Source: Candidatus Aldehydirespiratoraceae bacterium (lineage in GTDB: Bacteria; Actinomycetota; Acidimicrobiia; Acidimicrobiales; Aldehydirespiratoraceae). Taken from it: a stretch of 64,000 bases of DNA. The notes beneath the pieces are model-generated. The model did no database searches. It saw only the letters and a list, made by a program, of their open reading frames with translations, and had not been told where the DNA came from. The stretch lies in the NCBI GenBank assembly GCA_965243715.1, contig CBDEVU010000009.1, forward strand, positions 195,260-259,259, given 5' to 3'. Of the stretch, positions 1 through 64,000 are shown one piece after another. Made by a program: the position numbers and the translations under genes. How positions within the stretch are numbered: position 1 is the first letter of the stretch; every line of letters starts with the position of its first letter.

Positions 1-245
1 GAGACGGTTATCTCCAGCGGCAGGGGCAGGAGGTCAGCGTCGAGAAAAATCTCGACGTCGCGGAGCGGACGCCGAACCAAATAGGAGTCAAGTTGCCGTC
101 CGGTTATACCGGTGTCGACCGACACCTCGAACTTCGTGCCTCAACCGTGAGGTTCGAGAAGATCAATCACGGCCCGGCCCCCTTTGCGCCGAATTAGCGC
201 CGCGGCCTTCTCAGTCACATAAAGTTCCAGCGCATAAAGTTCCAT
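1..245 (-). CDS. Small protein, partial at window edge, with in-frame TGA at 143..141; candidate selenoprotein or nonsense pseudogene
   Basis: Hand translation from ATG 245..243: MELYALELYVTEKAAALIRRKGGRAVIDLLEPHG-TGA-GTKFEVSVDTGITGRQLDSYLVRRPLRDVEIFLDADLLPLPLEITV. The frame stays open to position 1. GC-rich hairpin 14 nt after the TGA. Confidence 0.3.
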
Positions 246-344
246 ACCGGCATAAACCCTAGGTCAAGGTGACGGTGAAGCCGCGACCCGGGAATCTGCC
301 AGCCATAACAGTGACTGCCAGTCGGCCTCTATAGAGTCGGATCG

Positions 345-3300
345 ATGAGATCAAAGACCGATAGGCTAGACGACCCGGTCCTCAATTCACCCTATGACCC
401 GCCGGAGGCGTATTTCGTGCTCGGGCCGAAGGGGCCGACCGGTGAGGTCAAACCGGGGCGTCGCCCCAGCGAGTCTTTCATCCCAGTGCCGGTTTCGAAG
501 AAGATGAAGCGAGGTCACAAAAAAGATCACCCCGCGGCAGCCGAAGAAGCGAGCCTCGATCTTTTTGATATTACCGGTGAGCGGCGGGAGCAAAACAGCC
601 TGATCAACGACATCAGGAAACGGGTGGAGCTTTGGCGAGCCCGGGGGTATGTCGGGGTGACACCGATCAGCCGGAAACTGATGGAGCATTGGGCTGACGA
701 GACTCGCCAAGAGAGGGTTCTTTTCTGTCAGCGTGAAGCAGCCGAGACCGCCATCTATTTGGCCGAGGTTGCTGGTAGGCACGGCGAGCCGGACTTTCGG
801 GCCCGTATCGAGCCTCACAACATTGAGCACAATAACGGTCTGCCCAGGGTCGCGTTGAAAATGGCGACCGGCACCGGCAAGACGATCGTGATGGGCATGC
901 TGATCGCGTGGCAGACCTGCAATAAGGCGTACAGCCCGCGAGACGCCAGGTTCACGAACCGGTTTCTGGTCGTCGTTCCAGGTATCACGATTCGGGACCG
1001 GCTGCGGGTGCTGTTCCCGCACGACGATTCGAATTATTACGACCTGCGCGGCCTAGTGCCCCACGATCTGCGCTCAACGCTAGATGATGCCGCGATCATG
1101 ATCACGAACTATCACACCTTTTTGCCGAAGACGGCGAAGGAGATGCAGGGAGTGGCCAAGAACACTCGACTCCTTTTGACGTCGGGGAAGAAAACGGATC
1201 CGTTCTTGGAAACCGAAGAGGACATCGTCGATCGGGTGATGCGAGATTTTTCGAGCCGTGGCAAAGGCGGGATCCTTGTTCTGAACGATGAAGCCCATCA
1301 CTGTTATCAGGACAAACCGCTTGGTTCGGATCAGCCCGACAAGCTCGATCGGGAAACCAAGGAACGCAACCAAGGGGCCCGGGTGTGGTTCCGCGGGCTC
1401 GATGCCGTCGCCCAACGGGTAGGGGTAAAAGCGATTTATGACCTTTCGGCGACTCCCTTCTATCTAGGCGGGTCCGGATACCACGAGGGCTACATTTTTC
1501 CGTGGGTCATAAGCGACTTCTCACTAATGGATGCCATCGAGTCGGGAATTGTCAAGGTGCCGAGGGTGCCGGTGGACGACGACGTTGTTGCCACTGATCA
1601 GCCAACATATTTGAACCTTTGGGATCACGTCGGCGATCAACTTCCGAAACGTGCCAACAAGAAAGCTCAGTCCGACGCAACCTGGGTGCCTCCCAAAGTA
1701 CTCCAGGGTGCTCTCGAGTCGCTTTACCGGAGCTACGACAAGCGCTTCCGGGCTTGGGAAAAAGACCTCAAGCCGCACGGCGAGTCTCCTCCGGTGATGA
1801 TCGTGGTTTGCCCCAACACGATCGTGTCGAAGCTCGTGTTCGACTGGATCGCCGGTCAGGCCATTTTGTCGCCGGACGGCAGCGAAATCGTCCGCAAAGG
1901 CAACCTCGCGTTGTTGTCCAACGCGGTCGAGGGTCGATGGCTCGACCGACCTCCCACGATCATCGTGGATTCGGCCCAACTCGAATCGGGTGAGGTGCTG
2001 AAGCAGGATTTCAAAGCCGCGGCCGGGCGCGAGATCGATACGTTCAAGCATGAATACCGGCGGCGAAATCACGGCGCTGATGTTACAAAACTCACCGACG
2101 AAGACATCCTGCGAGAGGTCATGAACACGGTGGGTAAGAAAGGTAAGCTAGGGGAGACGGTCCGCTGCGTGGTGAGTGTGTCGATGCTGACCGAGGGCTG
2201 GGACGCCAACACGGTGACGCACGTTCTCGGTATTCGGCGGTTCGGTAGTCAACTGCTGTGCGAGCAGGTGGTGGGTCGAGGTCTCCGCCGCCGCAGTTAT
2301 GAGGTCAACGCCGATGGGAGGTTCGAGCCGGAGTACGCCGAGGTGTACGGCGTCCCGTTTGCTTTCATCCCCACCGATCGCACGATCGACACCCCGAAAC
2401 CAGCTTCGCCAGTGATCGAGGTTCGTTCTTTGCCTGACCGATATGACCTTCGTATCGAGTTTCCCAAGCTCGACGGTTACCGAGTTGAGGTCCCCGAAGA
2501 GCCGATCGTGTTCGATCACGAAAACACTAAACAGCTCCATATCGACAAGGACCAGGTGGCGATCTGGGTCGAAGTGGGTGGCCTCGTCGGCCGGGCCGAT
2601 GAGATCGACCTGTCGAACGTGCGCAACGCCCGGCGACAGCACATCATCTACGAGATCGCCGCGGAGGTGCTGCGGCGGTTCTTCTGCGGGCACGACGAAG
2701 CGCTAAAGCCGTGGCTGTTCCCGGCGATTCTCGACGTGACCCGCCGCTGGTTTGAATCGAAAGTCGATTTCGGGGCCGATACCCCGCCCGGGGTGCTGCT
2801 GCTGGCCCAGTGCAAGATTGCCGCCGCGGCGGCTGTCTACGACGCTGTCATCCGTTATCCCGATGCTCGGCGTGAGATGATGCTGCCGCTTTTTCGTCGC
2901 TTCGACCGGTTGGGGTCCACCGATGAGGTCCTGTTTTTTACCCGAAAGGCGGCGATCGAGACGCAACGGTCGCCGGTGAACTACGTCGTGCTCGACGGCA
3001 TTAAGGGCAATACTTGGGAAGAAACCGTCGCCGCGATCCTCGAGGCTGATACTGAGCGGGTCGTGTCTTACGTCAAAAACGATCACCTCGATTTCGACAT
3101 CCCCTATGTCTATGAAGGCAAAAGCCACCGTTACGTGCCCGATTTTTTGGTCCGGCTTGCTCAACGCGACGATGACTCGGTCCCCCGCACGCTCATCATC
3201 GAGGTTTCGGGCGGTCGAAAGAGCCCCAGTCTCACGGCCGCGAAAGCCGCCACCGCGCGAGATCAGTGGTGTACGGCGGTCAACAACGACGGCGGCTTCG

Positions 3301-3413
3301 GCCGCTGGGGTTACGTAGAGATCGTTTCGATGGTCAACGCCGCTGAACGTATCGGCGACGCCCTCGACGCTCTCTACGCTGACGATCCCGTCATTGGCGT
3401 ACCGGTCAGCTAG
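345..3413 (+). CDS. res: Type III restriction enzyme Res subunit (SF2 helicase plus C-terminal PD-(D/E)xK-like nuclease)
   Basis: 1022 aa. Walker A MATGTGKT, DEAH box VLNDEAHHC, motif VI-like QVVGRGLRR, C-terminal YVPDF...LIIEVSGGRK. Overlaps the downstream methylase ORF. Confidence 0.85.
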   Translation: MRSKTDRLDDPVLNSPYDPPEAYFVLGPKGPTGEVKPGRRPSESFIPVPVSKKMKRGHKKDHPAAAEEASLDLFDITGERREQNSLINDIRKRVELWRARGYVGVTPISRKLMEHWADETRQERVLFCQREAAETAIYLAEVAGRHGEPDFRARIEPHNIEHNNGLPRVALKMATGTGKTIVMGMLIAWQTCNKAYSPRDARFTNRFLVVVPGITIRDRLRVLFPHDDSNYYDLRGLVPHDLRSTLDDAAIMITNYHTFLPKTAKEMQGVAKNTRLLLTSGKKTDPFLETEEDIVDRVMRDFSSRGKGGILVLNDEAHHCYQDKPLGSDQPDKLDRETKERNQGARVWFRGLDAVAQRVGVKAIYDLSATPFYLGGSGYHEGYIFPWVISDFSLMDAIESGIVKVPRVPVDDDVVATDQPTYLNLWDHVGDQLPKRANKKAQSDATWVPPKVLQGALESLYRSYDKRFRAWEKDLKPHGESPPVMIVVCPNTIVSKLVFDWIAGQAILSPDGSEIVRKGNLALLSNAVEGRWLDRPPTIIVDSAQLESGEVLKQDFKAAAGREIDTFKHEYRRRNHGADVTKLTDEDILREVMNTVGKKGKLGETVRCVVSVSMLTEGWDANTVTHVLGIRRFGSQLLCEQVVGRGLRRRSYEVNADGRFEPEYAEVYGVPFAFIPTDRTIDTPKPASPVIEVRSLPDRYDLRIEFPKLDGYRVEVPEEPIVFDHENTKQLHIDKDQVAIWVEVGGLVGRADEIDLSNVRNARRQHIIYEIAAEVLRRFFCGHDEALKPWLFPAILDVTRRWFESKVDFGADTPPGVLLLAQCKIAAAAAVYDAVIRYPDARREMMLPLFRRFDRLGSTDEVLFFTRKAAIETQRSPVNYVVLDGIKGNTWEETVAAILEADTERVVSYVKNDHLDFDIPYVYEGKSHRYVPDFLVRLAQRDDDSVPRTLIIEVSGGRKSPSLTAAKAATARDQWCTAVNNDGGFGRWGYVEIVSMVNAAERIGDALDALYADDPVIGVPVS

Positions 3414-3423
3414 GAGACTCATC

Positions 3424-6091
3424 ATGGCCCGAAAGCAAACTCCCCAGCAAGGCCCGACCGCAGTCGAGGCTATCACTCATAGGCAAACCCGGGCCAACAT
3501 CCCGACCGCCGACGCCCATAATCTGCTCCCGCCCGATGTTGAGGAGATCATCGAGGTCACTTACCCCCGCGAGATCCGCTCGCCGATGCTGGTCTGGAAA
3601 GGCAAAGAAGAACTCGATGATGAGGACCTCTGTGTTGACGCCCCCCCGATCTACATCCAAGAAAAGATCGACCCTCGGGTGCTGATCGAAAACCTGCGCA
3701 AGACCGTGGCTGCGGCGGGTGAAAGCGAGCCTGAGCAGACGTTGTTCGAAGCGTTCGACGGGTTGAACGAACTAGACCTAGTAGAGTTTTATAAGCATTC
3801 GGCCAACTGGTCGAACCGGGTGATCCTCGGCGACAGCTTACAGGTCATGGCCAGCCTGGCCGAGCGGGAGCGACTGCGGGGCAAGGTCCAGATGATCTAC
3901 CTGGATCCGCCTTACGGGATCAAGTTCGGTTCGAACTGGCAGGTATCGGCCCGTAAGCGTGAAGTCACCGACGGCAAAACCGATCACGTGGCCCGCGATG
4001 CTGAGCAGGTCAAAGCTTTCCGGGACACTTGGGAGCTAGGGATTCATAGCTATCTCAGCTATCTGCGTGACCGGTTACAGGTCGGGCGGGATTTGCTGAC
4101 CGAGAGCGGATCGGTGTTTGTCCAGATCGGGGCCGAGAACGTCCATCTTGTGCGTTCGCTGCTCGATGAGGTGATGGGGTCCGAGAACTTCGTGAGCCTG
4201 ATCTCGTTCGTGACTACCAGCGGTTTCACTAGCTCGACAACCCTGTCGAGAAACGGCGATTACCTTGTCTGGTACGCCAAAGCGATCGATAAGGTCAAGA
4301 TCCGGCGGCAGTGGGTGGCGGCACCGGACCGGCAGGGTTACCGATGGCTCTGCTTTGCCGACGGTACCAGCAGAGGTATGAAGCGAACCGAGACTCTCGA
4401 GGATTTGCCAGCCGGCTGCCGTCTATACCAACCAGATAACTTGAAGTCACAAGGAGGAGCTGGGACCGATCAGACGTTCGAGCATTTGGGCAAGACGTAC
4501 ACCCCGGGGGCCAATTCCCATTGGAAAGCTTCGTTACCCGCGGGCATGGCCCGGCTCGCGGCCGCCAACCGGATTCATGTGGCTCGAAACATCATCAGGT
4601 ACCGGCGGTTCGTGGATGATTTCCCATATCAGGTTCGTGGCAACTTCTGGACTGATACAGGTAGTAGTCTCGGTGGCGACAAGATCTACGTGGTGCAGAC
4701 CAACACCAAGGTCGTAGAGCGCTGCCTGCTGCTAGCGACCGATCCCGGCGATCTGGTCCTCGACCCGACCTGCGGTTCGGGCACCACGGCGTTCGTGGCT
4801 GAGCGTTGGGGCCGACGGTGGATCACGATTGATTCCTCTCGGGTCGCGCTGGCGCTTTGTCGTCAGCGGCTGGCCGGAGCCCGGTTCCCGTACTTTATGC
4901 TCGCCGATTCGCCCGAAGGTCGGGCCAAAGAAAGCGAGGTTGCTAATAAGAAACTGGCCCCCGCCGAGACAACGAACGACGTTCGACAAGGGTTTGTTTA
5001 TGAGCGCGTCCCCCACATAACGCTCAGTTCGATCGCCAACAACCCCGACATTCACGCCGGGATGACCCCGGCCGCAATCGACGCCGCGATTACCCGCCAC
5101 GCCGACTCCGAACTGCTCTACGATAAGCCTTACTCAGACCCGGGAAAGGTCCGGGTGACCGGCCCGTTCACCGTCGAGAGCTTATCCCCGCACCGCAATC
5201 TGGCCGGCCTTGACGACCGGTCGAACCCGGCCTGCAGCGAGCGGTCCCGGCCGGGCTATGCGGAGGCGTCCTTTGAGCAAATCATCCTAGAGAACCTGGG
5301 CGCAGCCGGGGTGCAAAATGGCCGCAAGGCTGAGCGTATCGAGTTTGATCTCATCGAGGGTTACGCCGGTAGCTACGTGCAGGCGATCGGAATACGACAA
5401 GAACAGGGGGGGGGGAGGGCCGAAGCGGGTTGGTCTGTCGATCGGGCCGCAGTACGGAACGGTGGCCCCGCAGTTCGTCAAGAACGCGGCCCGCGAAGCC
5501 AGCAAGGATAACGATCTCGACCTTCTCTGCATTCTCGCCTTCGCCTTTGATCCGCAGGTACTAAACACCGACGAAGATTACGTCGCCACCGACGAGAGTT
5601 TCGACGTGGCCGGCAGCCGTTCGATCGGTAAGATCCCGGTGCTGCTAGTGCGGATGAACACCGACCTTTTGATGGGTTCGGACCTGAAAAAGACGGGGCG
5701 GGGGAATCTTTTCACCGTTTTCGGAGAACCCGACATCGCGGTCAAACAAAAAGGCGACAATATAATTGTTGAGTTGCTCGGCGTTGACGTCTATGACCCT
5801 ACTACGGGTGACGTGCGCTCGGATCAGACCGATAAGGTTGCGCTGTGGATGATCGACACCGACTACGACGAAGAGAGTTTCTTCGTCCGCCACTGTTACT
5901 TCACCGGCGGTCAGGATCCCTATAAACGACTAAAACTGGCCCTCAAGGCCGACATCGATGCTGAGGCGTGGGAGACCCTATATCAGACGGTTAGCCGGCC
6001 TTTCCCCAAGCCGTCGACGGGGAAGATCGCGGTGAAGGTCATCAACGACTACGGCGACGAAGTGGTTAAGGTCATCAATGTCATCGACTGA
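3424..6091 (+). pseudogene. mod: Type III-like Mod DNA methyltransferase (N6/N4 class), split by a frameshift at a G10 tract
   Basis: IYLDPPYGIKFGSNWQ (motif IV) followed by DPTCGSGTTA (motif I). AGGAGA RBS before ATG 3424. Frame 1 (3394..5511) turns to junk after G10 at 5406..5415. Frame 2 (5318..6091) continues with PKRVGLSIGPQYGTVAPQFVKNAAREA. Confidence 0.8.
5406..5415 (+). repeat. G10 homopolymer inside mod, at the frameshift point
   Basis: Direct read: ...gaaca gggggggggg aggg... Confidence 0.9.
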
Positions 6092-6126
6092 GCAACTCTG
6101 TGGCGCCGATTTAGGCACAAGGTGAT

Positions 6127-7389
6127 TCAGGTGATCCCAGATCGTAGAGCAGTTATTGGTTCAACTCGCGAAGCTTGCCACGCCGGATAGAGCCCCGCGA
6201 TTAGTCCGGTCAGGGCGCCTGCAATCGGTGCCAATAGCGGTAGACGAACCGCGAGTACCGGCGTCCACGACTGCCAGGCAGAAACGGCAACGATCGAAAG
6301 AACACCCACCGACGAGCCGACTATGCCACCAAGCAGACCAACAATCGTAGACTCTGTGGTGAATTGCGACGCTATATGCGTTCTAGACGCGCCAACCGCT
6401 CTGCGAAGTCCGATCTCTCCAACGCGTTCGGTCACACTCACGAGTGTCACATTAGCGATGCCGATCGCTCCCGCGAGAAGGCCGACTCCTCCAAGCATTA
6501 AGAACAACGCGTTGACATCGCGTCTGAGCCCAGCTCTGACCAGTCTGGAATCAGAGCCAGTTAGCGCCTCTAAGGATTCTGGTTTTGTGGCGTTCAAAGC
6601 GAGCGGAGCGACGTCCGCTATTGTGGTATTTGCACCAACCTCAGTCCGCAGATAGACCTCGGCGATACCTTTCAGCCCAAACTTTTCCCGAGCGAGACCA
6701 TTGGGCACGAAAATTGAAGCATCCAAGCCGCCGCCCGCATCCGCGGAACTGACGATACCCACGACCGTAACACGGGCGTTTCCCATGAGAATCGTTGGGG
6801 CAACATCGATACGGGCGACGGCTAGTTTCTGAGCGGCCTCGGCGCCGAGCACCACGACCGGATCGCCGCGAACGTTGTGTCCCTCGTCGAACAGACGGCC
6901 AGATATCAGGTTCGCATTCGCGACGTCAAAGTATCCTTCGCTCACCGCAAAGACGGGTAAGAGGTGCCCGGCCGACGCTAAAGGATCGATCACGGCAACG
7001 CCAGACGTCCGCAAAGATGCGTCCTCAATAGAGGTTCGGCTACCGGCGACCTGAACGCCGTTCAATCGCTCGATTCGTTCCGCTGCGTCCCATGGGATAC
7101 TCCCCACCCTGGAACCTCCAAGGTTGTCAGATCCGTCAGAGTTATCCGCGTGCCTCACGACTACCCGTGTAGCAGAGACTTCGTCGAAGCGCGTAACAAT
7201 TTGATTGCCAGCCGTGGCCGAAAGTCCAAGAGTTGCTACGAGGGCAGCCACTCCAAGCACAGTCCCCATCGCCGTCATGGCGGTGCGTCCGGGGCGGGTC
7301 ATGAGCCCATCAATGGCCTCGTTCACGAGGTCACTGACGCCAAGTCTGCCCTCGATCAGATCAAGATCGGTAGCTTGTTTAGAGCGCAT
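6127..7389 (-). CDS. MacB/FtsX-type ABC transporter permease (cassette 1)
   Basis: 420 aa. N-terminal TM, large extracytoplasmic domain, C-terminal FtsX-like TM bundle (RRAVGASRTHIASQF, ALRSGIT end). Confidence 0.85.
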   Translation of the reverse strand: MRSKQATDLDLIEGRLGVSDLVNEAIDGLMTRPGRTAMTAMGTVLGVAALVATLGLSATAGNQIVTRFDEVSATRVVVRHADNSDGSDNLGGSRVGSIPWDAAERIERLNGVQVAGSRTSIEDASLRTSGVAVIDPLASAGHLLPVFAVSEGYFDVANANLISGRLFDEGHNVRGDPVVVLGAEAAQKLAVARIDVAPTILMGNARVTVVGIVSSADAGGGLDASIFVPNGLAREKFGLKGIAEVYLRTEVGANTTIADVAPLALNATKPESLEALTGSDSRLVRAGLRRDVNALFLMLGGVGLLAGAIGIANVTLVSVTERVGEIGLRRAVGASRTHIASQFTTESTIVGLLGGIVGSSVGVLSIVAVSAWQSWTPVLAVRLPLLAPIAGALTGLIAGLYPAWQASRVEPITALRSGIT

Positions 7390-8083
7390 TCACTCGGTCG
7401 CTCACGACGCGGCCGTCGACCAAAGTGACGACGCGTTCGGCCCGGTCTGCAACTTCTGGATTGTGGGTGACCATGACAACGGTCAGCCCGCGGGCGTGGA
7501 GGCGATCGAATAGGTCGAGCACGCCGGTGGCGGTGTCTTGATCGAGGTTCCCGGTGGGTTCGTCGGCCAACAGCAACGAAGGCGAAATCGAGATCGCCCG
7601 GGCGATAGCCACTCGCTGACGCTCGCCACCAGACAGCGTCGGAGGAAATGACGTCAAACGGTGACCTAGACCCACGAGTTCTAACGCCTCGGTGGATTTT
7701 TGGCGCCGGACACTTCGTGGAGTCCGGTGATAGACGTGAGCGATTTCCACATTAGAAACAGCGGTCCGATTGGGAAGAAGATTGAACGTCTGGAACACGA
7801 AGCCGATTTTTTGTCCTCGAAGGATCGAACGGTGACGCTCGGCAAGGTCAAGCGTGTTGGTGCCGTCGAGGTAGTAGGAGCCAGATGAGGGACGATCCAG
7901 CAGGCCCAAAATATTGAGCAGTGTCGACTTGCCGGATCCGCTCGGACCCATAATTGCCACGTATTCACCCCGGCGAAGTTTTAGGCTCACCTCGGCCAAT
8001 GCTGTAACCATCACTTTTCCGCCGAAACTCCGCGCAATTGAAGTGACGTTAATTAGGTCCCGCTCGCTCTCAGGCGATCTCAT
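7379..8083 (-). CDS. ABC transporter ATP-binding protein, MacB/LolD-like (cassette 1)
   Basis: GPSGSGKST Walker A, LSGGERQRVAIARA signature, LLLADEPTGNLD Walker B. Overlaps the permease start. Confidence 0.9.
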   Translation of the reverse strand: MRSPESERDLINVTSIARSFGGKVMVTALAEVSLKLRRGEYVAIMGPSGSGKSTLLNILGLLDRPSSGSYYLDGTNTLDLAERHRSILRGQKIGFVFQTFNLLPNRTAVSNVEIAHVYHRTPRSVRRQKSTEALELVGLGHRLTSFPPTLSGGERQRVAIARAISISPSLLLADEPTGNLDQDTATGVLDLFDRLHARGLTVVMVTHNPEVADRAERVVTLVDGRVVSDRVNAL

Positions 8084-9801
8084 CGGGTACCGACAATTAC
8101 CGAGTCGGCCTCAACCAGTAGGCCTTCGTCGGTGGGCGTCACCTCGGCCAGGCCCGCCTCGGGGTCGAACAACCCGACAACGACTAGAACCTCCTCCTCG
8201 ATCCCACCCGGGCGGAGCACCTGAATCCTGGTGGAGCCATCGCCGGAGTCATAGAGGGCGGCCAAAGGCACAGCCAGCACGTCGCCTGAAGTAGAGGAGA
8301 GCGCAAGAGTGACGCGAACGCTGATGTCAAAGAGTTCCGTGTCAGGAACCGAGGCCAACTTGAGAGTCACCAAAACCTGTTCCGTGCTGCCAGGCAGAGC
8401 CGTCCACCCGACGACTTGAGCCGGTGATTCGTAGTCGTAGGAGTCGGCTTCGACCAGCGCTGTCGCCCCCGGTTGGAGCAGATCAACGTCAGCGCGAGCG
8501 GCTTGCACCTCGACGAGAGCGTCCGTTGTAGCGAGTTCGATCACCGGACCTTCAGTAACGTCGTCGCCGACGTCGAGCATGACTCGGGTGACCCGCAACG
8601 GCAGTGTAGGTAGGAACATTATTTCGCTTGAAGGTAACCAGCCGTAGACGGCGTCAAGCAGCCCAGACTGTGCATCCTGAGCAGCGCCGAGCGCGGTTCG
8701 GGCATCGTCAACGGCACGTTGAAACAAGGTCACGTCCGTTCCCGCGATAGCCTCGTCGCGGGCGGCTTGGGCAATCTTAAGATCAAGCTGAGCGACAGCT
8801 ACCTGATCCTCAGCGACCGGTTTTAGGTCAGCGAGCATGACCTCGGCCTCAGCGGACGTCGACCTGGCTTCGGCACGAGCGTTTTTCGACCGGTCGATCG
8901 CAGAAATCAACTCCTCGAGTTCGGCCTCTGTCGGCTGCTGGCCGGTATCAGGGTGTCTCCCAGTAGCGGCGGTTTCCAACCGCTCGCGCGCGGTGACGAG
9001 GTCTGTCTCGGCCGCTTCCAACGCTTTGGACGTTGTGTCCACCGCAGCCCGGGCAAGCTTGAGTTCGTCCGTCGTTGTTTTGATTGTCGACGCGAGAGCT
9101 ATTTCCGACGACTGCACGTTTCGATCAAGCGAGAGTCGTTGCGACTGTGATATTGGGGCCGATGCGCTGGCGAGATCTGCCTTGGCCGCGGCGAGGGAGG
9201 CGGTGGCCGCGGTGACCGAATCCGAGGCCGCGGATAACTGCTCCTTATCGGCCGGGTTGAGAGGGGGACGAAGGAATCCGGCCCGCTCATAGAGACGGCC
9301 TACCGCGGCGCTCGTGTCCACGTCAAACAGCCCATCAACCGGGCCGGGATTGAGGCCTAGCCGGTCGAGGGATAATTCGACTTGACGAACATCGTCGCCA
9401 ACGAAACCTAGGTGCAAGTCACGGAATGCGGGCACTGCTCCTTGCAGAGCGAACACTGGCCGGCCCCCGACTTCGATGAGAAGATCGCCTTCGCCAACCG
9501 AGGAATCAACCTCGGCGAACGTCTTGCTGAGCACAGTCACGCCTGAGACATTCGGACCCACCGAGACGGTTTCATCTACTTCCGCAACGATGGAACCTCG
9601 CAGCACTAACTGGTTGGTAAGGGTTAGCTTCTCAACCGGCGCCGTAACAATTATTGCTGCCGGTTCAGCATTGCTGAGCCGAGCCTCCCCCGGAGCTTTC
9701 AGCTGCGCTCCGAGTACGACTCCGCCAACCCCACAGGCCGCCGCGAACGCGACCGCGGCTAGGAGGCGATGTTTTGAGTTCATAACGTAGGCCAGCCGCA
9801 A
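8080..9801 (-). CDS. HlyD/MacA-like periplasmic adaptor with peptidoglycan-binding-like domain (cassette 1)
   Basis: 573 aa. N-terminal membrane anchor, PG_binding-like VELSLDRLGLNPGPVDGLFDVDTSAAVGRLYERAGF, long Ala-rich coiled coil, beta-rich C-terminus. 4-nt overlap with the ATPase. Confidence 0.7.
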   Translation of the reverse strand: MRLAYVMNSKHRLLAAVAFAAACGVGGVVLGAQLKAPGEARLSNAEPAAIIVTAPVEKLTLTNQLVLRGSIVAEVDETVSVGPNVSGVTVLSKTFAEVDSSVGEGDLLIEVGGRPVFALQGAVPAFRDLHLGFVGDDVRQVELSLDRLGLNPGPVDGLFDVDTSAAVGRLYERAGFLRPPLNPADKEQLSAASDSVTAATASLAAAKADLASASAPISQSQRLSLDRNVQSSEIALASTIKTTTDELKLARAAVDTTSKALEAAETDLVTARERLETAATGRHPDTGQQPTEAELEELISAIDRSKNARAEARSTSAEAEVMLADLKPVAEDQVAVAQLDLKIAQAARDEAIAGTDVTLFQRAVDDARTALGAAQDAQSGLLDAVYGWLPSSEIMFLPTLPLRVTRVMLDVGDDVTEGPVIELATTDALVEVQAARADVDLLQPGATALVEADSYDYESPAQVVGWTALPGSTEQVLVTLKLASVPDTELFDISVRVTLALSSTSGDVLAVPLAALYDSGDGSTRIQVLRPGGIEEEVLVVVGLFDPEAGLAEVTPTDEGLLVEADSVIVGTR

Positions 9802-9810
9802 AAAGAGCGT

Positions 9811-10698
9811 CTAGTGGGTGGCGCTATCGACGAAGTCACGTAGAATCGACTGTCTCACTGCTGTCTTTGTGGCAGATAGCTCTTCTATACAACTTCCCAG
9901 TTCGCTCGCGAGGCGGATTTCTAAGGATTGCAGCCCGCGCAACTCAGCCAGATCGGGTGGATCAAGAATGTCCTCGAATCGAAGATCCAGTGCTTCGTCT
10001 TTCCGGTCAACGGCTAACAACTCATTGACCGCCTCGTCCATTGACGAAGCGAATGGCTCCATCATTTGGCCCAGGTCCGCGAACATCTCCTCGGGATCGT
10101 TGTAGCGGTAGCCGAACCCACCCGCACAGTCTCGCCAAGTCTCCGCCGCTTCGATGGTGCGAGGGTCGGCGGCGGTTAGGTCATCGACGTCGGCAAGTAA
10201 CAGGCTTATGTCTTCGTCAAATCGAACTACGTTGTTTCGATCGGGGTTGATATTGCTGAGGGCATCTCGAAAGCAGTTGTCGAAGGACAAGTCGTACTGC
10301 TTTAACGTAGCGTTGTCTTGGCGATCTCTGATCAGTTGATTAGGATCGTCGGGGGGCGCATCGTCGTTGAAACGTGGTTCTAGCGTCGTGGAAATACCGA
10401 AGCCGTAGACGACCGCGAAGTCTGGCGATTCAAAGAGTTGCTGCCATTCCGTGGACGGAGCGACGGGGACGTATTCGAAGCCGTCCGACGCCATACAGTT
10501 GCTAATCGACTCTTGACGTTTCAGCTCGATATCGGCAACGATCACTCGTTCTTCTTCGTCGGTGGGGCTGTTTATGATCTGTGACAGCACTTCTGCCTGA
10601 TCAGTCGAGATGTCGAGGCTGCCGTTACTTGAGTTGGCGCAGGCTCCGGCAAGTAGGGCTACTAGGGCCAACAATGGGATCATGCGACCTCTAAACAT
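9811..10698 (-). CDS. Secreted putative lipoprotein of unknown function (cassette 1)
   Basis: Signal MFRGRMIPLLALVALLAGAC. Acidic mature protein with CMASDGFEY and WRDCAGGFGY motifs shared with the 22597..23532 product. Confidence 0.6.
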   Translation of the reverse strand: MFRGRMIPLLALVALLAGACANSSNGSLDISTDQAEVLSQIINSPTDEEERVIVADIELKRQESISNCMASDGFEYVPVAPSTEWQQLFESPDFAVVYGFGISTTLEPRFNDDAPPDDPNQLIRDRQDNATLKQYDLSFDNCFRDALSNINPDRNNVVRFDEDISLLLADVDDLTAADPRTIEAAETWRDCAGGFGYRYNDPEEMFADLGQMMEPFASSMDEAVNELLAVDRKDEALDLRFEDILDPPDLAELRGLQSLEIRLASELGSCIEELSATKTAVRQSILRDFVDSATH

Positions 10699-11093
10699 CA
10701 GAATCCCCAGTTGGATATATGCGCGGTGTTGTTTCCCGCGCGATACATCTTTAAAGTCCCGTTCGTATCCGGATTATCGTATAGCTTGTTCACGTAAGTG
10801 GAACTGCAGGCCGTGATAGTCATGCGCCACACGCCCGAGTCGTAGTAATTTACTCGTCCGCAGACCCCGTCTTGGACTGGACCGTCGTTCAGTTCGGCCC
10901 AGTACCATGTGTCGCTGTTACACGTTGCTCCGTGGGTTCTTTCGGTTCCGTATCGGTTCCCCCTAGAGACATAGGCCAGACTCGAGGGGTTTCCGTCCCC
11001 CTTGCATCTTGCTTCGATTGGTGCCTGCGAATCAATGGTAAAGAGCGTTACCAGCAAAGCAATCGCCAGCATCAGTTGCCTTAGTTTTTTCAT
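10698..11093 (-). CDS. Small secreted 4-Cys protein (cassette 1 lead gene)
   Basis: Start at internal Met (MKKLRQLMLAIALLVTLFTIDSQAPIEA signal) behind GGAAGAGG RBS. Its TGA overlaps the ATG of the lipoprotein gene by 1 nt. Motif TCN-x5-WA...YY-x-SG-x-W shared with 22156..22542. Confidence 0.6.
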   Translation of the reverse strand: MKKLRQLMLAIALLVTLFTIDSQAPIEARCKGDGNPSSLAYVSRGNRYGTERTHGATCNSDTWYWAELNDGPVQDGVCGRVNYYDSGVWRMTITACSSTYVNKLYDNPDTNGTLKMYRAGNNTAHISNWGF

Positions 11094-11225
11094 ACCGTAC
11101 CTCTTCCATAGTCGTAACTTTTTACATCGTACTTCTTCCATAGTCGTAACGGGTGTCGGCAATCACGAATTTCGGGTATCAACCAACTCAGGCCACTGGC
11201 CTGAAGTGGCTGACCACGACATCCC

Positions 11226-11319
11226 CTATTGTGCTATTTGCACCAACCTCAGTTCGCAGATAGACCTCGGCGATACCTTTCAGCCCAAACTTTTCCCGAG
11301 CGAGACCGTTGGGCACGAG
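11226..11319 (-). pseudogene. Relic fragment of a third FtsX permease gene
   Basis: ~94 bp nearly identical to 6619..6712 (same orientation). Encodes VPNGLAREKFGLKGIAEVYLRTEVGAN. Flanks diverged, with a stop shortly after. Confidence 0.75.
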
Positions 11320-11476
11320 AACCTCGACACCGGCCTCGCTGAGGGCACTGCCTGGACGTATGAGGTGAGCGTCAGTGGGGTGGATTCTTACGGCGCAGCG
11401 TTGTCCAATTTTTCATCGTTCTGTCGAAGCAACAGGTGGACCATAGCGACTCCTTTAGGTTGCAGTTCAGACCGAC

Positions 11477-12025
11477 TCAGAGCGTGAGTTTTGGCCTGTG
11501 GCGATCCTTCGTAGCGACGATGGTGGCAACCACGTTTGCCCCGACAGCCGAAGCGATCGCGAATAGAGCTTCGGTGTTGGTCACGATATTGCTCGAACCT
11601 TCGGGTCCATCCGGTCCTGACCACTCCGCAGGATCCTGATGGAATACCGTGAGTGCGAATGCTCCGACTAGCACTACGAGAATTAGGGTCGGGAAGATAA
11701 ACGACTTCGGCCCGTGAGCGGTATTGCCACCATGCGCGAGAAGTACGATGGCTGGAAAAAGTAGAGGTAGGAGAACGATTGACACTACGCTCATTGGTAT
11801 GACGGCTGTGCCAGCGGCGAGCATCAAAGCTCCGTGGCTGCGGCTTGCCCCGATCAGTCCGACTAGGCCAGCACCAAAGATGGGTGCCGCGAACCCGATG
11901 GCAGACAGCCATCCCTCGGGACGGCCCGGCGATCCAGATCCAGCGTAGTAGTGGACCAATGCCACTGCAGCGCCGCCGACACAGACGGCGATAGAGGAAA
12001 TAGTTGCTACTCTGCTTGGTCCCAT
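11477..12025 (-). CDS. Multi-pass membrane protein, unknown function
   Basis: 182 aa, about five hydrophobic segments rich in Gly/Ala/Val/Leu. Confidence 0.45.
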   Translation of the reverse strand: MGPSRVATISSIAVCVGGAAVALVHYYAGSGSPGRPEGWLSAIGFAAPIFGAGLVGLIGASRSHGALMLAAGTAVIPMSVVSIVLLPLLFPAIVLLAHGGNTAHGPKSFIFPTLILVVLVGAFALTVFHQDPAEWSGPDGPEGSSNIVTNTEALFAIASAVGANVVATIVATKDRHRPKLTL

Positions 12026-12164
12026 AGCTACATAAGTGTAGGTGGCACTGTTGTTTTGAGGGTTCGGCTCGGTCCGGGACGAAGCTGTCGAGATGAGGTA
12101 TCACTAGAGTCAGCAGCCACCTGTGGACCGCTCGAGTCTGCCGCGGGTAGCGGTGACAGGTTGG

Positions 12165-12370
12165 TTATGCGGCCAAGACTGCCGGTGGGGTCATGATGGT
12201 TTCGTATTCATCGGGGGTCAATCGGCCGAGGGCGTCCTGTCGGCCGCGGTGCCGACCTAACTCGCCGGACTCCTACGTTGTGCTGGTCGATCACCCGTTT
12301 GTGTCGGGCATTCTCCTGTCGTACCCAGGCGTTGTACTGGGCGGACGTCATCTACCGGGTCGGATGTTCC
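12165..12370 (-). pseudogene. Transposase (rve-type) C-terminal remnant
   Basis: Hand translation gives ...GRQDALGRLTPDEYETIMTPPAVLAA-stop, typical of an IS3/IS481 OrfB C-terminus. Upstream part is out of frame. Confidence 0.35.
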
Positions 12371-12380
12371 GGAGCTCGGT

Positions 12381-13846
12381 CTACTCCAGGAGAGCGCTCA
12401 GCGTTCGTCCCCCAGAGCTTCCAGTGAGATCCAGCTCGACCTCGGCGTGGGCGACGGTGTTGCGTTGGTTGTAGAGGCGGCGGAGCGACTCAGTGACGTA
12501 TGCCTTGATGCGAGCGAGCTCGGCGGCTGGATCCTGGATTATCGCGACGATGCGGTCCTGCGCTGCGGCGTCGCTGCCGTCGACCAACTCGAGCCGGTCA
12601 CCCGCTCGAAGGTGGCTCTCGACGAGTTTGACCTTGTCGAAGTTGGTCGGCGATTCGGTGAGCGCTCGAGCTAGGTCGTCGTCGGCGATCTCCCTGGTGG
12701 CGGTAGGCCAAGGGCGTGAGCTCGGCTCTGGGGAGCGAGCAGGCGATGAGTGAGGCGAGTCGATCGGCTGCGAGGTAATGGCTACCTTCGCCGGGCCTGA
12801 TGAGCAGCGCCTCGATGGCTGACCATCCCCCGGTGACTGCGGCACCCGCCGAGGGTGACTCCATGTACGACGCCAACTCGAGTGCGTCGTCGGTCGCCGG
12901 TGGTAGCCCACCATCGAATCGGTAGACGGCGCCCTGACTGACGAGGCTCCCAATTTCGATTTGCCGGGGCGTCGGCCGGATCTTGTAGTGACCGACGGTG
13001 GCCAGCGACCCGTGCCCAGCCGTCGAGGCGAATCGCCTCGTTCGACGGGCTAGCGACCTTGGCCCGAGCCTCGGCGCGAGCCACCGTGACGCGAGCCTCC
13101 CCGACTGCAGACCAGGGATCTCGGCCTTTGATCTCCACGAGGAACCCGCCTGCGTGTCGACGTGGCTCCGTGCTCGGGAGGCTGTCACGTAGCCATGTGG
13201 CTGCAGCGTTGCCGTCGAGCCAGCGGACCCTGCCTCCGTTGTGGGCGGGCTTGTCGAACGGGGCGGCGCAGGGAACGAAGACGTGGTAGGTCCGGATTGG
13301 CATCCGTGTGACCATCTCCATAGTCGCCGCTGCGACCTGCGAGAGGCTCGTGACATCGCCCCTGACAGCGGTGATCCAGCGGTGCAGGTGAACCGGGCTG
13401 AACCCGAGGTCAAGAAGATGCGCCGCCAGTGCCCGTGCGGTGAACTCGACTGGCGGCTCAGTGGTCGCAACTGTCCAGTTCTGGAGGTAATCGGAGCTGA
13501 GGCGCCGAACGAGCTGTTCGAGTTCGTCCCGGGCGGCCACGGGGACCTTCGACGGAGATGCGACCTTGAGGGTATTGAGGCGAGTCAGGATCTGCGCAGC
13601 GAGCGGTGCCGCACCCGGGTCTCGGTCGACCTCCCGCTTCGCAGTGTCCAAAGCGAAGCAGAGGCCTTTGGTGTTCGGAACTGAGCCGCTGATGCAGGCG
13701 TCTGCGTACTCCACAGTCTCTTGGAGAGCGAGGCAAGTGCCGACGTTCCAGAGGCGCCGGTGCCAAGGGGTTCGGTGGCCGAAGAAGTCGAGGAGGCGAG
13801 CGTGCACCAGCATCGCCTGGGAGATAAAGGGTTTCGGTGCAGTCAC
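12381..13846 (-). pseudogene. HEPN-domain protein gene with two frameshifts
   Basis: Three consecutive minus-strand frames (12782..13846, 12598..13470, 12381..12953) each carry the protein-like stretch in turn. Shifts near 13010 and 12700. C-terminal Rx4H motif LYNQRNTVAHA (RNTVAH = 12464..12447). Confidence 0.6.
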
Positions 13847-13952
13847 GTTTCAAGTATGCTGTGGGCAGACCTTGATGCGTAGGTGTCGGTCACCGTCTAC
13901 AAGGGAGGAGCCGCCTTCGGGCCGCTCCTCCCTTTACCTTTACACCGCTACG

Positions 13953-14291
13953 CTAGGGCGAGGCCGCTGCAAACTGGAGGTCTTCGACGACCTCGCACTC
14001 GCCGCCCGGTCGGGTTCCGTGACCGGCCGGTGGGACCGAGCGCATCCGAGGGTTCGCTCTCACGCTCCGACCACGACGAACCAGCCGTTGGCGTAGCACT
14101 TCTTTGAGAAGGCTCGGCGTTCCGATGTTGAGGGGCCGATGGGCGATCGTCCGTGCGATGCTCGTGAGGTCGTTACGGTCTGCGCCGTCGACGAGGGTGA
14201 ATGCGTGGTCCGTGGCTGCGTCGAAGGCGAGCGAGGCGAACAGTGCAGTCGGGTCGGCGTTGAGGATTCGTAGCCGACGCTCCAAGTACAT
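13953..14291 (-). CDS. Hypothetical protein; frame is open further upstream without an ATG
   Basis: Protein-like stretch RILNADPTALFASLAFDAATDHAFTLVDGADRNDLTSIARTIAHRPLNIG. C-terminal third looks like read-through. Confidence 0.25.
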   Translation of the reverse strand: MYLERRLRILNADPTALFASLAFDAATDHAFTLVDGADRNDLTSIARTIAHRPLNIGTPSLLKEVLRQRLVRRGRSVRANPRMRSVPPAGHGTRPGGECEVVEDLQFAAASP

Positions 14292-14523
14292 GGCATGGTC
14301 CTCGCGAGGTGCCGGGGTGAGTTGGAGATGGCTACAAGCAATGGCTGAGCCGAGCTCTGCGACGAGTTCCTCGGCGGCGCCGGCGTCATTGCCGAAGCGG
14401 CCCGAGCGTCTCGCTTCAGATCTGACGCCGGACCGATGGCCCGTCGGCGGTACCGACTTTGCTGTTGGCCTTGCCGCAAGTGCTGTTGCCTGCGCCGTTC
14501 GCTGAGCGGTTGTCCGCTGGATG

Positions 14524-14948
14524 TTAGCTTTCCTGCCGGTACAACTTGGCGAGCTTGATTGCGTGCGCCTGCTGGAGAATCTCCGGCCAGTTACGGACCA
14601 GTCGCTGTGGGACTAGGCCAACCGTGCGGTACAGGGATCGCAGCTTTGGCCAGGCTCGACATCGAAGTGCCCGTACCCGAACTGAGTGAGCCGGTCGAGT
14701 GACCTGATCAGCGGGGGACTGCTTGCCGGTTCCTTTTCCGAGTTCGAGGGTGATAGCTGGTTCCATCGCTGGAGTGATCCTCTAGGTCGAGTCGTCGTGT
14801 TTGTCGGCGAGGTGGTTGAGGATGCGGGTGGCGGTTGGTCCGATGATGGGGTGCCACCAGCGGGCCTGGTAGGGGTGGTCGATGGGGACGTCGCCGGGTG
14901 CGGGTCAGGGTGGGCGGTGAATCGGGTGTTGATGTGCTTGATGTTCAT
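14524..14948 (-). pseudogene. Decayed small wHTH-like gene (actinobacterial mobile-element type), at least 3 frame changes
   Basis: Pieces in three frames: MNIKHINTRFTAHP / PGDVPIDHPYQARWWHPIIGPTATRILNHLADKHDDST-stop / SPLIRSLDRLTQFGYGHFDVEPG / NWPEILQQAHAIKLAKLYRQES. Confidence 0.35.
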
Positions 14949-15530
14949 GCTGGGTTCCTGGGTGTTGGTGTCTCCGATTGGTTGAGGGCGAGCCCCGACT
15001 TCCCCGATGAGGCTCGCCCTCTGATCGGTCCCCGGTTTGGTTCGGGGTTCGGCTGTGGAGTCGTTGAGCCGTGCGGTGTTGGTGGGCGTAGCAAGGTGGA
15101 GCCCTCGCAAGCGCAGCGCGAAGGAACGACCTTCGCAGCCCGACGGCCCGTGGGGTAGGGTCCATCAAGAGCTGAGGTCCCGGCCGAGCCTTAGAGCGGA
15201 TGGCGAGTATCGTGGAGTTGTGATTTCACTTCGACGGTTAGAGGCTGGCAGCCCAGAACGCCCTCGCGGCTGGAGTGGCTTCGTTGGCTGATGCGACGTG
15301 CCTACGGCGACTGCGGGTGCTATGTCGAGCGGAACTTGGAGTTCATTGGGTAGCCACCTCGTGTTCCAGCGATTGGCATCCCGCTCTATTCAGCGACGGC
15401 ATGAGGTCAGGTAGGTACCCGCATAGGTGATTCTGGGGACAGAATGCCCGTGACATGCCACGAACTCGGGCCGCAATCGGACGCGAAACCCCGTCACAGT
15501 CCGCAGCGCTTCGGTGGTCAGGTCAGCGGC

Positions 15531-16424
15531 CTAGTTGTTGGTGAGGGGTGTTGTCCTGCTAGTGGTTCTGCAAATGGGGATCACCAGCGTGGCGGTTCGA
15601 GCATCCGAGCGCCGGGGACGGTCGGTCGACAAGATGTGTGTGTATCGAGGGGTTTGCCGCTCTCCGCCGGGCTGGCGCCTGTGGGGGTGGGCCAAGAGCG
15701 ATAGTTGTTGGTCTAGATCGGCTAGCGCGATCGCGGTGCTGCGTAGCCTGTCGATTTGAGCGGTTACCGTCAACTCATGGTCGCCGGCACGAAGTGGTAA
15801 CGCTCGTTCGGAGTCCCTTCGCAGCGGACTGCCACTGAGGACGCTGTGGGTCGAAGTGGCGGACCGAATGGATCGGTGCCACTCGATAGGAACGCCGGAT
15901 GCGCCTTGCAGTCTCCATTTGCCTTGATCCAGCGAGAACCTGAGCAACGATTTTCGCCAATGGTTCACCTCGCGGCTGCGGACAAGGGCCGCGCTCAGTG
16001 ACACTTGGCCTCGTTGGGAGATGACTCTCAGGGTGCTGAGGTTTTGGGGTCGTCCGTTTAGTGACTGCATCCAGCCGCGAGGCATGAGCAGGGCTGCCGC
16101 GATCTCATCGCAGAGTCGTTCCTCGTCGTCGCTGCCGCCGGTGCGGCGGTAGGCGATCGCGGGTGCGTTTGGGTGGATTAGAGCGCGGTGGGCGAGTTCG
16201 TGGGCGAGAGTGAAGCGTCGGCGACCGTGGCTGAGGCCGTGACGCAGATACACGATTGCTCGCCTACCGTCTTGTTCGAGTCGGCCATCTTCGGCCATGT
16301 CGGCGTCTCGTATTTGTTCGACACCCATTCGCGAGGCAACTACCTCGAGATCGATCGGGGGGCGGGTTGGTAGCTCAAGCCGGTCGTACAACCACGTGGC
16401 GAGTGCGTCGGAGCGTTCGGTCAT
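15531..16424 (-). CDS. ImmA/IrrE-family zinc metallopeptidase
   Basis: HEXXH in RRFTLAHELAHRALIH. COG2856-like context (LCDEIAAALLMPRGWM). C-terminal ~60 aa look like low-quality read-through. Confidence 0.75.
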   Translation of the reverse strand: MTERSDALATWLYDRLELPTRPPIDLEVVASRMGVEQIRDADMAEDGRLEQDGRRAIVYLRHGLSHGRRRFTLAHELAHRALIHPNAPAIAYRRTGGSDDEERLCDEIAAALLMPRGWMQSLNGRPQNLSTLRVISQRGQVSLSAALVRSREVNHWRKSLLRFSLDQGKWRLQGASGVPIEWHRSIRSATSTHSVLSGSPLRRDSERALPLRAGDHELTVTAQIDRLRSTAIALADLDQQLSLLAHPHRRQPGGERQTPRYTHILSTDRPRRSDARTATLVIPICRTTSRTTPLTNN

Positions 16425-17375
16425 GGGAAGACATAGCGTCGGGCAAACGTGACCCAGTCTTGTACAGAGGTCAGGGGGAGTCTTCGAACACCGCCCTTCG
16501 CCAGTTCAAGACGGGCTCGAGACTCGACCTGAAGTATCTGTGGCGGCGACCATTCGTACTCCTGGGCGGCGATCGAAAGACCGGAACGCTGGTTCGATGA
16601 AAGCTCAGGGATCGGGTTGGGGTTCAGAGCCTCGCCGGCCTCGAGGCCGAGAGCTCCGGAGAGCGCAATCAGCTCTGACACCGACCTGTCCAGCAGCGCG
16701 TCGGGGATGAAGAGTTCAGAAACTCGCTCGGGGTTGAGACCGGCGACGGCCGCGATGGCCTCTATGGAATCTGGGGAGACTGCAAAGGCTCCCTGAAGCC
16801 GGTCGGCGGCCCGGATCGCGATGATCAGCTGTCCTGTCCCGGAGCGTGCCCGCGACTCGATGGCGCGTCCCCACTCTGTGACCCACTCGGTGGCGGCGGC
16901 GCGTAGATCATCGTCCGTGGCGACGCGCCGGACAGACATCTGGGCGGGCGTCCCAGCGATCTGTCGACTCAGGGGTTCATCGCCAGTGAGAAGGACGAGC
17001 ACGGGCAGCCTGCGGGCGATCGCCCAGGCGAACTCTTGGCCGGCGCCAAGGCTGCCGCCGTGGTCGCCGAGCAGAACGAGCCCGGACGCGCGCCTGACGT
17101 GGTCACGGTTGAAGTTGTAGATCTCTCGCGGTGCCCGGTCGTCACCTGGTCCTGGCGCCGACCAAAGGATGGGTAGGTGTACGGTCCATGGGGTCTCCTT
17201 CGGCTCCGGAGGATGCGACGACGGTTTGGTCGATGATGTCGCAGCGCCGCGAGATCTCCGACAGTTGAGTTGGAGTGAGCGCGGTGAGGGCCGAGGCTAC
17301 GTATATGTGGGTGTCTGGCCTGTTGTCGAGCTCGAGCGCGAGTTGTGCGGGTTCCGCAGGTTTGTGATCGGTCAT
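16421..17375 (-). pseudogene. Nucleoside 2-deoxyribosyltransferase-like domain protein, frameshifted near 17220, co-operonic with ImmA
   Basis: Frame A: MTDHK...HIYVASALTALTPTQLSEISRRCDIIDQTVV. Frame B, open upstream of the listed Met: PWTVHLPILWSAPGPGDDRAPREIYNFNRDHVRRASGLVLLGDHGGSLGAGQEFAWAIARRLPVLVLL. Stop overlaps the ImmA start. Confidence 0.45.
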
Positions 17376-17727
17376 GTCACTCGGGTCTCCACCCGGTCGA
17401 TGAAGGTGGCCTCGTCAAGGGTGGCAGCGGCTGCGGCCAGCATCACTTCGACGGTCTCATCACCTTCAGGGTCATCGGCCGGCTCGCTCCGTTGCGCTCG
17501 GCCATCTCGATCATCGCAAGGAAAGCGACTCTCTTGTTCCCGTCGGGGAATGGATGGTTCCTGACGAGGCGGTACCCGAGGACGGCGATCTTGCGCACAA
17601 GGCCCGGGTGGAACTCGACGCCATCGAACGATGCGCCTGGAGCGTGTACCGCGGACTCGGCAGTGTTGATGCGGCTTGTGCGAAGGAGTACTTCGGGCTC
17701 GATGCGTAACACCTTTGATGCGATCAA
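17372..17727 (-). pseudogene. doc: Doc (death-on-curing, Fic-fold) toxin, C-terminal frameshift near 17480
   Basis: HPFPDGNKRVAFLAM Fic/Doc motif. Listed frame ends in junk. The alternative frame reads EPADDPEGDETVEVMLAAAAATLDEATFIDRVETRVT-stop, overlapping the next ATG. Confidence 0.7.
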
Positions 17728-17763
17728 GACGACGTCACCGAGCCCGAGGTGGTTCCACGCGGC

Positions 17764-17982
17764 CTAGCCGGCCAGCCGATCGAGGATTCGCTGGTGGCGT
17801 TCCATCGACGCAGCAAGACGCTCTTGGAAACCATCATCGGTTCGGCGAGTCTCGATGTGGCTCTCGATTGCGTCTCGGATGGCCTCGGACATGCTCACGC
17901 CGTCAACCTCGGCGATGAACTCGAGGGCCTCGGCTTGTTCAGCTTCAAGTCGCAGTGTCATTGCTTTCTGGGTGTCTGCCAT
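17764..17982 (-). CDS. Ribbon-helix-helix (Phd/CopG-like) antitoxin
   Basis: 72 aa. MTLRLEAEQAEALEFIAEVDGVSMSEAIRDAIESHI. Immediately upstream of Doc. Confidence 0.6.
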   Translation of the reverse strand: MADTQKAMTLRLEAEQAEALEFIAEVDGVSMSEAIRDAIESHIETRRTDDGFQERLAASMERHQRILDRLAG

Positions 17983-18087
17983 GGCGTGCTCCTACGGTCG
18001 GTCTCCTTCCACCATACATGATTGGCTTCCCATTGATAAGATACCGTGATACCATACTACCGCATGAGAAGCTCAGGAAGGAGCATC

Positions 18088-18192
18088 ATGTCAACAGACA
18101 ACAACCGCCACGTCGTGCCCAACCCCGACGGTGGATGGGACGTGAAAGCGCCCGGCAACGACCCCAACCCGCCTCGCGACACGAAGCACTGA
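18088..18192 (+). pseudogene. Internally deleted DUF2188-like mini-ORF (34 aa)
   Basis: GGAAGGAG RBS. MSTDNNRHVVPNPDGGWDVKAPGNDPNPPRDTKH matches only the N- and C-terminal ends of the 81-aa product of 47056..47301. Confidence 0.4.
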
Positions 18193-18237
18193 CCAGCCCA
18201 CGAAACCCGCAGTACCGTCAAGCCAGCGGAGCAAGCG

Positions 18238-21152
18238 ATGGCATCAAATCAACAGAGTGAGCGCTGGAGCGCTGGTGCCAGGGTCTCGGTTCGCGCACTG
18301 TGGGCCACTCACACGTCCGACAGCGGCAACACCGCACGACAACTCGTGATCCCGCCGGGTGGTAGGGCCCGGCGATGGGGGCGAGCCACTTCTGACCGGC
18401 GACATCGGCACACGAAGCCTTCTTCGTTGCGATCCGGATCGGTTGCGCTGGGCCAAGACGCCCGACCCGAACGATCCGAGTACCGTCTGCAACCGGCTTC
18501 GGGGCCGCTTCCAAATCAGGGAGGCGTCAGACACCTCGCCGGGATTTCGGCAGCCACAGGTCGGCGCAATTCACTCTGTGCTCGGCTACTGGACCACCGA
18601 AGCGACTCGCGACGCCACCGTTGTCATGCCGACCGGGACAGGCAAGACCGACACGATGGTTGCGTTGTTGGCCGCCTGACCAAGGGGCTGAAGACCGCAT
18701 CGGACGCCAGGGGCTTCGCGCGACGCTGCAACATAGTCATCACTACACCGCACGCACTCAACGCAGGCACAGAAGAAGCACGTCTCGCGTTCACCGCAGA
18801 GTTCGACACGCTCTTCGTCGACGAAGCCCATCACGTCACCGCCTCCACCTGGTCTGCGGTACGAGCCAGGTTCGAAGACAAAAGAGTCGTGCAGTTCACT
18901 GCCACGCCCTATCGAGAAGACCGCCAGGACCTCGGAGGGAAGATGCTCTACGTGTTCCCACTGGGCCTCGCCCAGGAACAGGGCTACTTCTCGGAAATCA
19001 TCTACCGCAGCGTGAGATCGTCGGCGACGAGGGCCGGCTTATCGCCCAAGCAGCACTGGACCAACTCCAATCGGACCTCGACGAAGGCCACGACCACGTC
19101 CTGATGGCGCGCGTCCGTCGAAAAGGCAGGGCCGACGAGATTATCGAGATCTACCGCGAGTTGGGTCCCGAGTTCGCGCCGGTTGTCCTATACAGCGGAC
19201 AGAAGCCGGCCAGTGAGCGCACCGCCTCCCTGAAGGCACTACGTAGTCGTTCGACACGGGTCGTTGTCTGCGTGGACATGCTCGGCGAGGGCTTCGATCT
19301 CCCCGCACTGAAGATCGCCGCGATTCACGACCCGCACAAGAGCCTGGGCATCACCCTGCAGTTCGTCGGCCGCTTCGCCCGAGTCAAAACCGGTGTTGGC
19401 CCAGCGACCGTTGTCGTTGGCCGTCCAGATGCCCTCTATGACGAGAACCTTCGCGCCCTATACAGCGAAGACTCAGACTGGAACCTGCTGATCCGCGATC
19501 TATCCGAACGAGCGACCGAGGCCGAAGAGGAAGCTAGCGAGTTCGACGAAGGATTCCGTGACGTCCCCGTCGGGCTCAGCGCCCACGACATCAACCCAAA
19601 GATGTCCACAGTGGTCTTCCGAACACGCTGTGACGAATGGGATCCCCAAGCGGTCCTCGAGCTGGTCGGGAACAAGCGCCCGCTCACCAACCCCATCCCG
19701 CACAACCAAGTCGCTGGCGTCGCCTGGTTCATCAGGCGATCTGAATCCCTGACCTCGTGGGGCCCTGACCCCGGCTACGTCGACGTAGCCCACGAGCTCT
19801 ACGTCATGTACTGGGACCGCGACCGTGGCCTCCTCTACATCAACAGCTCCAACAACGACTCATCTGATAGCCACCACGAGCGCCTCGCCGCCACCATCAC
19901 CGGCGACCAAGCGACGCTGATCCGAGGCGAAGACGTGTTCCGGATCTACGGCGGCGTGCAGCGGCTTGTCGCAACCAACCTCGGTGTGCTGGACATCCGA
20001 AACCGCGCTCGCCGATTCGCCATGTACTCCGGCACAGACGTCACCGCTGGCTTTCCCGACGCCGAGAAGGAAACCAAAACCCAGACCAACATCTTCGCCA
20101 ATGGCCATGACAACGGTGACCGCATCCACCCCGAAGTCCTCACCGCCCGACCAGCGCTCGTCGTTCTCGCTGTCGAATGGCCAGCCTACGTCTACGGCAG
20201 CCTCACCGGAGACCTGCGCGTGACCCACGACGGTCGAGACTGCGCCATCATCGACGCCGAGCTTCACATTGTGGAGCACAGCGCAAGCGGCCCGATCAAG
20301 ATTGCGGTCACGACACCGGACTGGGTGGTGCCCTACGAGATCCAGATCACCGACGAGGGCATGGTCGCCGAACCATCGACCCATTCGAAAGTGAGGGTGA
20401 CCAGCGCTTCGCGCGACGTTGACTTCTCCGACTTCGTCGCCCAGAAAGGTCTCACCCTGCTGCTCGAACATGACGCAGTGATCGAACCGCCAGGCGTCCT
20501 GCTGCAGCCAACCCGAGAGATGCCAAATTTTCCCCGATCCGCACTTCGAACTCACCTCAACTGGAACGATGTCGACCTCACGGTGGAGTCCCAAGGACCG
20601 ACGAAACGGGCCGACAGCATCCAGAGACGCGTCATCGAAACCATGACAACTGCCGGTGTCGGTTGGGCCCGCCCCGACGCGGACGTCGAATCGTGGGAAG
20701 TCGTCATCGACGACGATGGAGCCAACGAACTCGCAGACGTCGTCGCTATGCACCGCCACGCAGGCATACTTCGCGTCCAACTCGTCCACTGCAAGTATTC
20801 CTCTGACTCCACACCTGGCAAACGAATTGGTGACCTTTACGAGGTCTGTGGGCAGGCGCAAAAGTCTGTTGCTCGACGTAGAGACCTCACCCTCCTTGTG
20901 CCACATCTTCTACGCCGGGAACGCAATCGCCAGCGGCGTGGCGTCAGCGGGTTCGAGGTCGGTGACGCAGAGATCCTCTACGCCATTGAATCCGAACTCC
21001 ACACCCTCAAGCTGGAGCTGAGCATTGTTATCGTGCAACCGGGTGTCGCGGCTGCACTGGCAAGCAATGCCCAGCTCGACCTACTTGGCTCAACTGAGAT
21101 GTACGTCATGGAGGTCGGAGGGGCCGTTTTCGATGTCGTCGTCAGCGAATGA
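18238..21152 (+). pseudogene. SF2 (DEAD/DEAH) helicase fused to a C-terminal nuclease-like domain; multiple frameshifts
   Basis: MPTGTGKT then stop (frame 2, 18359..18679). FVDEAHHV and FTATPYRED (frame 1). VCVDMLGEGFDLP and QFVGRFAR (frame 0, 18621..21152). C-terminus IDDDGANELADVVAM...VQLVHCKYS. Short motif I-II spacing suggests an internal deletion as well. Confidence 0.7.
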
Positions 21153-21267
21153 TTCGACTACCACGAGGAGAAGACGTGGCTGGTTAGAGATCGAGACGCT
21201 GTTGGGCGTTCCAGGCAAGAGGCGCAGCATGACTACGGTCCCAGGATCTCCGCGTAACCCGAGTCGA

Positions 21268-21331
21268 GGGGGTGTCGCTTTGCTAATGGTTTGCTAATGG
21301 TTTGCTAATGGCATCTGGCGTCCTGGAGCGG
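21268..21331 (+). repeat. Repeat-family copy A: M motif with three 11-nt tandem units plus the first 22 nt of the body, truncated by the IS6 remnant
   Basis: GGGGGTGTCGCTT(TGCTAATGGTT)x2 TGCTAATGGCATCTGGCGTCCTGGAGCGG. Its last ~55 nt match copy B (38225..38262), apart from the extra 11-nt unit. Confidence 0.85.
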
Positions 21332-21826
21332 TATTGTCGGGGGCGGTGGTCGTTGTGGTGGGACACGAACTCCGAGAGGAGTTGGTGGAGTTGGAGCTGG
21401 TTCCAGATGAGCCTCCGATTGAGGAGCTTGTGGCGCTACGTGTACGCACTGACCGCCCACGGGCGACCCGCTGAAATCACCACCGATCTGGCTGTCGCCC
21501 TTGCTCCGCGTTATCGATGAGCCGATCTTCGAAGCTCTGCACGACACCGAGCGACATTCGAACAGCCCTATCGAGACCGGCCACGGACGACTCAAGGCCA
21601 GTCTCCGGCTCCGCGTGGACTACGCAGCGATCGCACGGCCTCGATAGTGATCCGCGGTCACGCATTTATTCAGACTCCGCGACGAGGACACCACGCTTTC
21701 GGCGTCGAAGCCCGACATGGACATTTGCGTGTCACGGCAGCGTTCGACGGACTCGCTGAAGCGATCTGACCGAGCATGGATACCAGGGCGCTCAGGCGCG
21801 GCCACCGCTCAATCAACGCAACGGTG
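21332..21826 (+). mobile_element. IS6-family transposase remnant (5'-truncated, internally deleted, frameshifted)
   Basis: WRYVYA..TAHGRPAEITTD / SNSPIETGHGRLKASLRLR / RGHAFIQTPRRGHHAFGVEARHGHLRVTAAFDGLAEAI-stop. Possible IRR ...CAACGCAACGGTGCC near 21826. Confidence 0.6.
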
Positions 21827-22155
21827 CCCTATCCGGCCCGACGGGTTGCATGGCTAGCTATTCGCACGAAGGCCATGTATGACATCGACCTATCACCCGC
21901 CATCCAGGAGTTTCGCTCCCTCCGTTACTGCCCTGGCTCGGGAGCAGGGTCATGAGGTCTCGTCGCACGGCGAGCCGGGCCCAGGGCGGCGATGGGTTGG
22001 TGCAGAAGTCGAGACACAAGTGTCAAAATCGGCCGCGTTCGCCTTGGTTTGCCTACACGCCGAGCACATTCGACCCCAGTGTCGCATGGGCCTGATCGCT
22101 CGGCTATGGTCTCGGCAGTTCCTGGAAAACACCAGGACTGGCGGAAGGAAAGATA

Positions 22156-22542
22156 ATGAAGTTGAGAATCACGCGATCAATCGCGGTGCTCGCGCTGGCT
22201 GTGTCATCGCTCGTGTCCGTGGGGGCATCGCCCGCGGCAGCGGCGTGTCCGACCGATTGGCACCGAACTCAGTACCGCTCGGCGCAGTACCGGGTATCGT
22301 TGGCACAGACGATCCCATCTTCGAGTACCTGCAACGACGTCAACCTGACCTGGGCGTCATCGCCGGGGTGGGTGTCGGGGCAGTATTACAGCGGTAGCTG
22401 GATCACCGGCTCAGCCGGATGGAAGTACGCGCCATTTGGTAGCCAGTCACCTTGGCAGGTGCTGATCAGTAATCTGTCTAACGGCACGTGGTATCGCCTG
22501 CGAGGGCAGATCTACAACCAGGTCTTCACAACCGCGGTATAG
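22156..22542 (+). CDS. Small secreted 2-Cys protein (cassette 2 lead gene)
   Basis: GGAAGGAAAG RBS. Signal MKLRITRSIAVLALAVSSLVSVGASPAAAA. Motif STCNDVNLTWA...GQYYSGSW, homologous to 10698..11093. Confidence 0.6.
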   Translation: MKLRITRSIAVLALAVSSLVSVGASPAAAACPTDWHRTQYRSAQYRVSLAQTIPSSSTCNDVNLTWASSPGWVSGQYYSGSWITGSAGWKYAPFGSQSPWQVLISNLSNGTWYRLRGQIYNQVFTTAV

Positions 22543-22596
22543 CTAACCAGGCTGCGGGGGTAGGCTCTCTCAGCGCGAACCGACTTTAAGGGATCT

Positions 22597-23532
22597 ATGT
22601 TAGGAACCTACCCCCGCCCGACCGCTGCGGCTCTACTGGTCTTTGCACGCGCGTTGCTTGCGGCGACGTTGCTGCTGTCGGGCTGCAGTTCGGCGACAAA
22701 CTCCGACGAGGCAGTAGCACTATCAGGTAACACCGATTCCGTATCAACGAACGCGGATTCTGCCGCACCAACTGACACCAACCCGACGAGAATTCGAACT
22801 GAGCTGGTGGCGGCGCTCTTCCCCGCCTCGGCACAAGACACGAAGAGCTTGGCAACACTGACCGTGTCGGAGGTCGAGCGACGAAACCTCCTAATCGAGG
22901 GATGTATGTCTGATGCCGGATTCGACTATGCCATTTTCCGCGGCGACTCTGCCGGGGATCGCTACTTCGACTTCCCTGACCTCCCCGAGATAGCCGAAAC
23001 TGGCTTTGGGCTAACCGCACCGACCGCTCGCGACACTCAGCTGAACCCGTACGACGGAGTCCCTGAGGAGTTGCGGGATCAGTTTCTCTTGGATCTCGAC
23101 CTATGCACGGCGAATGCGGTGGATGCAGTCGCAACTGACCCCGACTCAGTGTCCGCGGAGGAAGTCTTTGCGGCCGCAGCGCCCCTTCAAGACCTCTGGT
23201 TTGCAGAGATTGCTGTAATTGACAAGCTCTCGGAAGTCGTACAGGCCTTCGAAGACTGGAAGGGCTGTATGTCGGCTAGCGGCTACAACCCAACCACCCA
23301 CGTCGGTTTCTTTGTTGACGTCGACGAGAACGTGATCCCCCTTCTGGAGACGGACTTTGAGGCCGCTAGGCAGGCAGAGATGGCCGTCGCGAACACCTAC
23401 GCGCAGTGCATGGAACCGGTTGAGGCGATTAGACAGCCGATCCGCGACGATGCTAGGGCCGCCTTTCTGAGCGACTACTCAGAGGAGATCCGAGCGCTCG
23501 AGGAACTGTTCGACTCCGAGTCGGCGGGATGA
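22597..23532 (+). CDS. Secreted lipoprotein, paralog of 9811..10698 (cassette 2)
   Basis: Lipobox LLLSGC. Shared motifs GCMSDAGFDY and WKGCMSASGY. Confidence 0.6.
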   Translation: MLGTYPRPTAAALLVFARALLAATLLLSGCSSATNSDEAVALSGNTDSVSTNADSAAPTDTNPTRIRTELVAALFPASAQDTKSLATLTVSEVERRNLLIEGCMSDAGFDYAIFRGDSAGDRYFDFPDLPEIAETGFGLTAPTARDTQLNPYDGVPEELRDQFLLDLDLCTANAVDAVATDPDSVSAEEVFAAAAPLQDLWFAEIAVIDKLSEVVQAFEDWKGCMSASGYNPTTHVGFFVDVDENVIPLLETDFEAARQAEMAVANTYAQCMEPVEAIRQPIRDDARAAFLSDYSEEIRALEELFDSESAG

Positions 23533-23536
23533 CCGC

Positions 23537-25084
23537 ATGACCGCCAACGCGCGACAGAGACAGCTCGCTCTATCGCTTCTCACTCTCTTGTTCATAGCGG
23601 CACCGGCCGCGGCTTTTCAGGTCGGGCGATCCGTTTCAACACCAGAACAGCGGTTAGCAGATGCGGCGCCACCAACTCCTGCGCCCATCACCGCCGCCGT
23701 TGAACCTGGTCCACTGGTTGACAGCGTTGTCGCCGCGGGGTTCGTTGAACTTTCGGGCGTCGTGGGCCTTCAAGTTGCTACGCAAGGTCAGCCAATCGTG
23801 ACTGCCCTTCCGCACGCGGTGGGCGCAACAATCCGGTCCGGGGATGTTCTGTTTGAAGTCGCCGGGCGACCGCTGTTTATCGTGGCGGGCCGGTTTCCAT
23901 TCTACCGCGACCTTTCGACGGGAGACTCCGGACCTGACGTTTCTCAACTCCAGGCAGCACTCGCAGGTAGCGGCCACGACGTCGACCAAACGGGAGTCTT
24001 TGACGCTGCGACAGGCGAAGCTGTTGAGAAACACTACGAGGAAGCCGGCTATCACCCGCTGCGCGCTACCTCCGGCGAAGCGCGAAGAGTAGAGGTCGAG
24101 CAACAACTGGCCGGGCTGCTTGAACAGCTCAAAGACGCTGAGGTGTCGCTGGCCTCGGTCCGAAGCGGTCTTCCGACGGAGGCTGAGCTCGCCGAGGTCG
24201 TACGAATCCGTGAGTTGGAGTTAGATCAAGCGGACCTCAGTCGCGATCGACAAATCCGCGATGCTGAGCTAGCAGTCACTGACGCAGAAGAGGCGCTTGC
24301 GGTCGCCGAAGCCGGCGGGGCTGAGGCAGAGATCAAGGCGGCCCAGCGCCTGCTCGAGGATGCGAAGGGAAATCTCAGTCTGACCATTGCTTCTGTCGAT
24401 CTGGCTGTGTTGTACGCGCACGCGGCACTGTCCGATTCACGCGCAGCAACAGTCGATCCGAACGGTGAGGAGAGTCGGGCACGGGCGTTCGTAGCGGGGC
24501 TTGGCGACGACATCGACAAGCTGGCGATTGAGCTGGATGGCCTGACCGACCCCGGGCCTGTCGTACCGGCAACAGAGATCGCTGTCATGCCCGAAACCGT
24601 CGTGACCCTGAGCAAGCTTTCGTTGGAGGTTGGTCATAGTCTCAGCGAGGTTGTCCTTGCAGAGACTTTCGAGCTGAGTCCGTCCGCGCCCGTCATCCGG
24701 CTGCTGCTGCCACAAGCAGATGCAGGCCGGGTCGTCGAGGGGCAGATCGTAGCCATCGAGAGCGCGACGGGCGATGAGCGCAACGGGACAGTCGGTTCGG
24801 TGCTGAGCGAGGGCGAGCTCGTCTACGCCGTCGTGAACGATGCGGCTACAACGTTGGCCGAGCTGGGCGATACTGTTCGGGCCCGAATAACGGTCGCGTC
24901 TAGCGAGGAGTCGACTGTGGTGGTGCCAGCTCTAGCGATTCAGCAAGCTCCTGACGGCGAGCTCTTCGTCAACCGACTTGAACCGAGTGGTCGAGTCGAG
25001 GCCGCGATTGTCATGGCGGCTGGCGGCTTGGTAGCCATCCGGAGTGAGGGACTCGCAGCCGGAGACTTAGTTGTCGTCGGATAA
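23537..25084 (+). CDS. HlyD/MacA-like adaptor with peptidoglycan-binding-like domain (cassette 2)
   Basis: 515 aa. Membrane anchor, VSQLQAALAGSGHDVDQTGVFDAATGEAVEKHYEEAGY, coiled coil, beta-rich C-terminus. Confidence 0.7.
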   Translation: MTANARQRQLALSLLTLLFIAAPAAAFQVGRSVSTPEQRLADAAPPTPAPITAAVEPGPLVDSVVAAGFVELSGVVGLQVATQGQPIVTALPHAVGATIRSGDVLFEVAGRPLFIVAGRFPFYRDLSTGDSGPDVSQLQAALAGSGHDVDQTGVFDAATGEAVEKHYEEAGYHPLRATSGEARRVEVEQQLAGLLEQLKDAEVSLASVRSGLPTEAELAEVVRIRELELDQADLSRDRQIRDAELAVTDAEEALAVAEAGGAEAEIKAAQRLLEDAKGNLSLTIASVDLAVLYAHAALSDSRAATVDPNGEESRARAFVAGLGDDIDKLAIELDGLTDPGPVVPATEIAVMPETVVTLSKLSLEVGHSLSEVVLAETFELSPSAPVIRLLLPQADAGRVVEGQIVAIESATGDERNGTVGSVLSEGELVYAVVNDAATTLAELGDTVRARITVASSEESTVVVPALAIQQAPDGELFVNRLEPSGRVEAAIVMAAGGLVAIRSEGLAAGDLVVVG

Positions 25085-25760
25085 GGGCAGTTCGCTGCTG
25101 GACCTGCAGGGGATCCGCAGGTCCTTCACAGCCAGTGGCACCGTCGAAGTCCTCAGATCGATTGACCTTTCCATTCGCGCGGGTGAGATCGCAACGATCG
25201 TTGGCCGTTCAGGCTCAGGCAAGTCAACACTCCTGAACATCATCGGCCTGCTCGACCGGCCGACGGCGGGTCTGTATCGCGTCGCTGGCGTCGATACAGC
25301 GAAGGTACCGGCGGCCGACCTTGATCGACTACGAGCACGGACATTTGGCTTCGTATTCCAGAACTACCTGCTCGTCGACGAACTCTCAGTTCTTGAGAAC
25401 GTCGCAATGGGCCTCTATGCGCGGCGCGTTCGTAGCATCAAGAACGCCCGAATAGTTGCCGCCGAGCTTGTTGCCCAGCTCGGCATGGCTGATCTCATGG
25501 AAGCCGAAGCGTCGACGCTCTCCGGCGGGGAGCGCCAGCGAGTCGCGATTGCGCGGGCACTGGTCGGTGCACCCCAGGTCCTCGTGTGTGACGAGCCGAC
25601 CGGAAGCCTCGACAGCCGAACCGAGGCTGATGTAATGGAACTTCTTGTTGAAGCAAACAGGAGGGGTGTCACGCTCCTGATAGCCACCCACAATCCTGAC
25701 ATCGCCGAGTTCGGAAACGTAAGGATAGAGATCGCCGATGGGACGGCGCGACTTGAGTAG
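25071..25760 (+). CDS. ABC transporter ATP-binding protein (cassette 2)
   Basis: GRSGSGKST, LSGGERQRVAIARA, VLVCDEPTGSLD. Confidence 0.9.
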   Translation: MSSDKGSSLLDLQGIRRSFTASGTVEVLRSIDLSIRAGEIATIVGRSGSGKSTLLNIIGLLDRPTAGLYRVAGVDTAKVPAADLDRLRARTFGFVFQNYLLVDELSVLENVAMGLYARRVRSIKNARIVAAELVAQLGMADLMEAEASTLSGGERQRVAIARALVGAPQVLVCDEPTGSLDSRTEADVMELLVEANRRGVTLLIATHNPDIAEFGNVRIEIADGTARLE

Positions 25761-26931
25761 AGGCAGTCGGCAGGGAAACTACACCGCCCGTGCGGTTGGA
25801 CATCAAGTTTTGGCGCGGGTCCTCGCACGTCCATGGAGGACGGTTGGCATTGCCCTAGCAACGGCCGTCAGTCTCGGCGCAACCTTTGTGAGCGCGGGAC
25901 TGGCCGAGAGCGGCGCGGCCCGAGTCTCTGATCGTTTCGACGCCCGCCGGGCAACCTTCGTTTCCGTCGAGACCCAACTCGATCCGGCCACCGAGCTAGA
26001 GCTGGCGCTCACCGCTGAGAGCCGGCTCCATCAGATTCCTGGCGTTGAGCGAACGGGCTTTCTCGTAACGATCCAGCAGGTCGGTATCGACGCGGCCGGT
26101 GCGAGCTATCCCGGGTTCATCATCGGCGGAGTGGGCGGCGATGCGGCTGAGATTCTCGGGATCGGGGAGTATAGGTCGACAGGACTAACACCGTACGTCC
26201 TTGATGCTTCATCGGAGGTAGTCCTTCTGGGCGCTATTGCCGACGAAGAGATCACCGCCCGTTCTGGGAGTGCACCCCGGACGGTCGGGATCGCAGGAGT
26301 GCGCTATCGCGTCGAAGGCTCGTTTGGACGGGCCGATCTTGCTCCAGAGTTGCTCCTCGGGGCGGTGGTTCCGTTCAATCGACAGCTGCCCGCGGGCAGG
26401 ACCCGGATCGTTGCTCAGGTGTCGCCAGGCGCCGCCCAGCAAGTTGCCGACGCAATACCGACGGCACTCTTTCCTAGGGATCCGAGCGCAGTGCGAGCGG
26501 TAGCGCCACCGGATCCGCAGTCCTTGCGACGGGATGTCGAAGCAGATATTCGCGCTCTTCTGATAGTGCTTGGCGCCACGGCGGCACTGGTTTCTGCGGT
26601 AACAATTGGGACCATCTTGATCATGAGCAATGCGGCTCGGATTCGTGAGTTTGGTCTTCGACGGGCGATGGGCGCGCGACCGAAGGACATTCGAAGACTT
26701 GTCCTGCTAGAGGCCACGTTTGTCGGCGGTCTTGCAGGCTTTCTCGCGCTGAGTCTTGGGCTGCTGGTTCTCGCAGGCCTGACGGCAAGCCGTGGCTGGA
26801 CATTGATCGTCGACGGTCGGATGTGGCTCATCATCCCATTCCTTGGCGCTGCTAGCGGTATGGCTGGTGGAGTCATTCCAGCCATTAGAGCTGCCCGCGT
26901 GGATCCGATCGTTGCACTCCGAGGCTTGTAA
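25738..26931 (+). CDS. MacB/FtsX-type permease (cassette 2)
   Basis: 397 aa. Same architecture as 6127..7389. RRAMGARPKDIRRL, ends VALRGL. Confidence 0.85.
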   Translation: MGRRDLSRGSRQGNYTARAVGHQVLARVLARPWRTVGIALATAVSLGATFVSAGLAESGAARVSDRFDARRATFVSVETQLDPATELELALTAESRLHQIPGVERTGFLVTIQQVGIDAAGASYPGFIIGGVGGDAAEILGIGEYRSTGLTPYVLDASSEVVLLGAIADEEITARSGSAPRTVGIAGVRYRVEGSFGRADLAPELLLGAVVPFNRQLPAGRTRIVAQVSPGAAQQVADAIPTALFPRDPSAVRAVAPPDPQSLRRDVEADIRALLIVLGATAALVSAVTIGTILIMSNAARIREFGLRRAMGARPKDIRRLVLLEATFVGGLAGFLALSLGLLVLAGLTASRGWTLIVDGRMWLIIPFLGAASGMAGGVIPAIRAARVDPIVALRGL

Positions 26932-27124
26932 GCCTAGGCAGAGTTCCATCGAGTGGTGGGGTTCCGAGTGTGTTGCTCGGTGTGTTCGGCCCTCGAGTTG
27001 GGGCTGGGTGTCAGTGTAGCGCGTTTGGGCGAGTTCGGCCATTGAGGTGTCGGATATGTGAGGTGAGACTCCGGTAGTGGTCCACTTGATACGTGCCCCA
27101 GAAGATGATTCTGGCTTCTGCGAG

Positions 27125-27300
27125 TCAGGCGACACTTTTGAGTTGGCGGTATCGACGCTCGGATTCCATCGGGGAGATATTCCCAAGGGCTGAGTGTCGA
27201 CGGGTGGGTCTGCCGCACGCTTCTTTGTCAAGCCGTGATGTGGGATTCGCTGAGTCTGGCCTTTTCGTCTCGCCACATGCAGTGGCGGATGACTTGGTTG
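27125..27300 (-). pseudogene. rve-type transposase C-terminal scrap
   Basis: ...RRHSALGNISPMESERRYRQLKSVA-stop in the 27125..27589 frame. No intact upstream part. Confidence 0.3.
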
Positions 27301-28006
27301 GTTGGAGTTGACCCGGTTTGGTTGACACCTCGATTCTGGAATCCTTGGAGGGTTCTAGAGAGGAGTCATCATGGGAGGACATACTCGTGCGCCGTATCCG
27401 CCGGAGTATCGGGCTGAGCTTTGTTCGCCTTGTTCGTGAGGAGGGCCGGTCGCCGTCCGAGCTTGCTCGTGAGTTCGAGCCGTCGGGCCAGTCGATCACG
27501 AACTGGGTCGCCCAGGCCGAGAACCGGGTGTTGCGGATGGAGAAGGAGATTCGGGAAAAGCAGCGGCCTTCTTCGCAGCGAAGAGCCACCCGACCCGGTG
27601 AGGGTGTTTGGGTTCATCGAAGTGGAGAAGGCCAACTATCCAATCCAGATGCTGTGCCGGCTGTTGGGCGTGACCCGTCAGGGCTTCTACGCGTGGCGTC
27701 GACGTCCGCCGTGTCAGCGCCGGATCGTTGACGCGGCGTACACCGCGGTAATCAAACGCATCCACACCGAATCGCGTTGCAACTACGGAGCATCTTGGAA
27801 TCTGTGCGGAGTTCGCCGATGACTACAACATTCGCTGTGGTCGCAAACGTGTCGCCCGCCTCATGCGCTAGGCCAGCCTAGTCGGGTGTCACCGCCGCAA
27901 GAAGACGTGGACGACACGGCGCGACGACTCGCAGTCGCCGGCCCCTGATCGGGTTAACCGTGACTTCACCGCGGCTGCCCCGAACGAGCTTTGGGTAGTC
28001 GATATC

Positions 28007-29945
28007 GAGCGCCACGAGGCGTTCCCCAACCGTGCGATGGTGAAAGGACATCGCCTACAGCTCGTCGCAGCGAGCTGATTGAAGCTGAGGGCACCCTGAA
28101 CCGGGGAACGCCGGGGAGGGTGGAAGCAGCCCTGACAACGACGGGACGGGCCAGTACTGCCAGATGGTCCGGGTCCGGCTAGCAAGACGGAAAGGCGTAC
28201 GTGAGGAACCAGCGACTGAACGCTCCTCAAGAGACCCAGCGGCTCGAACCTGGTGGATCTGGGCTGTGTAGCAACGCGCACCCGCATGGCTTTGCTGTGC
28301 GGGGAACTCTCCGGTTGGGTGATGTCGCTGACCGGGAGGCCATGGTGAATGTCTGCGGTGTAGCCGTGGCGATGTTGCAGGGGAATAGCTGGGCGCCGAC
28401 CCCGTCGAATGGTTGGAGAGTGAACGTGGGAACCATCTTGTCGGTCCCGTCACCGGCCAGCAGCCTGCTGGTCGGCGGGAAGGTCCGTTGTCGGCTGATG
28501 CTGACGAGATGGGGCGGAGGACCCGTAGTAGTCCGAGGCCGGGAAAGCCGGTCACATGGCGAAGGGGTCCAGTGTGTTTGCAGCGGAACTGCTGATCCTG
28601 GCCGTTGCTTTGATGATGTGTTCAACCTCGTGTATGACCCGGCGTTTCTCACCGTTGCGTGGCGTCGGGTGCGGGGCAACAAGGGGGCACGAACTGCCGG
28701 AGTCGATGGAGTGACACCTCGCTCGATCGTCGCCGGTGTCGAGTCGATGTTGAACGGGCTGCGAGATGATCTCAAAGCCCGCCGGTATCGACCCAACGGG
28801 TGCGACAAAAGATGATCCCGAAAGGGGGCGGCAAGGTCCGTTCGCTGGGGATCCCGACTGTTGCAGACCGGGTCGTGCAGTCCTCGTTGAAGCTGGTGCT
28901 CGAAGCGATCTTCGAGGCGGACTTCAAGCCGTGTTCCTACGGTTTCCGCCCGAAGCGCCGAGCCCAGGACGCGATCGCTGAGATTCACTACCTCGGATCA
29001 CCCAACAGGAACTACCACTGGGTGTTCGAGGCAGATATCAAGGCGTGCTTCGATGAGATCGACCACACCGCCCTGCTGGGGCGGGTGCGAGATCGTGTCG
29101 GAGACAAGCGTGTTCTGGGTTTGGTGAAGGCATTCTTGAAGGCCGGTGTTCTCACCGAGGACGGCAGTCGACGAGCAACGATCACCGGCACACCCCAGGG
29201 CGGGATCCTCTTGCCGTTGTTGGCCAACATTGCCCTGTCCATCCTCGACGAGCACTTCACCCAAAAGTGGGAGAACCTCGGCCCGGAATGGACTCGTGTG
29301 AAGCGTCGCCGTGCCGGGGAACCGGTCATGAAACTTGTCCGCTACGCGGACGACTTCGTGGTCATGGTCCACGGAACCCGCGAGGATGCCGAAGCGCTAT
29401 GGGATGAGGTCGCGGCGGCGCTCGCTCCGATGGGTTTGCGCCTACCCCTCGAAGAAGTCATTGGCTTCGATCGTGGACAAGGTGCGGCGGTTGACCCGCC
29501 GAGCACAACATCGAACGCTCGCAGATCTGCTGCGCCGGCTCAACCCGGTGCTGCGGGGCTGGTGCACCTACTTCCGTCACGGAGTGTCGAAACGGATCTT
29601 CGGTTACATCGATCACTTCGCGTTCTGGCGCGTTGTCGGGTGGCTGAAGAAACGACACCTCGGACTGAACATGCACACCCTGGTTCGTCGCCACCTCCCA
29701 GGCTGGGAGATCAGCGACAACGGGATCGAAATGTTCAGGCCCAACCGGTTCGCCGTCGTGCGCTACCGATACCGGGGCACCAAAATCCCGACACCATGGA
29801 CAAGCGCAACCACAGGACAAACCGCACCAGCGGCATGAACACATGGAGAGCCGGATGCAGTGAAAGCTGCACGTCCGGTTCGGAGGGCGGGCCGCAGAAA
29901 CCCACCAGCAGAAACGCTGACAGGGCGCTGCGGTCCGACCCCTAC
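28007..29945 (+). mobile_element. Group II intron (defective) inside IS3 orfB
   Basis: GTGCG at 28032. 34-nt domain V GAGCCGGATGCAGTGAAAGCTGCACGTCCGGTTC at 29848..29881 (AGC triad, GAAA loop). Ends ...CCCCTAC at 29945. Contains the RT ORF. Exact 5' end lies between 28007 and 28032. Confidence 0.8.
28498..29838 (+). pseudogene. Group II intron reverse transcriptase/maturase, frameshifted with an internal deletion
   Basis: FNLVYDPAFLTVAWRRVRGNKGARTAGVDGVT; frameshift near 28795; RSLGIPTVADRVVQ, GFRPKRRAQDA, TPQGGILLPLLANI, YADDFVVMV. Then a jump (~45 aa missing) into the X/thumb frame SKKSLASIVDKVRRLTRR...LRGWCTYFRHG. Confidence 0.75.
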
Positions 29946-30451
29946 ACCTACGTGCCAACCTGGTCCGGGTTCGGCTACCTCGCCACCGTGCTCGACGTGT
30001 TCAGCCGCCGCATCGTGGGCTGGTCCTACGCCACCCACATGCGCACCGAGCTCATCATCGACGCCATCGACATGGCCATCGAAACCGGACGTCCACCCCG
30101 CGGTTTGATCCATCACAGCAACCAGGGAGCCCAATACGGAGCCATCGATTTCGGGCGAAGATGCCGCCGCGCTGGGATCGTGCTGTCGATGGGATCGGTG
30201 GGTTACTGCTACGACAACAGCATGACCGAATCGTTCTTCGCGACCCTCGAGTGCGAACTATTCGACCAGACCCGATTCCGCAACCACACCGACGCCCGCA
30301 CCGAAATCATGAGCTTCATCGACTGGTACAACCATCGCCGCCGACACACCCGCCTCGACAACCAATCACCCGTCCACTACGAACTACACCACCAACCCGC
30401 GGCTCACGCCGCATAGCCACCCGGTGTCAACCAAACCGGGTCAGCTCCAAC

Positions 30452-30782
30452 TCGACAGCGGTTGGTGGTCTGCCCATACGGGCAGCCGATGGCTGGGCCA
30501 GTGCCGGGCGATACGGTGGCGATGCCAGCGCAGCAGCGTGTCCGGGGTGATGAGCCAGCCTCGCCGGAGCCGACGGGGGAGGGCAGCGGCGACCGCGCCG
30601 AGAAGGGTCCTGTCGTCGTCATTGATGGCTGGTCGGTCGACTTGGCGGCGAAGCACGGCGAGGTGGTGGCGTAGCACGATGATCTCGAGGTCTTTCGAGC
30701 GTCCAGAACGGACTACGAGCCAGGCCAGAGCGGTCAGAAAGCGGTAGAGGATACGAAACACAAGGAACCAGGATGGCGGCAT
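30452..30782 (-). pseudogene. IS481-like transposase N-terminal fragment, target of the IS3 insertion
   Basis: SKDLEIIVLRHHLAVLRRQVDRPAINDDDRTLLGAVAAALPRRLRRGWLITPDTLLRWHRHRIARHW. Confidence 0.5.
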
Positions 30783-30916
30783 CGCCCCTAGTCAACGCCC
30801 ACGCGCCACTTTCCGGTCAGTACAGGCCCGAGTATTCAAACAAATTCGAGAATGGCGGCCCGAACATGGGGGCCGCGACGTCGGGCAGTTATCGCCGGTT
30901 CGACGTTCCCCTGAAT

Positions 30917-32381
30917 CTAGCCCGGTTGTTCTGCGAGAATCGATCGGCGTCGAGCGGCTGCCTTCAGTTCCGCCATCGCCCAAGTGAAGCTCGGATGCGA
31001 GAGAACGGCAGCCTCGCAGTCTTGCTGCGTAGCGCCCAGTTCGAAGAGCACCAGACTCCGGATGATCCAACGAATTGCCTCTGCGAAGAAGTAGCGCTCG
31101 GGCGTTTGAAGGGCTCCCCTAGATCCGTGTGAGAGTCCGCCCCTAGTGCTCGCCAGCATTCGAGCGAAATCTGCTTGAGCGTCGATGACGCTTGCCCCGA
31201 TTCCTCCTGAGTGATCGACGAGGTTCTGGATCTTCTCCTTGAGCGTCTTGTCGTTCCGGGCGCGGAGCAGAGCTTCGGCCCACTCGCGGTCGTCGGAGTT
31301 GACCCCAGCGCTCTGCGAGCGCAGCGACCACCTGTGCGACCCGTTGCTTGTGCTCTGGCTTCGACTTCTGCTTGCCGTCGCACAGTGCCCGGTGGGTGGC
31401 CTCGGCGCTCCAAAAGGAGCTGACGAATCTGAACTCATCGAAGATAAACGATGAGCGGTATGGGGCGCTGAGAGTCGTAATCGCTGGGCCTAGATCGCCG
31501 TTAAGAAGTGCGAACCAAGCTGGCAGCAGTTGGTCGAAACTCAACGGCCCTTGTCTGGCGTGGCGATCGAGAAAGCGGTCGGATGCAACCGTTTGATGGT
31601 GGCTGGGAGGTTGGACGAAGTCTGCGACGAGCCAGACGTCGGGTTCCCGCTCGTCCGAACCTGCCACTCTCAGACTCATCGACTCGAGCCGCACGCTGTG
31701 AGCAGTGAGCAGGACCATGAGGTCCCAAAGCGGACCCAGAAATCGCTCGCCGATTGATTCAAATGAGGATGGCGATTGGAGCAACACATCGAGAGTGACT
31801 ATTCTCTCGAGTTCGACACGAGACGGACCGGCGACCCCTACTGTTCGCGCGGTCAATTCCACGGTCGCGTCGGCGAGGTCTGCCGTCTCCAAAGTCACTT
31901 GCCGGATCGGGCCCTCGCTACCCCCCTCGTCGTCGAGTATCGATGGCGTCGGTCGCCAAGCTGAAAGACAGTCGAAGCAAAACGACACCGATTCGAATAG
32001 GTCGGTGGCGTCGAGATGACCACCGACAATAACGCCCCGAACTGAGTACGTCTCAGTACCACCGACGACGGCCTCAAATGGCTGCTGGAGCACCAGACCG
32101 TTGGCGTCGAGAACTGTCAGCATCTCCTCGCCTTCGGTGCGGATGGCGGTGCCGTGAACCACCGGATACGAGACGCGTGTTGTGGAGGCGCGAATGGCAA
32201 CCGTGTCTGAAAGTTCCAGCGGTGCGAGCTGGCCGCAAACATTGAGGCGAATACCTTCGGGTGATCGCCTTAGCGTGCCAGCAACACGGTGGTCGGGCCG
32301 TTGAGGCAGCCAGAACGTCCCGGAGACGTCCAATGCGTCGACGTCATGTGCTCTGGTTCTGCCGTTTGACTCGTTGAGCAT
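30917..32381 (-). pseudogene. ApeA-like N-terminal domain plus HEPN protein gene, one frameshift near 31305
   Basis: 412-aa frame is good to ...KQRVAQVVAALAE. The 173-aa frame continues SAGVNSDDREWAEALLRARNDKTLKEKIQNLVDH...MLASTRGGLSHGSRG (Rx4H) ...FFAEAIRWIIRSLVLFELG. Confidence 0.55.
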
Positions 32382-32522
32382 CTCATGCCGCCGTCTCGAG
32401 AAAGTGTCCGACCGCCCGTGCCACTAGGCGCGGGAGCGAACACGTCCCTCCGACACTAATCGATTCATCTGAGATCGACCCCGCTGCCAGACGCTCGCAG
32501 CGGTCTTGGCCCACGGGCCGTG

Positions 32523-33446
32523 CTAATCGATGACTCGGTACATTGCACTTCCGGTTTCTGCGGCGTGGCGGCGCTTTCGTTCGAGAACTTCGTCGAAAGC
32601 GACCCTGCCTTCGAGAATTGGGAAGAGGTCGGAGCCGTCCATGAGGATGAGCGGTGTCTGCGGTTGCGAGTGTTGCTGGACAGCTCCGTCAGTGAATCCT
32701 GAAACCGAGACACACAGGCCGAGCGTGTTTCGTGCCTTGCCGTCGACCTTGACTTTGAAGTCGTTGACTTCCTTCGGCCCGAGTGGTGCGGTCCACCATC
32801 GCGCTTCGAGGATGTAGTGGTCGGTGTGGAATGTGAATGCGCCGTCGACTTGTTCGTGGTCGAGGGTGTAGGCGGCGCGGGGGTTGAGGTCCCATAGCTC
32901 AAAGAGTTGGTTGAGAAATGATTCGAACTCGTAGCCCCGAGCATGCGGGTCTTCGGATGATTGATGCATGGCCAAGAAGTGTTGCCGAAGCTCGTCAAGT
33001 CTTTTCTCGTGTAGCTGTTGGGCGGCGCGCCTCGTGATGGCTTCGGCTGCTTCGTCGCGTGCGGCCTGGCGTGATGCCGCGAGTTCTGAGTATTGCTCGG
33101 TGACCTGTTGGACCACGTGGAGCGCATGGACGGCCTCGGCGACCTTTTCGGCGCCGTCCTCGAGACGTGCCAGATGGGGGAAGTCCGGGTCGACTTCAGC
33201 GAGTGCAATGAGGGCGTCGATCACTACTCCTTGATGTTTCTGCTCGTTGAGACGGAGGGCCATGATCAGCTGGCTCGTTGCTTCGCGCTTGGTGCCGTCG
33301 AAATTCACGCGGGTGATGGCCTCGGGTGCGTCGACGAAGCGGGCTCGTACGAGGGTTTGGAAGTCGTTCTTGTACCAGTGATATGTGCGGAGCGCGTCGG
33401 CGAGCGCGGTCCATGCGGTTTCGGTGAGTTTCTTGAAGGCTGTCAT
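32523..33446 (-). CDS. Mrr-like restriction endonuclease-domain protein with helical N-terminal domain; third gene after gajA/gajB
   Basis: ARGYEFESFLNQLFELWDL...EQVDGAFTF..HYILEARWW...GLCVSVSGFTDGA (Mrr_cat-like pattern, E-A-R in place of E-x-K). ATGA overlap with the gajB stop. Confidence 0.6.
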   Translation of the reverse strand: MTAFKKLTETAWTALADALRTYHWYKNDFQTLVRARFVDAPEAITRVNFDGTKREATSQLIMALRLNEQKHQGVVIDALIALAEVDPDFPHLARLEDGAEKVAEAVHALHVVQQVTEQYSELAASRQAARDEAAEAITRRAAQQLHEKRLDELRQHFLAMHQSSEDPHARGYEFESFLNQLFELWDLNPRAAYTLDHEQVDGAFTFHTDHYILEARWWTAPLGPKEVNDFKVKVDGKARNTLGLCVSVSGFTDGAVQQHSQPQTPLILMDGSDLFPILEGRVAFDEVLERKRRHAAETGSAMYRVID

Positions 33447-35065
33447 GTCGTGGGTTGCTCGCTGGAATAGTGCCGGAGAGGTGCGATGAGGGGGTGTGGC
33501 TGCTCGCCGAGAATGATGGTGACGTGGCTCCTTGCTCGGGTCAGGGCCACGTATAGGAGGCGGGAGCTAGATTCGTAGGGTTCCGAATCGCGACCGAAGT
33601 ATTCGCCGTCGCGAAAGACGAGGATGGTGGCGTCCGCTTCTCGCCCCTTTGTCTGGTGCAGGTTCATGACTTGCACGGGCCCCCGTGCGTCTTCGTTGAT
33701 ACCGACGAGTGAGTTGGCCCCGTTCTGCTCCAGACCGGCTCTCGTATCGTCGATCCAGGAATTGCCCGTCCGCGAGGGGTGCGAGGCGGCGGTCGCTTTG
33801 AAGACTTCCGCGGCGCGGGCCCACTGCTGGTTTCCGGTCGTGATCCCGAGGCGCGGCCAAATCTCAGCCGCTAGCTGCAACGCCGCTACTGGTTCATCGC
33901 AGGCATCGCAGTCGGCGGCCAGCTCTGCTAGGCGTGCTTCCACAGCTGCGGGTCGGGGTTCGTTCCCGCAGAGCATCCGTGCGAGGCGCGGCGGTTCCTT
34001 CGAGCGACTGAGGGATGCGGCGAGTACACCAAGGCGAAACTCGACCGCATCCCAGGTTCGCAGGCCGTAGATGTAGCTGAGGCTTTCTACCATTACCTGA
34101 AGGGATTGACCGAACGCCTCGGGAAATCCGACAGCGACGTTGGCCACGCCGCACGATGTCAGGTTTGCCGACAGCTCCGCCGCGGGGCCGTTGCCGTGTA
34201 CGTAGATTCCAAACGAGGCATCGCCGTGACCCTTCCGGATCGCGATCGTGTCGGCGACTACCTGACCGCTGGCGTCGAACGAAACGCCTGACAGGACTGT
34301 TAGGCGATTCTGGTTGATCGCTGTGGAGACTTCCGGCACCTCGAATTGTCTCTCGCGGATCTTGGCGGCTGCGGTTGGAAGTATCTGTGAGGGGTCGCGG
34401 TGTGACGCGGGCTGGAGTTGGACGATCCGGGCTTCGGGCCGAGCCAGCGCCGCGCTGAGGCGGTGTGCGCCGACGCCTGCTACAAAGCCGTCGTAGATGA
34501 GCTGGTGGGGGTCGGCCAGGAGCAGTAGTCGAGCTGGGGGAGCGAGGCATTCGATGAGCTGCCAGTGATCGTCGCCGGTGTCTTGGAATTCGTCGCAGAT
34601 GATCATTGGCCAACGCTCGGTGAGGAGTGAGCGAACGAAGTCGTTGGTGAGCACTCGTAGGCAGCCGGGGAGGAGATCGTTGAACCGAAGTGCCGGCCCG
34701 TCGTTGGCGCGCATGCGCGCCTCGGCCTCCCCGATGAGCGGAGGTGGGGTTGGGCCGAATCCTGCGTATTGGCCGAAGTCCATGATCATCCGGTAAGCGA
34801 ATCCGTGGAACGTCATGATTTCGACGCGGTCGTCGAGGCTATCGAGTACCGGTCCCGCACGATCAAGGATTTGGGCTACTGCGGTGCGGGAGAATGTGAG
34901 GAAGAGCACTCGTTGGTGGGGGGCGGCTCGATGTTCGATTTCCGCCCGGGCCGCGTAAAGCGCTGCGGTCGTCTTGCCAGTCCCGGCGCTCCCATACGCG
35001 ATCAACGTGGGGTCCATTGAGTTGACTATCTCGTTTTGGGTGTCCGTGAGCTGCGGACCTTTCAT
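33443..35065 (-). CDS. gajB: UvrD/PcrA-like SF1 helicase, Gabija GajB-like
   Basis: GSAGTGKTT, MIICDEFQDT, LHQTKGREADATILVF, LYVALTRARSHVTII. 4-nt overlap with the upstream OLD-family gene. Confidence 0.8.
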   Translation of the reverse strand: MKGPQLTDTQNEIVNSMDPTLIAYGSAGTGKTTAALYAARAEIEHRAAPHQRVLFLTFSRTAVAQILDRAGPVLDSLDDRVEIMTFHGFAYRMIMDFGQYAGFGPTPPPLIGEAEARMRANDGPALRFNDLLPGCLRVLTNDFVRSLLTERWPMIICDEFQDTGDDHWQLIECLAPPARLLLLADPHQLIYDGFVAGVGAHRLSAALARPEARIVQLQPASHRDPSQILPTAAAKIRERQFEVPEVSTAINQNRLTVLSGVSFDASGQVVADTIAIRKGHGDASFGIYVHGNGPAAELSANLTSCGVANVAVGFPEAFGQSLQVMVESLSYIYGLRTWDAVEFRLGVLAASLSRSKEPPRLARMLCGNEPRPAAVEARLAELAADCDACDEPVAALQLAAEIWPRLGITTGNQQWARAAEVFKATAASHPSRTGNSWIDDTRAGLEQNGANSLVGINEDARGPVQVMNLHQTKGREADATILVFRDGEYFGRDSEPYESSSRLLYVALTRARSHVTIILGEQPHPLIAPLRHYSSEQPTT

Positions 35066-36786
35066 ATCTGTTTCAGCCCCTTTTCTCCGTTCAGTACCGA
35101 GTTGATGACGCCCGCCAGGACCTTGACAACGAGAGCGGGCACAACCCTCTCCGGCAGAGCGTCGACGAAAGCTTGGTGGAGGCCGCCACTACCGGATTTC
35201 AGTATGTGGCTGATGGCATGACGCTCGAGTTCTGGCCGCTCCATGCCATCGGTCGACGGTACTTTCAGCTCGAATCCTCGGGCGACAGCAGTGAGAGCAG
35301 AAGCGATGTCGTCATCGTTGAGACCGTCGAGAAGCGCCCGTTCGATCGCCATTCCGAGAGGTAGACGAAGGACGACATCGCAATTCGCTTCTAGAAGGCT
35401 GAGTGCGCGTGCGGCCTCAGCGTCATCCCGATCCCAGTCGAGGATCCCAACAGTGACGAAACCGAGGCCTCGTGCGAGCGCAGTTACCTTCCACATGTGG
35501 TCCTTGCCGCCGCCGTCGACGAATTCGATCCGGTGAGCGATGGGCGGTGATGAGCCGTCGATTGACTCGAGGCGTCTGCTGACAGCATTGAAAGACGAGA
35601 CGTCGTGTGGGCCCTCGCAGACGACGACAGAGCGGGCCGTCATCGCGGGGAGGAGCTGTAGCTGGAAGTGACGCGTGGCACCGCGGGTGGTCTTGTCTCT
35701 TGTTCGATCGGGCTGGTGGCAAGCGCGATTGGCGCCTTGCCCAGTGAGGCGGACGAGATCCTCTACTGCGAACGAGCGCGCGACCTCAGGTCTGCGGGTG
35801 GAGACCCAGGCTTGGCCGACCTTCTGCCGGAACAGCGATGCCAGGCGGGCGCTAGCGGGGCCATCCAAGCCATCCCCGAAGTCATCCACCGCGACGACTG
35901 CGTCGCCGCTGTGGGCCCACCAGATCGCCTCAGAGGTCGAGAGCAACGACCGAAGCGTGGATCCGTGTCGGTGGAGCGGCAGGTGTCCCGCTCCTTCGCC
36001 AAGATCCAGGGCCGCAGTGAGGCTGCGGAGAAGGCCACTAACTGCACCCCCTTCCGGTAGAAACCTCACAACCTTGGAAGCGTCGGCGTCCAGTCCGAGT
36101 GGTTCCCGCAAGGAGCTGAGAACCTGATCGAGGCCGGCCACGATGGCGGGATCGGCAGATAGTTCGGCAGAGAGACCATCAACTCCGTCAGCGAGTCGCC
36201 GGATGGCTTCGAGCACGTCCTCGCTTCCACTGGACTCGAGCATTGCTCGAAAATCACCTTCGGAGCGGACCGCCAGAGGCTCGCGCTGTCGAATCGCTCG
36301 GAACGGGAGAGCGACTCGGTCGTCACGCGCTACGCGGTTGGCGTTTGCCCCAGAATTGGCAAGACGCTTGACATACTCGACGCGCTGTTCGCCGCGTTCC
36401 TCAATATGGTCCCATGTACAGGTCCAACGAAGCCGCAGGGCTGGCTCGTGGTCGGCAACGTCGCCTGTCAGATCAGCCGCTTCCACGATCTGACCAACCC
36501 CTGGATCCCACGGTTCGAGCCTGCGAAGGAATCGTTGTCGTAGGGCCTCGTCTAGATCCGTAAGTGTCACCTCGATTCGGACTTCCCGATCCAGGTCACC
36601 GCCATGAAAGTCCCACTCTCGGACCTGCCAACGAGTCGCATCCACATGAAGGACTCGCTCCAGAGCCAATATCACGTCGGATCGGCCGGCCCGAGGCTCG
36701 CCCACCAATGCGACATGCCCTCTTGGGCGTATCACTATCGAATCGAAACCGCGAAACCCATCGATGTATAACTCTTCAACCCGCAC
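35062..36786 (-). CDS. gajA: OLD-family ATPase-Toprim nuclease, Gabija GajA-like (class 2 OLD)
   Basis: 574 aa. N-terminus LYIDGFRGFDSIVIRPRGHVALVGEPRAGRSD (divergent P-loop). C-terminal Toprim VVVCEGPHDVSSF ... GILDWDRDD. Confidence 0.75.
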   Translation of the reverse strand: MRVEELYIDGFRGFDSIVIRPRGHVALVGEPRAGRSDVILALERVLHVDATRWQVREWDFHGGDLDREVRIEVTLTDLDEALRQRFLRRLEPWDPGVGQIVEAADLTGDVADHEPALRLRWTCTWDHIEERGEQRVEYVKRLANSGANANRVARDDRVALPFRAIRQREPLAVRSEGDFRAMLESSGSEDVLEAIRRLADGVDGLSAELSADPAIVAGLDQVLSSLREPLGLDADASKVVRFLPEGGAVSGLLRSLTAALDLGEGAGHLPLHRHGSTLRSLLSTSEAIWWAHSGDAVVAVDDFGDGLDGPASARLASLFRQKVGQAWVSTRRPEVARSFAVEDLVRLTGQGANRACHQPDRTRDKTTRGATRHFQLQLLPAMTARSVVVCEGPHDVSSFNAVSRRLESIDGSSPPIAHRIEFVDGGGKDHMWKVTALARGLGFVTVGILDWDRDDAEAARALSLLEANCDVVLRLPLGMAIERALLDGLNDDDIASALTAVARGFELKVPSTDGMERPELERHAISHILKSGSGGLHQAFVDALPERVVPALVVKVLAGVINSVLNGEKGLKQI

Positions 36787-36801
36787 TGGCTGTCCTCCAC
36801 C

Positions 36802-38082
36802 TCATCGTGGCCCTTGTGGCCCGGATCTTGGGTGTGTCTCCGACGGCCGGTGCCATAGGGTGCTGGCCGGTAGGGCCCAAATTCGATCGTCGAGTTGGAA
36901 TGGGATCGGTCCTGTGTAGATGATGGCTCCGTAGTGGAACGCGTCTCCTAGTTTGTCTCGCAGCCAACGCAGGCCCTTTGCGTCGTGATGGTCGACTTGG
37001 GTTGAGGATTTCACTTCGAGCCCGACGATCTGTCCGCGTCTTTCGAGAACGAGGTCGACCTCGTTGCCGTCGCGATTTCGAAGGTGGAATAGTTCGGTTG
37101 GGTGTTCAACTGTTTCGATGTGGGTGCTCAGCTCGGTGGCGACGAACGTTTCGAAGAGCTGACCGACGAGGGTGGCGTCGCGTTCAAGGGCTGCGGTGTC
37201 GAGGTTGAGTAGATGCGTGGCAAGTCCGGGATCGGCGATGTGGATCTTTGGTGATCGGTTTAGCCGCAGAAGGCGTTTGGTGTGCCAGGCCGGTACTCGG
37301 ATGATGATTGAGAGGTCCTCGAGAAGTGTGATGTAGTTGTCGGCGGTGCCCTTGGCGACGTCTGCATCGCGGGCTGTGGCCTCCTTGTTCAGTTCCTGCG
37401 CGGTTCGGGCGACGCATGATGTCAGCACGGCCCGCAGCTTTCTTGGCCGTGGGTTTGAGCCCGCTACTTGTGCTGCGTCTCGGTCGACGAGTTGCTCGAT
37501 GTAGCTATTGAACCAGCGTGAACGGCCTCGGTCGGATCGTTGGACAACGTCGGGGAATCGGCCGGCGACTATTCTGTTGAGGTAGTCGTGCCGGTTGAGG
37601 TCGGAGCGCCCGAAGCTCGGGGGTTCGTCCGCGAAGAAGGCGTCAATGGGGTTGTAGGTGTTGTTGTGTTCGAGTTCGCCTTGGGTCAGCCCGAACATCC
37701 GCACCCGAATAAGTCGTCCTGTGCCTGGCCACGTTGCAGCTTGATGGGCGGCACGCACTGAACCTGTCACGATGAAGCGCCCAGCGACCCCCGAGAGGTC
37801 TGCATCGATGGCACGCTTGACGGCCCCGAGAATCTCCGGCGATTCCTGCCATTCGTCGATCAGTACCCGTCCTGGAGCATTGGCGAGGATGCCGTCGGGG
37901 TCTTCCTTGGCCGCTGTCCGCACGCCGGGGATTGACAAGTCCAAAACTGTGTCCGCGAACTGGAGCATCGAGGTTGATTTCCCACAACCACGGGGGCCCA
38001 CGAGCAGGACGGCCGGGAACTCAGGTAGGAGCTCGTCGGCTATCAGGCGATCGACGACGCGGGGAAATAGGCGCTGAACCAC
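36802..38082 (-). CDS. COG1373-type AAA ATPase with DUF4143-like C-terminal PD-(D/E)xK-like region
   Basis: VLLVGPRGCGKST Walker A, VLIDEWQ Walker B, C-terminus LRNRDGNEVDLVLERRGQIVGLEVKSS. Ends 15 nt before the gajA start. Confidence 0.75.
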   Translation of the reverse strand: MVQRLFPRVVDRLIADELLPEFPAVLLVGPRGCGKSTSMLQFADTVLDLSIPGVRTAAKEDPDGILANAPGRVLIDEWQESPEILGAVKRAIDADLSGVAGRFIVTGSVRAAHQAATWPGTGRLIRVRMFGLTQGELEHNNTYNPIDAFFADEPPSFGRSDLNRHDYLNRIVAGRFPDVVQRSDRGRSRWFNSYIEQLVDRDAAQVAGSNPRPRKLRAVLTSCVARTAQELNKEATARDADVAKGTADNYITLLEDLSIIIRVPAWHTKRLLRLNRSPKIHIADPGLATHLLNLDTAALERDATLVGQLFETFVATELSTHIETVEHPTELFHLRNRDGNEVDLVLERRGQIVGLEVKSSTQVDHHDAKGLRWLRDKLGDAFHYGAIIYTGPIPFQLDDRIWALPASTLWHRPSETHPRSGPQGPR

Positions 38083-38212
38083 CCCAGAAGCTTACCGCAC
38101 CGCCGCACAAGTTGACTGATATGCGGAGCGGTAATTGACCGATCTGCGGAGACCGAACTGTCTGATCGGACGAATGAACACTGAGCGGCGTACCTGACAT
38201 GGCGGTGAATCA

Positions 38213-38379
38213 GGGGTGTCGCCGTGCTAATGGTTTGCTAATGGCATCTGGCGTCCTGGAGCGGCATCTAGCGGTAGAGAGCGGTTTTGGTGGTCGCTGG
38301 ATGCCGCTCAGGGACGCTGGTTACCGCAGGACGACGCCCGATGCCTGGTGGGGGAGGGGAAGTCCCCCCTCCGACACCA
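38213..38379 (+). repeat. Repeat-family copy B: M motif plus structured body with tRNA-end-like 3' part (possible ncRNA)
   Basis: GGTGTCG (38215..21) pairs with CGACACC (38372..78), followed by A. 38243..56 pairs with 38329..45. 10-bp GAGCGGCATC (38259..68) / GATGCCGCTC (38300..09). GGAGGGG/CCCCTCC hairpin at 38353..72. Confidence 0.6.
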
Positions 38380-38426
38380 GCACAACCCCTGGAAACAGTG
38401 GGCACAACGGGCGAAAAACGGCTGCA

Positions 38427-38460
38427 GGGGTGTCGTTTGCTAACGGATTTGCTAACGGCA
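38427..38460 (+). repeat. Repeat-family M motif, second copy at locus B
   Basis: GGGGTGTCGTTTGCTAACGGATTTGCTAACGGCA. Confidence 0.85.
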
Positions 38461-38726
38461 GCCAAACCACCGTCCCGAACCGGCCTCGAAACCGCTGCCT
38501 GCTGCAGCATTCCGCCCTGGTCAGAGCGACGCCTACAGCACCGAGCAGTCGCGGGCAGCAGCGGCGCGCTTCCACCACACCGTGGGGGAACGCGCCGGCA
38601 GCGGCGACGCGAGCTGCGGTCCGCACGACCGCGCGCCCCGGATCAAGCCGGTCGGGTCCAGCGGGAGTAGGTAATCGGGGAGCGAGTGTCCCAGCGGCAC
38701 CGCAGCGTGCCCCACAGGAACCCTTC

Positions 38727-38861
38727 ATGCAGCTCCGCCCGATCCCCGTGGTACTCCTCATCGCCCTGGCAGCAACAGGCTGCGCGACGCCGGAGACCGA
38801 ATCGAGTGATCAGGACCAGCCGCCCACAGCCAGCGTAGAGGTTGAAACGCCCCCCCCATAA
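38727..38861 (+). pseudogene. Lipoprotein signal-peptide stub (44 aa)
   Basis: MQLRPIPVVLLIALAATGCATPE..., ending just after a C8 tract at 38850..38857. Confidence 0.3.
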
Positions 38862-39168
38862 CGAACCCAGCGTTTGACGCAGCGGCTGTCGACCCATCAC
38901 ATCTAGGGTCACTCTAGGATCGGGACGACTCCGAAGGGCTAGCTGACATCGTGAGCCCACTCGGTCCCGTCGCGGACTCGGCCGATCAGCCAAAGGCGCA
39001 CACCGCATCGGCGCGCCTGGCCTCGGTTGGAATACGCGACGAGGTAGTAGAACCCGCAGTCGTCGTGCCACCGGCCAATCGGCGCGGTGGCGTCCCATCG
39101 GCGGTGTAATACGAGGCCTAGCGTAGGTTCCTTCAAGAGCTGCAAACTCATCGAAGGAGACCCACGCC

Positions 39169-40306
39169 ATGCCCAAACGAGTATCGCCTATTGAGACGAT
39201 CCGCGCCGACATCGACACTGTGTTCGGTTCGGGAAACCGGTTGAGGAGTGTCTGGAGGAGTTGATGCGCCACTCGGTGCGGCTTGTGCTTCAGCAGGTCC
39301 TCGAGGACGACGGCGGGGGCGGTGGGTCTGAAACGGCCGAAGCTGCGTAACACGATCGAGACGTACGCGTCGCAACTCCTCGGGAAAAGGGGTGGTGCGC
39401 TCTGCGCCGTTGGAGGCGCTCGGCCCCGAAGCGGCTCTGTCGAAATCGACGGCTTCTCGGATCTGTCAGGTCCTCAAGAACGATTTCGAAGTGTTCCAGA
39501 ACCGCGACCTGACCAGCATCGATTTGGACTACCTGTTTCTCGACGGGTCGCATTTCAAGATGCATGACGGCACCAACGCGGAGCCGGTCATGGTTGCCTA
39601 CGCCATCACCACTGTCGGCCAACCGGTCCTGGTCGCAGTCGAACCCGCCGCGGCAGAATCTACCGACGCATGGGCCGATCTCCTCGCGGGGTTGACCCGG
39701 CGAGGTTTGACCGTTGCGTTGTTGACGATCACCGACGGCGCCGCCGGTTTGATCAACGCTATCGGCACCCAACTCCACGGTTCGCTGCCTCATCCATCGG
39801 GCCAGAAACGTACTCGCCAAAATCCCCACCAATCATCAACCAACAATCAACGGCGAGTTCTAGACCATCTTCGATGACATCGATGTTGAACCCGACCAGA
39901 GCGCCGTCGACGGAACACAACGCCGCATCGACGCGTTCGCTGACCGCCACACCAAGCCTTCCCGGCCGCGGTGCGCTGCCTGCAACACGACCGTCAAGCC
40001 CTGACCTCGTACCTACGATTCTGGACCGAGCACCACAAACGGATCCGACACACCAACCTCATCGAACGGACCTTCGGCGAAACCCGACGACGTGTGAAAG
40101 TCATCAGCCGGCTCCCCGGCGAAGCATCCTGCCTCGCTCTCCTATGGCCTGTGCCCAACCGGGCATCGGCGAGCTCGCGAGGACCGCGCTACACCCCAGC
40201 CATCACCCGACACCTCTCCAACATCCGCCACCAACTCAACCGACCTACCAGCAAGGAGAACCCAACCACCACAGCCCCCGACGACACCGCCACAGCCGCC
40301 GCCTAG
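39169..40306 (+). mobile_element. IS256-family (mutator-type) transposase pseudogene, several frameshifts
   Basis: LSKSTASRICQVLKNDFEVFQNRDL..DYLFLDGSHFKMH...LLTITDGAAGLINAI; later frame LTSYLRFWTEHHKRIRHTNLIERTFGETRRRVKVISRLPGEASCLALLW. Confidence 0.75.
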
Positions 40307-40525
40307 AATGACCAACAGGAACCAACACCCAGGCCCCGAGTTACACCAAACCTGGGACGCCACCCGTGACTGCGATCCCAAGGTCGAACAGCGATGGTCG
40401 CCGACGCAACGACTCGCCTGGGTCCGGGGCCAGCAGTCTGAACCAGGCGAAGCCTTTCACAACAGTCGAGCCTAGGTCACCATGCGGCCTGCGAACCTCG
40501 CCGGCTGCGGGCCCGGTCGATGAGA

Positions 40526-41859
40526 TCAACGGCAGTACATGAGCAGTGAAGCGCCGGCAAACTCAAGTCCAAGCTCACTGAGTTCCAGATCGAGCAGACC
40601 CGCAACGGTTGAACCGCTGATCGAGGCCATTGAGATGTTCTGAGATTGGCCAGGCGCGAACTCGACAAGCGTGAGGGCGCCTGCGTCACCATCGATCGTC
40701 ACGCTAAGGACACCAAGGTCCGGAGAGACCAGGTCTGCATCGACTGTTTGTCCATCGACCTCACACGATTGCACCGTCGCCTTGATGAACGCCGAGTCCG
40801 GAAGATCGATGTAGGCCGAGGATCGACCGACAAGCGAGGCGGGCAACGGTTCGACCGCTGTCTCGGTCACCAACCCGTAGGAAGCGATCTCCTCGTCACC
40901 CATGCGGTGAATAGCGTCGAAGGGAGCAGCTTCGAGCGTGTACCAGTAGAACCGGGGCCCGGCCTCATCACCGAGCATCACTGAGAAGTACTCGAGCTGG
41001 CTGCGGTGAGCCGGATGATCTGCGGGCAGATCGATTGCGGTGACATCGCCGTCAGGCGTGCCCCACGAGTGCACGCCAACCCAGCCACTCGGCTCAATAA
41101 CGCGCCGGACGCCGGCGACAAACATGTCCACGCCGCCCGATGAGATGTCGCCGTTGGCCGGAACCCACGTTGTCCAGCCCGCCTCGCGGATCAGCCGTGC
41201 GCTGTGAACGTTGATCTCATCGTTTTCAGACCCCTCGACATTCACCATGACAAGCGTGTCCACCTCCGGATGATCGCGGATCGTGTCGCGCAACTGAACA
41301 TACGTGCTGGTCCCGAGCACACCTCGAATCAGCGCATGGTTGCCCACAACGTCAATGGTGGAACTCCCCCCGCCAACGAAACCCACATCGAACGACACCT
41401 CCAGCTCGACGGGCTCCAACCCGACAGCGGCTTGGATCGGGGCCACGAAGTGATAGATCGTGCCGTTAGAGGAGCCGTCGAGCTCGGCCGGCACAGCCTT
41501 CACCTCAGCTACAGCCGCTGCGTCTTCGAGAAACCAGAACTCCTCGCCCTTGGACACCAAGATCGTGTCGAGTTCGTCATCGTCCAACACGATGACAACG
41601 AGCATGTCGCCAGCAGTGACGCTGAGCGAGCCATCCTCGAACGAAACTGCGCCCATATCGACCGGGGGTCAGCGTCGCCGAGGCGAACGAACGACGCAGC
41701 TGCGCCAACCTCATACGCAGCAACGTACGCGTTGACATTCTCAGCGGCCAGATAGCCATCGTCGGCACCAGATCCAGATGAAGAATCGCCACCACACGAT
41801 GCCGAGACCACCGCCACCGCCAGCAACGCCGGGGCAAACCAACCTACAGGTCTGGGCAT
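40526..41859 (-). pseudogene. Secreted lipoprotein with ClpP/crotonase-like middle region; frameshift at a G5 run near 41665
   Basis: GAAGGAGAAAG RBS. MPRPVGWFAPALLAVAVVSASCGGD lipobox (frame of 41509..41928). Continues in the 40526..41656 frame: VMVNVEGSENDEINVHSARLIREAGWTTWVPANGDISSGGVDMFVAG. Confidence 0.5.
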
Positions 41860-42543
41860 CGAAACTTTCTCCTTCGTGCGACGCGACAGCCGCCACCTGC
41901 GGCACCACATCGATCCTGAACGGAACACCCCGACCCCGCTACCGGCCCAACGTCCAGTTCCACCAGTACTTTTAGCCGGGTATCAATGGCAGCGACTGAA
42001 AGGCACAGGCGGAGCGTCTGAGTCTTGGCTGCACGTCCGCGCAATGCGATGCTGCATCGGCCATTGCTCGCGATGAATCGAGGGAAGCGAGCATCCAACC
42101 GTTCGGTGTTGACCCAACACTGGCCTCGCCACGCAGAGTTTGCCTACGGGGGCCGATCACGATAGCAGTACCCGCGAGCGCCGTGCAGCTCCACCCAGAT
42201 CGCACGGTCATCCTTGACGAGGTCGCCGCAAGCGCGCTGACGTTCAGTCTCGGCGGGCCAGCGAGTTCACCGGAGATCGTGGATGCAGGGACAAGGCGTC
42301 CATCTCAATGACGGCAACCTGTCACCCGCCACGTCTATGGTTGGTCCGTGGATCACGCTGCACACCCGATCCCAGACTCGGGAGCCACCGGGTGTCGCTA
42401 ACATCACGCCGTCAGCGAAATCGAGTCAGCTCCAGTCCTGGTTGAGGGGTCGGTTGGTTTGTCGCCTGCGATGGTGCGCGACGCGACGACATGGTTGCGT
42501 ATTCGCAAGCAATGGTGTTAGTGGTCAGTCGTACTATTGGGGC

Positions 42544-43239
42544 ATGGCTAGATGCACAGCTCCGGTACAGGGACATCGCACAGAAAGCGGCGCAGCCGCA
42601 TGCCCGATGCACGGCGGAAGGTCCACGTATGGGGATTACTCACAGCGTTCCTACTCACCTGTCTCTCGATCGCCGACAAGTAGGACAAGAGCGAGCGGTG
42701 GGACCGGGCCAGCAAGACGCGCAACGCGGCCGACGTGGTCACCGAGCAACTCCGCTGTCACTTACACCGCCGACCAGGTGCGGGCGCTAACTTCTTATCG
42801 GCGCGCAGTTGAAGCCCAGGGTCAACTGCCCGAACTTCGAGACCTCTTCCTCTGCCATGCATGGGACGATCGGCGCGATGCCGCTACGGAGTTGAGTGAC
42901 CTGCTCGAAGCTGAAGGCGTGTCGGTCTGGTTTAGCGAGAAGGACATCCTGCTGGGTCAGCCGTTCATGCGAGAGATCGACAGAGGTTTGGCGAAGTCGC
43001 GGGCTGGTCTTGTCCTCGTCACCCCTGCGCTCCTGGAGCGCGTCAGCAACCGGGGGATCTCTGACAAGGAACTCTCAGAGCTTCTGGCACGCGACCAGCT
43101 CATTCCCGTTGTGCACGGAACGACCTACGACGAAGTTCGGAAAGTCAGCCCCTTGCTGGGTAGTCGAAACGGGTTGGACACTGCGGAGGATTCGATGACA
43201 ACCATTGCCGTCAAGATCGCCGAACTGGTCAACCTCTAA
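42544..43239 (+). CDS. TIR-domain protein (start uncertain; N-terminal ~70 aa low-complexity)
   Basis: LRDLFLCHAWDDRRDAATELSDLLEAEGVSVWFSEKDILLGQPFMREIDRGLAKSRAGLVLVTPALL. Confidence 0.65.
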   Translation: MARCTAPVQGHRTESGAAACPMHGGRSTYGDYSQRSYSPVSRSPTSRTRASGGTGPARRATRPTWSPSNSAVTYTADQVRALTSYRRAVEAQGQLPELRDLFLCHAWDDRRDAATELSDLLEAEGVSVWFSEKDILLGQPFMREIDRGLAKSRAGLVLVTPALLERVSNRGISDKELSELLARDQLIPVVHGTTYDEVRKVSPLLGSRNGLDTAEDSMTTIAVKIAELVNL

Positions 43240-43270
43240 CCTGGCGAGTCAGATCATGGCATCGGCCACT

Positions 43271-43440
43271 GGGGGGTCTCGTTTTGCTAACGGATTGCTA
43301 ACGGCAGCCTGTGTCGTGGAGCTGTAGGGGAGTGCAAGGAGCGGTTTTCGGTCGGACTTAACGCCGCTGGATGCCGGATCCCGCCGCTTGGTGCCTCTGG
43401 GCGCAATGTTGAGTGGGTGAGTTCAAGTCCCCCTCCCACA
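43271..43440 (+). repeat. Repeat-family copy C: M motif plus diverged body ending in a T-arm-like GAGTTCAAGTCCCCCTCCCACA
   Basis: GGGGGGTCTCGTTTTGCTAACGGATTGCTAACGGCA..., shares GAGCGGTTTT..., CGCTGGATGCCG with copy B. Confidence 0.6.
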
Positions 43441-43481
43441 CTTTTTGCATAAGCCCTGGTCAGAGGGTGTGTGCGGCCGGA

Positions 43482-43513
43482 GGGGTGTCGTTTGCAGTTG
43501 GATTTGCTAGTGC
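43482..43513 (+). repeat. Repeat-family M motif, second (degenerate) copy at locus C
   Basis: GGGGTGTCGTTTGCAGTTGGATTTGCTAGTGC. Confidence 0.75.
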
Positions 43514-43605
43514 TTGTCATGGATCGCGCGGTGGCGACGGGTGCTAAGCGATGCGTTTGGACCTCATGCGCGGGCCTCGTGAGCCCGGAGTCGAGCCGAT
43601 CTAGT

Positions 43606-44636
43606 TGTAGATCTCAGTGAGGTTGTTCAGTTGTCTTTGTGATGAAGGCGGCTGATGGGGGTCTTGTGGCCGAGGGCGTTGTGGAGTTGTTGGTTGTTGT
43701 ATCGCCAAAGTCATGGTTCGAGTGCCTAGCGGCGCTGATCTGAGTTCTGGTAGACCGCAGCGTAGGCCCATTCGCGCAGCATCGTTTGAATGAATCGTTC
43801 GGCTTTGCCGTTGGTGCGAGGCCGGTATGGGCGGGTGCGCAGGTGCCGGATTCCGATCTCGGTGCAGTGCTGGGCCTAGGCGTGAGAGATGTAGGCGGAG
43901 CCGTTGTCGGTCATGACTCGTTCAACGGTGATGCCGTGGGCGGCGAACCAGGCGATGGTCCGATCGAGGAACGCGATACAGGTGGCTGCTTTCTGGTCGG
44001 GCAGGACCTCGATGTAGGCGACGCGGTTGGTGTCATCGACACAGACGTGCACGGCTTCCCAGCTGACGCGATGGTTGTGGTTGCCTGGTCCTCGGCCGGT
44101 GACGTGGTGGCCGGGTTTGTTGAAACGGCTGAGCTTTTTGATGTCGATGTGGATCAACTCGCCTGGATGGCGGTGGCAATACCGATTCGGTGGCTCTGGC
44201 GGTTCGAGTTTGGAGAGCCGGTTCAGACTGATCCGTTTCAACACTGTGGTCACCGTCGACAACGCCATGTCGAGTTTCTCGGCGATCTGGGGGCCGGTCA
44301 TGCGCAGCTGGCGCAACTGTTCGATGAGCGCTTCGGTTTCGGCAGATGTGCGCGTCGGCGACGTGCGTTGCCGCGCATGACCGATCCGTCATCGGCTCAC
44401 CCGCGTCGAAACGAGCCAACCACTTCTGGACGGTGCGCTCACTGCACCCAGCAGCACCAGCCGCGTCAGCGACCTTCCAGCCGTGCTCGCGAACTCGAGC
44501 ACACATCAGCTCGCGCTGAAACGGACAAAGACGGGCGTTACCGTGAAGATCCACGGGTCTCCTTGAGGTGTGAGTGACTAAGCACCCTCATTCTCAAGGA
44601 GACCCACCAAACCGAACAACGTCCTCAGGATCTACA
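43606..44636 (-). mobile_element. IS481-family insertion sequence with inactivated transposase
   Basis: Ends TGTAGATCTCAGTGAGGTTGTTC / GAACAACGTCCTCAGGATCTACA, flanked by CTAG on both sides. Transposase pieces LHGNARLCPFQRELM...ERTVQKWLARFDAGE and PGELIHIDIKKLSRF...VMTDNGSAYISHA-stop, then RPYRPRTNGKAERF by hand translation. Confidence 0.8.
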
Positions 44637-44839
44637 ACTAGATGCCTCCGCATGGACCAAGCAGTGCACCCGAGACGTGACGGTGCCGAAAACTCGTCTG
44701 TGTGCTCTGGCCTGGGTTTCGCGGGATGCCAGTCGAAAGCGGTGGCGCTGGAAGAACTCCAAGTATTTGATCTACTGATCTTAGGCATGCTGATTTCAAG
44801 GCACGACAGGGCATTCGCCCCCCCCAAGTCTGACCCCAT

Positions 44840-44873
44840 CCAACGGCCGTCAACATATGTTGACGGCCGTTGG
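44840..44873. promoter_or_regulatory. 34-bp perfect palindrome (candidate operator or cruciform)
   Basis: CCAACGGCCGTCAACAT|ATGTTGACGGCCGTTGG read directly. Lies ~70 bp upstream of the 44942 mini-ORF. Confidence 0.6.
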
Positions 44874-44941
44874 CTTGTCGGTAGTCTGTGGATGTGGACA
44901 TCGAGACAAGCGCTCGCAAAAATGGTGTCTCGGACAAGGAC

Positions 44942-45046
44942 ATGATTCACGCACTACGACATCACCGGAGGGCATTCGAGACTGACGACCCGGCTGTAAC
45001 CATGGTCGATCGCCCGAAGTTTCTGAAGGGAGGGTGGAACAAGTGA
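44942..45046 (+). pseudogene. Truncated toxin-like mini-ORF (34 aa)
   Basis: MIHALRHHRRAFETDDPAVTMVDRPKFLKGGWNK. From memory it resembles the two ends of a small actinobacterial toxin family, with the middle missing. Confidence 0.3.
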
Positions 45047-45306
45047 CGAACACACGCGCTCAGCGCGCCGAGGCCCTTGAGGCCTGGACGGACAGGGTTG
45101 ACTCCGCTGAGTTGAGAGAAGCAGATACTGAGACGCTGAGAGCGATCGCAGAGTTGGCCGAGACGCGTAACGCCGTAGAGGAGCAGTTGACAGACGCCGT
45201 GCGTTCCGCCCGCCATGCCCACCGCACTTGGTCGGAGATCGCGACGATGCTGGGCGTCTCTAAGCAAGCCGCGCAGCGCAAGTACGGCCCCAAGATCCCC
45301 GCATAG
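45034..45306 (+). CDS. Small HTH protein, antitoxin-like (alternative GTG start at 45043)
   Basis: Coiled N-terminus then HRTWSEIATMLGVSKQAAQRKYG. GGGAGGG RBS. Confidence 0.5.
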   Translation: MEQVTNTRAQRAEALEAWTDRVDSAELREADTETLRAIAELAETRNAVEEQLTDAVRSARHAHRTWSEIATMLGVSKQAAQRKYGPKIPA

Positions 45307-45316
45307 CCCAAGCCGA

Positions 45317-45480
45317 GGGGTGTCGCCCTACTAGTGGTTTGCTAACGCTGTGTTTGAGGGCGATCCGGGAACCTGTGGGGAAGGTCAGCGCTAGGCGATT
45401 TCGTGCGACTTTCTTTCGTTTTGCGTTGCTCTCGTCGCCTGGGTTGCCGCTTCGTGGAGCGATTAGCCGCGAAAACTTTC
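45317..45480 (+). repeat. Repeat-family copy D: degenerate M motif plus diverged body
   Basis: GGGGTGTCGCCCTACTAGTGGTTTGCTAACGC, then CTGTGT..CTGTGGGGAAG..GCGATTTCGTGCGACTT..TGCCGCTTCGTGG, alignable by eye to copy C. Confidence 0.5.
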
Positions 45481-45687
45481 ACTCCCTGGCGTATGACTCC
45501 GTGGCGCCGGTGATGTAGCGTCCAGATTGGCTGTGTCGCACGACTGCTCCCGAATGATGCTCTCGGCGCTTGTGGTCGTTAGGTAGCGAGAGCGGTACAA
45601 CGTAACGTAGACTTGGTCTGCGCGGCGCGCGAATCTCCCGTGAGTCGACGTACGCAAGACCGGTTGCCGCATTGCGGCACGTTTTTG

Positions 45688-46089
45688 CTAGTCGTCGAGT
45701 TCGCGGCTCATGCGGATCGCGTTGTAGATGTGTTCCCAACGCTGTGGTGTTTGGGGTCGGATTCCGCGGAACTCGATTCCTGCGAGCATGGCGACATCGG
45801 TGTCTGGCAACTGGCGGTCGTCAGCGAATTTGCGTAGGCTCTGGGGGATATCTGTGCGAGGTGTAGCGAGTAGCCGCCGCCCAAGTAGGGAGCTGATTGT
45901 GACGCCCAGGGCTTCGGCGATGGCGTAGAGCGTTTCGGCTGATGGTCGTTTGTCTTCCTTGTTCTCGAGCGTCGAGAGGTAGCCTTTGCTCACCTCTGCC
46001 TTCGCTGCGAGCTGGCTCAGGCTGAGTCCGGCGTCCTCTCGGTAGCGGCGGATGCGACTTCCGATGGTCCCTTCCTCTGTGGTGGTCAT
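45688..46089 (-). CDS. XRE-family HTH regulator, CapH-like
   Basis: Start at MTTTEEG. IGSRIRRYREDAGLSLSQLAAKAEVSKGYLSTLENKE. Confidence 0.75.
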   Translation of the reverse strand: MTTTEEGTIGSRIRRYREDAGLSLSQLAAKAEVSKGYLSTLENKEDKRPSAETLYAIAEALGVTISSLLGRRLLATPRTDIPQSLRKFADDRQLPDTDVAMLAGIEFRGIRPQTPQRWEHIYNAIRMSRELDD

Positions 46090-46133
46090 GGCGAGGATGA
46101 GTTGTGTGGCTGATGCATGTGGTCCCCCATTGG

Positions 46134-46961
46134 TTAGTGGTGTGCTCGGCGGTAGAGCGCGAGTACGCGTCGACGGCCCTGGCGCGGGATGAGCCGGGCC
46201 GATACTTCGACGTTGCCGATTTGCTCTTGGCAGACACCGTCGAGCGTGGTGAGCTCGTGGATGACTTCGCCCTCTAGGGCACGACCAAGTGGCGAGTCCT
46301 CCCTGGCTGACTTGTGTTTTGGGATGAAGGGCCACGCTCCGCGGCCTCGTGCCGATCTGACGCGCAGCTTGGGTACGGCGTGTGGATCGTTGCGCTCGGC
46401 TGGCTTGCTGGCCTCTTCGAGGACAACGAACAACGTTGGGTATGGAGCGAGGTCCACGATGCGGTGCCCGGTTGCTTCGAGGCTCGCTTCGTACACGCTG
46501 GACATGTCGGTGAGTGTCTGGATTCCGAAGTCGGCGTTCGCGAGATTGTCTCGAACGTAGGACTGCGGTAGGAGCAAAGCACTCGCTCCTTGGTCGCAGA
46601 GTGACTCAAGCTCGGCGTTTTGACCGAGCGTCGTGGAGGGGGCACAGCGATATCGGGGCTGGCGTTCGAATCCTTGAAAGAAGGTGTGGGAGCACTCGTG
46701 GAAGATGGTGAAGCGCTGGCGGCCGGGGCCGTCGGTTTTTCTGACCTTGATGGTAACGTCTGTGCCGCTGCAGATGAGACAGCCCGCGACGTCGATGTCC
46801 GCGGGCTCGATCTTAGAGATGCCTAGGTAGGAGGCGACGATCTTCGGGTCGATCGGTGGCGTCAAGGCGAGCTCAGTGATGATCGTGTCGGCGAGCGCGG
46901 CGACATCGCCCGGGAGCGGCTGGTGGAGTCGATTGAATTCGAGGAGAGAGAGCTGTTTCAT
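46134..46961 (-). CDS. ImmA/IrrE-family metallopeptidase, CapP-like
   Basis: Start at MKQLSLLEF. HEXXH in RFTIFHECSHTFF. Directly upstream of the XRE gene, divergent from the CBASS operon. Confidence 0.75.
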   Translation of the reverse strand: MKQLSLLEFNRLHQPLPGDVAALADTIITELALTPPIDPKIVASYLGISKIEPADIDVAGCLICSGTDVTIKVRKTDGPGRQRFTIFHECSHTFFQGFERQPRYRCAPSTTLGQNAELESLCDQGASALLLPQSYVRDNLANADFGIQTLTDMSSVYEASLEATGHRIVDLAPYPTLFVVLEEASKPAERNDPHAVPKLRVRSARGRGAWPFIPKHKSAREDSPLGRALEGEVIHELTTLDGVCQEQIGNVEVSARLIPRQGRRRVLALYRRAHH

Positions 46962-47055
46962 GTTCTTGAAAGAATCATAGTGCGTTTCCGATCGGGAATG
47001 GATACAGTGTTCCCGATCGGGAACTATCCGATCTGATAACGAAACGGAGAACATT

Positions 47056-47301
47056 GTGGCCAAGCGAAATGAACGACACATCAGCCCTCATCTCGATGCT
47101 GGTTGGCAGGTGACCCGCCCGGGCGGCAGCCGAGCGTTGACACGCACGGAAACACAGGATGGAGCGATCGATGCCGGCCGCGGATTCCTGACCAACGATG
47201 GGGGCGGCGAACTCATCATCCATCGTCCCGACGGGCGGATCCGAGACGCAGAGACGATTGCCCCAGGAAACGACCCGTTCCCTCCCCGCGACGACAAGTA
47301 G
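47056..47301 (+). CDS. DUF2188-like small protein
   Basis: MAKRNERHISPHLDAGWQVTRPGGSRALTRTETQDGAIDAGRGFL...GNDPFPPRD, the family pattern as I recall it. Confidence 0.65.
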   Translation: MAKRNERHISPHLDAGWQVTRPGGSRALTRTETQDGAIDAGRGFLTNDGGGELIIHRPDGRIRDAETIAPGNDPFPPRDDK

Positions 47302-47314
47302 GAACGACCTTTAT

Positions 47315-48325
47315 ATGCTCGCCGCCGACCCGAGTGCCTCTGCTTTGCCCGCCGAAGGGCGTGACGAACGCGGGTCAGCACTGCAAGTCCTGAGTCTCGA
47401 TGGCGGGGGCTTGCGGGGAATGTTCGCGGCCGCCGCGCTGGCCGCGTGGGAGGAGGACTTCGAGACCTCAGTTGGGAATCACTTTGATCTCGTGGTCGGC
47501 ACCTCGACCGGTGGTCTCCTCGCGCTCGGGCTGGGATTTGGCATCGCCCCGGCCGAGATGCTCTCCATCTATCTGGAGCACGGCGACACAATCTTTCCGC
47601 CGCAGCGCCGACGAGGAATGCTTCGCGGCCTCACCGGTCCGCGGTATGATTCTGCTGGTCTGCGTCGTGTGCTCGAGGAGCAGTTCGGCGACACCATCCT
47701 CGGAGACTCCCGAGTTCGGCTCGCGATCCCGTCATACGACCTTGCCGCGGATCACGTACACCTGTTCCGGACGCCTCATCACCAAGATCTTCGTCGCGAC
47801 TGGCGCGAAACGGTCATCGATGTAGCTCTCGCGACCACCGCCGCTCCGACCTACCTCGCGGTCGCCCCTCTTCGTGAGCACCGGCTGATAGATGGCGGCG
47901 TGTGGGCAAACAACCCGACCCTGGTCGGGGTCGCGGAATGTTTTGATCGACTTGGTGGCCAAAGAGACAGCATTCGGGTACTCAGTGTGGGTACGACAAC
48001 CGAAGTCCGTCACCGGCATGACAGACTCGACCGAGGGGGGCTTGTCGTATGGCGCCGTGATGGCCTTGACGTTGTCATGCGCGGTCAGTCGCTGGCGGCG
48101 ACGAGCCACGCCCAACTCATAGTTGGTCGCGACAATGTTTTTCGCTTCAACGTGCCAACCCCGCAAGGTGTCCACTCCCTCGACGATGTGTCACCACGTG
48201 ATCTCATCGGACGAGCGCACGCTGAGAGCCGAACCCGGTCACCCGCGCTCGCCGGCTTCTTTGACCACGTTCCGCAGCCCTATCAACCCCACTACAGCAA
48301 GGAACCCGCTGATGCCCACGCCTGA
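47315..48325 (+). CDS. Patatin-like phospholipase (CBASS effector, CapE-like)
   Basis: LSLDGGGLRG, GTSTGG (GxSxG), IDGGVWANNP (DGG). Confidence 0.85.
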   Translation: MLAADPSASALPAEGRDERGSALQVLSLDGGGLRGMFAAAALAAWEEDFETSVGNHFDLVVGTSTGGLLALGLGFGIAPAEMLSIYLEHGDTIFPPQRRRGMLRGLTGPRYDSAGLRRVLEEQFGDTILGDSRVRLAIPSYDLAADHVHLFRTPHHQDLRRDWRETVIDVALATTAAPTYLAVAPLREHRLIDGGVWANNPTLVGVAECFDRLGGQRDSIRVLSVGTTTEVRHRHDRLDRGGLVVWRRDGLDVVMRGQSLAATSHAQLIVGRDNVFRFNVPTPQGVHSLDDVSPRDLIGRAHAESRTRSPALAGFFDHVPQPYQPHYSKEPADAHA

Positions 48326-49445
48326 CCCCTCCATCCTCTCGAGGCTTCTCAGCGCCTTGGTCGAGTGCCTCGACATCTCACCGGAGCAGTACGAACTGGC
48401 AGTGCGCAGGTACGAGGATCTCGCTCGCTGGCTCGTCGACCGAGGTATCGGCGACCCTGATGTATATCCCCAAGGCTCATTTCGGCTGGGAACGGTGTTG
48501 CGCCCGACCGCGGATCATGGATTCGACATCGACCTCGTCTTCTTGCGGTTCCTAGCCAAGACCTCGATCACCCAGGGGGAACTCCGTGAGGAGGCCGAGG
48601 AGTTGTTGTTGGTATACATCTCGGAGCGGGGTTCCGCCAACGGCAATCCGATTATCGAGGAGAAGGGGAGGTGTTGGACGCTGGTCTATAAGGACGACTC
48701 GTTTCACTTGGACGTCCTGCCCGTGATCCCTGACGAGGACGGCACAGAGGACGCTATCCTGCTGTCGGACCGAGATCTTCGTGAATGGCAACACAGCAAC
48801 CCGATTGGCTATGCCGACTGGTTTTGGACCCGCATGGGCGAAGCCGCAGTCAAGGGAAGGGCGGACCTAGCCAAGACGCTCAACCGGGACATCGAGGACG
48901 TCCCGCAATGGCTGGTGCGAACAACCCTGCAGCGAGTAGTTCAACTCTTGAAGCTCCATCGAGATCTCTTCTTCTCCGACCATCCTGGAGACAAGCCTGC
49001 CTCCATCCTGATCACCACCCTGGCCACACGAGCCTACGGAGGAGACCACGATCTGTATACCGCATACCGCAAGGTCGCTGCCGCGCTGGTGGACCACATC
49101 GAGGTTCGCGACGACGAATTTTGGGTTCCGAACCCGGCGCATGCGGCTGAGAACTTTGCCGACAAGTGGAACACCACCGCTGACCGCAAACGCCACTTCG
49201 ACTTGTGGGTGTGTGAGATCGTCGTTCAGGCCGATGATTGGGACCGACCGGCCGGCATCGATACCGCCACAGAAGCGCTTGCCGGTGCGTTCGGCGAGTC
49301 GCCGGTGCGGGCTGCCGCTGCCAGTGTGGCAGCGAGCTTCGCCGCGGCGAGTGCGAGTGGCGCTCTTGGCGTTACCGATTCGGGCCGGGTCACGACATCG
49401 CCGACCACTCGTCCGGTGCCGCGACACGATTTTCATGGCGACTAG
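48312..49445 (+). CDS. cGAS/DncV-like nucleotidyltransferase (CD-NTase, SMODS type)
   Basis: YPQGSFRLGTVLRPTADHGFDIDLVF (GS...DxD), second acidic site SFHLDVLP. 14-nt overlap with patatin. Confidence 0.8.
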   Translation: MPTPDPSILSRLLSALVECLDISPEQYELAVRRYEDLARWLVDRGIGDPDVYPQGSFRLGTVLRPTADHGFDIDLVFLRFLAKTSITQGELREEAEELLLVYISERGSANGNPIIEEKGRCWTLVYKDDSFHLDVLPVIPDEDGTEDAILLSDRDLREWQHSNPIGYADWFWTRMGEAAVKGRADLAKTLNRDIEDVPQWLVRTTLQRVVQLLKLHRDLFFSDHPGDKPASILITTLATRAYGGDHDLYTAYRKVAAALVDHIEVRDDEFWVPNPAHAAENFADKWNTTADRKRHFDLWVCEIVVQADDWDRPAGIDTATEALAGAFGESPVRAAAASVAASFAAASASGALGVTDSGRVTTSPTTRPVPRHDFHGD

Positions 49446-49914
49446 GCGGCTTGCCCGACTGGCCGGTACCGCCAAGCGCCTCGATCGGATGTACCCGGAC
49501 GGCAAGGCAACGCTACGTGCCGGAATGCTGCGCTGGATCGGCACTCTTCAGCCGAGCGAAGTCAGCGCCGTCTATCGCGTCGAGCTGATGTATCGACCGC
49601 CGCGGCGGCCGTCAGTGTTCGTTCGCTGGCCCAAGTTGGCGCCCGACGACAAGGGCCACCTCCCGCACATCTACTCCGACGGCAGCCTGTGCTTGTACGA
49701 GGCGGGGCAATGGGGTCACCAGGACCGTATAGATGAAACGGTGCTTCCATGGGCGTGCGAATGGCTACTTCACTATGAGTTCTGGCGGGCGACCGGAGAT
49801 TGGCACGGCAGCGGCGGGAACCACACGGGTACGGTGCACCGACCCGCAACCGGGCACTCTAGTGGCCGTTCTCGTCGCGGGTCGTCGCAGTTGGCCATGC
49901 CGTCAGCAAGGTAG
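49435..49914 (+). CDS. Prokaryotic E2-like (UBC-fold) protein
   Basis: HIYSDGSLCLYEAGQW resembles the HPN...G.ICL...W E2 active-site pattern. ATG overlaps the CD-NTase end. Confidence 0.5.
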   Translation: MATRRLARLAGTAKRLDRMYPDGKATLRAGMLRWIGTLQPSEVSAVYRVELMYRPPRRPSVFVRWPKLAPDDKGHLPHIYSDGSLCLYEAGQWGHQDRIDETVLPWACEWLLHYEFWRATGDWHGSGGNHTGTVHRPATGHSSGRSRRGSSQLAMPSAR

Positions 49915-50217
49915 AACCGTCGCTCTCGTACCGCACAATCCGGTAGTAGTACGCGTTCGCCGACTATACAAGGCCAGGTGAACGAGTCGAACTGAGGCTG
50001 GTCAGTGGCCGACGCCGGCGGTGGCGCTGCGGTTCCAGCAGACCGAGGTTCGGTCTCAGGGGCGCATCAGTACGAGGCGATCCCGCCGTTTTGGCTTCCC
50101 TGACGAACCCGGATTGCAGGGAGTACGCCGAGTAGCCCGGAGCGTGGGGCGCGAGATATTCGAGGTTTTCTGTTCTAAAGCTACGGGCGAGCCGGAGACA
50201 GCGAGCATAACTGTACG

Positions 50218-50620
50218 GTGGCACGGTCCGATCTAGTCATCGATCTCATCGAAGCCGAACGCCTCGGCGACAAGGCCCGGTTCCGTTCGCTGGTCGAGAC
50301 TGTCCTTGCCGAGGGGCGGGCCAAGAGCCATCATCTGGGCGCGGATCGACTAGCGGAACTGATCACGACCTCTGGCGTAGAGCACCGGCCACCTAGAGAC
50401 GCCGCCGCTGGGGCCGTTGGCGATCTGTTGGACGAGATTGTGCCCCAACATCGACTCGCAGACCTGACCCTCGATCCTGCGGTTCGGTCATTGATTGATC
50501 TCGCCGTGGGGGGGGGCGTGACGTCCCTGGTAGGACTGGACGGGGGTTCGTCGTGGGGGCCCAGGTTCATGACGGCAGCAGTGGTGGTTGGCGATCGAGA
50601 CCACCGTGGAGGTGGTCGGT
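50218..50620 (+). pseudogene. N-terminal fragment of an AAA-type ATPase, lost into the ISL3 remnant
   Basis: MARSDLVIDLIEAERLGDKARFRSLVETVLAEGRAKSHHLGADRLAELI...LADLTLDPAVRSLIDLAV, then a G9 tract (50508..50516) and junk. Confidence 0.4.
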
Positions 50621-51417
50621 TGTGAGGTGTGCGGCACTTGGGCGGTGCTCAGGCAGAGCGGGCCTGAGCCGAGATCGCTCGCCGAGTCGGGCCGGCTGTG
50701 AGTCCGTCGCGGGGGCCGCGTGTAGCTTCGGAGTGGTGTGCTCCACTGCGATGGACGCGGTGCGCTACCACGGCCGACCCCCGGATCGGTCACATCTCGA
50801 GACTGGGGACACCGACGGTGACCTGGATCGTCGACTTGGACCGAGGTCAGTTCGTCGATGTGAGTCCGGCCCGCAGCGCCGCGGTGGTCGAGGACTGGCT
50901 CGACGCGAAGCTAGCGCGGTAGGCTGAGCGGATCCGTCACGCCGTGATCGACCCCTAGCAGCCCTACGCGACCGCGCTCGCGAACCAGTCGCCTGACGTG
51001 AAGTTGGTCGTTGATCACTTCCACGTGATCTGCCTGGCCAACCAAGCTCTAGGTGATGTCCGCCACCGAGTCCAGCACGACACTTTGGGGCATCGAGGCC
51101 GCAAAGACGACCCGTTGTATCGTATCCGCCGACGACTGTTGGCAGCTCACGAGATCCTGGCTCCCAATGGCTTCGAAAGGGTACTCATGTGGCTCGAGCA
51201 TGGAGATCCCGACGGCGAGGTCGCCATCGCCTACCCGGCTAAGGAACAACTGCGCGAGGTCTGTGACGCTCAGATTGTCTTCAACGCCTGCCGCTGGGAG
51301 ACCGCGCTGCTGCGTTGGGCACCACATGGAAGACTTGTTCCGCACCATCAATATGAGGCTGCCAACCTAGCTCGGTCGCGTAGAGCCTCCATAGGGTTCA
51401 ACGTGTTGACCCAGTGA
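50620..51417 (+). mobile_element. ISL3-family transposase pseudogene (internal deletion, stops)
   Basis: CEVCGTWAV (Zn-finger end); TWIVDLDRGQFVDVSPARSAAVVEDWL; VVDHFHVICLANQALGDVRHRVQHDTLGHRGRKDDPLYRIRRRLL. Confidence 0.7.
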
Positions 51418-51446
51418 CACTGCCGGGATATCGTGAGACGCCGCGC

Positions 51447-51850
51447 TTAGGCGAACTCCGTGGGGCTGAGCAGTCCGTGGACGTGGTGTGGCGACTTGTT
51501 GTGATAGTCGATAAGCGAGTCCTGGATGTGGACCTAGGCTTCGAGCACGCTGCGAAGTATCAGCTGTTCAACAGCTCGTCGCGGAGCTTACCGTTGGACG
51601 ATTCGATCCAGGCCACTGCCATGGAGATCAGCGATCGATGAAGGTCTACCGATGTCGGTCGAACCGGCGCCACCCCGCCACGTCATGCACGATGAACTCG
51701 CCGCCATTGTCGGATCTCATGAAGGCATTGGAGCTGCGCACCGTTGCTACCTAGTTGAGGACCTCAACGACGGTCTCGGCGTCGAGGCGACGATCCACGA
51801 CGATAGTTGGCATTCACGGGGGTAATCCTCGAACACGTTCAACATCTTCA
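51447..51850 (-). pseudogene. rve-type transposase C-terminal remnant
   Basis: Hand translation of the minus strand ends ...YHNKSPHHVHGLLSPTEFA-stop, with several internal stops upstream. Confidence 0.4.
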
Positions 51851-51909
51851 GTACCTTGGCATCAAGGCGTACTCGACAGCCTCAAACTCGTCATAGTTTG
51901 AGGAGCCGA

Positions 51910-52920
51910 CTATTCTCGTCCCTTTTGGCGGTCGACGAGGCGGTTGAGAAGGATCGCTCCCAGAATGACTACTCCTGTCATTACCATCTGATAGAAGGAT
52001 CCCAATCCGAGGAGGTTGAAGATGTTGCGGAGCACTTGAAGCAGCATTACGGCGAAGAAGGTGCCTAGCATGCTGCCGCGGCCACCAAATAGGCTCGTTC
52101 CGCCAAGAACGACGGCCGCGATTGCGTCGAGTTCCATGCCCTGTGCAGCTGTTGGCTGTCCGATTCCGAGACGGCCGGTGATCATCATGCCACCTAGCGC
52201 AGCTGTCAATCCCGACAGCCCGAACGCGGCGACGACGATCAGTTTCGTGGGTACGCCGGACAGCCGTGCCGCTTCCGGATTGCCTCCGGTGGCATAGACA
52301 TACTCTCCAAATACTGTCAGACGAAGAATGATGCCCGAAATCGCGGCGGCGGCGACGAAGATGATTGCCATGGAGGCCACAGAGAACCCAGGCAGGATTG
52401 GAACTGAGGTTAAAGTGAGGGTGGAGAGTTCGTTCGGTAGTCCGCTTACAGGGACGCCATCGGTCAGCAGAAACGTCCCACCGCGGAACGCGACCAGCCC
52501 TGACAGAGTGACGATGAAACTTGGAACGTCGGCGAAAGCGGTGATGCCGCCCATTAGCAGACCGGCGCTCATCCCGATCAAAAGAGTCAATGCGATCGCC
52601 AATCCCGGACTGATCCCGTTCGTCATGAATACCGCAACCAGCATGCCCGAGAACGCGGCCACGCTCCCGACTGCGAGATCGATGTTGGCGGTGAGGATGA
52701 CGAATGTCATGCCCACTGACACGACTCCAAGAACTGCTGCTTGTTGAAAAAGGTTGGAGATGTTGCCTGAGGTCAAGAAATCATCGGACAGGATCGATGC
52801 CGCTGCGAATACAGCAAAGAAGATCAGAATGAAGTTGTAGTCGACAACGAGATCAATGACCGGGCGACGCCCGTTGCCCGGCTCGCCGTCATGTTGCGCC
52901 GCAAGACCTGTGTCGCTCAT
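51910..52920 (-). CDS. Sugar ABC transporter permease (RbsC/branched-monosaccharide type)
   Basis: 336 aa, ~9 TM. TANIDLAVGSVAAFSGM, GGTSLFGGRGS. Confidence 0.85.
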   Translation of the reverse strand: MSDTGLAAQHDGEPGNGRRPVIDLVVDYNFILIFFAVFAAASILSDDFLTSGNISNLFQQAAVLGVVSVGMTFVILTANIDLAVGSVAAFSGMLVAVFMTNGISPGLAIALTLLIGMSAGLLMGGITAFADVPSFIVTLSGLVAFRGGTFLLTDGVPVSGLPNELSTLTLTSVPILPGFSVASMAIIFVAAAAISGIILRLTVFGEYVYATGGNPEAARLSGVPTKLIVVAAFGLSGLTAALGGMMITGRLGIGQPTAAQGMELDAIAAVVLGGTSLFGGRGSMLGTFFAVMLLQVLRNIFNLLGLGSFYQMVMTGVVILGAILLNRLVDRQKGRE

Positions 52921-54406
52921 GGCGTGTCCTCCCGCCTACGATTGAATGGAGAATTTCATCAGGAGAGGTAGCTTGAGCGTCGTAAAGCGAAACGTTTTTG
53001 CCATCCCTGAAGATCCAGATCGAGTCGCAGACGGCGTACAGTTCCTCGATCTCGCTGCTCGCGATCAACACCGCCGCACCGTCGTCGGCTAAGGCGCGAA
53101 CTAGTTCGTATAGGTCGGACTTCGCTCCGAGGTCTAGGCCGCGAGACGGCTCGTTCATTAGTAGAACGTCCGCACCGCTCAACACCCATTTCGATAGCAC
53201 AACTTTTTGTTGATTGCCCCCGGACAGTTGGATCACTGGTTGTTCCAGTCGCGAGTACTTGGTCGCGAGCCTGTGGAGCACTCGCTCAGCCTGCTTGTGC
53301 CGGGAAGATCTTCGGAGCGCGATGGAGCCCGCCAAGGAGGCCAGAATGCTGTTGCGAGCGATACCGGCACCCAGAACGAGTCCATCCGACTTGCGGCTCT
53401 TTGTGACTAGGCCGAGGCCTCGGCCAACCGCATCGGAGGGCCGATGTGGGCTGAATGGTTCGCCGTGTAGGAATATCTTCCCGTCAAACGGCTCCGCGCC
53501 AAACAATGCCCGCAAGAACCCCGTTCGACCGGATCCGCTAAGGCCGGTGAGCCCAGATATCTCTCCGCGTCTGAGTTGAAGGTCACGAACGTCCAGTCCA
53601 TGGGGCGACTTCATCTCGATGACGTGGAGCGCGACGTCGCCGATTAGCTGCGGACGCTCCTGTCTATCCACGAGAACGCGTTCATCACCGACGATGGCTG
53701 AGATGAGTCTTTGCTCGTCCGCGTCGGCGATGTCGAATGTCTCGATCGTCCGCCCACCGCGGAGAACGGTAACCCGATCCCCGATCTCAAGTATCTCGTG
53801 CAACCGATGGCTCGTGTAGACCACCGCTACTCCGTCGCGTGTGATCTCGCGGATCACAGCGAATACATGAGCGAGTTCCCGGGAGTTGAGCGCCGCTGAT
53901 GGTTCGTCCATGATGAGCAACCGCGCGTTCATGGTCAACGCTCGAGCGATCGCTGTGAATTGTTGATTGGCGACAGAGAGCGTGCCTACATCAGCGCGGG
54001 GATCTATATCGCACTTGATCCTCGCGAGTGTCTCACGTGCCAAGCGTCGGCGCTTCTTCTTGCTGATCACGCCTCGTCGGTTCGGGACGTGCCCGAGGAA
54101 GAGATTCTGCTCGACGGAGAGCTGCGGGACGAGATCGAGCTCCTGATAGATCATGGCGATACCCACGCTTGACGCGTCTGACGGCGACCGAACTCGAAAC
54201 TCTTGCCCCGAGAAAAGAACCTGCCCTGCGCTGGGGCGAATCGCACCAGAAACAATCTTCATGAGCGTCGACTTACCCGCGCCGTTCGCGCCGATGATGC
54301 AGTGCACCTCGCCCTCGACGACTGAGAGCGTTGCGTCTGTCAAAGCGACAGTGCGTGGTGGAAAGGTCTTTGTGACGCCGTCGAGCGACAAGATCTCATT
54401 CGTCAT
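52889..54406 (-). CDS. Sugar ABC transporter ATP-binding protein (duplicated ABC domains, RbsA-like)
   Basis: GANGAGKST, LSVANQQFTAIARA, MDEPSAAL; second half LSGGNQQKVVLSKW, LLMNEPSRGLD. Likely start MTNEILSLDG. Confidence 0.85.
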   Translation of the reverse strand: MTNEILSLDGVTKTFPPRTVALTDATLSVVEGEVHCIIGANGAGKSTLMKIVSGAIRPSAGQVLFSGQEFRVRSPSDASSVGIAMIYQELDLVPQLSVEQNLFLGHVPNRRGVISKKKRRRLARETLARIKCDIDPRADVGTLSVANQQFTAIARALTMNARLLIMDEPSAALNSRELAHVFAVIREITRDGVAVVYTSHRLHEILEIGDRVTVLRGGRTIETFDIADADEQRLISAIVGDERVLVDRQERPQLIGDVALHVIEMKSPHGLDVRDLQLRRGEISGLTGLSGSGRTGFLRALFGAEPFDGKIFLHGEPFSPHRPSDAVGRGLGLVTKSRKSDGLVLGAGIARNSILASLAGSIALRRSSRHKQAERVLHRLATKYSRLEQPVIQLSGGNQQKVVLSKWVLSGADVLLMNEPSRGLDLGAKSDLYELVRALADDGAAVLIASSEIEELYAVCDSIWIFRDGKNVSLYDAQATSPDEILHSIVGGRTRHERHRSCGAT

Positions 54407-55382
54407 AACGCCCTCCGACAAGTTCGGTGGCAACTGAGGAGTCCGTAACAAGCACGTTGACAAAACCTGCCTGTAGTGCAGCGCGTGTTATCCCCTGCTT
54501 GTTCTCGCCGGCGGCGACTCCAATCGATAGTCGTTTGTCGCGAAGCCGTTGCAGCTCCAGCCCCACGGTCCTGCTGTCGAGTTCGCGGTTCACGATCGTC
54601 CCGCTGATGTCAATGAATCGACCTAGCACATCTCCCACGGCGTTGGCCTGTGTGAGCTGCGCGAACTCGTCGTCGTCGACGTACCCAGAGCGTGGGAGTA
54701 CCGAGAGTTCGCTCATCGATCCCAGACCAAAGCAGGCGACGGGTGCGGAATCTGCCATCGCGAGGATGTCGGCTATCACAGGATCCGATTCGAGGGCGTC
54801 TCGAGTCTCGGGCCGCCCGACGACCGCTGGTACAGGGAGAACGATGGCGGTCCCCCCGGCGGTGCGCGCTATCTCCTCAGCGACTCCGGGAGGGTTTGCC
54901 AGCTCAGGACGCACGATCGTCGAACCGTTGAGCATCACCACTTGAAGCCCGGGTCGCCACATGAACGGAAGCGCGGTCGCGATCACTGACATCGTCCGGC
55001 CCCAAGAGACTCCGAGGACGTCGATGGACGATCGAAGCGACGTCAGGTATAGAGCAGCGGCGTGGCCAACCGCGCGAAACGCAGACTCCTGATCTCCGGG
55101 AACCACCACGGCATCGACTAGACCCCACTTTCGCTGGAGACGGACCTCTAAGTCGGTGTCGCGTCCGATTCTAGGCAAGATTTCGACGCGAACGAGACCT
55201 TCGTCTCGGGCGTCTGCCAATAGCCTGCTGACCTGCCATCGCGTGAGGCCGAGGGATCGGGCGATGGCTGTTTGGGTGTCGCCGAGGGCGTGGTATCGCT
55301 TTGCAACTTTGATGATGAGATTTTGTCGTTCCTCACCGGTTGGTAGTCGTGCTGGCTGCATCCTGGCTTGTTCAGCGCTCAA
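54396..55382 (-). CDS. SorC/DeoR-type sugar-binding transcriptional regulator
   Basis: HTH TQTAIARSLGLTRWQVSRLLADARDEGLVRVEI plus sugar-binding domain. Confidence 0.8.
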   Translation of the reverse strand: MSAEQARMQPARLPTGEERQNLIIKVAKRYHALGDTQTAIARSLGLTRWQVSRLLADARDEGLVRVEILPRIGRDTDLEVRLQRKWGLVDAVVVPGDQESAFRAVGHAAALYLTSLRSSIDVLGVSWGRTMSVIATALPFMWRPGLQVVMLNGSTIVRPELANPPGVAEEIARTAGGTAIVLPVPAVVGRPETRDALESDPVIADILAMADSAPVACFGLGSMSELSVLPRSGYVDDDEFAQLTQANAVGDVLGRFIDISGTIVNRELDSRTVGLELQRLRDKRLSIGVAAGENKQGITRAALQAGFVNVLVTDSSVATELVGGRYDE

Positions 55383-56902
55383 TTGTCTCTCCGATCTTCT
55401 TGCTGTCTCGCCAGCTCTCGAAGCACTGGTGCGGCATCCTCGGTGGCTGCCCTGTACAGGTGTAGCCGATCACGGTAGGCCGTCCTTTGTTCGGCGGACG
55501 GTTGAGTGGTCTGCGCTGTAGCAGCCATTTCGCGTGCGGCTTTCGAGAGCTTGTCGAATTGCCCTAGGGCGTAGACCGCTGCGACGGCTGCGCCCCGCAG
55601 TGTCAGGTTCTCTGAAGTGACCAGGTCGGTGGGAACACCCACTGCGTCGACAGTGGACTGCATCCACAAGGGATTCTTGCAGATCCCGCCAGCCATGACG
55701 ACACGTTCCGGGAGGAGGTTGGACGCTTCGAGCGTCGCGAAGATGTTCGCGGTGCCCAGAGCGACGCCATCGACCAGCGATCTATAGAGGTCGGCTCGGG
55801 TGTGTCCGAGAGTAAGGCCGAGAAGTGCGCCGCGTAGTCGCTCGTCTCGGTAGGGCGTGCGGTTTCCCATCCAGTGATCAAGGACCAGGAGGCTCGCGTC
55901 GGGGGATGCTGTTTCGCACTCCTGGATCAAGGCCTGATGCTCGGCGTCGGTTAGATTCAGTAGATCGTGCACGAACCAGGAGATCACGGACCCGGAAGAT
56001 GTCTGACCGGCCTCAAGCAGCCATTGGTCCGGCACTAGTACGTCCGGATACGGACCCCAAAACCCCTTTACCTGATGCGGCTCGGTGTAGCGACCGAGAA
56101 CGACCGTGGAGGTCCCAGCGACGACGAGGATGTCACCTTGATCAACGCAGCCGGCGCCGAGCATCGCCATATGAGCGTCGATTCCGCCCTGTACAACCAT
56201 TGGCCGATTCGCAAGTCCGATTTCCTCGGCGGCTTCTGTTGTCAATGTTCCGAGCGGCATGCCCACCGGGACGATAGGTGTCGGGAGTTTGTCTGGCAGC
56301 TCAGGAACCTCCAGACTCTCGAAAAGATCCCGGGGAAAGTCACCCGCTGGGCGGTCGTAGTTCCACTTACAGGTAGCGTTCAGCTCTGATCCGGCCCATA
56401 CCCCGGTCAGGTGATGGTTGACGAAGTCGAGTGTCTCGCAAATTACTTCGGATCCACTGAAGATGTCGGGTTGGTGTCGCTTCAACCACATCGCCTTTGG
56501 AACGAGCCACTCAGCAGCGTCAGCACCGCCGCTGAAGTCCATCACCGGATGGTCCACGTCGGCGGTACGACGCGCTTCGGCGGAGGCTCGGGTGTCCATC
56601 CACAGTATTGCGGGCCGGGTCGGCAGCCCTCGTGAGCTACATGCGACGACGGTCGACGATGTGGCCGCAACACACACCGCGGCTACCCCATCGACACTCG
56701 CGTCTGTGAGTGCATGCCAAGAGGCTGTGCGCATCGCCACGATCCAGTCATCTGGATCCTGCTCCGCCCACGACGGCCGAGGAAACACAGTTCGATAGCC
56801 TGCATCACCGTAGCCGATGAACTGGCCGCGGGGGACAGAGAACACGCCTGCCCTGACGCCCCCTGTGCCGAAGTCAAAGGCGAGAACATTCTGTTGAGTC
56901 AC
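55379..56902 (-). CDS. FGGY-family carbohydrate kinase
   Basis: LAFDFGTGGVRAG N-terminus, GGICKNPLWMQ C-terminal motif. 507 aa. Confidence 0.85.
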   Translation of the reverse strand: MTQQNVLAFDFGTGGVRAGVFSVPRGQFIGYGDAGYRTVFPRPSWAEQDPDDWIVAMRTASWHALTDASVDGVAAVCVAATSSTVVACSSRGLPTRPAILWMDTRASAEARRTADVDHPVMDFSGGADAAEWLVPKAMWLKRHQPDIFSGSEVICETLDFVNHHLTGVWAGSELNATCKWNYDRPAGDFPRDLFESLEVPELPDKLPTPIVPVGMPLGTLTTEAAEEIGLANRPMVVQGGIDAHMAMLGAGCVDQGDILVVAGTSTVVLGRYTEPHQVKGFWGPYPDVLVPDQWLLEAGQTSSGSVISWFVHDLLNLTDAEHQALIQECETASPDASLLVLDHWMGNRTPYRDERLRGALLGLTLGHTRADLYRSLVDGVALGTANIFATLEASNLLPERVVMAGGICKNPLWMQSTVDAVGVPTDLVTSENLTLRGAAVAAVYALGQFDKLSKAAREMAATAQTTQPSAEQRTAYRDRLHLYRAATEDAAPVLRELARQQEDRRDN

Positions 56903-56919
56903 AGTGAGTCTATTTCTAG

Positions 56920-57957
56920 CTAGGGCAAGAACATTATCTTCGAAAAGAGCGGGCGTTGCTCCCTTGATAGTTCATCAAAGAAGTCCGGGAGCCTATCCAA
57001 CTCGAGTTGGTGGCTTATGACGAACTCCCACCTCAGCTGACCTCCCGCCAACGCCTCGAGAGCGGTCGACCACTCTGACCCAGGGAACGGGGCGCTAAAG
57101 GAGTTCCACGCGCCGTGAAGCGAGATCTCTTTGCGCAGGAAGTGCTCGAACGTGGGGCCACGAAGAGCCACCTCGGCGACTGGTATGCCGATGAACACGA
57201 CGCTGGCGCCCGGGCCAGCGACGTGGATGGCAGAGTTGATACCCGACTCGTGTCCAGAGGCCTCAACGACGAGATCACACTCCGCTTGGAGCTTTTGGTC
57301 TTCGTCGTTGAGAACTGCAGACGTGGCGCCCGCCTCAAGGGCAAGCTTAAGCTTCTGTTCGGCTACATCGAACGCGAGCACCTCGCCCACCCCCATCAAC
57401 CGTAGCCACTGGATTGCGAAGAGGCCGATCGGCCCGCACCCGACTACAGCGGCCCGTTGGCCGAACGTGACGCCTCCCGCTTTCCAGATCGCGTGCAGTG
57501 CAATCGCGGCCGGGTCAACCATCGCTGCGGCTCGCGGGTCCATGCCAGATGCAGTCGGCACAAGATTGACCTGCGGGACAAGAACGTATTCCGCGTATGC
57601 GCCGTCGCGCCGTGAACCGAAGTAGTCGTAGTCGCGACAGCGGGAGAACTCGCCTGTCTTGCATTGATCGCATTGCATGCACGGGACTAGCGGCGCTACC
57701 GCTACGAGGTCACCGACGACGAAACCCTCGACATCGCCCGCGACCTCAACAATCGTCCCGGAGAACTCGTGGCCGCATACCAGCGGCATCTTATGAGCTC
57801 CCTCGTGAAGTAGTCTTCCGATGTCCGATCCGCATACCCCGACCGCTGCGACTCTCACCAGTGCGTGACCTGGCCGGTTGGCCGGGATGGCTAAGTGCTC
57901 CATCCGGATCTCGCCCGGGCTGTGCAGTACGGCTGCCTTCATTTTCTCGTTGTTCAT
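56920..57957 (-). CDS. Zinc-dependent polyol/alcohol dehydrogenase (MDR family)
   Basis: GVCGSDIGR, GHEFSGTIV, CMQCDQCKTGEFSRC, VVGCGPIGL. Confidence 0.85.
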   Translation of the reverse strand: MNNEKMKAAVLHSPGEIRMEHLAIPANRPGHALVRVAAVGVCGSDIGRLLHEGAHKMPLVCGHEFSGTIVEVAGDVEGFVVGDLVAVAPLVPCMQCDQCKTGEFSRCRDYDYFGSRRDGAYAEYVLVPQVNLVPTASGMDPRAAAMVDPAAIALHAIWKAGGVTFGQRAAVVGCGPIGLFAIQWLRLMGVGEVLAFDVAEQKLKLALEAGATSAVLNDEDQKLQAECDLVVEASGHESGINSAIHVAGPGASVVFIGIPVAEVALRGPTFEHFLRKEISLHGAWNSFSAPFPGSEWSTALEALAGGQLRWEFVISHQLELDRLPDFFDELSREQRPLFSKIMFLP

Positions 57958-58061
57958 CTAATCCTACTTTGTCGCAGTCAGGCGAGGGTCGTCCCTCCAT
58001 TATGGGCCGCGCAGGACCCCTGATCGAGGGGCCTCGGGGGCCTGCGCTTGTTTGTCGAGAG

Positions 58062-59117
58062 CTAGTTGCCGAGGACGTCGGGGCGGTACTCGGCGAAGAG
58101 CAGTCCGTCGCGTGGGAAGTCGTCTACGTTGTCGGAGGTTACGGCCGATGTACCGGCATCGACGAAGCTCGAAACCGTCTCTCCGTTTATTGCTGCGAGA
58201 GCAACTTGAATCGCGACATCGCCTAAGTACTGGGGATCGTTGAGGGAGGTGGCGACGTAGTTACCACCGCTGGCCATGACCTCAAGGGCCTCTGACAACC
58301 CGTCGACACCTGCAACGAACACATCGTCTCGGCCGTTCTCCTCGAGGACTTGCAAAGCGCCTAGTGCCATGTCGTCGTTGTGTGCGTATACGACGTTCAC
58401 ATCCGGGTGCGACTGCAACAAGTCCTGCATGGCAACAACTGCGTTCGAGCGGATGTATTCCGCGAACGGTCCTTCGACGATCTCGTGTCCGGTTCCGTTA
58501 ATGGCGTTGTGGAAGCCGTCTCGACGGTCCATCATTACTGCCCCACCTGCATCGCCCTGTATCTCGATGATCTTCGCGTTCTCGATGCCGTCGGCAGCAA
58601 GTCGTGCCACGACTGCTTGACCTACGACCTTCCCCATCGTGATGTTGTCACGCCCGATGTGGGCAGTGACTCCGGTGTTCGTGACACTCCGATCGACCGT
58701 GATCACAGGAATTCCCGCCGCGATCGCCTCTTCAATCGCTGGACCCACCGCTTCAGGGTTAACTGGATTGACGATCAAAGCGTCGACCCCCTGGGTGATC
58801 AGATCCTGGATGTCGTTGTTCTGCTTGGTGACATCGCCGTTCGCGTCCAAGAAGATCAACTCATGGCCAAACGACTTCGTGGCCGCTGCTGAACCATCGC
58901 GCAACTGCACATAGAACGGCGACTGGAGAGTCACCTGACTAAACCCAATCTTGATGCCATCGTCCTCAGAATCGCCTGAGCCATCCCCATCAGACGAGGA
59001 CTCACCCTCCGATTCGGCATTCTCACCGCTCGCGCCCGAATCGTCCCCGCCGCATCCGGCGGCAAAGACGAACACGGCTAGAAGTGCCCACAGAATTAAC
59101 AACTGGCTACGTCTCAT
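58062..59117 (-). CDS. Sugar ABC transporter substrate-binding lipoprotein (RbsB-like)
   Basis: Start MRRSQLLILWALLAVFVFAAGCGGDD (lipobox). Periplasmic-binding-protein type I pattern IGFSQVTLQSPFY...VVYAHNDDMALGA. Confidence 0.8.
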   Translation of the reverse strand: MRRSQLLILWALLAVFVFAAGCGGDDSGASGENAESEGESSSDGDGSGDSEDDGIKIGFSQVTLQSPFYVQLRDGSAAATKSFGHELIFLDANGDVTKQNNDIQDLITQGVDALIVNPVNPEAVGPAIEEAIAAGIPVITVDRSVTNTGVTAHIGRDNITMGKVVGQAVVARLAADGIENAKIIEIQGDAGGAVMMDRRDGFHNAINGTGHEIVEGPFAEYIRSNAVVAMQDLLQSHPDVNVVYAHNDDMALGALQVLEENGRDDVFVAGVDGLSEALEVMASGGNYVATSLNDPQYLGDVAIQVALAAINGETVSSFVDAGTSAVTSDNVDDFPRDGLLFAEYRPDVLGN

Positions 59118-59458
59118 GAATCTTCCTCCATTGTTGTAACAGCGGATGTGAAAGAGTTGCACATTCGCTGGTAAGGAACGTAACATGGGGTTCGTGACCT
59201 TGCAACAGCAACCGCTAGTTCCCCGATCGGGAGAGGATCAGCGACACAGTCGAGCCACGATGAGTGCCGTGCGCATGAGGTGGACGGACTACCGACCGCC
59301 TACCGCCGAGCCAGTGACCAGACGGGCTGATTCATGCGCGACGCTCGGCTTCCGGTCATTGGCAGCGCGCCTCATGTTGCAGCTGTGGGAGCGTCGTCCC
59401 CGCGAACCGGTGCCAGAGAATCCGTTCGCTCAAGCGAACCAGCCGAGGAAGTCCATCG

Positions 59459-60430
59459 ATGAGTGAAGCAGCGGTGACGAGGACTCGGGATCTTGGCCCA
59501 CTGGGCCTGCTCGGCGCAGCGACAGAGCGCGACATTGCCGCGTTTCTGCGAGCGGTGCCCTCTGTTGATCAGGTCGGAATCTCCGAGCGCGTAGCATCGC
59601 TCGCGACCCGTAGCGTCAAGCGTGAAGCAAAGCGGCGAGCCCTCCTGCTCGCGGTGACAATGATCGACCTTACCACCCTGGAGGGAATGGATACACCAGG
59701 CAAGGTCGCTCAGATGTCCGCGAAGGCGATCCGCCCTGATCCCTCAGATCCGTCCATCCCGTCGACCGCGGCCGTGTGTGTCTATCCGGCAATGATCCCC
59801 GCAGCCCGTCAGCACTTGGCGGGATCGGGCGTGAAGATTGCCGCAGTGTCCACCTACTTTCCAAGCGGGCAGGCTCCCCTCGATGTCAAAGTGGCCGACG
59901 TGCACGCCGCTGTTGCTCTCGGCGCTGATGAGATCGACATGGTCATCGACCGCGGCGCATTCCTGGCGGGCGAATACAAGCGCGTCTTCGACGAAATCGT
60001 CGCTGTCAAGGAAGCCTCGGGCAACGCCCACCTGAAAGTGATCCTCGAGACCGGTGAGCTCGCCACATTCGACAACGTCCGGCGCGCCTCAATGCTCGCG
60101 ATGGCTGCGGGCGCCGACTTCATCAAGACCTCTACAGGCAAGGTCCAACCAGCCGCGACCCGCGAGGTCGCCCTTGTCATGTTCGAGGCGATCCGCGACT
60201 TCCATGACCTAGCCGGCGTGCGCATCGGCATGAAACCTGCCGGAGGGATCCGAACCGCGAAGGACGCAATCCGCTACCTAGTGCTACTCAGCGAAACGCT
60301 CGGCGCCAAGTGGCTGACACCTGACCTGTTCCGTTTCGGGGCTTCGACGCTGCTCAACGACGTTCTGATGCAGATTGGGTGGCTACGAGACGGCCGTTAC
60401 CAATCGCCCGACTACTACACGAGAGACTGA
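59459..60430 (+). CDS. deoC: Deoxyribose-phosphate aldolase (long actinobacterial form)
   Basis: MIDLTTLEG, VCVYP, EIDMVI, DFIKTSTGK (Schiff-base Lys), MKPAGGIRT. Confidence 0.85.
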   Translation: MSEAAVTRTRDLGPLGLLGAATERDIAAFLRAVPSVDQVGISERVASLATRSVKREAKRRALLLAVTMIDLTTLEGMDTPGKVAQMSAKAIRPDPSDPSIPSTAAVCVYPAMIPAARQHLAGSGVKIAAVSTYFPSGQAPLDVKVADVHAAVALGADEIDMVIDRGAFLAGEYKRVFDEIVAVKEASGNAHLKVILETGELATFDNVRRASMLAMAAGADFIKTSTGKVQPAATREVALVMFEAIRDFHDLAGVRIGMKPAGGIRTAKDAIRYLVLLSETLGAKWLTPDLFRFGASTLLNDVLMQIGWLRDGRYQSPDYYTRD

Positions 60431-60432
60431 CG

Positions 60433-61902
60433 ATGGACACACTCGCTACAACCCCTCTAACACCCCTCGAACTCGAGTACGTCGACTCCCGCGAGGCAAC
60501 CGACATCGCCGGAATCAACGACAGCTACGACTTGTTCATTGACGGTTCGTTCCGCAAGCCAATGTCGAAGAAGTACCTGAGTTCGCTGAACCCGGCAACA
60601 GGGAAACACCTCGCCAAGGTTGCTCACGGCTCGGCACGCGATATCGATAGCGCTGTTGGCGCGGCCCGAGAAGCCTTTGGGAGCTGGAGCACGCTACCGG
60701 GCGCCGAACGCGCCAAGTACCTCTTCAGGATCGCCAGGATGCTCCAAGAACGGGCCCGGGAATTCGCACTTGTGGAAACGCTCGACGGCGGCAAGCCGAT
60801 TCGCGAGGCCAGAGACTTCGATATCCCAACCGCGGCAGCCTACTTCTTCTACTACGCTGGCTGGGCCGACAAACTCGAATACGCCTTCCCCGGCCTCGAT
60901 ACCCGACCGATCGGCATCGCTGGCCAGATCATCCCCTGGAACTTCCCACTGCTCATGCTGGCCTGGAAGATCGCGCCAGCGCTGGCAACCGGAAATACCG
61001 TCGTGTTGAAACCCGCCGAGACCACACCGCTCACAGCGATGCTCTTCGCTGAGATGCTAATCGAAGCCGATCTCCCACCCGGCGTCGTCAACATCGTGAC
61101 CGGCGACGGCGAGACCGGCGCCGCGCTCGTCGAACACGAAGATGTCGACAAAATCGCCTTCACCGGCTCGACCGACGTCGGTAAAGCCATCCAGCGAGCC
61201 CTAGCTGGCAGCCGCCGGCGTCTCACCCTCGAACTCGGCGGAAAAGCGCCACACATCGTGTTCGAAGACGCGCCAATCGATCAGGCCGTCGAAGGCGTCG
61301 TCAACGGCATCTTTTTCAACCAGGGCCATGTGTGTTGCGCCGGAAGTCGCCTACTCGTCCAAGAGGACATCGCCCCCCAATTCGTTGCCAAGCTTAAACG
61401 ACGGCTCACCACACTTCGAGTCGGCAATCCTCTCGACAAGAACACCGACGTCGGCGCCATCAACAGCCGCGAACAACTCGACCGGATCACCGACTTGGTC
61501 GCCTTGGGACAAAGCGAAGGCGCGGAAATGTACCAACCAGAGTGCTCGCTGCCGACCCAAGGCTACTGGTTCACTCCAACCATTTTCCTCGGCGTTGCAC
61601 AGAGCCACCGGATCGCCCGCGAAGAGATTTTTGGCCCCGTGTTGTCGGTTATGACCTTCCGGACCCCCGACGAAGCATTGGACAAAGCCAACAACACCCC
61701 CTACGGCCTGTCTGCAGGGGTATGGACGTCGAAAGGCTCGCGGATCCTATGGATGGCGGACCGACTCAAAGCTGGCGTCGTCTGGGCCAACACCTACAAC
61801 AAGTTCGATCCGGCCTCACCGTTCGGCGGCTACCAGGAATCCGGTTTTGGCCGTGAAGGCGGACGGCACGGCCTCCTGCCCTATCTCCAAAGAGCATACT
61901 GA
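60433..61902 (+). CDS. NAD(P)-dependent aldehyde dehydrogenase
   Basis: IIPWNFPLLM, FTGSTDVGK, ELGGKAP, FFNQGHVCCAGSR (catalytic Cys), EEIFGPV. Confidence 0.85.
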   Translation: MDTLATTPLTPLELEYVDSREATDIAGINDSYDLFIDGSFRKPMSKKYLSSLNPATGKHLAKVAHGSARDIDSAVGAAREAFGSWSTLPGAERAKYLFRIARMLQERAREFALVETLDGGKPIREARDFDIPTAAAYFFYYAGWADKLEYAFPGLDTRPIGIAGQIIPWNFPLLMLAWKIAPALATGNTVVLKPAETTPLTAMLFAEMLIEADLPPGVVNIVTGDGETGAALVEHEDVDKIAFTGSTDVGKAIQRALAGSRRRLTLELGGKAPHIVFEDAPIDQAVEGVVNGIFFNQGHVCCAGSRLLVQEDIAPQFVAKLKRRLTTLRVGNPLDKNTDVGAINSREQLDRITDLVALGQSEGAEMYQPECSLPTQGYWFTPTIFLGVAQSHRIAREEIFGPVLSVMTFRTPDEALDKANNTPYGLSAGVWTSKGSRILWMADRLKAGVVWANTYNKFDPASPFGGYQESGFGREGGRHGLLPYLQRAY

Positions 61903-62789
61903 TGGCCACTGCTTCGACATCGGTGCGGCTCGACGTTCGCAAGACCTACAAGCTCTACATTGGAGGAGATTTCTCCCGAAGCGAATCCGGCCGATCTTAC
62001 GCCGCGACCGACGCTGGGGGAACCGTGCTTGCCCGGGTCGCGGAGGGCTCGCGCAAGGATCTACGCGACGCGGTCAGAATCGCCGGCAATGCCCAGTCGG
62101 GCTGGGCGGGCCGTACCGGGTACAACCGGGCTCAGATTCTCTATCGCATCGCAGAGATGGTCGAGGACCGCGTCGACGTCTTCACCAACCAACTCAAGGC
62201 GGGCGGGCTCACCAGAAAGCAAGCGAGACGGGAGGTCACCAAGTCGATCGAACGACTCGTCTGGTACGCGGGCTGGGGCGACAAATTTGCCCAAGTCATG
62301 GGCAACCTCAACCCAGTCTCGGGACCGTTTTTCAACATCTCCGCCCCTGAACCGAGCGGTATCGTCGGCACGATTGCCCCCGAAACCCCCGCCCTCTTGG
62401 GCCTCGTGTCTCGACTCGCGCCAGCGATGATCATCGGCAACACAGCGGTGGTCCTCGCTTCACAGCGGTGGCCGCTGCCAGCAATCACCTTCGGTGAGGC
62501 TTTGGCAACCGCAGATGTGCCAGGTGGAGTCGTGAATATCTTGACCGGCCCAAAGGAGGCCCTGATCCCGGTCTTGGCCGCCCATATGGACGTCAACGTC
62601 ATTGACGCATTCGGCCATACCCACGACGACGCCGCAATGATCGAAACCAACGCATCGCACAGCGTCACCAGGGTCGTGCCCCCCAGCAGAGAGGGATTCC
62701 CATGGGGGGATGACCGAGTGGCTCGGAGCCCATACATGATCGCCGACTTCACCGAAATCAAGACGGTATGGCATCCGAAAGGGACATGA
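61902..62789 (+). CDS. Aldehyde dehydrogenase-like protein, short (295 aa), catalytic core apparently absent
   Basis: ALDH-like N-terminus (YKLYIGGDF, IAPETPALLGL) and C-terminus (FTEIKTVWHP), but no ELGG or GQxC motifs in between. ATGA overlap with the previous gene. Confidence 0.65.
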   Translation: MATASTSVRLDVRKTYKLYIGGDFSRSESGRSYAATDAGGTVLARVAEGSRKDLRDAVRIAGNAQSGWAGRTGYNRAQILYRIAEMVEDRVDVFTNQLKAGGLTRKQARREVTKSIERLVWYAGWGDKFAQVMGNLNPVSGPFFNISAPEPSGIVGTIAPETPALLGLVSRLAPAMIIGNTAVVLASQRWPLPAITFGEALATADVPGGVVNILTGPKEALIPVLAAHMDVNVIDAFGHTHDDAAMIETNASHSVTRVVPPSREGFPWGDDRVARSPYMIADFTEIKTVWHPKGT

Positions 62790-62885
62790 CCGTGACCGCC
62801 ATCCACGACTACGAAGGCAACCCGCGACTCAAGGCAATGCACGACCGCAAAACACGGGTCGGACTGTGTCGATGATTGATTATTC

Positions 62886-63158
62886 GTGCAGCCGCTGGTG
62901 ACGGCTCCGAGCGTCTGGTATTCGGACGTCCTGCGAGTTGTGGACGGAGTTTGGAAGGCTCAGGAGTTGACACCTGAGTTCCTCCGAGACTTGTTCGCCG
63001 ACGACTTGGCCAAGGGTCAAGCACTTCGGGGCCGGTCGTCGACGGTGCGGTGGGTCTTTCACTGGTGGCTCAACGGCGTGAGCCTCGGTAACTACGACGA
63101 GTTCACGTTGACGACCCCGCTCAGCATAGCGGTGGCGGAGATTCGGACAGGCATCTAG
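62886..63158 (+). CDS. Hypothetical protein
   Basis: ORF only. No recognisable motif. Confidence 0.2.
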   Translation: MQPLVTAPSVWYSDVLRVVDGVWKAQELTPEFLRDLFADDLAKGQALRGRSSTVRWVFHWWLNGVSLGNYDEFTLTTPLSIAVAEIRTGI

Positions 63159-63446
63159 TAGCGCCGCCGAAGTGTTCGACTTCGACCGATAGCGACTCGG
63201 TGATCGCGGTCCGGAGGCGGACTATATCTGGCCGATCTGCCGAAGATATTTTGATCGATCTGCGCTACGAAGAATGCTCGACTGGTTGAAGCACCTGACC
63301 GTAGACCCAGTGGCTCTGCCCTTTCTAACGGACGTTTCGCCTGGTCAGGCTGCTGTGAAGTCCAGCCAGTCGTACTGGGTGGGGTGAGGGTTAATGGTCG
63401 ACGCGATAGTGGTCTGATGCGGCCGTCGGCAGCCCATATGCGTGAC

Positions 63447-64000
63447 TCATAGTCGTCCCACTTGTTGTCGCGCTCGGGTCAGTGCTACGTAGAGGCGCCG
63501 GTCCTTGTGCACGTCGTGATCGAGGCCGTTGTGAAGAGCGGCATCGTCCTGCTCTGTCAAGATCACGGCTACACGGTTCCATTCGTCACCTTTTGCCTGG
63601 TGAACAGTTAGCCCCGGTGTGAATTGGCCCGTATAGGCCAGCCGCCGCGCTAGGTTCGCAAGCTTTCGCTCGTACCGAAAACGCTGGTCTGGTTTGACGG
63701 TTAGTCGTCTTGGTGTTCCAAGAAAAGTCTTAGCGACATCTTGGGCGAGATCGAGTGCAGCGCTTGCACTGGGTGGCCCGTCCAACTTAAGTATCTGTAG
63801 AACGGGTCCGAACGCCGCTTCGGCGTATTCGCGGTATTGCGTCTCATCGATCTTAAGCAGCACATACGCCGTTTCCGTAAGTCGGGCTGGGCCAAGGGAT
63901 TGCCCTTGCATGAAATGGTCGAGAAGTAGTGAGAGAACAGCCTCGATCTTAGACTTGGCGGCTCCGAAGGAGGATGGCAAGATCCATTCGTGAGCCTCCC
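63447..64000 (-). CDS. UvrD-like helicase, C-terminal part (gene continues beyond the window)
   Basis: VHQAKGDEWNRVAVIL and RRLYVALTRARQQVGRL (UvrD_C motifs). The frame is open to the right edge. Confidence 0.6.
   Translation of the reverse strand, partial: EAHEWILPSSFGAAKSKIEAVLSLLLDHFMQGQSLGPARLTETAYVLLKIDETQYREYAEAAFGPVLQILKLDGPPSASAALDLAQDVAKTFLGTPRRLTVKPDQRFRYERKLANLARRLAYTGQFTPGLTVHQAKGDEWNRVAVILTEQDDAALHNGLDHDVHKDRRLYVALTRARQQVGRL

Follow-up and report, generated by a model that had tools for sequence, protein, structure and literature searches.

The mycobacteriophages L5, Giles and CrimD have heterobivalent tyrosine integrases that target tRNA or tmRNA genes and follow the lambda Int paradigm (PMC3203893). 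The cores of their attachment (att) sites are identical to the T-arm and 3′ terminus of a tRNA-type gene and are flanked on either side by pairs of 11-bp arm-type repeats, which are direct in L5 and Giles. The integrase gene is situated beside the site with a small excisionase-type HTH gene adjacent, and the sequence of the arm repeats varies with the integrase N-terminus (PMC3203893). These properties are shared by the repeat family described here.

The family was noticed in a 64-kb stretch of DNA, the whole of which is termed the window. A sequence-only reading of it offered three explanations for the repeats: att scars from serial integration, a non-coding RNA family, or operators or iterons of a distant protein. 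The first is the one supported, by the tRNA-Leu 3′ end present in full copies and by the gene order of related loci. With a probability of roughly 0.85, the repeats are the attachment-site DNA of Acidimicrobiales islands that target the 3′ end of tRNA-Leu genes by means of a heterobivalent tyrosine integrase. The mechanism is ordinary and the family undescribed: the att family was not found in Rfam, in phage or plasmid collections, or in the searched literature. The remark that no described element has this sequence therefore holds for the att family but not for the kind of element, which is well known. To our knowledge, no integrative elements have been described in the Acidimicrobiales, which are mostly uncultured.

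Repeat sites in the window

All six sites previously listed are present, on the plus strand and intergenic, at a frequency far above chance. The GGGGTGTCG sequence starts at 21269, 38213, 38427, 43482 and 45317, and a degenerate form, GGGGGGTCTCG, at 43271; the count of GGGGTGTCG in the window is 6 vs 0.94 expected. TTGCTAAYGG is found eight times (0.06 expected), on the plus strand only and confined to the repeat sites. The 11-nt spacing of the arm repeats is as first described. The motif as then spelled fits the first copy but not the others, and those at 43271, 43482 and 45317 are degenerate.

An nhmmer profile of 170 positions, built from 38 full copies, was run against the window. It aligns end to end at 38213–38377 (E 6e-46) and 43273–43441 (E 6e-23), and partially at 21269 (56 positions, 67 nt), 38427 (38 nt) and 45317 (31 nt). 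A body of 130–170 nt had been assigned to three copies; it is present in two (38213 and 43271) but not at 45317, where only the 31 nt align. Truncation of the first copy at about 21335, beside an IS6 remnant, is supported by an IS6-type transposase fragment at 21446–21766. The sequence-only reading had overlooked that the core derives from a tRNA, that full and short forms differ and that the body is missing at 45317. In all, the window contains two complete junctions and two truncated P arms, with the following features.

21150–21262, plus strand: frameshifted HTH gene remnant, homologue of 45034–45306 by DNA alignment and translations; cargo end of the leftmost module, ending 12 nt before the P arm
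21269–21335, plus strand: truncated P arm (profile positions 1–56, E 1.6e-12) with GGGGTGTCG (21269–21277), three TTGCTAATGG (21280, 21291, 21302) and the onset of the periodic region; remainder of arm and core absent
21446–21766, plus strand: IS6-family transposase fragment, just past the truncation point of the first P arm
38213–38355, plus strand: complete P arm (profile match 1–170, E 5.9e-46; alignment) with GGGGTGTCG, GTGCTAATGG at 38224, TTGCTAATGG at 38235, then about 105 nt in which 10-nt units (AGCGGYA / TRCCGCT) form inverted arrays
38356–38377, plus strand: core, a copy of the tRNA-Leu 3′ end aligned with six genuine tRNA-Leu genes; GGGGAAGTCCCCCCTCCGACAC, made up of T-loop, T-stem 3′ strand, acceptor 3′ strand, A and C, with a 5-nt deletion in the T-loop part
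38378–38426, plus strand: linker from core to P′ module, with a AACCCCTGGAAACAGTG box
38427–38464, plus strand: P′ arm module (short form), GGGGTGTCG and TTGCTAACGG at 38437 and 38449
43273–43441, plus strand: second complete P arm and core, diverged (profile 1–170, E 5.7e-23), with GGGGGGTCTCG, TTGCTAACGG at 43284 and 43295, ending GAGTTCAAGTCCCCCTCCCACAC; diverged core at about 43419–43441
43442–43481, plus strand: linker with a CCCTGGTCAGAGGG box (43454–43467)
43482–43513, plus strand: degenerate P′ module, GGGGTGTCG TT TGCAGTTGG ATT TGCTAGTGC
45034–45306, plus strand: intact HTH gene, 90 aa, ending ...WSEIATMLGVSKQAAQRKYGPKIPA; cargo or accessory gene
45317–45347, plus strand: truncated, degenerate P arm, GGGGTGTCG CCC TACTAGTGG TT TGCTAACGC, without body or core; nhmmer alignment limited to profile positions 1–31 (E 1.3e-3)

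The IS6-family fragment resembles an IS6-like transposase fragment of locus L013 (tblastn, 54% identity over 112 aa, E 6e-25). The P arm at 38213 displays 10-nt periodicity, an inverted repeat and a hairpin (z = -4). That at 43273 begins 32–34 nt past the stop codon of a ThsB-like TIR gene (42283–43239), and the P′ module at 43482 lies 40 nt past the core, matching the other junction of the window. The copies at 21269 and 45317 each lie 12 nt past the stop of a small HTH gene; the two genes are homologous, and one is frameshifted. DNA homologous to this gene precedes P arms in four other loci (L005, L024, L045, L048). The HTH protein encoded at 45034–45306 has no family match in Pfam, NCBIfam or PADLOC.

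A tRNA-derived core between two arms

The parent unit of the repeats is a recombination junction of about 250 bp. Its full form, of about 170 nt, consists of GGGGTGTCG, two or three copies of TTGCTAATGG, about 105 nt with 10-nt periodicity and a 22-nt tRNA-Leu end. The short form contains GGGGTGTCG and two TTGCTAAYGG, and is found 40–60 or about 180 nt beyond the full form. Arm-repeat pairs flank the core, about 150 nt before it and 40–60 or about 180 nt after it. The full copies have exactly the same two ends, and their flanking DNA differs. Lag-10 identity in the P arms is 0.41–0.47 vs 0.27 in shuffles.

The 22-nt block, GTTCAAGTCCCCCCTCCGACAC, is common to full copies and six tRNA-Leu genes, and similarity is lost upstream of the T-loop; the full-copy profile also matches the 3′ ends of genuine tRNA-Leu genes. 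The order found in other genomes, namely intact tRNA-Leu, short form, integrase, cargo, full form, identifies the full form as P arm with core, and the short form as the P′ arm belonging to the next island. The P′ module at 38427–38464 is the left end of the next module. Its counterparts are situated between tRNA-Leu and integrase (L175), beside an integrase (L174, L018) or after tRNA-Leu (L025). The linker at 38378–38426 is homologous to DNA that follows the genuine tRNA-Leu in L025 and a full copy in L018, and the CCCTGGTCAGAGGG box likewise occurs 3′ of genuine tRNA-Leu genes in L013, L036 and L175.

Related loci and their integrases

The family is present in about 40 Acidimicrobiales genomes and is co-oriented at every locus. 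A strict pattern matched 53 loci, nearly all from Acidimicrobiales or Acidimicrobiia, where about 0.13 chance matches are expected from pattern degeneracy and collection size. Genomes carry one to five strict matches, and in the 18 multi-site loci all 28 additional sites agree in strand with the first site. Seven tRNA genes are found in the 53 loci; five encode tRNA-Leu, and all five are upstream of the copies and co-oriented with them. An intact, co-oriented tRNA-Leu gene is seen at L001, L013, L025, L036, L040, L058 and L175. In L025 the short form lies 60 nt past tRNA-Leu and is separated from the full form by 5.2 kb of cargo, and L001 is alike; in L013, L036 and L040, 1.5–4.6 kb separate tRNA-Leu from the full form.

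Integrase-bearing loci were located independently of the DNA pattern. L175 has the order SecG, tRNA-Leu, a 38-nt linker, GGGGTGTCGTTTGCTAACACTTTTGCTAACGCC, an integrase on the opposite strand and an HTH_17 gene. L174 encodes a full-length integrase and an HTH_17 gene, with the short module at the contig end, and L018 has an integrase remnant directly 3′ of the short form. In L058, tRNA-Leu and a P′ arm are followed by a converging integrase, and in L008, L051 and L173 a tyrosine integrase lies within 2–3 kb of the sites. A recombinase near other copies, which the sequence-only reading had proposed to look for, is thus found: a tyrosine integrase adjoins the P′ arm in L018, L174, L175 and L058. 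The integrase domains are Phage_integrase, a SAM-like core-binding domain and Arm-DNA-bind_4. The latter scores 22.1 bits in the L008 integrase, just under the Pfam cutoff of 22.3, but is recorded for many integrase homologues and is present in the L175 fragment.

Integrases of clade A (L008, L051, L058) pair with two copies of GTGTCG-CT-TGTCATCA and those of clade B (L018, L173–L175) with two TGCTAAYGG; the core is the same in both. Since the repeat sequence changes with integrase clade, the 11-nt repeats are best read as putative arm-type integrase sites, and the earlier remark that they resemble such sites is supported. As the core has arm repeats before and after it and the integrase has an arm-binding domain, the attP appears to be heterobivalent, i.e. 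of the lambda/L5 type.

Probable serial integration of islands

At related loci an integrated island shows the layout core, linker, P′ arm, integrase and Xis-like gene, cargo, P arm, next core, and the integrase and Xis-like gene, where still present, are on the opposite strand. A newcomer island would integrate into the tRNA gene and push older islands outwards. The resulting array would read tRNA, island n, P-core-P′, island n-1 and so on, and each seam would be an attP-like junction of about 250 bp in a single orientation. The 11-nt repeats would be bound by the N-terminal domain of the integrase, the periodic interior may be where an arm-bending excisionase or architectural protein binds, and strand exchange would take place within the 22-nt block. 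Accretion is seen directly in one case: a 1.55-kb module that is directly at tRNA-Leu in L013 recurs, at 95% identity, in L006 behind the arm and core of another island. The homology breakpoint is the start of the core.

The window can be looked at as a probable decayed array, with a P arm at 21269, junctions at 38213–38464 and 43273–43513, and a P arm at 45317. Between the seams are defence modules, namely Gabija, PDC-S01, ApeA and Mrr, then the ThsB-like TIR gene, then the HTH module. There are no tRNA genes in the 64-kb window or in the 3.9 kb left of its edge, and a six-frame profile search of the window found neither a tyrosine integrase nor a fragment of one. We infer the mechanism at the window locus from the related loci. 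The locus would thus represent a defence island assembled by repeated site-specific insertion, with seams that are still readable. The signature of P arm, 22-nt tRNA-Leu core and P′ arm may serve to delimit mobile defence and toxin-antitoxin modules in Acidimicrobiales, and should spare annotators from mistaking the unit of about 170 nt for a new RNA gene.

Nineteen modules in the fetched loci are bounded by two sites (18 of 1.5–5.9 kb and one of 16.9 kb). A tyrosine integrase is missing from 18 of these, and their P arms are near consensus. As tandem units with an att site at either end and no recombinase, they fit tandem accretion of cis-mobilizable elements. The integrase-less share exceeds what is expected from simple decay of autonomous islands, a point against the main reading. 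A tentative possibility, itself rather doubtful, is that the integrase-less modules of 1.5–6 kb are working cassettes and not dead islands, which a clade-B integrase and Xis excise, capture and reshuffle in trans at tRNA-Leu. The genes for integrase and Xis would lie at another genomic site or arrive with a new island, and the P arm, core and P′ arm would be kept near consensus because the modules are mobilized in trans. This would represent an integron-like exchange of defence genes by a lambda-type, arm-dependent recombinase, so far in Acidimicrobiales only. If mobilization in trans is true, the modules would form a naturally occurring cassette exchanger that works through an arm-dependent tyrosine integrase.

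The cargo of integrase-less modules includes toxin-antitoxin, Abi, TIR and other defence genes.

Alternative explanations

The repeats might instead encode small structured RNAs of one family, akin to tRNA or tmRNA. Such an RNA would be closed by a GTGTCG/CGACAC stem and would contain UUGCUAAUGG as a single-stranded repeat, together with a long hairpin and, at the 3′ end, a domain resembling a T-arm. In its favour, the two ends can pair over 6 nt, a T-loop sequence is at the 3′ end, sequence conservation is strong across many species, and one window copy folds better than shuffles (z = -4). However, the second window copy does no better than shuffles (z = +1), and minimum-energy folds of individual sequences agree on the terminal stem only, with interior pairing that is out of register by 10 or 21 columns. 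RNAalifold yields a weak consensus (-19 kcal/mol, covariation term -0.5, compensatory changes in 2 of 31 pairs), and the missing covariation already weakened this proposal. There is no Rfam match at gathering or permissive thresholds, ARAGORN calls none, the T-loop part is the duplicated tRNA-Leu 3′ end, and short and truncated forms are located exactly where att arms are expected. An RNA gene family is highly improbable; this suggestion of the sequence-only reading is not upheld, as there is no consistent fold, the tRNA-like end is a duplicated tRNA fragment, and the Rfam search it had advised gave no family that explains the repeat. It is very unlikely that the repeats act as operators, iterons (both suggested earlier) or centromere-like sites of a regulator or partition protein. 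The tandem units do have helical-turn spacing, and the small HTH protein is a candidate: its gene ends 12 nt before two window copies and is directly 5′ of the P arm in six loci. Yet this protein has no family match, genes upstream of most copies are unrelated, a search for Rep or Par genes found none, and the repeats flank a tRNA-derived core at fixed distances with a sequence that tracks integrase clade. A distant protein is not needed, as an integrase with an arm-binding domain adjoins the sites in other genomes.

The full form also partially resembles a non-autonomous transposon (MITE or foldback) spread intergenically, with 6–9-bp terminal inverted repeats GGGGTGTCG ... CGACAC. Sharp ends, inverted-repeat termini (6 bp), a palindromic interior and several copies per genome fit this description. 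On the other hand, the flanks have no visible target-site duplication, no transposase is consistently close by, copy number is low (1–5 strict matches per genome), copies within a locus are co-oriented (28/28), the 3′ terminus is a tRNA-Leu fragment and copies queue behind tRNA-Leu genes, all of which makes such an origin extremely unlikely. Hardly credible is an integron-type cassette array in which the 170-nt unit, folded as a single strand, would recombine in the manner of attC. It would account for co-oriented units that each follow short cargo (1–3 genes), often toxin-antitoxin or defence, and for the imperfect palindrome inside the unit, but its defining features already fail: GTTRRRY-type R″/R′ boxes are absent when sequences and consensus are read, and there is no IntI-type integrase, the enzymes present being arm-binding and phage-type with an adjacent Xis-like gene. 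Moreover, the end of the site is a piece of a tRNA gene, and arrays begin at tRNA-Leu genes.

Comparison with known systems

The proposed serial island integration at tRNA-Leu differs from the mycobacteriophage systems in its Acidimicrobiales host, its tRNA-Leu target and the conserved GGGGTGTCG before each repeat pair. In addition, the P arm here has a 105-nt, 10-nt-periodic palindromic interior, and the elements are small islands with defence or toxin-antitoxin cargo that no phage or plasmid record matches.

The ssrA islands of Dehalococcoides also form tandem arrays after one small-RNA gene, with 3′-end direct repeats between islands; insertions fall in the T-loop region, and the integration module, which many members lack, is on the reverse strand beside attL (PMC3146451). 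In Dehalococcoides the enzyme is a serine recombinase and the repeat is 20 bp (PMC3146451), whereas about 170 nt plus 35 nt are conserved per seam here because integration relies on a tyrosine integrase with long arms. Unlike the Dehalococcoides islands, the array of the window is detached from the tRNA gene.

Prochlorococcus tycheposons similarly integrate at the same tRNA and push older elements deeper, and their islands share the trait of fragmented integrases and partial tRNAs scattered within (bioRxiv 10.1101/2020.12.28.424599). They differ in phylum and in their integration and replication modules; replication or capsid-interference genes were not seen here. With integron attC arrays the family has in common co-oriented sites after short cargo that is rich in toxin-antitoxin and defence genes, but it is without IntI, R/L boxes and attI, and its site contains a tRNA fragment and arm repeats. 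Judging by its relatives, the family would recombine as double-stranded DNA with the aid of accessory arms, unlike integrons.

Repeat sites and their distribution

Five sites on the + strand of the window begin with GGGGTGTCG (at 21269, 38213, 38427, 43482 and 45317), and a sixth, at 43271, has the degenerate start GGGGGGTCTCG. Each start is followed by two to three TTGCTAAYGG units with 11-nt spacing. This unit is present eight times in the window, always at these sites, against an expectation of 0.06; GGGGTGTCG is present six times versus 0.94 expected. The repeat sites noticed in the sequence-only reading are real, and its tandem 11-nt unit, repeated two to three times, is found at all six. 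The shared + strand start also holds for all six, but the motif as literally written there matches the first copy only.

Matches of the window to a profile of 38 related full-length copies are listed here.

21269-21335, + strand, truncated first copy (profile positions 1-56)
38213-38377, + strand, full copy, end to end (1-170)
38427-38464, + strand, short form (1-38)
43273-43441, + strand, full copy, end to end (1-170)
45317-45347, + strand, copy without body (1-31)

Three copies had been thought to carry a homologous body, but only those at 38213 and 43273 match end to end, and the number is therefore two; the copy at 45317 lacks it. The first copy was correctly seen to be cut near an IS6 remnant, as the match stops at 21335 and an IS6-type transposase fragment (21446-21766) lies directly beyond.

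With one genome per species and a strict pattern, for which ~0.13 chance matches were calculated, 53 loci were found, nearly all from Acidimicrobiales or Acidimicrobiia (loci in other contigs or genomes are designated L001-L175). Complete Acidimicrobiales chromosomes with copies include OZ244202.1, OZ244195.1 and OZ220497.1. The copies share two sharp ends, the start GGGGTGTCG and, ~170 nt on, the finish ...GTTCAAGTCCCCCCTCCGACAC, and their flanks are unrelated on either side. The short form consists of GGGGTGTCG and two repeats only, and comes after full copies, with the two starts about 210-230 or 350 nt apart. Additional sites are co-oriented with the first site of the locus in 28 of 28 cases (18 loci). 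BLAST of the junction gave no match to plasmids or phages, the motif had 0 matches in viral contigs, and plasmid matches to the 25-kb region were limited to IS, intron and TIR pieces. Literature searches on the motif string and on Acidimicrobiia with integrons found nothing relevant.

A tRNA-Leu core

The full-copy profile also matches the 3' ends of genuine tRNA-Leu genes at five loci. When full copies are aligned with tRNA-Leu genes (alignment A4), a 22-nt identity block comprises G53, the T-loop, the 3' strands of the T-stem and acceptor, the discriminator A and one C; upstream of the T-loop the two differ in sequence. Thus the unit's tRNA-like end is a duplicate of part of tRNA-Leu, the hallmark of att junctions. 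Site geometry agrees with this. Two loci, L025 and L001, have the order tRNA-Leu, linker, short form, 5-6 kb of cargo and full form, and three others (L013, L036 and L040) have tRNA-Leu, 1.5-4.6 kb and full form. The sequences 3' of genuine tRNA-Leu genes, which include a CCCTGGTCAGAGCG box, in some cases a LexA-box-like palindrome, also follow the core of full copies.

This palindrome, TCGAACAnnTGTTCGA, is directly 3' of the core in L014, L017, L031 (after 7455), L037 and L044 (after 2255), and 3' of the genuine tRNA-Leu in L040. It resembles the actinobacterial LexA (SOS) box, and hints that some islands at the tRNA-Leu site may be SOS-regulated. The linker between core and P' arm has a recurrent ~143-nt insertion (L047 3926-4097, L044 6064-6230, L031 2530-2690, L020 650-830 and L006 2590-2800), which accounts for the two core-P' spacing classes, 40-60 nt and about 180 nt. 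Direct repeats of CCCTGGTCAG border this insertion, and an inverted copy of the tRNA 3' end (GTGTCGGAGGTGGGAC) lies within it. In L006 (760-810) and L029 (2880-2933) the same tRNA-Leu core is joined to a different arm sequence, GGGTGGGGTG.GGGTTAAGGGTT, which probably represents the P arm of a further island family with this target.

Integrases beside the sites

There is no recombinase in the window, and tyrosine integrases were found at related loci. In L018 an integrase remnant lies on the opposite strand directly after the short form, and in L008 and L051 full-length relatives are 2 kb downstream of full copies. A second search started from proteins instead of the DNA motif. Homologues of the L018 fragment led to three loci. 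L175, on a 565-kb contig, has SecG, tRNA-Leu, a 38-nt linker and GGGGTGTCGTTTGCTAACACTTTTGCTAACGCC, then an integrase encoded on the opposite strand and a gene of the HTH_17 (excisionase-type) family; in L174 the integrase is full-length and accompanied by its HTH_17 gene, and the contig ends in the short module; in L173 an integrase occurs with an ISL3 insertion and a full copy. Catalytic, SAM-like core-binding and arm-DNA-binding domains are present in these integrases. The only close relative from the metagenome scan is on contig L058, where a 62%-identical integrase converges on a tRNA-Leu gene that is followed by GTGTCG-CT-TGTCATCACGG-TGTCATCAGA. Viral contigs had none closer than 31% identity.

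The integrases form two clades that share one tRNA-Leu core. Clade A pairs with TGTCATCA repeat pairs and clade B with TGCTAAYGG pairs. GGGGTGTCG, conserved ahead of both repeat types, is the inverted complement of the final six core bases. Because the repeat sequence changes with the integrase clade, which is the best available argument, the 11-nt units are candidate arm-type sites, in agreement with an earlier remark on their resemblance to such sites. Many close clade-B homologues (database proteins P0002-P0041) are C-terminal fragments of 130-250 aa, and L175 has its integrase gene in two parts, an arm-binding one of 46 aa and a catalytic one of 175 aa. Pseudogenes of the integrase thus seem to be frequent at such sites.

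Modules and array formation

The window sites separate defence modules, with an ABC transporter and IS/intron debris also among the modules.

ApeA/PDC-S58 (PDC-S58/ApeA-like protein at 31143-32381, PADLOC), Mrr and Gabija (33443-36786)
36802-38082, PDC-S01 candidate defence ATPase (PADLOC E 5e-118)
42283-43239, ThsB-like TIR protein (PADLOC E 4e-97)
further right, CBASS

No ThsA was found next to the ThsB-like gene. Helicase and HTH pseudogenes lie at the end of the module that the arm at 21269 closes, and the P arm and core at 38213-38377 close the Gabija/PDC-S01 module. The linker and P' at 38378-38464 open the module that ends in the ThsB-like gene and the P arm and core at 43273-43441. Next, a small module begins with the P' module at 43482-43513 and runs to the HTH gene and, at 45317, the truncated P arm.

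A 90-aa HTH gene (ending ...SKQAAQRKYGPKI) stops 12 nt ahead of the P arm at six places in different genomes: window 45034-45306 and about 21150-21262, and L005, L024, L045 and L048. The protein has no family match in Pfam, NCBIfam or PADLOC, and may represent either cargo that recurs or an accessory factor in recombination. At window 27900-30416 a group II intron appears to have entered an IS3 transposase gene, with both read as a single open reading frame: IS3-family transposase DNA is at about 27993-28585, the sister-contig product of ORF 28800-30416 has reverse-transcriptase and rve domains, and an Rfam group II intron domain match (29846-29945) falls within this ORF. A type III restriction-modification module (633-5926; ResIII helicase 345-3413, methylase 3394-5511) is precisely missing from L054 and L056, sister contigs of the same metagenome sample. 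It has no att copy at its borders, and is therefore a strain-level indel by another route.

An island unit has linker and P' at the left, cargo, and the P arm at the right, bounded by cores. A newer island would insert into the tRNA gene and displace the older module behind its own arm and core. This predicts what is found in L013 and L006. In L013 a 1.55-kb module lies directly at tRNA-Leu; its 95%-identical copy in L006 stands behind another island's arm and core, and homology begins at the core. At seams in L008, L012, L022 and L045 a TGCTAATGG-type P arm is followed by a TGTCATCA-type P'; each such seam connects two different islands and does not form one functional unit.

Among modules bounded on both sides in the fetched loci, 18 of 19 have no tyrosine integrase, yet many such modules retain near-consensus arms. 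Mobilization in trans as cassettes is therefore a live, if rather unlikely, possibility.

The window array is unattached to a tRNA-Leu gene: the window has no tRNA gene, and tRNA-Leu is also absent from the 3.9 kb to its left. Of the same-sample sister contigs L054-L057, only L057 spans the seams and it has the same arrangement; none has a tRNA-Leu gene within reach. Since remnants of IS6, IS3 and IS256 are found, it is plausible that rearrangement separated the array from tRNA-Leu.

Alternative readings

The sites were also proposed to be a small ncRNA family. At gathering thresholds Rfam finds only a group II intron, elsewhere in the window, and no family explains the copies; 38100-38700 and a better copy in L044, scanned permissively, give chance-level matches only, and ARAGORN calls nothing at the copies. 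The RNAalifold consensus is poor and covariation almost nil. Individual minimum-energy folds share just a 5-bp terminal stem, interior pairs slip by 10 or 21 columns, and shuffled sequence folds at least as well as the second window copy. These findings argue against an RNA. The P-arm interior consists of inverted arrays of 10-nt units (AGCGGYA left, TRCCGCT right), with identity of 0.41-0.51 at lags of 10 and 20 nt versus 0.27 in shuffles. The 10-nt pattern would suit proteins bound on one DNA face, and an excisionase or architectural protein may shape the arm there.

A mini tmRNA- or retron-like RNA was suggested by the GGGG start, by stop codons in each of the three frames and by the T-loop; recognition of the 3' end as a copy of tRNA-Leu spoke against it. 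Integron attC, MITE and curated RNA family were rejected as well, as the defining features of each failed.

The proposal of att scars from serial integration is borne out by the tRNA-Leu core, site geometry, adjoining integrases and L013/L006 accretion. We consider it highly probable (about 85%) that the mechanism is ordinary site-specific integration and tandem accretion, here in a family of Acidimicrobiales not yet described.

Relation to described systems

In anatomy the sites match attP of actinobacteriophages that use tyrosine integrases. Phages L5 and Giles have arm-repeat pairs in direct orientation, and arm sequences vary among related integrases (PMC3203893). The arrays match the tandem ssrA islands of Dehalococcoides, 15 of which have no integration module and were proposed to be cis-mobilizable elements brought together by accretion (PMC3146451). 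They also match Prochlorococcus islands, in which incoming elements push older ones inwards, leaving partial tRNAs and integrase fragments (bioRxiv 10.1101/2020.12.28.424599). The family is therefore new, but of a kind already known.
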